From NCBI GenBank assembly GCA_023231475.1, contig JALJEE010002573.1, forward strand, positions 1-39,023: DNA of 39,023 bases. The letters run 5' to 3'. Under the pieces are notes generated by a model. It made no database searches and was not told the DNA's origin. It saw only the letters and a program-made list of their open reading frames with translations. Position numbers and translations under genes: made by a program. The stretch is from Seison nebaliae (taxonomy: Eukaryota). Below are positions 1 to 39,023 of the stretch, one piece after another; within the stretch, counting starts at the first letter, position 1; each line of letters opens with the position of its first letter.

Positions 1-112
1 AGAAGAGCTGAACAACAGAAATATCATGATATTATTTCAAGATACAACTCTTCGGACCACCACATCATCGGATATTTAAATTGATAAATTCAAATGTTTT
101 TTTGAATCATCT

Positions 113-1015
113 ATGTTCGATCCCGATTTAGCCTATTGTCCATTTCTTTTGGTTACTATTTGGGAAGTATGTATCGCAAAGTCATCTATGAGTGTTTTTA
201 AATCGCATGGGGAAGATGATGTCTGTTTATGTATAATCTCAAATTTGAATGAACGTTCATTGGGCCTATTGGTTGATTATATCAATGAAATTCTTCTCGG
301 GAACGTCGATTTCAATTTCTTAAGAATTTTCTCGATTGTTCCTGTCTATAAGGGCCATGGAACATATCTTTCCGATGTATCTTCTTACAGACCAATTTCC
401 ATTGCAAATGGTCTGATTAAGATTATTGAACAAGTTATAAAAAATCGTTACTCATCTGAATTGTATTCTTCCGTCTTTCAATTCGCTTATCGTAGAAATT
501 GCAGAGGAACGTTACCTTTACTGAATCTTCTAAAATTCTTCGTTTCTTCATGTCGTATATCTAAAACGAAATTTCTTTTTTATTTCTTGGACGCGTCAAA
601 AGCGTTTCATTCGATTTCGATGTCTCATGGTATGAGAGTCTTACGTAATTCGGGAATGGATGAGTATTCTCTTCGTTTCATAAGTGAAATGTTCACAAAT
701 GCTTATGATGTCATCAAACATAAATCAGGATCTTCGTCGTTATTTAAGATTAACAAAGAAGTCCGACAACGTTCAATTCTCACTCCTTGGATTTTTGGAA
801 GAATTATTGATGAAGTTCTTGTCGATGCTAACAATAACTTCTCTTTTAAAGTTGGTAATGAAAGTTTTCCTTCAGTTTTCGCTTATGCTGATGACATTCT
901 CATTTGTTGTAATAATTCAGTCTATCGACGAATCAAATTTATCATTTCTATTTTTTCTCTAGTGTTAAAATTTTTTCAATCCGGTTATCTTCTTTTGTTC
1001 TTATTATTCGATTGA
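113..1015 (+). mobile_element. Degenerate non-LTR (LINE-type) retrotransposon reverse transcriptase fragment
   Basis: RT motifs in order: IVPVYKG, SYRPISI, QFAYR, FLDASKAF, VRQRSILTP (cf. VPQGSxLSP, Gly lost), FAYADD. The ORF stops soon after YADD and no endonuclease domain is visible, so it is probably inactive. Confidence 0.85.
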
Positions 1016-1723
1016 TGTTCCTGAATCTTTCGATGAAGCTCTTTACATTTCTTCTAACTTCGATATTACTTCTCATATTCCGGAATATTTACGAGATGGA
1101 ATCGTCATTGGACGAAAACTTATCACTGACAATTGGTACAGTAATATATCTCATTTTCTTTTAAACCAACCCCGAAGGGAATTGATTTTATAATAAAAAA
1201 AAATAAAAAATGAAATTATTCAGATTATTATTAAATAAATTTGACTATAATTATTGTTATATAAATTTCATTGTCGTGCTTGACATCAAATTATTATTTT
1301 GTGAATAATGGAATTCGAAAACATCCTTTTTTGGATTGTATTAGATTTCCCCCCAAAAAAATTCCTACTTGTTTTCAATTCTGTTTCAGTTGAGGATATT
1401 TAGTATACTTCGGGATAATCTGCACCAGAAGTATCATTCTAGTGGAATATTCCAAAGGAGAGCTCTCTATAACGGGCTATACCACAGTTCATTTAAAAAT
1501 TCCCGCCGATAAGAGTAAAAACGCGACATTGTTTAATTTACATTAATAGTAAAAAGCAAGAATAAATTAGTAAATAAAATTTGAAAGAATAAAAAGAAAT
1601 GAGTTTTTTAAACTTTTTTCACAGGAACAATTTTAACATTAGGAAATTATTCCGCCAACAATTTTATTATTAATTTATTAGTTTTAAACAAATTACGAGT
1701 TATAGAAGAAATAAAGGAAGATC

Positions 1724-3040
1724 ATGCGAAATAGAAGTAAAATTAAATGCTTCGTTGGTAGAGTAAAAGGTTACAGAAGAGGAGCGTGTTCGGCTTCGGC
1801 TCTTTGTGACACTTCCACCGCCGATCCGTCACTCAATTTAAAGAAGATGCTAAACGAGCTAAAAAAATCGAAAGAAACAAAAGATAAAAAGATGACGTGG
1901 GATCCGAGAGCGAAGAGAGAGTGGCTAAATTTGAAGATTAAAATAGACCAAGATGAGAAACCGGAAAAAGACAAAGAGAAAGATATTTCAAATAACCGTC
2001 AACGTCGTAGTTCGACGGTTTCGAAATCAAGGAACGAAATTGATTTGAGTCGTTTATTAAAACATAAATGTACAGTTTGTGACATAGAAATTCTGAGATT
2101 CTATGATGAACATCTGGAGACTCTCAAACAGACTGATGAAGATTTTCAAATTCCACAAACAATTTACGAAGTTACTGACATAACACCACAGATAAGATTT
2201 GAGGCGTTGTCCGTACTCTATAATTTCGTCTTAATTTATGGTGTTGAACGAGTTATCTATCGATTTGCAGCTCGCTTATTCGATTGGACGTTATGGTGTA
2301 ATTTTCTAGTGAGGATGGAGACTATCATCGTGAACGGTTTCGCCTGTCTCTCAATTGCCTTGAAATTTTTCTATCGTAAATCTTTGTGTTATTCTGATTT
2401 TGAGGTATTTCTCAATAAAATGCAACATCTCAATCAACTGGTTCAAGCGACTTTCTCAAATATTTCTGTGAAAAATATGGAAAAAACTGAAGAAGCTTTA
2501 ATGAAACTTTTCGATGATAAAGTACCAGAATTTGTTCAAAGAGATTTTACTTTCAATTTCATCGGTATTTCCGCACAAGATGAAGCGATTGACAGATGTT
2601 GTGAATTCTTTGTAGAAATTGCGACGTTCAACAGTCGTTGTATTAGTCGATCGCAATATCTAATCGTTTCCGCCGCTTTATATTTAGCGATTTTCCTCTT
2701 CCAATTCCTTCCTGACAATTATTTGAAAACACAAGTGACCAATATTGAATCATTCTACAAACAAATCACTTCGAATCAATTACAGAAATATTTGAAAGAG
2801 TTCGAAGGAGAAATTGTGATAGGGAAATATCGACGATTATTAGGTGGCAATTTTCATCAAATGAGAATAATGGTTAGTGATTTGGCGAAGGAAATTAATT
2901 CGACATCATTCCAAGAAGTATTCAGAGCAATCAAATCGTTTGACATTCCCGTGAAGGGTATACTCATCGGCAATTTGAATGAGTCTTTCATATTTAATGG
3001 TGAGTCATCGTTAATGAGATTATTGGGCGAATTAAATTAA
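1724..3040 (+). CDS. Divergent A/B-type cyclin-like protein, 438 aa, single exon
   Basis: Cyclin box resemblance: ITPQIRFEALSVL (cf. ITxxMRAILVDWL), AARLFDWTL (cf. AVxxLDRFL), NGFACLSIALKF (cf. VGxxCLxIASKY). Second fold contains IVSAALYLA. Basic, disordered N-terminus. Confidence 0.75.
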   Translation: MRNRSKIKCFVGRVKGYRRGACSASALCDTSTADPSLNLKKMLNELKKSKETKDKKMTWDPRAKREWLNLKIKIDQDEKPEKDKEKDISNNRQRRSSTVSKSRNEIDLSRLLKHKCTVCDIEILRFYDEHLETLKQTDEDFQIPQTIYEVTDITPQIRFEALSVLYNFVLIYGVERVIYRFAARLFDWTLWCNFLVRMETIIVNGFACLSIALKFFYRKSLCYSDFEVFLNKMQHLNQLVQATFSNISVKNMEKTEEALMKLFDDKVPEFVQRDFTFNFIGISAQDEAIDRCCEFFVEIATFNSRCISRSQYLIVSAALYLAIFLFQFLPDNYLKTQVTNIESFYKQITSNQLQKYLKEFEGEIVIGKYRRLLGGNFHQMRIMVSDLAKEINSTSFQEVFRAIKSFDIPVKGILIGNLNESFIFNGESSLMRLLGELN

Positions 3041-3417
3041 GGTGGCGAAAATGTTAATTGAAAAATTTTTTTAAATTGTTCCAAATTGGTTTTTTCTTTC
3101 CAATTTCCTTCCCAACTAAATCGTTTTATTCACTCATGAATCTCACTCAAACGTCAGTTGAAGTTAATTTCTCCAAATTTTTTATTAGTCAATTCATTTG
3201 CGTGTTAGGACGGATCGCCATGGAATCCCGTCAAATTCCGTCTTGGTGCCAATCTCCTCTTATCTTTCCTACTCATATTTAGTTTATTACAAATATTTTT
3301 GAATATTCTTATCTGGTTAGAATTGTCACATTATTCCTTCATCAATCGAAGTTAAATTTCCCGTCAATAAAAATTTCTTTTTTTTAAATTAAATTCTCAA
3401 CTTCCAAATCAGAAACG

Positions 3418-3705
3418 ATGAAAGCTCATGCCGAATTCCTGATAATGTATCGGAGACATTCATATGAAATAAAAGACATCGTTCGAATCATCTCATTTCA
3501 CGATCAAACGTACCTGTCATCCAAATCGTTAAAATATCAGGATTTTCTGGAATTATTAGATTATACGAAAAAATTAGCTCATCGACTTCGACACCAACGA
3601 GAGTTGAAAGAGCGAGAACGTGCCTTAAATAATATCAGTTCATCGACGTCAGCTCTTCTCAAGAATGAATACGATTCCACCACATATCAATTCTTATTAA
3701 AATAA
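3418..3705 (+). CDS. Hypothetical 95-aa protein with short coiled-coil
   Basis: Clean ATG-TAA ORF with coding-like composition between AT-rich flanks; ends 123 nt from the Argonaute stop. No homology recognised. Confidence 0.45.
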   Translation: MKAHAEFLIMYRRHSYEIKDIVRIISFHDQTYLSSKSLKYQDFLELLDYTKKLAHRLRHQRELKERERALNNISSSTSALLKNEYDSTTYQFLLK

Positions 3706-3828
3706 TGAATATTATTTATTTATTTAAAATTGAAAAGAAAAAAGAACGAATTGAATGATATATCATAATATAAAGAGAGAATAGATAGAAGAATATTATT
3801 AAATTATTTCTCTCTTTAATATACATGT

Positions 3829-6300
3829 TTATACATAATACATACGATTCTGATTTATCATCGATCCCATCATATTATTATTGGACGGTTTCTGACCGGG
3901 CAGATCACAAATAAACGATTCATATGTAGATGCGCGTGTCGCCGCCATTGACGAATATCTGAGGACGACAGGAGATCGAACACGATAATTTTTGAAATCG
4001 AACGATAACAAATAACATAATTGACGAATACTCTCCTCGTCGATCTTCATCGAATTCACCAACACGTGATAATAAGTGGCGTGTAAGAGATTGTGCGAGT
4101 TATTTTGAGGCGCGGACAAAATGAAACTATTTTGATCTGAACTTCTTAAAAAATTTGAAGTTGAACTGGAAAAAGATTTTGTATCGGAATCGCCGTCATT
4201 CAATTTGAGTGAGAGAACCGAACCCGTCAAACTGTCAACATCATCGTCGTTTTTCATAGACTTACATCTGATGGTTGTGGGCTGAATGTCGGTGGAAGTG
4301 ATGGTGAAAGTGGAATTTCCACAATTGGCTTGGGCGAAAATTTTAAATGAATCCAAATTATCTGTGACGATATAAAGTAGTTTTGGAGCGAAAGGAAATT
4401 TATCTCGAATCTCCAAATATACAGTTCTCATTTCAAATGCCAATAAATCATCATATGATATCGGTCCCAATAACGAACGGAAAATGATGATATTTTGTGG
4501 TAATCGTTCATCCGTCCATTTCGCCATACAAATTGCAAACATTTCCCCAATACAATCATAAACTGATTGACTTCGATTCACATAAGTTTTCTTTCGCACT
4601 ACTGTTGATAATTCGCTCTGCATCGAATCTGCACTAGCCACCATTGCGATGAAATGATAATCTTTCGATTTCTTAATTGAAATGCCAATGAAACAAGTCG
4701 TTCCATCATTCGGCATCAATTTCAAGACTAATTGTCGTTTTTTTAAAGGAAATCGACCATTTAATTTCATTTCAATTTGACGAAATAAACTCGTCAAATA
4801 ATTCTCGTCCATAATTTCTTTCTTGATATTTTCAATTTTCACACATTGATTCACAATTCCATATTCGATTTCACTGATGGTTTTGAACGACGAATATTCA
4901 CAATCATTATCGATCAATGCCACAATGAACTCGATTTTATGCTCTCTAATCTTCGCCATTAAATCGTGCAATTCCACCAATTGTAACGTCTCGACCCATT
5001 TCGGCGTTTGTAATTTAATGTCATCCGATTTCGCAAATTTCTCAACAATTCGATTGAAATTGATGATACTATTTTTTTGATTACCAAATCCGATGAGCAC
5101 CCACGACCGTTTAGCTAAGTCGATTTGATGTTGTTCTTTCACCGATTTCGAATCATTCGAAATAATTTCATAAGTTTCTCCTCGAAATTTCTCGTATCGA
5201 TCAGGCGTCGCATAAGAAATACCGAAATCTTTCAAATCGATATTCTTCACGAAATCTTTCAATAATTTTTGACTTCGTTCAATTCCGTCACTTGTCACTT
5301 TTCTAAAAAGATCTTTTGGTAATTTCTGAGAACGACTCAAAGTAAATGGAACAAGTGAACAGAATTCGATGGGAATTGTCAATTCACTTTGATCTACTTT
5401 CACATATGGGAGATATGGTCGTGTCACTCTGACGGAATGCCATTTTTCGAATACTTGACAAAATGGTTGTCGACCCACCAAATGATCTCCTGCCGATTTT
5501 GTCGACAAATATGAAATTGTATGTTCTTTTTTGTCATGTGTAGAATAGATTTGGAGACCTTTCATCGTACTCGACACACGATACAAATGAGTTTTATTTG
5601 AATATTGGAAAATGTTATTTAAATTACCACCGAATAATTTCTCCATAAAATTTACGAGAGGCAATGACTCGTTGACGAGAACAATATTCGATTTGAGAAG
5701 GAGATAAACTTGAGAATTCTTATTATAACAAACGTCGAGTGTCAAAGCGTTGTGAGCTCGTCGAACTTCATCCACTGCCAACAATTCATCATCTTGATCG
5801 TCGACGAATCCTTTTGGAGTCTTTTTAAATCTCCTTCTCAATTCACACATGAACAATTCTTTCACTAACCATCGAATCGATTCGAATAGAACTTCATCTT
5901 TGTAATAGATACTGAGATAAGCTTTACGATTATCATCAAACGATACTTCCACATCTTTCAAATGATCCGGTACCATATGTAAATTAAAATCATCACATTC
6001 ATCTTGCTCGCCGGTGGGTTTAGGCAGATAGCCCGTCTCTTCCGTATCGAATAATATCGAACGGAATTGACGATGATGCATTCGGACATATCGGAGACAA
6101 GTCATTTTCTGACTTTCGGTGAAAATACCAGACGCATCCTTATCGTCATATTGTCGACCTTTCGTCCAACAGAATATCAGACGATATCGCAGAATGAATG
6201 GACATTTATTCTCATCGAACTTCAATCGCAAAGCATTCGATCCAAATTCGATCGGTCTCGATCTCAAATGCTCGTCCACCTTTTGTGAGATTGCCTTCAT
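3829..6300 (-). CDS. Divergent Argonaute (PAZ-MID-PIWI), 823 aa, predicted slicer-inactive, intronless
   Basis: PAZ: MKGLQIYSTH...PYLPYVKV...IPIEFCSLV. MID 5'-phosphate pocket: YSSFK...GIVNQCVK...QIEMKLNG. PIWI: CFIGIS, PQNIIIFRS, ATYYHVL, IRQLCYLLSF, SPVVLRYS. C-terminus RMYYV (cf. TMYFA). Confidence 0.9.
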   Translation of the reverse strand: MKAISQKVDEHLRSRPIEFGSNALRLKFDENKCPFILRYRLIFCWTKGRQYDDKDASGIFTESQKMTCLRYVRMHHRQFRSILFDTEETGYLPKPTGEQDECDDFNLHMVPDHLKDVEVSFDDNRKAYLSIYYKDEVLFESIRWLVKELFMCELRRRFKKTPKGFVDDQDDELLAVDEVRRAHNALTLDVCYNKNSQVYLLLKSNIVLVNESLPLVNFMEKLFGGNLNNIFQYSNKTHLYRVSSTMKGLQIYSTHDKKEHTISYLSTKSAGDHLVGRQPFCQVFEKWHSVRVTRPYLPYVKVDQSELTIPIEFCSLVPFTLSRSQKLPKDLFRKVTSDGIERSQKLLKDFVKNIDLKDFGISYATPDRYEKFRGETYEIISNDSKSVKEQHQIDLAKRSWVLIGFGNQKNSIINFNRIVEKFAKSDDIKLQTPKWVETLQLVELHDLMAKIREHKIEFIVALIDNDCEYSSFKTISEIEYGIVNQCVKIENIKKEIMDENYLTSLFRQIEMKLNGRFPLKKRQLVLKLMPNDGTTCFIGISIKKSKDYHFIAMVASADSMQSELSTVVRKKTYVNRSQSVYDCIGEMFAICMAKWTDERLPQNIIIFRSLLGPISYDDLLAFEMRTVYLEIRDKFPFAPKLLYIVTDNLDSFKIFAQANCGNSTFTITSTDIQPTTIRCKSMKNDDDVDSLTGSVLSLKLNDGDSDTKSFSSSTSNFLRSSDQNSFILSAPQNNSHNLLHATYYHVLVNSMKIDEESIRQLCYLLSFDFKNYRVRSPVVLRYSSMAATRASTYESFICDLPGQKPSNNNMMGSMINQNRMYYV

Positions 6301-6744
6301 TTTCTAATTATTTCAACAACTGCAATTTCATTATGTATCTAATCGATGAAATGGTAGAAAGAGTTTAAGTGATAGAAAAGGAAAACTTAAAATTTAAAAT
6401 CTTAGTTTAAGTATATTAATATATTAATTAAGTTTTGGTAAAGCCTAAAATTTAAAATTTTATATTTTCACCAATTCTATGTTAAGCTCATACTCTCATA
6501 TTCGCCATAATTGACGATAGTTGGCGAATTTTCGGATTATCGTCAAGAAATTAAACGTTCAATTTACAATCGAAATAAAATGTGAAAACGACAACTCCCC
6601 AAATTTGAATAAAACATTTTTTCTTCCTCAACTTTTCTGTCAACTATAACTAATAAATAATTTTAATTATAATTCAATCGTTTAATCAAAACTTTAAATT
6701 ATTCGATATTAAATAGAATGCTAATTATTTCATTTGAATCATTT

Positions 6745-7401
6745 TCAAAATTGAGAAACGCGAAATTGCGAGTCTAATTGTTCCTGATCGTTTTCCATTT
6801 CTTCTATTGTTTGAGATTCAGTTAGTGGCAAAATGATCAGGAAGTTGACGAACCATTGAATAGTTCCAAGTTGTATGAAAATGAGAAAGCACAACTGTGT
6901 CATAAAGTAGTTGTTGTTGTAATCTGTTCGATTTCCAAGGAGCCACGGCTTCAATTTCCGATATAAGGTGATAGTTGGAATGATGGAGGAAGTGATATCA
7001 TTGAAAAATATGATTGAAACGATAGCGAAATAATAATCTTCACTACTGTTATTATCTATAAACAAGCAGGGGAAAGAGGAGACTGATAATTAAAGATGAA
7101 TAAGAACGAACAACAACCGATATATATTGCACCGTTCAGTAATTTGCCCAGAATCGTCAGATATGAACTAGCATTGAAGCGTTCTCCGAATACGTGCATG
7201 TTGAAGAGATGGAAAGATATGAAGATAGAACCTAAAACGAACTATTTAAAATGAAAGTTAAAATGATTTTATTAGGGAAAATTTACCGATATTAGAATGT
7301 TGCCAATCGTTATCTTTCTCAATGGCAATTTCAGTTTTTTCATTTTTCCAAAAATGAACACACATTGGTCGATGAGATGAAACAATTTTAGATATGTCCA
7401 T
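6745..7401 (-). CDS. Putative 179-aa membrane protein, 3 exons (7401-7287, 7231-7118, 7055-6745)
   Basis: Removing GTAAAT..TTTTAG (7286-7232, 55 nt) and GTTGTT..TTATAG (7117-7056, 62 nt) gives one open frame of 540 nt with hydrophobic segments (YFAIVSIIFF; LCFLIFIQLGTIQWFVNFLIILPL). No family recognised. Confidence 0.4.
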
Positions 7402-8885
7402 TTTATTGATTAAAAATTGTCTTTGAAATTTAATTTAAATTTCCTATTAATTCATGTCGTCTTCCAATTCGAATATCAGTCAATTATTTTGAATAAGAAG
7501 AAAACTTATAGTTTGAGTATTATATGTAAATTGAGTTAAAATGTCGTAAAAATCCGTTTTCATCTACTTCCCATCGTCCTCGTCTGAGGGAGAATACAAT
7601 TCCATTAAAACGAGGAAATCTGACAAAAGTTAAAAGAGAATTTGAACTTGAAATTATCTAGAAGGATTATAATAAATATTGATGTTTTAAACAAATGATT
7701 CTATTCCGATTTATATTAGTTAGTAATAGTAACTGTGAATATTAAATTTCTAATAAAAAGAAATCGCATGTTAGCTCCTAAAGCTGCTTAACATAATAAA
7801 GAAATTTGATTAATGGAAAAATTTTATTTAATCGACCCGAAAATGAAGAAATATTTTCTATTCTGTCTTTGTTTTCTATATTATCTATTTTATTTCCATA
7901 CTCATTTTTCTTTCTTATCAGGTTTACAAAGACTAATTTATCGTGAGTATGTCAGTCGAAACTGAGTTATTGGAATTCTCTTATAAGTGCCGAAAGAATT
8001 CATTTTAGTATGTTTAAGTATGTCTAGTATGACAAAGAAGAAACTTCTTCAATCCTTCGGTTGGAACTTCTAACTCTAGTTGAGAAGTCAGTTTCGTTAA
8101 GAATCAAGATCATAATATATGGTTGTCGATAAGTTTAAATAATTGGACCGTTGAAAAAGATGTAAAGGGAAATGGGAAATATAAAGGGAATTATTTTGAA
8201 AATTTTCAAATTTCTAAAAAAGGAATTTCTATCAATATCGGCGAAATAAAATTGATTATGAAATTAATAATTATGAAATAATTGAATGAAATAGAATTGA
8301 TCATGATAAGAAAAAGATTTTTGCTCATCGAAATTTGGTAGATTGTTACGAACTATTTATTACGTAATTTCATGTTTTCTTCTTATTAAATTTCTGTTTT
8401 TTTCATTGTCTTTCTCAAAGAAGGTACTTTAGTATGATGAGAAATATGATGGATGAATTATTATCAGAGTTAGCTTTGGAGAATTTTAATAGAAATTTTT
8501 TGAATTTTTATTTTGAAATTCATAAATTTCGTTCATTTAATTTCCAGTCTACCGATATTGGGATTGAATTTTTAAGAAAATTTAGATTTTGTCTTTCTTT
8601 CTAAACGTCAATCAATTCCCTAAATATGTCATGATAAAATATTGGAGTGAAAATTGACGGGTCGATGCGTGATGATACAGCAGAAGACAAAATGAATTTC
8701 GAAGTTTTATTAATTTTAAAGTACAGAGATGAGATGATAGAGAAATTGACATAAGGAAAGGAAATATAACAAATTTACAATTGACTATAAAAGATATATT
8801 GATGTGATGGATATATGATTCTGTATACATTAAGGGAACGTAGATGCATGGCGGACTACATACAGGGAGTAAATGATGGCGATTG

Positions 8886-11140
8886 TTATGAGTTCGTTAG
8901 AGAGTAGACTTCACTTATCTCGTTGTTGGTGCTCAACGTAGAATTGGTAGTGACTATGAGTTTGTTGTTGGATTTCATTAAGTTGCTCTGCTCCTTCGTT
9001 TGTTTCATCATCAAATTGATCTTCTTCTGAATGTCCAAGGGAATATTCTCCTTCAAATAATATGACTGCGTTATCGGTTTCCTCGTATTCTCCAACATTC
9101 GGAACCAGTGATCTCTTCCCACTCCTTCGCACTTACTGCCCATGACTACACAACCGATTAACTCGTCGGAACCGATACTGAGAAATAATAAATTTGAATT
9201 TAAGAAATAAATAATATTAATTAACCGATCATAATCGATGACTTTTAATGCAAGTATCGCCTCGTCAACTTGGTCTTGTTGGAGATCGAACATCATTTCT
9301 TCCTCAAATTCCGGATTCAACGTATTCTTCCGCACGGAAGTTCGTTTCTTCTTCAAGCGCTTATTTCCACAATATAACGCCACTTTGACGTATGGATCTA
9401 AATAAGGGAAAATTAATGGAAAACTAATGGAATGGTGGATGAGGTTGATACAAACCTGATTTACCATTAATATCCATCGCTTTCAAATTCCTACAATTAT
9501 GGATGGTAATGGTCAATCGGCCGGCCGACGGTAAATGACATAATGAAATCGATATCTCACCCAATTCTGGGTCTTCCTTCGAAAGTTTAAAAAAAAATTT
9601 AAAAAAAAATTTTAAAAAAATTAATGAAAAAGAAGAGTAACTTCGGCGTGAGGATTGAGATGACGAACAATTTGTTTATTTTTCGTTCGGACATCTGGAG
9701 AGAATACGATCGGCTCCAACTTGATAGCGCCAATGAATTGATGTTTGGCGAAACGGTCGAAGTGATACATTTGGAAGCATAATTGTCTCGTGCCATTAAC
9801 TAGTTCGGGAAATTGAATGTTGTTGAAATAGAACGTCTCCTCGTACACCGGTTCCGTCGTCTTCCTCTTTATTTCCGTTTGGTACTTCTTCTTCTTATCA
9901 GGGAGCATGGAGACGCGGACGAACGTATCGAACTGGGCGAATTGAGAGGAGCGTTGTCGAATGTGGAAATGTTTGAGACGGTGACGGAAACTTTTCCGTT
10001 CGTTCAACCGTTCGATGGAATTCATGGAATTGCTCTTGTTCGTCTGTCGCAGAGTGAGATTGTTGGAGTTGATATTAGGATTATTGTTATTGTTATCGTC
10101 GGAAATCGACATTGATTTTTTTATATCGGTGTCGTTGAGACCGTCGGAATTGAGGACTTGTTTCGGATTCTTTAGATCGTACGCTCTCAACACACAAACG
10201 GCCAATGATTGAATGTCGTCGTTGTAGTTGACGGAAAAGACAAGACGACCAACTCCGTAATTGATGTTGGGGATAGCGGGCATCTTATACAATTCGGGTT
10301 CCAATTTACCCACATCCTCCGGTGTGTACGATGTCTTCCAAGTGGTGAAACGTTGTTTACGACGACGATCGAGAATAGAATTCATCGTTTTCGACGAATG
10401 ATTATTTGAAGGAGTGGAAGAAGAACGTGTATCATTCTCCAATCGCTTCAATAATAATCGTGTGGTATTATCTGAAGGTGATGGCGATGATGACGTAGAT
10501 GACGACGGAACATTCTGATTATTACCATCATTCTTCTCATCACCGTTCATCTCGTTGGCATGATGGTTGTTGTTCGTTGTTTGAGATTGATTAGAGAATT
10601 TATTGTCGTTCTTCTTCATCGCTTGTGTGAGCTGGAGTAGAGAGGAAGTGAGAGAATCCAATGGTTCCGATTCTAATAATTGTTGCTGATATTGGAATTT
10701 CTGTTGTTGTTGTTGTTGTTGTTGTTGATAATGTAATTGTTGATCGTGTGGATGTTGTGGAATCGTTGATGATTGCTGAATCTGATGGTTCGGATGTGTG
10801 GGACCATTGGGATTATTGAGCATTTGATTATTCACGTTGTTATTGTTGTTGTTGTTTGGATGGTTGACGATGGCACTATTTCCGTTTTTGAGACGATTGG
10901 TAGATGTGTCCAATGGCTGATTATTGTCGCCGTTGGAGAGGAGAATGTGCTCCTGCAAATTATTTCCTACGATATTTACACCAGGTATATTCGAATTATT
11001 CGCTGCCGTGGCGATCTTTTGCATAGCTGCGATGCCATTATCACGGAATTTATTCAACGCCGAATTGGTAAATCCACTAATTAGTGGCACGTCACCTAAT
11101 AAGTTGCCGTTCGGCAATTGTTGAGATGAAGAACCGGATA

Positions 11141-11176
<36 letters not shown>

Positions 11177-11285
11177 GCTGTTGTTGTTGCTGCTGCTGGT
11201 GTTGTTGATTTTGCTGCTGGTGTTGTTGTTGTAAATTCTGTTGTGGCATTTGTTGTTGTTGTTGCTGTAGATGTTGTGATTGTGG

Positions 11286-11316
<31 letters not shown>

Positions 11317-11498
11317 AATTGATCTGGTTGTACCATCGACATTTGTTGTAGGTTGTTCGATGGTGGCATCGAATCGAACGTTTCAGCATCGTCATCTTGG
11401 CCACCAATGGTCTTGATAGCGTTTTGGAAGCCTTGTATAAGACCCGTACTCGATCCGGCAATTTTATCCAATTGTCCATTTAATATATTACGAAACAT
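8886..11498 (-). CDS. Synaptotagmin-like tandem C2 protein (Syt3/6/9/10-like), about 813 aa; exons 11498-9642, 9576-9456, 9397-9226, 9177-8886
   Basis: GKLEPELYK motif, C2A ([10 protein letters not shown]...FDRFAKH), spliced C2B ([42 protein letters not shown]...[14 protein letters not shown]...[12 protein letters not shown]...GRDHW). Introns of 65, 58 and 48 nt restore the frame. Upstream exons are not excluded. Confidence 0.9.
11143..11315 (-). repeat. Coding CAA/CAG repeats (polyglutamine) in the synaptotagmin-like N-terminus
   Basis: Long (TTG)n/(CTG)n runs on the + strand; a second run lies at about 10701-10727. Confidence 0.95.
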
Positions 11499-13125
11499 AA
11501 CATCTCACATTCTTTTGTCGAGAGGAAAATATTTAAATTGATCTTCAATCAAAGATGGAAAGAACGACGTCCAGTGGAATTCAGGAGAAAGAAATAAATG
11601 AGGTTACTCGATCGACAATTGGAATGAGTGGAAAATGGTTTAATTTCTTCTGATTAAACAATCGAAAAAGAAAAGTTATGTCGTATATACAACAGAGAAT
11701 TAAATCAATAATCGATTATTCACTCGAGAAAATGATTTAAGTCGAACATTCGAATTTCATCATCGCTTCACCGTTTTCCTTTTTTGACCACTCCACAAAT
11801 ACTACGAATTCATATCGAGCAACAACAATTTTTAATATAATTAATTTATTCGTCTCATTCCCAAATTTTTGAATGTTATGTAGGACTGTAATTAAGAAAA
11901 ATTCTCCTTCTTCTTTCCTTATTCCTATTGTTGGTTCATCTTCATTACTCATATTTCACATCGATCACCTCCTACAACCCTGCCCTCCCTCCTCCTACCC
12001 TCCTCGTCTATTGGCTCTCTCGAACGAGCGAGCGAGCGAGGGGAGAATGGGGAAATTGCATTTTAGCTTCCATAGATCATTACCATACATGTTTGCTCTA
12101 TGTGGCACAAAGACGAAATGACATCAGTATACGTATCGCTTTGTGCCAAGATGACGAAATTGAAGGAGAAAGATAGGCACGGAACTCCTATTTATTTTCA
12201 ATAGCACTTCCTTGTCACTATATGATGCATGTTGAATGCATTCTCTCTTTCTTTCTCTCTCTTTCCCAATCTCTACCACCATCATCACCATCCTAATAAT
12301 TCTTCCAGAATTCTCTTCTTCTCCTCTCACAAATGTGTTACATATTCGCCCCACTGTTTCTCTTGCACATTCTCGAAATATGGAGAATATGTGTCGAGGA
12401 AAAAATGGGAGAAAGGAGAAACGAAATAAAGCACGATATATCATTCACAAGAAATCTTTCTTTAACAAATGGTTTTCTCTATAATAATAAATTAATCTCT
12501 TCATTCGCCCATGTACCTCCATTCGTCCTACTTACACAACAACAACGACGACGACGACAACGACAACGACGACTTCCCCAATAAAAGTCATAATTGTTAG
12601 TTGATGTTGAATATTTATTTCCATTTTATAAGTTTGGGGAGAAATGTTATAAATCAATATTCAAATATAACCAATACTCACATTCGCGCTCTTGTATGAA
12701 ATTCGCTCTCGTACATCGCTGTCGTTGAAGTGAGGAGGAAGGAGAATTTAGTTTTTTTTTCTTTCGATTCTTTCAACCCCGAATGGACGATCTATTTCTT
12801 CTTCATATGAACAACATTATGAATAAGTGGAAAATTGACGTGAGTGTGTATGTGTCGATGTGCACACACGTGTATAGTGCATGTGGGGGGAATAGTCGAA
12901 TGAATTTCTATGCAAGCATTAAATATAAATCATATACGGAAATTACTTCGGGACACATACACGTACACGTACTCGGCACATCAAGAGGAGATTGATGAGA
13001 ACGACGTCGGATTTATCTACAAAATGTCACCATTGATGTAGGGAGGAATTCCGATTACGTACGGAAGATACTTGTACGAGAATAAAAGTAGTCAAAGTAA
13101 TGTCCGATGTTCGGGTAATATTCCA

Positions 13126-13145
13126 TCCATCCATCCATCCTCATC

Positions 13146-13178
<33 letters not shown>

Positions 13179-13195
13179 GTCATCACTATCATCAT
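13126..13195. repeat. (CCAT)n plus (CAT)n microsatellite
   Basis: Directly visible tandem repeats. Confidence 0.85.
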
Positions 13196-15565
13196 GAGCG
13201 AGATTGAGTATAGAGTATAGAAAAACAAAAAAATATCATCAGGAATATTTAAAAAAAAACATTTCTCCTTTTCTTCTCCTCCCCACCAATTCCTTTTCTT
13301 TCCTTTCCTTCCTTCCTTCCTTCATTCAGCTTTCTAATTTCTTTTTCCTAATTTACAACTGAATATAATCGACATCTTAAGTGCTTCTTTTTATTTATAC
13401 GGAATCTTCCTGAACAAAATTAGTTGAATAACAACCATGCCATAAGATGACGTATTGGCAATTTTTGCATTATTTCCCTTCTAATTACATGCGATCTGTC
13501 TCTTCGAACATCTTCCTCCGATCTCGAGTCTCATTCGACTGTTGGATTGACTTGCCCATTTTGACTTATCCTCCTCCCTACAATTTTCAATATCGACTTA
13601 AACTTCTTAATCATCTCCCACCGAATTATTTTCGTCGTAAAAACTTCTTCTTCGAGATGGAATGGAAGAAAGGAACATTTTTTTCCGTCTACTCCAAATT
13701 GCCAATTCTCAACAATGTGACGAATATCGCCAATATCGTCTTCATAATCGAAAGACACGAGATGTATATCCACTCCTCCTGTTCATTTATTGGTAGATAA
13801 TTTAATAAAAATTATTTAACAGATATTAGACAATCCAATTATTCATCGGTTGATTTATTTATCTATTCTGTTCTTACACCTATCACACGATTATTCCACC
13901 ACATAATTCTTTCTAAAGACTTTCATCCAATTCCCCCCAATATCATTTCCAATTTTCCACACGGTTAACATAATAAATGACAGTTCGATTTTCGTACCGT
14001 CCCGCCAGAAAACGAATATGAAACAAACTCACGAATAATATTCGTCAATAATTCCATTGTTGAATAATCTCATTTGTACTGATAACTACCAAATTTGCTA
14101 TTTCCTTAACGCCATTTTTTTACGTTTGATGACAATTACACGAAACTTAATTGTGACGATATTCCGATCATCATAAAGGAGATAATGGTTTGGACGAACA
14201 TGATCCTGTGATCGAATGACTGAAATTGAAGAAAAACGACAATATGTTATTGGGAGAGAACAATCAATGAAGAAGTTGACGACGAATCCCAAATATTGGG
14301 ACGGATCGAATTCCTGCATTATGATATTGATGGAATATGATTATCGATGGAAGCATACTCATTTCAATCATATTTACATATAGTAAATGTGTACGTTGGA
14401 TGAAGTCGATGAGATTCCCCTTCAATCAACTACTAATTCTTTGTCAATAGAACGATAAATTATCACCATTAAGAATATGCACGAAATATGCACTAATAGT
14501 TCGACGAGTTCGGGAAGAAGTAGGAGAAGTTGAAAGAATGAAAGAGAATTTTAATAACACAATACTAAAAGAATTCTTCTTTCGAATTGTATCGGAATAA
14601 ACTTCGAATTTCTTCCTTTTCATTTACCGTCTCGTCTAGTAAAAAACATCTTTCACCGAATCAGACACATAAATATTTTATAATTCTCTCTTACATGACA
14701 TTCGATTAATAATAACCATAATAAGAACAAGATTTTATTGTGAGCAATTTTACGGGTAAGACGACACAACTTTTTCATGCTATTTACCTGATTATTCATC
14801 TGTCCATAATTCCCATTCAAATTTCTTCTTAATGAAGATGAATCTGTCCAATTCGAATAACCATCGATCGCTCTGTCTCCAAATTTGTCTGGCTCCAATT
14901 GTCCGACAATCATCTCTCAATTTACCTTTATCTAATCAAATTTGTTTAAACCAGATATCTCTCTCTCTTTCTTTATCTCTCTGTGTGTGTGGGTGTGTGG
15001 TGGACAATCGTATTTCTCATAAGATTACGTGTAAGAAACTATGAATGAAGTTTCATGACTATCATAACAAAATCAATTTTAATGATCTTCCAACACAAAT
15101 TCCACAATACCTTCCTAATTATTTCCTTATTCTTTATATATTACCAAATAATTCTGTTATTTTATGATATTTCTGAAAGAAATCCGATCGAGTAGATTTG
15201 CGATAGAGGAGAAAAATAGGGAAAATGTTTTTGTTCATCGTTCTTAAAATAAATTTCATTTCCATCATAAGTTTATGATTTCCATCACTCAATAATTAGC
15301 GGCAATGATAAATATGTTTGGAGATGATTATTATAAGAATTGCCATTTTCATTCGTCGTGTGTTGAAATGAAAGAAAATGATACAGATGGTAATTGTGGG
15401 AAAAGAAATGGAATTGAATATATTTCACAGAAATAATGTCCGATAATGGAATAATGAGAGGACGGAAATAAATAAAATAATATAACTTAAAAACACTAAT
15501 TAATTATTAAATTAATTCATGGTGGTAGAGATTGAAGTGGAGAAGAATTTGATTAATAAATAATC

Positions 15566-17584
15566 TCATTTATCTTCATTAGATTTATTCGTTGCCATGA
15601 CAACCACATCCATTCCCATCATTTCAGATCTGATATGAAGTTGATGTTCGTGTGCCAAATGTAAAATGGCGAGAAAAAGTGAATGGGGAGTACAATAAGA
15701 ATTGTGTGTCACATTCTCCATCGAATACTTAGCAAATATGGTTCTCATGTTAATGGGTTGATTCGATTGGAAAAGCTTATGAATGATGGGAAACATATCC
15801 TGATTAATTCGTTTGACGTTAATGCGGTTGGCTTGTTTACGATAATCTAATTTGATTGGAATTGGTTCGAATAACGGTTTCGGTATATCCAATAACGGAA
15901 ACGACGTTGACATATTCATAATCTCATTCGAGTCATTCATGCTAGTCATTTCCGAAACCATCGAATTCTCATTCGAATACATTCCCATTACACATTCAGT
16001 ACTTTCAAATTGTCCATTCAAATTCTCCTGATAATTTATCGGACATTCATCTGAATCTGGAAACGATTCATTTATCCATTCCAATCGATTATCCATTTGA
16101 GGAATTTGAAAAACAGTTTGAAATAAATTTTCCGTTTCCTCACAATTCATTTCCCTATTGTACTGAATGTCGTCCACATTGACATTGACTGTCAATTTCT
16201 TCTTTATTAATCGTTTCCGTTTGGTCCGTGTGCGCAACGGTAGAAGTTTCGACGATTTCTCCTCCATCCAGTCGTCGAGTGATCCGATCGTTTGTTCCTT
16301 ATTTTTTTCCGTTCGTTCAGTTCGATTATTACTCCGTTTAATTTGCACTTTCCTTCTCTTCATTCCCACATATAATCTCTTCAATTTAATATCATCATCA
16401 TCACCACCAAACATATCGTTAGCACACTCGGCTAGGATCTGTTGGATGGAAGTTTGATCGTTGGATAAATTGACGGATGGACAATCGGTGAAATTGATGG
16501 TATTCATATGATTCCGAATGGTGGTATCTCTACTAACGATAGAGAAAGATCGTAAGGAAAAATTTTGAATTTCAAACGAATTTTCATTTTCAAAATAATG
16601 TTCATTGTCAGATGGAATTGATGATAATCGGGAGATGGTCGAACATGAATCCGATTCAATTTCTTTTTCATATAAATAAAAATCATCGACTGTAACATCA
16701 TTTCTTCCCTGAACCACAAACGAATCGATGAGTGAACTGATTGTGAACTGTTTGTGGAGGGGAATACGTCCTGTCAGTTTCTCCAAAACTCCACAATAGA
16801 AATTGAGATAATTATCTTCTTTCTTTTCAGTTCGAATTAGAATTTCAAATAATCGACTCTGATTCAACGCGTCATTACTCATTTCCCTTATATCGTTCAT
16901 GATATCATAATCAGTCACCATCAATATCTTTCCATATAGCAATTTCTTCCATTTACAACTGTATTGAAGTAATCCATTAATGCTACCATAATCGATGGCA
17001 CGTAATTTCCTCATATCGAGAGAGATTGTCGTCATTTCCATCCATCGATTATTTGAAATACGAAGTTTTTTTGAAGGACTCGTAAAAAATTTAAAAGTTT
17101 TTTTCCTTTTTTTCTTCTTCTTCCGATAGACGTCCATCGAATTTTCTCCTTTTTCCTTTTCCACAACACCATTTCCATCATGGTTCGTCGACACACTGTC
17201 TCGACATTTCGCTATGTCACTTTTGACACATTCGAATTTCTTATCAATAATTCTCATCATAGAATCCAATGTCGTTACCGCACTATCGAAATCGATGTGT
17301 CGTTGCCAAACGGAATTTTTAGTTCGTTCGAAAAGTTCTCGATTTTTCATGCTTATCACCTCCGCTCCATATAAAGGAAGTTCGGAGGAATATGCCATAT
17401 TTCTATCGATTTTCCGATTATTCTTAAAATAAGCTACAGTCCAATTGAAAAGATTAGTCAGTTCGGCTACAGTTCTTTCCTCAGTCGGTCTCAACTCCTT
17501 CTCTAAATGAACAGTACATAATTCTTCTCCAGTCTGGAATGAAGGTGCGCTGTAACTACTTCCAGACATGAAGGAACAATCCAT
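15566..17584 (-). CDS. Divergent condensin I kleisin (CAP-H/Barren/Cnd2-like), 672 aa, single exon
   Basis: N-terminal kleisin-like KIDRNMAYSSEL and IDFDSAVTTLDSMMRII (cf. NFQKASCTLDAxVKIY). C-terminal IKLDYRKQANRINVKRI (cf. INYARxAKKVDVKKL) and SLFLAILHLAHEHQLHI (cf. FxxLLHLANExxL). Confidence 0.75.
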   Translation of the reverse strand: MDCSFMSGSSYSAPSFQTGEELCTVHLEKELRPTEERTVAELTNLFNWTVAYFKNNRKIDRNMAYSSELPLYGAEVISMKNRELFERTKNSVWQRHIDFDSAVTTLDSMMRIIDKKFECVKSDIAKCRDSVSTNHDGNGVVEKEKGENSMDVYRKKKKKRKKTFKFFTSPSKKLRISNNRWMEMTTISLDMRKLRAIDYGSINGLLQYSCKWKKLLYGKILMVTDYDIMNDIREMSNDALNQSRLFEILIRTEKKEDNYLNFYCGVLEKLTGRIPLHKQFTISSLIDSFVVQGRNDVTVDDFYLYEKEIESDSCSTISRLSSIPSDNEHYFENENSFEIQNFSLRSFSIVSRDTTIRNHMNTINFTDCPSVNLSNDQTSIQQILAECANDMFGGDDDDIKLKRLYVGMKRRKVQIKRSNNRTERTEKNKEQTIGSLDDWMEEKSSKLLPLRTRTKRKRLIKKKLTVNVNVDDIQYNREMNCEETENLFQTVFQIPQMDNRLEWINESFPDSDECPINYQENLNGQFESTECVMGMYSNENSMVSEMTSMNDSNEIMNMSTSFPLLDIPKPLFEPIPIKLDYRKQANRINVKRINQDMFPIIHKLFQSNQPINMRTIFAKYSMENVTHNSYCTPHSLFLAILHLAHEHQLHIRSEMMGMDVVVMATNKSNEDK

Positions 17585-18040
17585 TTTCTTAGAGCTTAAT
17601 GGAATTTTTTTAAGTTTTAAATTAACAATTTGATGGGGGTAGTTTTTAAAATTTTACGTCTCTCGTCACTGCTCATCAAAATTCGTTTTGAATTTAAAGA
17701 GAAAAAATAGAATTTTTGACAATTATCTAATTTAATTCCTAAGCTTCAAAACAACGTAACAATTGGACATATGGGCAAATTGCTTTAAAAGTTCCCCAAC
17801 GGACAATTAGCACTTCTACATTTGAGCTCAACTTTCAACTGTCTAATCTTACGGGAATATGTTCAGCGAACACTTCTGACTTCAATTCGAAATCGATTAC
17901 AATTCGTCCGTTTTCTTTTTGCGTCTATGAAAGGGAAGGTGCGCGCGACTTTCCTTATATATTCGATTCGTTATTCACAATTCTTCATTATTAGAAAAAA
18001 TAGTATTTCGTTTCTTTAACGTTTAGGTTCGTTTGATTTT

Positions 18041-18095
18041 GGCTACGTGTCTCGTTGCATAGAGTGTAGAAAGGTCTATGCAACGAGATGTGGCT
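18041..18095 (+). other. Hairpin: perfect 14-bp inverted repeat extendable to about 21 bp
   Basis: TCTCGTTGCATAGA (18050-18063) pairs with TCTATGCAACGAGA (18075-18088) around an 11-nt loop. GGCTACG pairs with TGTGGCT via G-U pairs after a 2-nt bulge. Confidence 0.7.
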
Positions 18096-19111
18096 GGAAT
18101 ATCAAGAATATCATTGGTTAACCTATTCGGCCTGCGCATATGGCAGAAGAACCAAGCTGCCACTTGGAGGGGTGAGAAGGACGAGGAGTTTTTCCATCCG
18201 GCCCCGCTGCACATAACCATCTGATATTGGTGACACAATTTAAGGCGGCCCGTGCATTCTGATGCAGGAGAATGCAACCAAAGAACATCTGGTGCAATCC
18301 ACAAATTTCAATTGGATTTCTGTTCCACCTGTTCAATCAGGACCTCACCTCTTTGGTAGCCTGGTTGGACATGGAACCTAATAATCAAACGGAAAATATT
18401 GTGGAACAGATATACCTATGACTTACCGCAACCGACGTCATAGAACCCGAAAAATTATTAGGGTTCTATTACTCTCAACTTCGATTTTATTAGAATATGG
18501 TAAATCTAATGATATTGATGAGTTATATGCATATCCATTTCTTTATTCACATATTATTTATTAAATTGTCTTTTTCCTCTCAAATAAATACATATCATTA
18601 TCAAATCATCTTCAACGAATTTTGATTTAGTTTAATTTTCAAAAAATTTTATCGAGTAAATTCCAATTTTTTATTAAGATTAGTACTATATAAAACCACA
18701 CACATTACTCAGATAGTGACAATTAAGTAAATTAGTAATATTAAAATTATCGTCTATTAAATTATTTTAAGCGCAAAATATTTAATGGAATTAAATTTCA
18801 ACAAACCTTCCATCAATTAACAAAAATAACATAGTACTAAAAAAATAATTTAAAATAAATAAATAATAATCAAAAAGTTTTCTGAAATAGAAAAATGATT
18901 TTTGTGATATGATTGACCTGTGATAAGAATGTTATATAACATTTAGTAGAAGTTGCCTTTTTAAAATAATTGTCAATTGTCAGCTGCAAATTGACAATCC
19001 ACTTTGACATCAAGTAATTTCAATGTACAGGATTGGTTTGATTCAAATATAAAAATAGAGAAAGAGAATTGAGAAATTAATACAAAGAGTTTACTTCAAA
19101 TTAATCACAAT

Positions 19112-20778
19112 ATGCACTTGGAAGATTTGATAATGCCGGATTTGGTGGACGATTCGGAAGCGATAATAACCGGTTTCCGAAGAGGAAACATATTTCCATC
19201 TTCTTCAACTTATTTACCGAGTGATGGTATAATGCATAATTACGGTTCGATCAATAATGGAGAAGTGAAGAACGAAGGAGAAAAAGATGTTCATATTCGA
19301 TCGAGAACATGTTGGGATACAGATTTTTCACTTTATGCTTTAGACGTCTATAACGATAACGTTAAGAAAACGGTGAAGAGTGTCATGAAATATGATGAAG
19401 TTCAATACGATGACGTTCCCTCGTTATTCAATCGATTCATATATGATATTAATAAGATGAAACGATTAAAATCATTTGATGAAATCCATGAATGGCTCAC
19501 GTCAACGACCTATTTCCAAGAATGTCAAAAATTAAAAAATTTCTCATCCTTCTTAATGAATGATTCGATGTCGTCTGAAATGATCAAACCAACTAAAAAA
19601 GCCATCGTTCTCCTCTACAATATGATTCAGGCAATGGAAATTTTGATAGAGTCGGAAAAATTCGCTACAACTCTCCTCAAAATTAATCAATTATCCGAAA
19701 ATGAACATACTACTCTGCATGAAATGGCGAAATATATTTTGAATTTTAATGACACATTTCAGAAGATCCTGGTGCCGATGACAACTCATAGATTTGAAAT
19801 GGAGAAAATTAATTGTTCTCATGAAAAAGACAAATTATTCGTATTATTAAAAGACTTTCACTTCAAATACGAATTGGCAATCACTGACGAAGTTGAAATA
19901 TTGAAAAATGAAGTTTCTATTTTATTCTTTCACAATTCATTCACCAATCTCTTCTTCACAGTTAGAAGAGAAAGAAAAACTTTTAAAAGAGCTAAAAGGA
20001 AAATCGAAATCGACTAATTCTCATAGTAGTAAATCGGATGGATCAGCTCAAGTTTCAATGACAACACAAACTAAAATAAATTATGTATTTTCCTTATCTT
20101 TCAACTTTTTCTTATAATTATTTGTGGCAGCGGAATGAGATGTTGGGAATTGGAGAGGTGAGGAGTGATATATTGCAAGTTATTGAACATTCCTTAGATT
20201 CGCTTTCGAAAGACATCCTATCACTTCGACAAGACAACAGAGACCATCACGATGTTATTATTTTTATTTAAAAAAATTCGTTTTGAAATATTTTGAACAA
20301 TTTTTCATTTTAAATTGAAATTGTTTTTACTCTTCAAAAAATTTTGCATTTCGAAATTTTTTAATTTGAATATTGAATTTTTTTATTTTTGAAAAATTTT
20401 AATTTTTCAGAAATTTATTGAATCATCTAATTAATTATCTTGTTTAATTATATAATTTTAGAAAATTTATTATTTAACAAACAAGTTGGAAGAGATCGAA
20501 GCGAAGAGTGCAAGACATTTGAACGTTCTCTCGAATTTCTATCGATATTTTTATTTGAAAAACAATTTTAGCATTTTCCGCAAAAAGATAAAGAAAGTTT
20601 GTTTGAGGTGCAAATGGCATGCGAAAGTTTAAACAAGGATATCGAGGAAGAACCGGAACTTATAAAAACAGTTGAAGATCGATTACAGGTGAGAGAAGTT
20701 TAAATTGGCTAAAAATTTTGATTTTTATAGGACGTTCATGAACATTATAGAGAGCTGGAAAGAATCGCTCACGAATAA
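19112..20778 (+). CDS. Uncharacterised helical/coiled-coil protein, about 413-427 aa, 6 exons
   Basis: Exons 19112-19912, 19962-20051 (or -20084), 20131-20253, 20462-20524, 20572-20688 (or -20697), 20731-20778 join in frame, all phase 0. Two donors are ambiguous between GTT and GTA/GTG options. Confidence 0.65.
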
Positions 20779-20796
20779 ATAAAAGTTGAAAAGAAA

Positions 20797-21239
20797 TTAA
20801 ATTTGTGATTTTGTATTGAATTGGAAAATTGTGCGGAGAAGTGTTTGGAAGAAAGTTTTAATAAATTGTTTGACTGATTGTTGTTTGGGTGTTGAATAAA
20901 TTCTTTCATCTTTCACATTTCTTTTTTCGATAATTGGAGGAAGAATGGTTTTATCTCGACGGTTTCTTACCGACGGTCTGGGAGTGCTGATGAGTTGTGG
21001 TTGGAAGTCCATGAAAAATGTGAGTATCTTTTCTTGAGGATAATTGTTGGAGGAGTTTTCTTCATAATTCTCGATAACGGATGATGTGGAGGAGAGATTT
21101 GAATTGGCAATGAAATAATCGTCGTGAATGATATTTAGATAATTGTTGGGAATCATGTTGGAATTGCCTCCTGAAAATCGATGTCCGTATTTTTTATGGA
21201 AGTAAATCGACTGAAGAGATTCGACTACTTTCAATTCGT
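20797..21239 (-). CDS. Possible terminal exon of an unknown gene
   Basis: 145-codon open frame converging on the 19112 gene. A candidate intron 21300-21240 (GTTCAA..ATAAG) joins an upstream open segment in frame, but I found no start codon. Confidence 0.35.
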
Positions 21240-22221
21240 CTTATTTGGTATGGAAATCAATGGAAATTTAAGATGAAGTACTTCACAATTAATCTTGAAC
21301 GGGAGGGAAGAAGTGAAAATTTTTTTATTTATAAGACGATAAGACGTGTTGGTGTAAAGTGGTGCACTTGAAATTGGATAAGCTCAATTAATCAGAAGTG
21401 TATCTATTTTGGAGATTGTCAAAAATTTTACGAGTTTCTAAATGGTATCCAATCATAAACATCTTAGAAAGGTGTGTGGCTATCAAAAAGAAATTTTCGG
21501 AACATGAACATGTTGTGAACAGACTTTTATTTTAATTATTATTTAACTTACTAATTTAATTTAACGACAAATTAATGGATTATGTTCAATGGAATTTTAA
21601 TTGAAATGGAATTGATGGGGAATGATTGATGTATTTGAATTGGACTTTCATGTGATGGAGGAGAGATTCAAATGTTAAGTTTCTCTCTTTGGAAGAAAAT
21701 GTTTTCTTCCAAATTTTTCTTCGACGAGAACATGTTTGAGATGAGAAGAGGATGAATCGGAGAGGAAAAGATGAGAAGGAAACCATCGAAATGAAGGATT
21801 GAAGGGATTCGAATGACTGACAGATCCGAAGATGTGAATTCACCTACATTCTCCTCTCTTCGTTGTCGACAGAGGAGATGATATTTAGTGAGCTTCTAAA
21901 CTAAACAATTCTCACATCGATCGATCCAGCACATTCATCTGGAACATATGAGACCGAGTAATGATACATTTTGAGCAATTCTTGGCGTTAATGTCGCGGG
22001 TGGAAGACGAGCGGAAAAGAAATTTAATTAGTTACATAATTGTTATGTGGAAAAGACGGATGATAATTAGATGTAAAGGAATTCGACTCATTTTATTATC
22101 ACTTCTCGTCTTGTAAATTATTCTTTCCTTTTTTCTCACAGTTCTATGATAAAAAGAAAAGAAAGGTTGTTAAAAACGTTCATCTTTCTTCCCAAACAAT
22201 TACGTACCCGATAGGCAATTT

Positions 22222-22341
22222 ACACACACAAACACACATACACACACAAACACACATACACACATACACACACAAACACACAAACACACACAAACACACA
22301 TACACACACTCATACATACAAGCACATACACACACACAATA
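22222..22341. repeat. Imperfect (CA)n microsatellite
   Basis: About 120 nt of ACACACACAA/ACACACAT units. Confidence 0.95.
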
Positions 22342-23623
22342 AAACACACATATATACACACAAATTTTTCTAATTGTGATAGAGATAAAGGTAAATAATG
22401 GTGATGGACCTGTTATGATGATGAGAAGATGAAGATGAAGTGAATAGACTAAAGTGGATAAATATATGAGAGATATTATAAATGTGGATCGTCTTACAAC
22501 ATCAGATGTTCATATTGGTTCTCCACATATTCTCCCGTGTATGTGTGTGTGTTTATGTGTTTATTTGTGTATGTGTGTGTGTAGGGAAAGCTGTTTTTCC
22601 AACGATCAAATTCATTTATTTGTGTGTGGGTCTGTTGATTTATGGACAATTATTCATTTGAGAAATTCTATTATTCGCTTAATCGGAGAACATATGGTTT
22701 GGCTGACGGTTAATTCTTTATTTCCTGGTAGTGGAGAAGGTAATAATTTCCTACATAATCAGGTGAATAATTTTTCACAATGAACATTATCGTTTGCCCA
22801 TTAAATTTCATTCAAAGTACAATTTTACTCTCATGATAATCAGGCATTTTAAGAGCAATTTATGAGAAAGTGTTCATTTCTCCAAATTTTCTTTCAATTC
22901 AAAACAGGAATTGTTTCAGTTCATTTCACAAACGTCTGAAATGGATCGATGAATAGTTAAGAATAATGAGCTTTCATCCGCTTTAACATTTACTTCGTCC
23001 TAGACATTACTCCCAACTCTCCTTCCCCTCATATGTGTGTCGAGAGATGATTGGGAAAGAGAACTCCACAACACATTGGAAGGGGATGATATTTGGATAG
23101 ATTCTTCCATTTGCAGCATCATTTACCTTCATAATCGGAACATTCTTTTTTTTATAGAATTCCACTCGAAATAAATATGTTATGACTCACCATCATATGA
23201 ACTGATCATATCTCTCTTCTTCATCGAGAGAGATTCATTGTGTCTATGGGGGAGAGATTAGTAGTCAGGAATTATATTGAAATGGACGGAAGAAATGATC
23301 GTTCACCATCATTTATCATTTCCAAATGTTCATTTGTCTCTTTTGTTGTTCGAATGGGAGTAGATTTTAGTCGTTTTGTGGTTTTTCATTCCATTCTTTT
23401 AACCATCACCAAATTTCCATTAATTTCAAATTAATTTTAATTTTCTCAAATTATATAATTTATTATTTATTATAAATTCTCTTTCTCTTCATAGTTGTTC
23501 GTCCATTTCATTTCATCTTTCTCTTCACAACGAAAGAAACAAATCAAGATCGTGAAAGACACGACAATTAAATGAAGTAAATTCCATAAGTGATTTCTGT
23601 AAATTTTTCTGTGCTAAACGATC

Positions 23624-25005
23624 ATGCATCAATCGGGAATTCAACGTTCGAATTTTTTTTTAAAGGATTTCCTTCTTAATTCTCTGCTCATTTAGCTGAT
23701 GAGCAACTCCAACAATTTTTGGTGCAATGTAAAGCCAATTCCATTCGTTCCTTCAAAGTCAACATCACCGACAGTTTCATTATTAAATATTCTTCATTCG
23801 AATTGTCGTTTTAGCCGAAATGAAATTGAGTGAAGAACGTCCGATGAAATGTTCGTTCGATGACGATTTCAACGAATGCGTCACGTCAATGATACGGGTG
23901 GGAGAAGGTCCGTGTTACATCTTCTGTCGAATGGACACTGGACAAATGGAGAAGAATTGGCTGTTCATTTCATATATGCCGGAAAAGTCGACAGTTCATA
24001 AAAATTTAAATATTTAAAAAAAAATCGTTTTTTTTTTGAAAATCAGGTGAGAGATAAGATGTTACATGCGTCAAGTAAAGCGACATTAAAGAAAGCATTC
24101 GGACTCAGTCTAATTAATGAGGAATTGAACATTGATAAGAAAGTTTCCATCAATTCTCATCATCATTAATTATCATCGATTATCGATTATGGATAATTTA
24201 GTCAGAATTAACATTAGCTGCTTATAAGAAACATTTACAATCGAAGAATGAACCACGTCCATTGACGGAACGAGAACAACAATTGAATAATATAAATCAC
24301 TCAATTTACAATTGTGGAATGACGGCGAAACGACAGACAATGCAACCGTTAAAATTCCCTTTATCATCCTCCGCCTCCCTTGCCATCGACGACTACAGGA
24401 ATGAGACGGTGAATTATGTGGAATTTGTTCCTTCTTTTTTTCCTGCATCAAAATCATCATTTTATTCAGGAGATCAATATCGAGAAGGAAGTTATCGAAT
24501 TGATTAGGAAGGAGAAGATCGATCCCCATCAAATTCCTGAACATTTACCCGACGATTCTGCTCGATATGTTCTCGTTCGATTTTATCATATTCACGAGAA
24601 ACAAATGCAAAATGCATCCAGTTTCCCATTTCATTCATTCCCTTCCATTTCCTCAATTCTTCCAGTTTTCCTCTATTATATGCCCGGCTACAATTGTCCG
24701 GTGAAACAACGAATGTTATACTCGAGTTGTAAGACGTCCGTCATCGATTATATTCAATCGAAGAATGTTCAAATTGATAGAAAAGTTTCCAATTTAAATA
24801 ATTCAAATTAAATTCAAATTAAATTCAAATTAAATTCAAATTTTCTTTTTCGTATTAGATGGAAGTTAGTGATAAATCGGAATTGACGGCCGACATGTTA
24901 TACAGCGACCTCCATCCACCATCCGAACAAAGTCAACATCCTTCACTTCAAATCCGACGTCCCCAACTCCCAACCATGAATAACAACCGTCGACGACGAG
25001 TTTAA
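23624..25005 (+). CDS. TWF: Twinfilin (two ADF-H domains), 338 aa, 8 exons
   Basis: Exons 23624-23645, 23696-23773, 23815-23993, 24047-24142, 24202-24426, 24470-24620, 24666-24784, 24859-25005. Spliced protein has MHQSGIQ, PCYIFCRMD, WLFISYMP, VRDKMLHASSKATLKKAFG, PLTERE, DSARY, YYMPGYNCPVKQRMLYSSCK, ELTADMLYSDLHP. Confidence 0.96.
24800..24842. repeat. About 4 copies of 11-bp AATTCAAATTA in twinfilin intron 7
   Basis: Direct tandem copies; they explain why this intron (74 nt) is the longest in the gene. Confidence 0.9.
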
Positions 25006-25656
25006 CATCATCCTCTTTCCCCTCGAACACAGTGGAGAAATGTTCCAGTTGTTGTCTGGAACTCTCTTTCTTTTTTACACATAAAATTCGATTATTCTTG
25101 TGCCTAAACAAAAGATCCATTCTCTTCATCTTCTTCTTTTTCTTCATCTTCTTCTTATCATCGAAATCGCTAGAATTTCTTTCTCTCATATATGATTTTA
25201 ACGAGAAAACATTCAATTCTTTATTCAAATGAAATTTTCTCTAGAACCATTTTTTTTCCGTAATTTTCCAAAAATAATTTAATTTCAAATAATTAATTTT
25301 TTTTCTTTCAAAAAAAAATCATCAACATCAAAATTTCTTTATTTACGAAGAAGAGACGAAGTTTTTATAGTATTATGGAAGAGTTTGATGAAGAAATCGA
25401 TTTTTATTATTATTCAATTGATTACAGAGTAATAAGTAAACGATGGAACGAAAATGGATGATGTTTTGAAGGAGAAACAGATAAACAATAATAATAATAA
25501 CAAATAAATAATAAACATCAGGTACTATTATAATGAATGACTAGAAAGTGTAAATATGTTGACCGAATTGAATAGAGATAAAATTTTCGAATGAAATTCA
25601 TCTCAAATTTTTTTCTCGAATTTCCAACAGAAATTTTCTTCTCATCTGCTCGATAT

Positions 25657-28600
25657 CTAGTGAGTGGTTGTGGCGTGTTTGAGGAAGAGTGGTGAACGTT
25701 CGTGAATCTCCTCAACGAAATCATTTCCGTAAACATTACATGTGGAGAGAATGACGGTTTCAACTGATTGATTTTTCTGAAAAAATTAAAAATAAAATTT
25801 TAAAAATAATTTAAAATATTTGAACCAATTTGGCATAAACGAATATTTGTTCGTCAAATAATGTGCATCCATAGAAACTGTAGGAATTGTCTTCGTTACT
25901 CATAACTGGAAGAAGGAATTGGATAGAGAGGAGGAAATAAATCGAACTGGTTAATTGGAGTAGTTGATGGAAGAAATGTTGAGTGAAGAGACTAAAAAAG
26001 AAATTCTCATTAAATCGTTCCGATTGGAGTTGAATAGTCGTGGAATATTCTAATTCATTCCCCACTACTCTCTCATTGAACGTTTCACTATAGATGGAAA
26101 TAAAATGAGAAAAAAAAATGGAAAATGAGAAATGAAAAACTTATCAATAAATTTGGATTGATCGATATACATCGATGGAAAGAAAATGATTGATGATTCG
26201 ATCTGAATTGATTTGGTCACCTAAAAAAATAAAATGAGATGAAAAAAAATAAAAATTAAAATAAACATCCAATTCGAGACAATAAGATATGATGAAATTA
26301 ATACTTTGTTTTCTCAAATATTCGAGTGAGGAACATTTGAGGAGAATATCAATTGTACAATTATCGTTTAATTGTAATGATTCATAATTGAATTGTTCAG
26401 TCATCTAAATAAATAAATTAAAAATAATTTTTTAAGTTATTTAAATTAAGTTTTAACTAATTGATATGGAGATGAATCCAAATTGGATAATTGACGACGA
26501 ATGGCATAAATACGGAAAGTGGAATCGAGTTCTAAATGGAATCGATTCAATAACAATTCTTTCCGTTGCCAATGAAGATGGATTTTCAATCCATATTTCG
26601 TTCCTTTTACATTTCCACATTTTCCCTCAATCACCACATCCGATGTCGATTGAACATCGAACAATAATTGAATTGTCTCATTCTCTTCCAATCTTCTCAA
26701 TTCCTCCAATATTGTTCGAAATTGTTCGATCATCTCTTCTCTCGTCAATGGAATAATATGAAGAGGAGATGATGTGACGTTTAAATCCATTTCTTCCTCT
26801 TTTATTGTTTCTTCCATTTTTTCACATTTCTTCTTTTTCTTCTTCTTCTTTTCTTCATTTAATTTCTTCTTCTTTTTCTTCGTCTTCTTTTTCAATTTCT
26901 CTTCTTCATTCATTCCATTCATTACATCAGATATCGATCGAGGCATTTGAGACATGTCAATTATATCATCATTCTGATCAATATGATTAATCCATTCTTG
27001 AATGGGATTATCAGTCATCTCTTTTTTCTCATCGATTAATTCGTCTTTCTTCTCATCAATTTCACCACGACTACGACAATTACTGTGATTTGATGGCGAT
27101 GTTAAAATGAGATAATCTTGCCGTTTCTTCTCTTCATTATTATTATCTTCTATTAATAAATTTAAATTTTTTTTTTTTTCATTCTTTTTTTTCTTCTTCT
27201 TCTTCTTCTTTTTCATTCCATTATCATTATTGACGAATGTGGATGTTGGAGTTCGATCGATCTCTTTCTCCGATTCCTTCTTGTTAAATTCACTCAAATC
27301 GATTTTTGCCAATGCACGATGTGGATTATATTTACCATGACGATTAATCTCATCACTATCTGAATCGTTATTAATTTCATTTATATTCTTCTCCAAATCG
27401 AATCCTTCCGGCATCTCCTCCTCAGCAATCACTGGCGTTGATGGAACGTTCTCCTCATTAATTATCGCTGATATCGATTCCTGTTTCTCCTGAAAAAAAA
27501 TTAATATTAAAAAAATTGATGGAAATAAAAAAAAACTTCGTTTGATGATTTTTTTTTTGATTTCTCTTTTTTTTTCTTTCGTTTTTTCTCCGATAATTTT
27601 TTTTGAATAAATTCATTCTCTCGATCAATCCGCTCCGATCTCAAATAAACATCTGATGATGTTATTCCAATTGAGGACATGAGAGTGTGTTGTTGATCGC
27701 CATTTGTATTCAATTGAGATGAATTGACATTTTCACCACCAACACCACCACCACCACTACCTCCAATGATGGATGAAAGGAAAATGGAGGATGTAGCCGT
27801 TTCCTCTTTTTTCATCGACGCTATCGATGTTTGAATTGATGACGGTTTTGGTTCAATGGATGAAGTTCGTTCTATCGAATTATTTGAAATTATCGATCGC
27901 TTTTCATTGGTTTTTTTAGTTGGAGGGGATTTGATGTAGAATGGATTATTTTCGATGACTAATTGACGCATTTGTTTCCGTCGTTCTAATTCTTCGGGAG
28001 AAATGTGAATTTTCTCCTTTTCCATTTCCTGCATGACGGTATTGGATGATGAAGGCTTATGACCGAAGAAACTCGTTTGACCTGTCAAATTCGCATCGAG
28101 GAAATCATTTTTCGCTTCAACAAAATAATCGTCGATGGATATCTCTTTTTCCATCGTCTCTTTCAACGGTTCGTCAATCCATTCGTCGAGATCGATACCG
28201 TTTGGAATTGGGACTTTCTTTTGCGCTTTACTCGCCACCGGATTCAACGGTGATTCGAAAAGATATTTTAATTCATTCAACAACTCTTGTAACATTTCGT
28301 CAATATTATTTATTTTTTTTGAATTTTCTTCATTTTCAATTCCATTCGAATTATCATTAATTATTGATGAGGTAACGGTTTGATTTGGTGATGAATCATT
28401 ATCAATTAATTTCGTCCATCGTTTCAAGAGGACTTGAATGATTTTATCATAAGTATAAGCACGTTCCTGAATTTGAAGATGATCATGTTGTTCATATGAT
28501 TGGAAGAAATGTTGAACGTCTCTTAATAATTTCAATTTTTCATCGAACGATAATTTGACTGATTGACATTCTTCATTTATCAAATATCCAAGTATTTTTA

Positions 28601-30413
28601 ATGTTGAATGAATGGAAATATAAATAGCTTTATCTGATAATGACAAATTTCGAATTCTCATCAAACTTTCCAACACACTAACACCATCAATCAGGTATTG
28701 ACAATACTCACCACAAATCCAAGCGGCCGCCGATAAAATCTCTTTACATGAACTTTGTCTTTGTGTGGACATTCCCGTTTTAACTTTCATGGAAAATAAC
28801 GACGACGAATTGGACGGTGAACGATTAATTTTCTGTTGTTGTTGATGTTGTTGGTCGTCATGATCGGAATTTGTATCAGTTGAATTTGGATCGATATCGA
28901 CAATAAGATGCATATTGAGTAGAAGTAACGCCATTTGTTGAACGGCGAATTGTCGAACACTTTGAACACGAACACAAACATTTAGTAATTGATCGGCAAA
29001 TAAATCGGAATGAGAATAATGACGAGAACCGAATTGGGAAATATTTGACATCTTTGTCAAATCACTCGATACCTGATCGATGAATGATGATGGTATTGTT
29101 CCCGAATCTAATTCGATCAATTCTAAAATGATACTAATATACCATTCGAAATTCTTCACATTCTTATAATTATTAGCGGAACATAAATTGATGATTTTCA
29201 CGATGATTTCATGACGGAAAAATGGTGTTGCTTTCGAATAAACATTCAACATGAGACATTTCGTTATTTCCATCAAACCGATCTGATCGACGAGATCGGC
29301 GAAAATGTCCAATGCTCTCAATCGAATCGATTCATCGTTATCTTGAAGACATTTGATGATAATTGAACGACGTGAACTGAGACTTTGTGGATAACTTTTC
29401 ATAATTCTACTTAATGCTAATAATCCCAAATATTTCAAATTTTGATCACTATCTTGAACGAGTACTAACAATTTCTGAACACATAATTGTATCGCTGGTT
29501 CTGGTGAGGCCAAATCATTGGATAACGATAATAGAACGGCAATTACCGTATTAACACATTCGTACAATAATGACATAGCTGATGTACTTTGAATGATGGA
29601 AGTGAGTGGTTCGATCAATTTCTTTCCCAAACGAGGTTCGAGTGGTGTGAGAACTCCGAACAATTTGATAATTTTAATCAACATCCAATTATTGGAACTG
29701 GTGCCCATCAATCGAAAGAAGGTGGGTGCTAACGGTAAATAATTATTTGGATTCTTTCTTGCTAATTCACAAATAACATGTACCGTTGCTGCTTGAACTC
29801 CTTGATCCGTATCATCTAAACGTTCTTTCAATCGACCGAATGTCGTTTTTAACGCTTCCGGATATCGGAGGAAAACACCGTACATAGTGAGAACGGCCTT
29901 CTTCCTTAAATACGCTTTCGACGACGACATAAGAGTGGTGAGATCGTTGAGGAGATCATGAGCGATATTCTCGTCCATAAAACATGAGACACCAGATAAA
30001 GCAACACTACAATCATAAATGTTTCGACTACAAATATCTTTCTTCAATTGATTAGTAGTGAGGAGGAGGACGTCAGTGTCTGAACGGAATGTCTGTGACG
30101 CTGCCATATATCCGATACGTTTATAAATGAATTTAGAGGAACTCATCACTTCGATGATATTGAACGCTGCCCAACTAATGTCGTAACCTAACATCTGAAT
30201 ATACACCAATTTATTAATGGCGTTCGCTTTCACACTCATCTCGTTTATCTTCAATTCACTTTTTATCTCTTCCACACATTGCATGATGTAATTACTCTCG
30301 TCGTCCTTATGGTTACGGATGCCACGTACGAGATCGAGGAGACTCTTGTCAAACACTCGATCTAACGTGTGTTTAGCTTTCCGCAAACGCTCACTCACTT
30401 CCATTGCTGCCAT
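25657..30413 (-). CDS. AP3D1: AP-3 complex subunit delta, about 1502 aa, 6 exons
   Basis: FDKSLLDLVRGIRNHK, QMLGYDISWAAFNIIEVMSS, NNWMLIKIIKLFGVLTPLEPRLGKKL, DSDQNLKYLGL, LNPVASKAQKKVPIPNGIDLDEWI, EEMPEG, PHRAL. Exons 30413-27537, 27489-26458, 26404-26267, 26220-26141, 26087-25826, 25776-25657 total 4509 nt in frame. The 3' exons are less certain. Confidence 0.95.
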
Positions 30414-31069
30414 ACTCGATGTCTATCAGTGCAATGGATCGACTGATGCTGCACACTCACGTCTTCAAATAAATCAATCAAAATATTTCATGAAAATAAA
30501 AAAAAAATAATAATATAAATAAATCATTAAATTTGAGATCGGGGTTATTAAATAGTTTATTTGAATTTGCCTTTATGAAATTATCTCATTAAAAACTCTA
30601 GCAAACAATTAGAAGAAGAATAAGAAGAAGAAGAAGAAGAATAATTAGAATAATAATTTGAAATGATGGAAAAAAATTCCTTTTCCTATCAATTCGTCTT
30701 TTTCTCTTGTTGGAATTTATTCTTATTTTTTTTTGTCTCTGACATATACCCTTATCAATTATTTACTATTATTGCTCCAACATCCACTGTTGTTGTTGGC
30801 TCGTTCGAATGAGACGAAGTGTTCAACCAATACTCATCCTTCACTTCTTCCATCTTAATTCAACTTTATTTTATTATTCACATCAAATTATGTAATAAAT
30901 CCGATCCTCTTCATATTTTCCTCACCGCCTACTTACTTCAACTCACATGCATCAGCACACGCAACCATACGTCAAACATTTATATGTTCAGTTTGGTTGA
31001 AGTGTCCTGTTAGTGTCCTCCACACTCTCCTACTCTATCTGTGAGTTTGTGTGTTTTTCTGTGTTTTTG

Positions 31070-31093
31070 TGTGTGTGTGTGTGTGTGTGTGTG
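31070..31093. repeat. (GT)n microsatellite
   Basis: Directly visible. Confidence 0.9.
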
Positions 31094-31969
31094 AATGTGT
31101 ATCGAACTAACAATTATCTAAACTTCTCCCATCTTCTAAAAAAAATTCAAAAACTAGTATTAAGTTATGCAACTTTTCTCACAATCAACTTCGTCCCCCT
31201 TTTCTTAGTTCAACTAACTAACGTATATGAACATTCATGTACATAAAAAACGAACTACCAATCATAACAAGCACATATCAATACACACATTCACACACAC
31301 AAACACACTAATAATTGCACAATTCTTCACATTGACGTACATTAGCAAATAGATGAATATCTAACTTCTTTCCTGTCAAGATGAGAGAAGTCGACATTTC
31401 CGAACAGAACATCAACTGTTAAATGATTATTTATAAGACTCGTGAATGAATAGTTATCATCGGTTGATTATTTAATTCCAACGATTCTTAACGAATATGA
31501 TCATGTCCCGTATAACTGTTCTTATCACGGTTCATCGGTCGTATGAAACTGAAATTTAGCAGGTGATATTGTATTGTTTATAATAAGTAGCGAATGAAAG
31601 ACATTTATTTTGAAAATTTGTTTCATTTCGAAGAATAACATCCGTCTGCGTAATTAACATGTGCCAATTAGAAATTTGACATTTTTTAAGCGAGAAATTA
31701 TTTCAAATTTATCTTCTTTATTCATTCACTTTGCCAGTTAGTCAATCAATCAGTTAATTAGTTAGAAGAAATCTCAAATCATCTCAATTCATTTCAAGAT
31801 TTGGCGACCTTAATCCCCATTTTTCAGATGTCGTCATTGATGAGTAAAATAACGAAAAGAAAATCATTAGAAATATATTATTGAATGATGTAATTTGAAT
31901 TTGGAGAAGAAGAAAATAATAAATAATGTTTTATAATAAATTAATTTACTTCATGTAATTGTGTGATGT

Positions 31970-32001
31970 TTATATATATATATATATATATAAATATATA
32001 T
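31970..32001. repeat. (TA)n microsatellite
   Basis: Directly visible. Confidence 0.9.
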
Positions 32002-32581
32002 CAATTTAATTCGTTACCTGTTGATGGTTTCATTATTTCTCTATTTATTCTTCTGATGGAAAATAGATGATATTGAAAGATCTCATCAAACACTTTTACT
32101 GCCAAAACGGGAAGAGATGTTTTAAATATGATTGTAAGTGAAGGAGAAGTGAATAAAGTGTTTGTCTAACGAGTTTGTACAATTTGGACATTAGGCGAGA
32201 GGAAGGAAGAAATAAAATGAATATTTTTAAAAGAAAAGAATTATCTGCGACTAACTGGTGTCTGACAAAGGTTCGATCTTCAGCTAAACACCATATTCAA
32301 CAACTACTAGTGAGTTGAGGGTAAAGAGAAAATTTTCACTTCAGTTTCTTTTCTCATTTTTGATTTCATTTTAATTTCATTATATAACTCGATATTTGAC
32401 AACAATTCTCTAATTTCCCGCCTAATTCACGAGCAGTTTATTCCTCTCAATTTCAGTTTATCTTCATCATCATCGGAAACGTCTCTTATTGTTGTTGGTG
32501 AATGAAAGCGAAATAATTTTATGGAAATAAAATTTACTCGAAATTTAATTTAAATCCATCAGAAACACCCAATAAACCATC

Positions 32582-35500
32582 ATGAAATGTTGGACGAGTG
32601 AAAGTCTCTTGAAATTATCCCTCTCACTTCTCATGATGATGGTGATGGTTTGTTGTGATAATGATCATTTGACCGTCAACCAGATCTTGGAGAGAGGTTA
32701 TATTCATTCGAGGAATAATACGAAATTTCATGATAATTTACTTCGATCTTATGAGAATTTAATTGTTATTTATAAAATCGGTAAAACGGATATTGGCCGT
32801 GATATATTCGGATATGCCATCGGATTTGATGTTACTGAAAGAATCGAAGCGGTTGAACCGTACGGTTTCCGAATAAAATCCATCAACACTCATAAGGAAC
32901 AATTCAATCAATTGTTTCAGGTTGCCATGACGATGGATTTCTTCACAGGCCAAATCTTCACTTCGTTGATGCTCTACAGTTTTATGGTGGATCTGATGAA
33001 TCAATTGAAGATGAAGAGAAGTGAAATCATTCGTCGCGGTCTCATCATTCACATCGTACCCAATCATAGCATCGATCAATTGGAGCATGAATTTGTCACA
33101 AATAAGTGTCCAGTGAACATGCCGCAAAATAATCCATTAACGGGAACGAACATCACTCGAAATATGTTGCCGAGAAAGAAGTTTCTAACCAACAAAAATA
33201 TCAGTGACATAGTAAAGACGTTCGGAATGAAACGGAATGAGAAAATTGCCGTCGTTCAATGGCTTATCTCGTACGATTGGGATTTGTTCTTTTCCATCAA
33301 TTCTCATAAAAACGGTATTTATCTTCCGACGAATATGAATGAAATTAATTCGAAAAGAAAACAAATTTATGATGTGATCAATAAAGAGTTGTTAAAATCC
33401 GTTTCATCAACCAAATGTCAATGGAGAGTGTATAATGATGAATTCGTCGATTTTATGAGTAACTATACTGACACTTATTCATTTCAATTAGGAATCGATT
33501 GTTGTCCAACTATAAACCGATCAACATTCTTCGATAAATGGACGTCGAACGTCCGTCCATTATTTTATCGTTTACTCAATTTGAAATTACCTGGAATTTC
33601 GGGATATATTCTATCCAGAGATTATACCGGTGTCTCGTCCATCGGTCAAACGGAATTAGTGGACAGTAAACTAAAAATAACGGACGGAACTGTCACCAAT
33701 GAATTCCGTACGAAATTTAACGGTTATTTCATGATCAGTTGGCCGAATACGTCGACAAGTATAAAAGTCGTTCCAATCCATCCGAAATTCCATGCGACTC
33801 CATTGACCATTAAATTACGTCCCAATAATTACATGTTCAACATTTCCATGTACGAGGACGGAACATATCCGACAAATATCGATCCGTTAATTGTGACGGA
33901 TACCAAACCGAAATTACAACCATTAATCGATATTTTAGGAGAGATATCGTTCGACACTCGAATGTTTCTCAAGAAATTGTTAAAAGAAAATAATTATCGA
34001 ATAAATACAACAAATCATGAGAATATGGTGAAATATTTGAAGAAAGTGAACGATCAATATCCTCATATCACTTCACTTTATTCCATCGGTCAGAGTGTGC
34101 AGAAGAGGGAATTGTACGTGTTAATTGTGAGTAAAGAACCGGAGAAACATATTTTAAAGAAACCCGAATTTAAATATATCGCTAATATGCATGGCGATGA
34201 GATCGTAGGACGAGAGTCACTTTTGGATCTCATCGACATTCTCGTCTCCAATTACGAGACGTCGAACGAGATACGAGATTTGGTAGACAATGTTCGCATT
34301 CACATTATGCCATCGATGAATCCTGACGGTCATGAATTACATCAACGAGAGAATGCGAATCATGTGGATTTAAATCGAAATTTTCCTGATTATCATTTCG
34401 ATTTACAGAAGAAATCACAACCGACAATGGAACCGGAAGTCAATCATGTCATTGATTGGTTGAAAAGAGTACCCTTCGTCTTGTCTGCCAATTTACATGG
34501 AGGCGCTTTAGTGGCCAATTATCCATTTGATGCTTATGATGAGAATCATAACAATAAGTCGCCAGATGATGATTTATTCCAAGAGTTAGCAAGTAGTTAT
34601 TCACGAATGATGAGTGAAATGTACAAAGGAGATAAATGTCCTAATGAATATTTCAAGGGAGGAATTACTAACGGTGCCAAATGGTACCAGTTGTTTGGTG
34701 GTATGCAAGATTATAATTATTTCAATACAGATTGTCTCGAACTCACCATCGAAATGAGTTGTATCAAATGGCCGAATTTGAATCGATTGACAACTCTCGT
34801 ACAGGAACAGAGATTATCTCTCATCAGTTTTATGACGAAAGTTTTTGGAGGAATCAAAGGAACCGTTCGAGATAAGAACACCAATTCTTTCATCACCAAT
34901 GCCACCATATCAATCGATGGTAACGATCATGTCGTCCATAGTACGGTGTATGGCGATTTCTTCCGCTTGTTACCATCGACAGAAGAGGAAATTGTTATTA
35001 CATGCTCCCATCCTAATTACATTCCCATTTCCGTCAAACTTCGACCACATAAAACATATGCGAAAGTCATTCAATTTAAACTTATTCCCATCGTGAATAA
35101 TATGACGATGAATAATCATTTCACTAAATACCATCAATGGCAACAATTATCACCACCGTTGTGGCTCATCGTTCTCATTCTAATGTTCCTCCTCATCGTC
35201 TTGTCAACGACTATGTTGAAATTAGTTCATCGTAATCGCAATCTTCCTCAAACCACTAATTGTCTCAATTCATGTTGTTGTTGGTGTTGTTTGTGGAAGT
35301 GGCGTAAATCGAACGAGGACAATCCATATCAGAAAGTTAAATATGAAAAATTGGGAACGGGAGTCATTATCGATCACAATCATGACAACGATATGGTAGA
35401 GAGTAGTGACAACGAAGAGAGAAATGAAGAAAACATGTCCAATACCATCCAAGAATCGTTCAAGAACCATCTGAATAAGTTCAAGAAGAAATATTACGGG

Positions 35501-35611
35501 AAGAAGAAGAATGTTGGAAATGGATTGGATCCATACCAAAATATTTCGAGTTCGCGCTTAAGCTCACACGGCTCATCGGATGATGAGGAAACTCAAATTT
35601 TTGTTCGTTAA
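32582..35611 (+). CDS. CPD: Carboxypeptidase D-like M14B metallocarboxypeptidase, type I membrane protein, 1009 aa, single exon
   Basis: Signal peptide; a degenerate first CP domain; an intact second domain (PEFKYIANMHGDE, MPSMNPDG, RENANHVDLNRNFP, LSANLHGG, GGITNGAKWY, GGMQDYNY, ELTIEMSC, GIKGTV, GDFFRLL); TM WLIVLILMFLLIVL; Cys cluster; YQKV/YEKL motifs and an acidic tail. Confidence 0.9.
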   Translation: MKCWTSESLLKLSLSLLMMMVMVCCDNDHLTVNQILERGYIHSRNNTKFHDNLLRSYENLIVIYKIGKTDIGRDIFGYAIGFDVTERIEAVEPYGFRIKSINTHKEQFNQLFQVAMTMDFFTGQIFTSLMLYSFMVDLMNQLKMKRSEIIRRGLIIHIVPNHSIDQLEHEFVTNKCPVNMPQNNPLTGTNITRNMLPRKKFLTNKNISDIVKTFGMKRNEKIAVVQWLISYDWDLFFSINSHKNGIYLPTNMNEINSKRKQIYDVINKELLKSVSSTKCQWRVYNDEFVDFMSNYTDTYSFQLGIDCCPTINRSTFFDKWTSNVRPLFYRLLNLKLPGISGYILSRDYTGVSSIGQTELVDSKLKITDGTVTNEFRTKFNGYFMISWPNTSTSIKVVPIHPKFHATPLTIKLRPNNYMFNISMYEDGTYPTNIDPLIVTDTKPKLQPLIDILGEISFDTRMFLKKLLKENNYRINTTNHENMVKYLKKVNDQYPHITSLYSIGQSVQKRELYVLIVSKEPEKHILKKPEFKYIANMHGDEIVGRESLLDLIDILVSNYETSNEIRDLVDNVRIHIMPSMNPDGHELHQRENANHVDLNRNFPDYHFDLQKKSQPTMEPEVNHVIDWLKRVPFVLSANLHGGALVANYPFDAYDENHNNKSPDDDLFQELASSYSRMMSEMYKGDKCPNEYFKGGITNGAKWYQLFGGMQDYNYFNTDCLELTIEMSCIKWPNLNRLTTLVQEQRLSLISFMTKVFGGIKGTVRDKNTNSFITNATISIDGNDHVVHSTVYGDFFRLLPSTEEEIVITCSHPNYIPISVKLRPHKTYAKVIQFKLIPIVNNMTMNNHFTKYHQWQQLSPPLWLIVLILMFLLIVLSTTMLKLVHRNRNLPQTTNCLNSCCCWCCLWKWRKSNEDNPYQKVKYEKLGTGVIIDHNHDNDMVESSDNEERNEENMSNTIQESFKNHLNKFKKKYYGKKKNVGNGLDPYQNISSSRLSSHGSSDDEETQIFVR

Positions 35612-36405
35612 CCAAACAAATGATTTATGACAAATTATTTCCATTATATTTTCAAATGTCCAGTAATAATACGAATCATCACCACCATCATCATCATCAT
35701 GTTGACGTAATTTTCAAATCTTTGTCATTCTTCTCCTTCAGTCCGAAACGACCACTATTGGCCATTGGAAATAGCTGATTGTGAGTTGGATTGGGGCGAA
35801 GGTAAATGTGAAAAATATCATTCTCAAAATAATTCTTTCGAATAATTCAAAATAATTTAAACTCTCCATCATTGTTTACTCATCTGTCATGTCTTTCTCT
35901 TTTCAACCTTCTCCGTCTTCGAAAGAACGATTCGTTAAACAAACATATTTGACGGAGGGAAGATTCAAAAAAAAAATTTCTTATTTCATGAAGAAGAAAC
36001 CTGAAAATGAAATATTAATTTTTTTGTCGATTTGGATTCAATTAAATTGAGCAACGATTCCTTCAAAGAGTATATGCAAAATTATTTTCTCGTCAATCCA
36101 ATTCATTTTTTCCCCAATTTTTTTCCTCGATTTTTTCCTGAATACTCTTCACATTTCCATCGCTTCGAAGATTGAATGATAAAGTACTTTTCTTTCATCA
36201 CATATATACATTTGTTAAATCAAATTTCATTTACATTCCTTTTCTCATAATTTCTTTTATTATCATCATTATCATCGAGAAATAAATACGAATAAAACTA
36301 TATTCTTTCCCTAACTATTCGACGATGTGTGACGGAAAGTTTTTCGGAAAAACTTGTCCCGAGAACATCTGAGAGAGAGAAAGAGAAAGAGAGAGAGACA
36401 TCAGG

Positions 36406-37930
36406 ATGGATTGGAATACTTTCAATATTTGTTCGCCGGATCGACGTCAATTTAAATTTACAATTTACGATACTAACGAATGTAACGAAGACTCGAAAGG
36501 AGTCGTTCGACATTATCCGAAATATGAGGAAATTGATAAAGTTTTCACGAATCTTCAATGAATTGACAATTTGAATTTCGATTTAGGATGACGTGCAAAT
36601 TTTTGATGGTTTGTTTTGTGGATTGACGAGTCGTCTCAATTTCATTCTAACTGATAACGAGACGGAATCGACCCAGAATAGTTTGACCATTTTCGAATCA
36701 AGCGGTCGATGTGCCGTTTCTAAGGAGATTAATCGATTGGTCTACACTCTCCATGCCATCGACGATCATTCACATCCCGACGACGAACAATTGTCGATGG
36801 ACGTGGTGGAAATATTCAACTTCCTCCAACGAATTTCGAACCAATTCAGGAATTTAGACGAATTATTCGATATCACATTGCCATTTATTAACAACGAATA
36901 TGAAGTCGACGTATCGAGAGTAGTGAAATCGCAAGTTTGATAATTCAAATTTCGAATTAAATTGTCTTTTTTTTATTGTTCGGAAGGAATTGGTGAAGTT
37001 TGAAGAATTATCAAATATTTTCAAAATGGATCTCGGTCAAATTTATTTGTCCTTTTTCATTTTGGATAATAAAGAGAATGTTCAAATTTATAATGACGTA
37101 CATGAAAGTAAATTGGAGGAACGAATGGCAGCCGTCTACTATTGGAAAAAGAGAAGGTTCTTCAAGTTTTCTTTCCCACCAACATTTTCCATTAGTTGAA
37201 ATGATTTGAAAAATATTTAGTGAATTGTTGAAAAGGAATGAAAAGATTTCCGATCGTCTACCTAAACGGATGGAAATCTTCACGTTCAATCATCCCTCCA
37301 CGTCATTGAACCATTTCCAATATCTGACGATTTGTTGTAATCGATATGTCGTCATTCTCCAACTAATGATCGACGATGAGAGAATGGAAGAGAATGTGAA
37401 ACTTTTGACGAATTTGGTTTCGACTCATTTCTCATAATTTCTCACCATTTCCACGTTCTCTTCAGTGGCTACATAGTTTGAACATTTTCGGAAAATTGGA
37501 TTTGTTATATCATCAAATTAATGACGATAATGAAAGTAATTCAACGATTTTTGATATGTCTCTCAACTCCACCAATTCCGGAAATAACATTCAATTTTTT
37601 ATTATCGAAGATAGATGTCGAATTAAAGGTTTTCACTCCATTTATCGTTTTAACACACATTCGATAAATGAATTTTTAAGGTTCCTGCATCTTTTTCGGA
37701 AATGATACGAACGAAGAAAAATTGTTCATAAAGAGATGTTGGAAATCTTACAAGAAACTTCGCTACAATTTGACAAAAATAAAATTTTTACGATTTCGCA
37801 TTTTGAAGTTTCGTTTTATTTATTTCTCTTTTTCATTGTTCTCCTCCCTCCTAGAGTTGATTATGCATTAATTCAAATCAAAAATGTGAAGGATCAATTA
37901 TTCATCACCTCTTTCACTTCAGTCCTATGA
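36406..37930 (+). CDS. HPS4/CCZ1-family longin-domain protein (putative), about 404 aa, 7 exons
   Basis: Exons 36406-36540, 36587-36934, 36987-37156, 37221-37416, 37466-37628, 37681-37807, 37855-37930 total 1215 nt in frame. N-terminus FTIYDT...GVVRHYP...IFDGLFCGL resembles the first longin domain of HPS4 (FFLYDG...GICYFYP...LLCGQIAGV). The gene model is stronger than the family call. Confidence 0.55.
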
Positions 37931-38488
37931 ATCGATTATTATAACCAATTATTCTAATGATATTTTCCCCATTTTTACTCAAATAAAAGTTACTTGTAAA
38001 TAAATTTTTTTCTTGTTTCTGATCAGAGTCATCGAGATGGTAGAAAGGTGAATTATGAACTTATTCTTATCATAAATGACAATGAAACAACAACAACAAC
38101 AACAGCAACATTCTTCTTTCGTCCACCAGCATCATGGATCTGGTGGAGATTGAAAGAGAACTAATTTATCGATAATTGAAATTTGTAATAATATGAGGAA
38201 ATTAAGTGCGCGCAAATTGAAGAGGACGTTTAAAATTTTTTTATTTTCCCACAAATTCTCCAAATGAATCAGGAAAATGAATGAACAAATGAAAACTGAT
38301 TAATTTCTTCCATCTCTATCACGATATGAATATGAATTAATTAGAAAATATTTCGAAAACACCTGACAAATAGTAGAAACGATCTAATTATATAAATTTT
38401 GTAGACGTTTTCTAATTATGATTCAACTAGTATATTGCACATAACATTGATTATGTAACGAGTCCAAAATGAAGAATAATGAATGAAA

Positions 38489-38586
38489 CAAAGTTCTAGT
38501 TAAGTTACAGAACGTAACTTATACGGTACGGAACGATTCTATAAATTATGCAAAGTCCTCGTTAAGTTACAGAATGTAACTTACAC
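38489..38586. repeat. Two copies of a 36-bp palindrome-containing repeat, period 62 bp
   Basis: CAAAGTTCTAGTTAAGTTACAGAACGTAACTTATAC and CAAAGTCCTCGTTAAGTTACAGAATGTAACTTACAC (4 mismatches). Each holds the stem TAAGTTAC-N5-GTAACTTA. Confidence 0.8.
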
Positions 38587-39023
38587 CATTAAGAAGGGAC
38601 CTATCAACAACGATCAAAAAGTCAGCCGGTTAACGACCTATAATACGCAAAAGAAGGAAGTTGAAACATCTGGTATGAAACTAAGCAATGTTTAACGACC
38701 CGATTAGATAATGTCGACCTTAACCGGTTATGTAAACTTACACCAACTCGGAAGTTGTGTACCTTTGGGAACGACTATAAATATGAGAATCAAAAAAAAA
38801 ACAATTATGCAATTCATTTTATTCATCAAGGCAATGCAACACCACACATTCATTTATCAAATCAATACGTGATGTCGGGACGGAAGAAGCTACGGACACA
38901 TTTCTAAATTCTACGTTGTCGAACCCGTATTACATTTATATCTTTCTCCTCACTTCTTTTCTATAATTTTAATGAGACGATTGCTCATACGTAAATAAAC
39001 TTCACATCTGACTCGAATGCTTC

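What the first reader, a model, noticed from the sequence alone, without database searches (positions are those of the whole stretch)
8886..37930. Window-wide non-standard 5' splice site: introns begin GTT(Y), not GTRAGT
Seen: donors of the 21 introns in four unrelated genes on both strands. Twinfilin: GTTCGA, GTTTCA, GTTCAT, GTTTCC, GTTCCT, GTTTCC, GTTTCC. Synaptotagmin-like: GTTACT, GTTTGT, GTTAAT. AP3D: GTTTTT, GTTAAA, GTTTAT, GTTTTT, GTTCAA. HPS4-like: GTTTTC, GTTTGA, GTTCTT, GTTTCG, GTTTTC, GTTTCG. That is +3 T in 21/21, +4 pyrimidine in 18/21, +5 G in 3/21 and exon -1 G in 6/21. The 19112 gene adds three clear GTT donors; possible exceptions are GTAAAT (7286), GTATTT (20085) and GTGAGA (20689). 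Known: typical metazoan U2-type donors are AG|GTRAGT, read by the U1 5' end (ACUUACCUG) and then the U6 ACAGAGA box; +3 is normally a purine. AT-richness alone would favour A as much as T at +3. Inference: this lineage has rewired donor recognition, through a variant U1 or U6, altered U1-C/Luc7/Prp8 contacts, or U1-independent intron definition. I cannot say whether this has been reported for the organism.
Basis: partly seen in the sequence, partly recalled or inferred. Interest (0 to 1): 0.92.

Follow-up and report, generated by a model that had tools for sequence, protein, structure and literature searches.

The report
Rewritten splice donors in a rotifer
In this stretch of the genome of the rotifer Seison nebaliae, nearly all predicted introns start with GTT instead of the GTA or GTG usual in animals and barely match the standard U1 RNA, so this animal likely picks its splice sites by a changed rule, as the amoeba Entamoeba does.

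Summary
The window is a Seison nebaliae contig. Ten junctions are fixed by homology; six more match NCBI's model. With seven further introns, 25 of 28 start GTT in the worst case. Four twinfilin introns sit at positions shared with other eukaryotes, whose donors there are GTT in 0 of 14, so old introns were rewritten. Canonical U1 pairs in register no better with these donors than with nearby decoy GTs. Corrections: the introns are 52% T, so part of the +3 T is composition (p 3e-5 to 0.09, by null and set), +4 pyrimidine is background, and 'HPS4-like' is unverified. No spliced reads, genome or snRNA could be examined. A published BUSCO table lists METTL16 as missing in Seison alone of 25 species. 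Closest known: Entamoeba GUUUGU with a coevolved U1; Seison lacks its +5G/+6U. No paper on this was found. The scan noted similar GTT donors before in a protist (Bonamia, unchecked). Verdict: new variant of a known kind; mechanism open.

The parts
23624..25005 (+). Twinfilin gene (NCBI SNEBB_002745), 8 exons, 338 aa
23646..23695 (+). Twinfilin intron 1, AAC|GTTCGA, 50 nt
23774..23814 (+). Twinfilin intron 2, ACA|GTTTCA, 41 nt; position shared with 4 other eukaryote loci
23994..24046 (+). Twinfilin intron 3, ACA|GTTCAT, 53 nt; a diverged second copy matches through GTT
24143..24201 (+). Twinfilin intron 4, AAA|GTTTCC, 59 nt; position shared with 2 loci
24427..24469 (+). Twinfilin intron 5, TTT|GTTCCT, 43 nt
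24621..24665 (+). Twinfilin intron 6, CCA|GTTTCC, 45 nt, in frame without stop; position shared with 5 loci
24785..24858 (+). Twinfilin intron 7, AAA|GTTTCC, 74 nt; position shared with 3 loci; second copy reads GTTTTG
9577..9641 (-). Synaptotagmin-like intron 1, GAA|GTTACT, 65 nt
   Evidence: linker length between the C2 domains
9398..9455 (-). Synaptotagmin-like intron 2, CAG|GTTTGT, 58 nt; homology rejects the canonical-looking ATG|GTAAAT 9 nt upstream
9178..9225 (-). Synaptotagmin-like intron 3, TCG|GTTAAT, 48 nt, equal to a 16-residue gap against synaptotagmin 3
27490..27536 (-). AP3D intron 1, GAA|GTTTTT, 47 nt
   Evidence: frame and composition
26405..26457 (-). AP3D intron 2, TTA|GTTAAA, 53 nt
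26221..26266 (-). AP3D intron 3, GAT|GTTTAT, 46 nt
26088..26140 (-). AP3D intron 4, TAA|GTTTTT, 53 nt; rival donor GTATAT 26170 not excluded
25764..25825 (-). AP3D intron 5, TTG|GTTCAA, 62 nt; next best donor is also GTT
36541..36586 (+). SNEBB_002748 intron 1, AAA|GTTTTC
   Evidence: NCBI model
36935..36986 (+). SNEBB_002748 intron 2, CAA|GTTTGA
37157..37220 (+). SNEBB_002748 intron 3, AAG|GTTCTT; a second NCBI isoform uses CAA|GTTTTC at 37166
37417..37465 (+). SNEBB_002748 intron 4, TTG|GTTTCG
37629..37680 (+). SNEBB_002748 intron 5, AAG|GTTTTC
37808..37854 (+). SNEBB_002748 intron 6, GAA|GTTTCG
19913..19961 (+). Gene 19112 predicted intron 1, GAA|GTTTCT
   Evidence: no homology
20085..20130 (+). 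Gene 19112 predicted intron 2, TAT|GTATTT, probable exception
20254..20461 (+). Gene 19112 predicted intron 3, GAT|GTTATT, 208 nt
20525..20571 (+). Gene 19112 predicted intron 4, AAC|GTTCTC
20689..20730 (+). Gene 19112 predicted intron 5, CAG|GTGAGA (42 nt) or GAA|GTTTAA at 20698 (33 nt), unresolved
7232..7286 (-). Predicted intron of an unidentified membrane-protein gene, TCG|GTAAAT, probable exception
   Evidence: no homology
7056..7117 (-). Second predicted intron of the same gene; the three best donors (7117, 7114, 7111) all start GTT

Best explanation
These are short (41-74 nt, one of 208), U-rich GT-AG introns of Seison nebaliae, several at ancestral positions, whose start signal has shrunk to about AR|GUU, and they are likely chosen with little help from U1 base-pairing. 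Shown: the sequence pattern, the shared intron positions, the weak computed match to canonical U1. Inferred: the major spliceosome defines each intron by its short length, its G-poor U-rich body and its UUYAG end, and takes the GU at the edge of that tract. Inferred: loss of METTL16 left A43 unmethylated and removed the usual advantage of A at +4.
For: In-register duplex energy with the canonical U1 arm is positive for 18 of 28 donors, is no better than 74 nearby decoy GTs (p=0.47), and 17 of 28 introns have a stronger decoy within -60..+40; 26 control donors from other eukaryotes bind far better (-6.2 against -2.4 kcal/mol, any register, p=8e-7). +4, +6 and beyond carry about 0.1 bit or less above intron background, +5 0.28 bit. 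Exon -2 is A in 18 of 28 (p=0.001) and -1 a purine in 22 of 28 (p=0.005). No G at +12..+18 in 196 letters against 5% background (noticed after the fact). Two or three donors still look canonical, which a re-coded U1 would fit poorly. METTL16 is Missing in Seison and present in the other 24 syndermatans, one of them fragmented (PMC12256650 supplement). METTL16 loss shifts use towards +4U and stronger U5 pairing, and +3 faces U6 G44 (PMC11732430; PMC10581693). The same U6-pairing idea was proposed for Entamoeba GUUUGU.
Against: No U1, U5 or U6 sequence and no U1 protein was seen. With free register the real donors bind canonical U1 slightly better than decoys (p=0.034). BUSCO misses 356 of 954 genes in Seison, so one Missing call is weak. 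METTL16 loss explains +4, not +3: in yeasts +3 varied little, and here +4 is only at background, not enriched for U. SNRNP27 is complete. A G44.U wobble predicts that C at +3 would be tolerated, yet it is 0 of 28. The one published +3U lineage found has a re-coded U1. The energies ignore pseudouridines and proteins.
Confidence: 0.45

Rival explanations
1. U1 coevolved, as in Entamoeba: its 5' arm carries A opposite +3 (and perhaps +4, and U opposite -1), so GUU donors are read by ordinary Watson-Crick pairing.
For: Direct precedent: Entamoeba U1 AACAAAC pairs with GUUUGU, and Mastigamoeba has a third variant (bioRxiv 2022.06.08.495308). +3 T is the only fixed intron base beyond GT, with no C. 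Conserved as GTT at both donors visible in a diverged second copy.
Against: Entamoeba donors are 88-90% one hexamer; here the commonest hexamer occurs 3 times in 21 and GTTTGT in 1 of 25. Most lineages with atypical donors kept a standard U1. Two or three canonical-looking donors remain.
Confidence: 0.3
2. Relaxation only: selection on +3 to +6 has vanished and +3 simply follows the U-rich intron body; no factor prefers U at +3.
For: Intron bodies are 52% T; GT inside introns is followed by T in 18 of 23 cases; against that rate 25 of 28 gives p=0.09 and a Fisher test p=0.24.
Against: Against the better-sampled P(T|T)=0.61 (685 cases) p=1e-3 for 25 of 28 and 4e-4 for the 16 best-fixed introns; a per-intron model expects 16.8 of 28. 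No other position from +4 to +20 reaches 25 of 28 T (maximum 21).
Confidence: 0.17
3. U1 binds one base out of register (GTT-NN-GT), as noted by this scan in some protists.
For: A +1 shift turns +3 into the invariant U; the lead came from unchecked scan notes.
Against: GTTNNGT occurs in 1 of 25 GTT donors, +6 G in 2 of 25, purine at +4 in 5 of 25.
Confidence: 0.03
4. Artefact or newly inserted introns: the junctions were chosen to fit the motif, or the introns come from one mobile element with a GTT end.
For: No spliced read was seen; 12 of 28 introns rest on frame and composition only; one 39-kb contig.
Against: Motif-blind homology recovers 7 of 7 twinfilin junctions and rejects a canonical-looking neighbour in the synaptotagmin-like gene. 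Four of seven twinfilin introns share column and phase with other eukaryotes. The intron bodies show no common sequence on inspection. The same aligner returns GTT at 1 of 26 GT donors in control loci.
Confidence: 0.05

Closest known systems
Entamoeba GUUUGU donors with coevolved U1 (Roy and Bowser, bioRxiv 2022.06.08.495308; seen: abstract, introduction, section 12, part 2 of 3 of results)
   Same: U at +3 and often +4 in place of AA; short, AU-rich GT-AG introns; host-bound, gene-reduced lineage.
   Different: Entamoeba is 88-90% GUUUGU with +5G and +6U kept and few introns; Seison has +5 G in 4 of 28, a degenerate +4..+6, multi-intron genes, and is an animal. Its U1 is unknown.
+4U donors of yeasts that lost METTL16 or SNRNP27K (Parker et al. 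2023, PMC10581693; seen: abstract, sections 5 and 6, passages)
   Same: Loss of A at +4 together with an apparent loss of METTL16.
   Different: Yeasts keep the preferred bases at +3 and +5 and have a positive +4U preference; Seison has lost both, shows +4 at background and retains SNRNP27.
Non-canonical introns of the tunicate Fritillaria borealis (PMC13326754; seen: abstract, sections 25 and 29)
   Same: An animal whose donors do not match U1, with reduced m6A on U6.
   Different: Those introns are about 95% non-GT-AG, G-rich after +2, with duplicated U2AF and METTL16 present; Seison keeps GT-AG ends and is U-rich.
[quoted passage not shown]
   Same: Invariant GU, A at exon -2.

Membership tests
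U2-type spliceosomal introns | GT-AG ends that restore a conserved reading frame | tested here: met
   28 of 28 by construction; independently 10 by homology
U2-type spliceosomal introns | Positions shared with introns of other eukaryotes | tested here: met
   4 of 7 twinfilin introns
U2-type spliceosomal introns | Pyrimidine-rich 3' end with YAG | tested here: met
   -3 pyrimidine 25 of 28; T at -4 and -5 in 19 of 28 each
U2-type spliceosomal introns | Recognisable branch-point motif | tested here: inconclusive
   CTRAY 1 of 28, YTNAY 23 of 28, neither above shuffles
U2-type spliceosomal introns | Removal from RNA at these junctions | not testable with these tools
   No RNA holder listed; runs laid behaved as DNA
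Canonical animal donor (AG|GURAGU) | Purine at +3, A at +4, G at +5, stable pairing to U1 | tested here: not met
   +3 purine 3, +4 A 6, +5 G 4 of 28; no in-register advantage over decoys
Entamoeba-type transformed donor | U at +3 | tested here: met
   25 of 28
Entamoeba-type transformed donor | Near-invariant GUUUGU | tested here: not met
   1 of 25 GTT donors
Entamoeba-type transformed donor | U1 5' arm changed to match | not testable with these tools
   No genome held; no snRNA in the window
METTL16-loss (+4U) type | METTL16 absent | tested here: inconclusive
   BUSCO Missing in a published table, but 37% of BUSCOs are missing; no sequence search of my own
METTL16-loss (+4U) type | Preference for U at +4 | tested here: inconclusive
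   T 15 of 28, equal to intron background
Shifted-register (+1) U1 sites | GTTRAGT or GTTNNGT layout | tested here: not met
   1 of 25
U12-type introns | RTATCCTT donor (motif recalled) | tested here: not met
   None among the 28 donors printed

The most novel reading that the evidence does not exclude
Seison nebaliae is an animal with ordinary GT-AG, multi-intron genes whose major spliceosome no longer reads the 5' splice site by U1 base-pairing: U1 is lost or reduced to a protein platform, METTL16 is gone, and donors are set by intron length, a G-free U tract, U5 and unmethylated U6.
Probability: 0.25. Interest if true: 0.92.

Novelty: new variant of a known kind. Interest (0 to 1): 0.74.

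Why it matters
The purine at +3 and the G at +5 are the most stable features of animal donors, and they are explained by pairing to U1 and U6. An animal in which ancestral introns lost both shows how far donor recognition can be rewired while GT-AG ends stay. It gives a natural test of two open questions: whether snRNAs coevolve with splice signals (shown for Entamoeba, denied for yeasts), and whether loss of U6 m6A reshapes donors in an animal. A public genome, transcriptome and small-RNA data are reported for the species, so the first tests are computational. It also means that gene finders trained on other animals may misplace Seison exons and inflate its reported gene losses (inference).

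Tried and rejected
RNA evidence: no RNA holder listed; of four runs laid on twinfilin, three covered the introns without joints and one laid nothing; only this one gene was laid. Whole genome not held, so no genome-wide logo, snRNA search or protein survey. Rfam found nothing in the window. AP3D C-terminal homology gave no signal for any of 44 models. 'HPS4-like' could not be confirmed: no Pfam hit at E<=1, self hit only, Atlas unavailable. No U1-specific protein is among the BUSCO rows searched. Supplement searches of PMC10125929 and PMC12690905 gave no intron or METTL16 data; PMC10245619 had no matching passage on donors. Shifted U1 register rejected. Branch-point motifs not above shuffles. 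Control set: 20 of 80 loci screened, 10 aligned; L048 dropped as a near copy of L062, L069 because its two calls were adjacent GC artefacts, and three GC donors left out; L051 and L052 are doubtful but kept; the organisms are unidentified and none is known to be a rotifer. An open reading frame near 20797-21240 (-) could not be built into a gene. Searches failed on the machine side.
Full report
Identity. A twinfilin exon retrieved NCBI protein SNEBB_002745 of Seison nebaliae on a contig of 39,023 bases, the length of the window; SNEBB_002748 lies on the same contig. Seison is an epizoic rotifer with a compact 44-Mb assembly of 31.9% GC and two reported lineages (PMC8351084, passages). No whole genome was held, so everything below rests on one contig.

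Are the introns real? Twinfilin: the NCBI protein maps to seven introns, each with one GT-AG solution. Independently of that model, each junction is the top scorer among all frame-keeping GT/GC..AG alternatives (3 to 44 candidates per junction) against a profile of 94 non-Seison twinfilins, by 8.5 to 30.6 bits. A spliced aligner with no donor matrix, given either of two foreign twinfilins, returns the same seven introns. Synaptotagmin-like: intron 3 equals a 16-residue gap against synaptotagmin 3; at intron 2 the match [12 protein letters not shown] to AMDLTGFSDPYV selects GTTTGT and rejects ATG|GTAAAT nine bases upstream; intron 1 fits the linker length. The six introns of SNEBB_002748 reproduce the NCBI protein; a second NCBI isoform uses another donor nine bases on, also GTT, and isoforms suggest, but do not show, transcript support. 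AP3D's five introns and seven in two unidentified genes rest on frame and a motif-blind composition model; homology failed. Low-depth contigs about 85-90% alike lie only on twinfilin exons, differ silently at 29 of 39 places, and stop at splice sites; the two that reach a donor match through GTT and GTTT. They may be the second lineage or a paralogue. No spliced RNA was seen.

Is it more than chance? Counting all 28 introns against the claim gives 25 GTT, 2 GTA, 1 GTG. The right null is not AT-richness: intron bodies are 52% T, 29% A, 14% C, 5% G. With P(T|T)=0.61, p is 3.4e-5 (21 of 21), 4e-4 (16 best fixed) or 1.1e-3 (25 of 28); with the thinly sampled P(T|GT) of about 0.77 it is 0.0045, 0.016 and 0.09. 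So a positive preference for U at +3 is probable, not proven, whereas the loss of the canonical signal is plain: purine +3 in 3, A +4 in 6, G +5 in 4, G -1 in 9 of 28. In twinfilin genes of eight other, unidentified eukaryote loci the same aligner gave A 21, G 4, T 1 at +3, G at +5 in 14 and G at -1 in 19 of 26 GT donors (rows dropped are listed under Tried and rejected). Four of Seison's seven twinfilin introns share alignment column and phase with these loci, where 0 of 14 donors are GTT: the introns are old and their donors were rewritten.

What is left of the signal? Above local background: exon -2 A (0.51 bit), -1 purine (0.21), GT, +3 T (0.54), a weak C/G excess at +5 (0.28), about 0.1 bit or less elsewhere. 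The 3' ends are ordinary TTYAG-like, without an enriched branch motif. Canonical U1 (arm as quoted in the finding, two 5' letters recalled) forms no stable in-register duplex with 18 of 28 donors and does not prefer real donors to decoys (p=0.47); in free register there is a slight preference (p=0.034), still far below control donors. Thirteen of 28 introns have another GTT within the 60 upstream exon bases, so GTT alone cannot define the site; length (41-74 nt in 27 of 28) and the G-poor U tract must contribute (inference).

Machinery. In the BUSCO table of PMC12256650 (supplement rows) I saw 27 splicing-related rows for Seison, not a full list: 22 complete (PRP8, PRP6, PRP31, SF3B1, SNRNP27, ZMAT2 and others), 1 fragmented, 4 missing (METTL16, SNRNP40, SPF45, ZMAT5). 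METTL16 is missing in Seison alone of 25 species. Since 356 of 954 BUSCOs are missing in Seison, this is a lead. No U1-specific protein is in the rows searched. METTL16 methylates U6 A43, which faces +4; its loss favours +4U and sites with stronger U5 pairing, and +3 faces G44 (PMC11732430; PMC10581693). That fits the lost A at +4 and the A-rich exon end, but not by itself the U at +3; the G44.U wobble is my inference, following the proposal made for Entamoeba.

Comparison and novelty. Entamoeba has GUUUGU, called unprecedented at two sites, with a matching U1 and a normal U6. Seison works like it at +3 but fails the defining near-invariant hexamer. Fritillaria is an animal with donors that do not match U1 and with low U6 m6A, but its introns are not GT-AG. 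Searches for Seison with splice site and U1 snRNA, or with intron and spliceosome, gave 0 papers; (17 of 20 papers naming the species since 2021 listed, titles and abstract starts seen) showed none on this. The library lacks most subscription papers, and pan-eukaryote intron surveys may hold a Seison logo in figures or supplements that I could not see; the closed supplement of bioRxiv 2024.08.22.609214 lists RNA-binding proteins for Seison (passages). Other papers seen: PMC10125929 (passages, one supplement row), PMC12690905 (passages, blank supplement search), PMC10245619 (term search only). I recall, without a call, that short introns of nematodes and bdelloids have a sizeable minority of GTT donors; the state in Seison's relatives is untested and could lower the novelty. 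The scan's own unchecked notes report GTT donors in Bonamia and shifted-register GTT classes in protists; none concerns Seison.

Verdict. A real, probably genome-wide change of the 5' splice site in an animal, seen in 28 introns of one contig without RNA confirmation. Best mechanism: low-information donors with little U1 pairing (0.45); coevolved U1 (0.30); relaxation with composition only (0.17). New variant of a known kind; interest 0.74.

Noticed in passing
window 3829-6303 (-): 824-codon open frame with a Piwi domain, no intron.
   Followed up: no
window 32576-35611 (+): Intronless M14 carboxypeptidase with about 480 residues of unrecognised sequence before the peptidase domain.
   Followed up: no
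window 27537-30422 (-), 15566-17653 (-), 1715-3040 (+): Very long exons (AP3D first exon about 2.9 kb; a 695-codon frame without Pfam match; a weakly cyclin-like 441-codon frame) beside genes that keep many tiny ancestral introns: patchy intron loss.
   Followed up: no
window 80-1015 (+): Reverse-transcriptase fragment (RVT_1) at the contig end.
   Followed up: no
window 14787 (-): An open frame piece upstream of the synaptotagmin-like gene ends in CAG|GTAAAT, read by eye; if it is the donor of a long intron, long introns may keep canonical donors. Unverified.
   Followed up: no
introns, positions +12 to +18: No G in 196 letters across 28 introns against 5% in intron bodies, as if competing GU and AG were purged near the donor; noticed after the fact.
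   Followed up: partly
window 24786-24851: An 11-base tandem unit in twinfilin intron 7 also matches several other contigs of the same runs.
   Followed up: no
window 9621-11504 (-): The synaptotagmin-like protein has about 500 residues rich in Q and N runs before its first C2 domain.
   Followed up: no
   Followed up: partly
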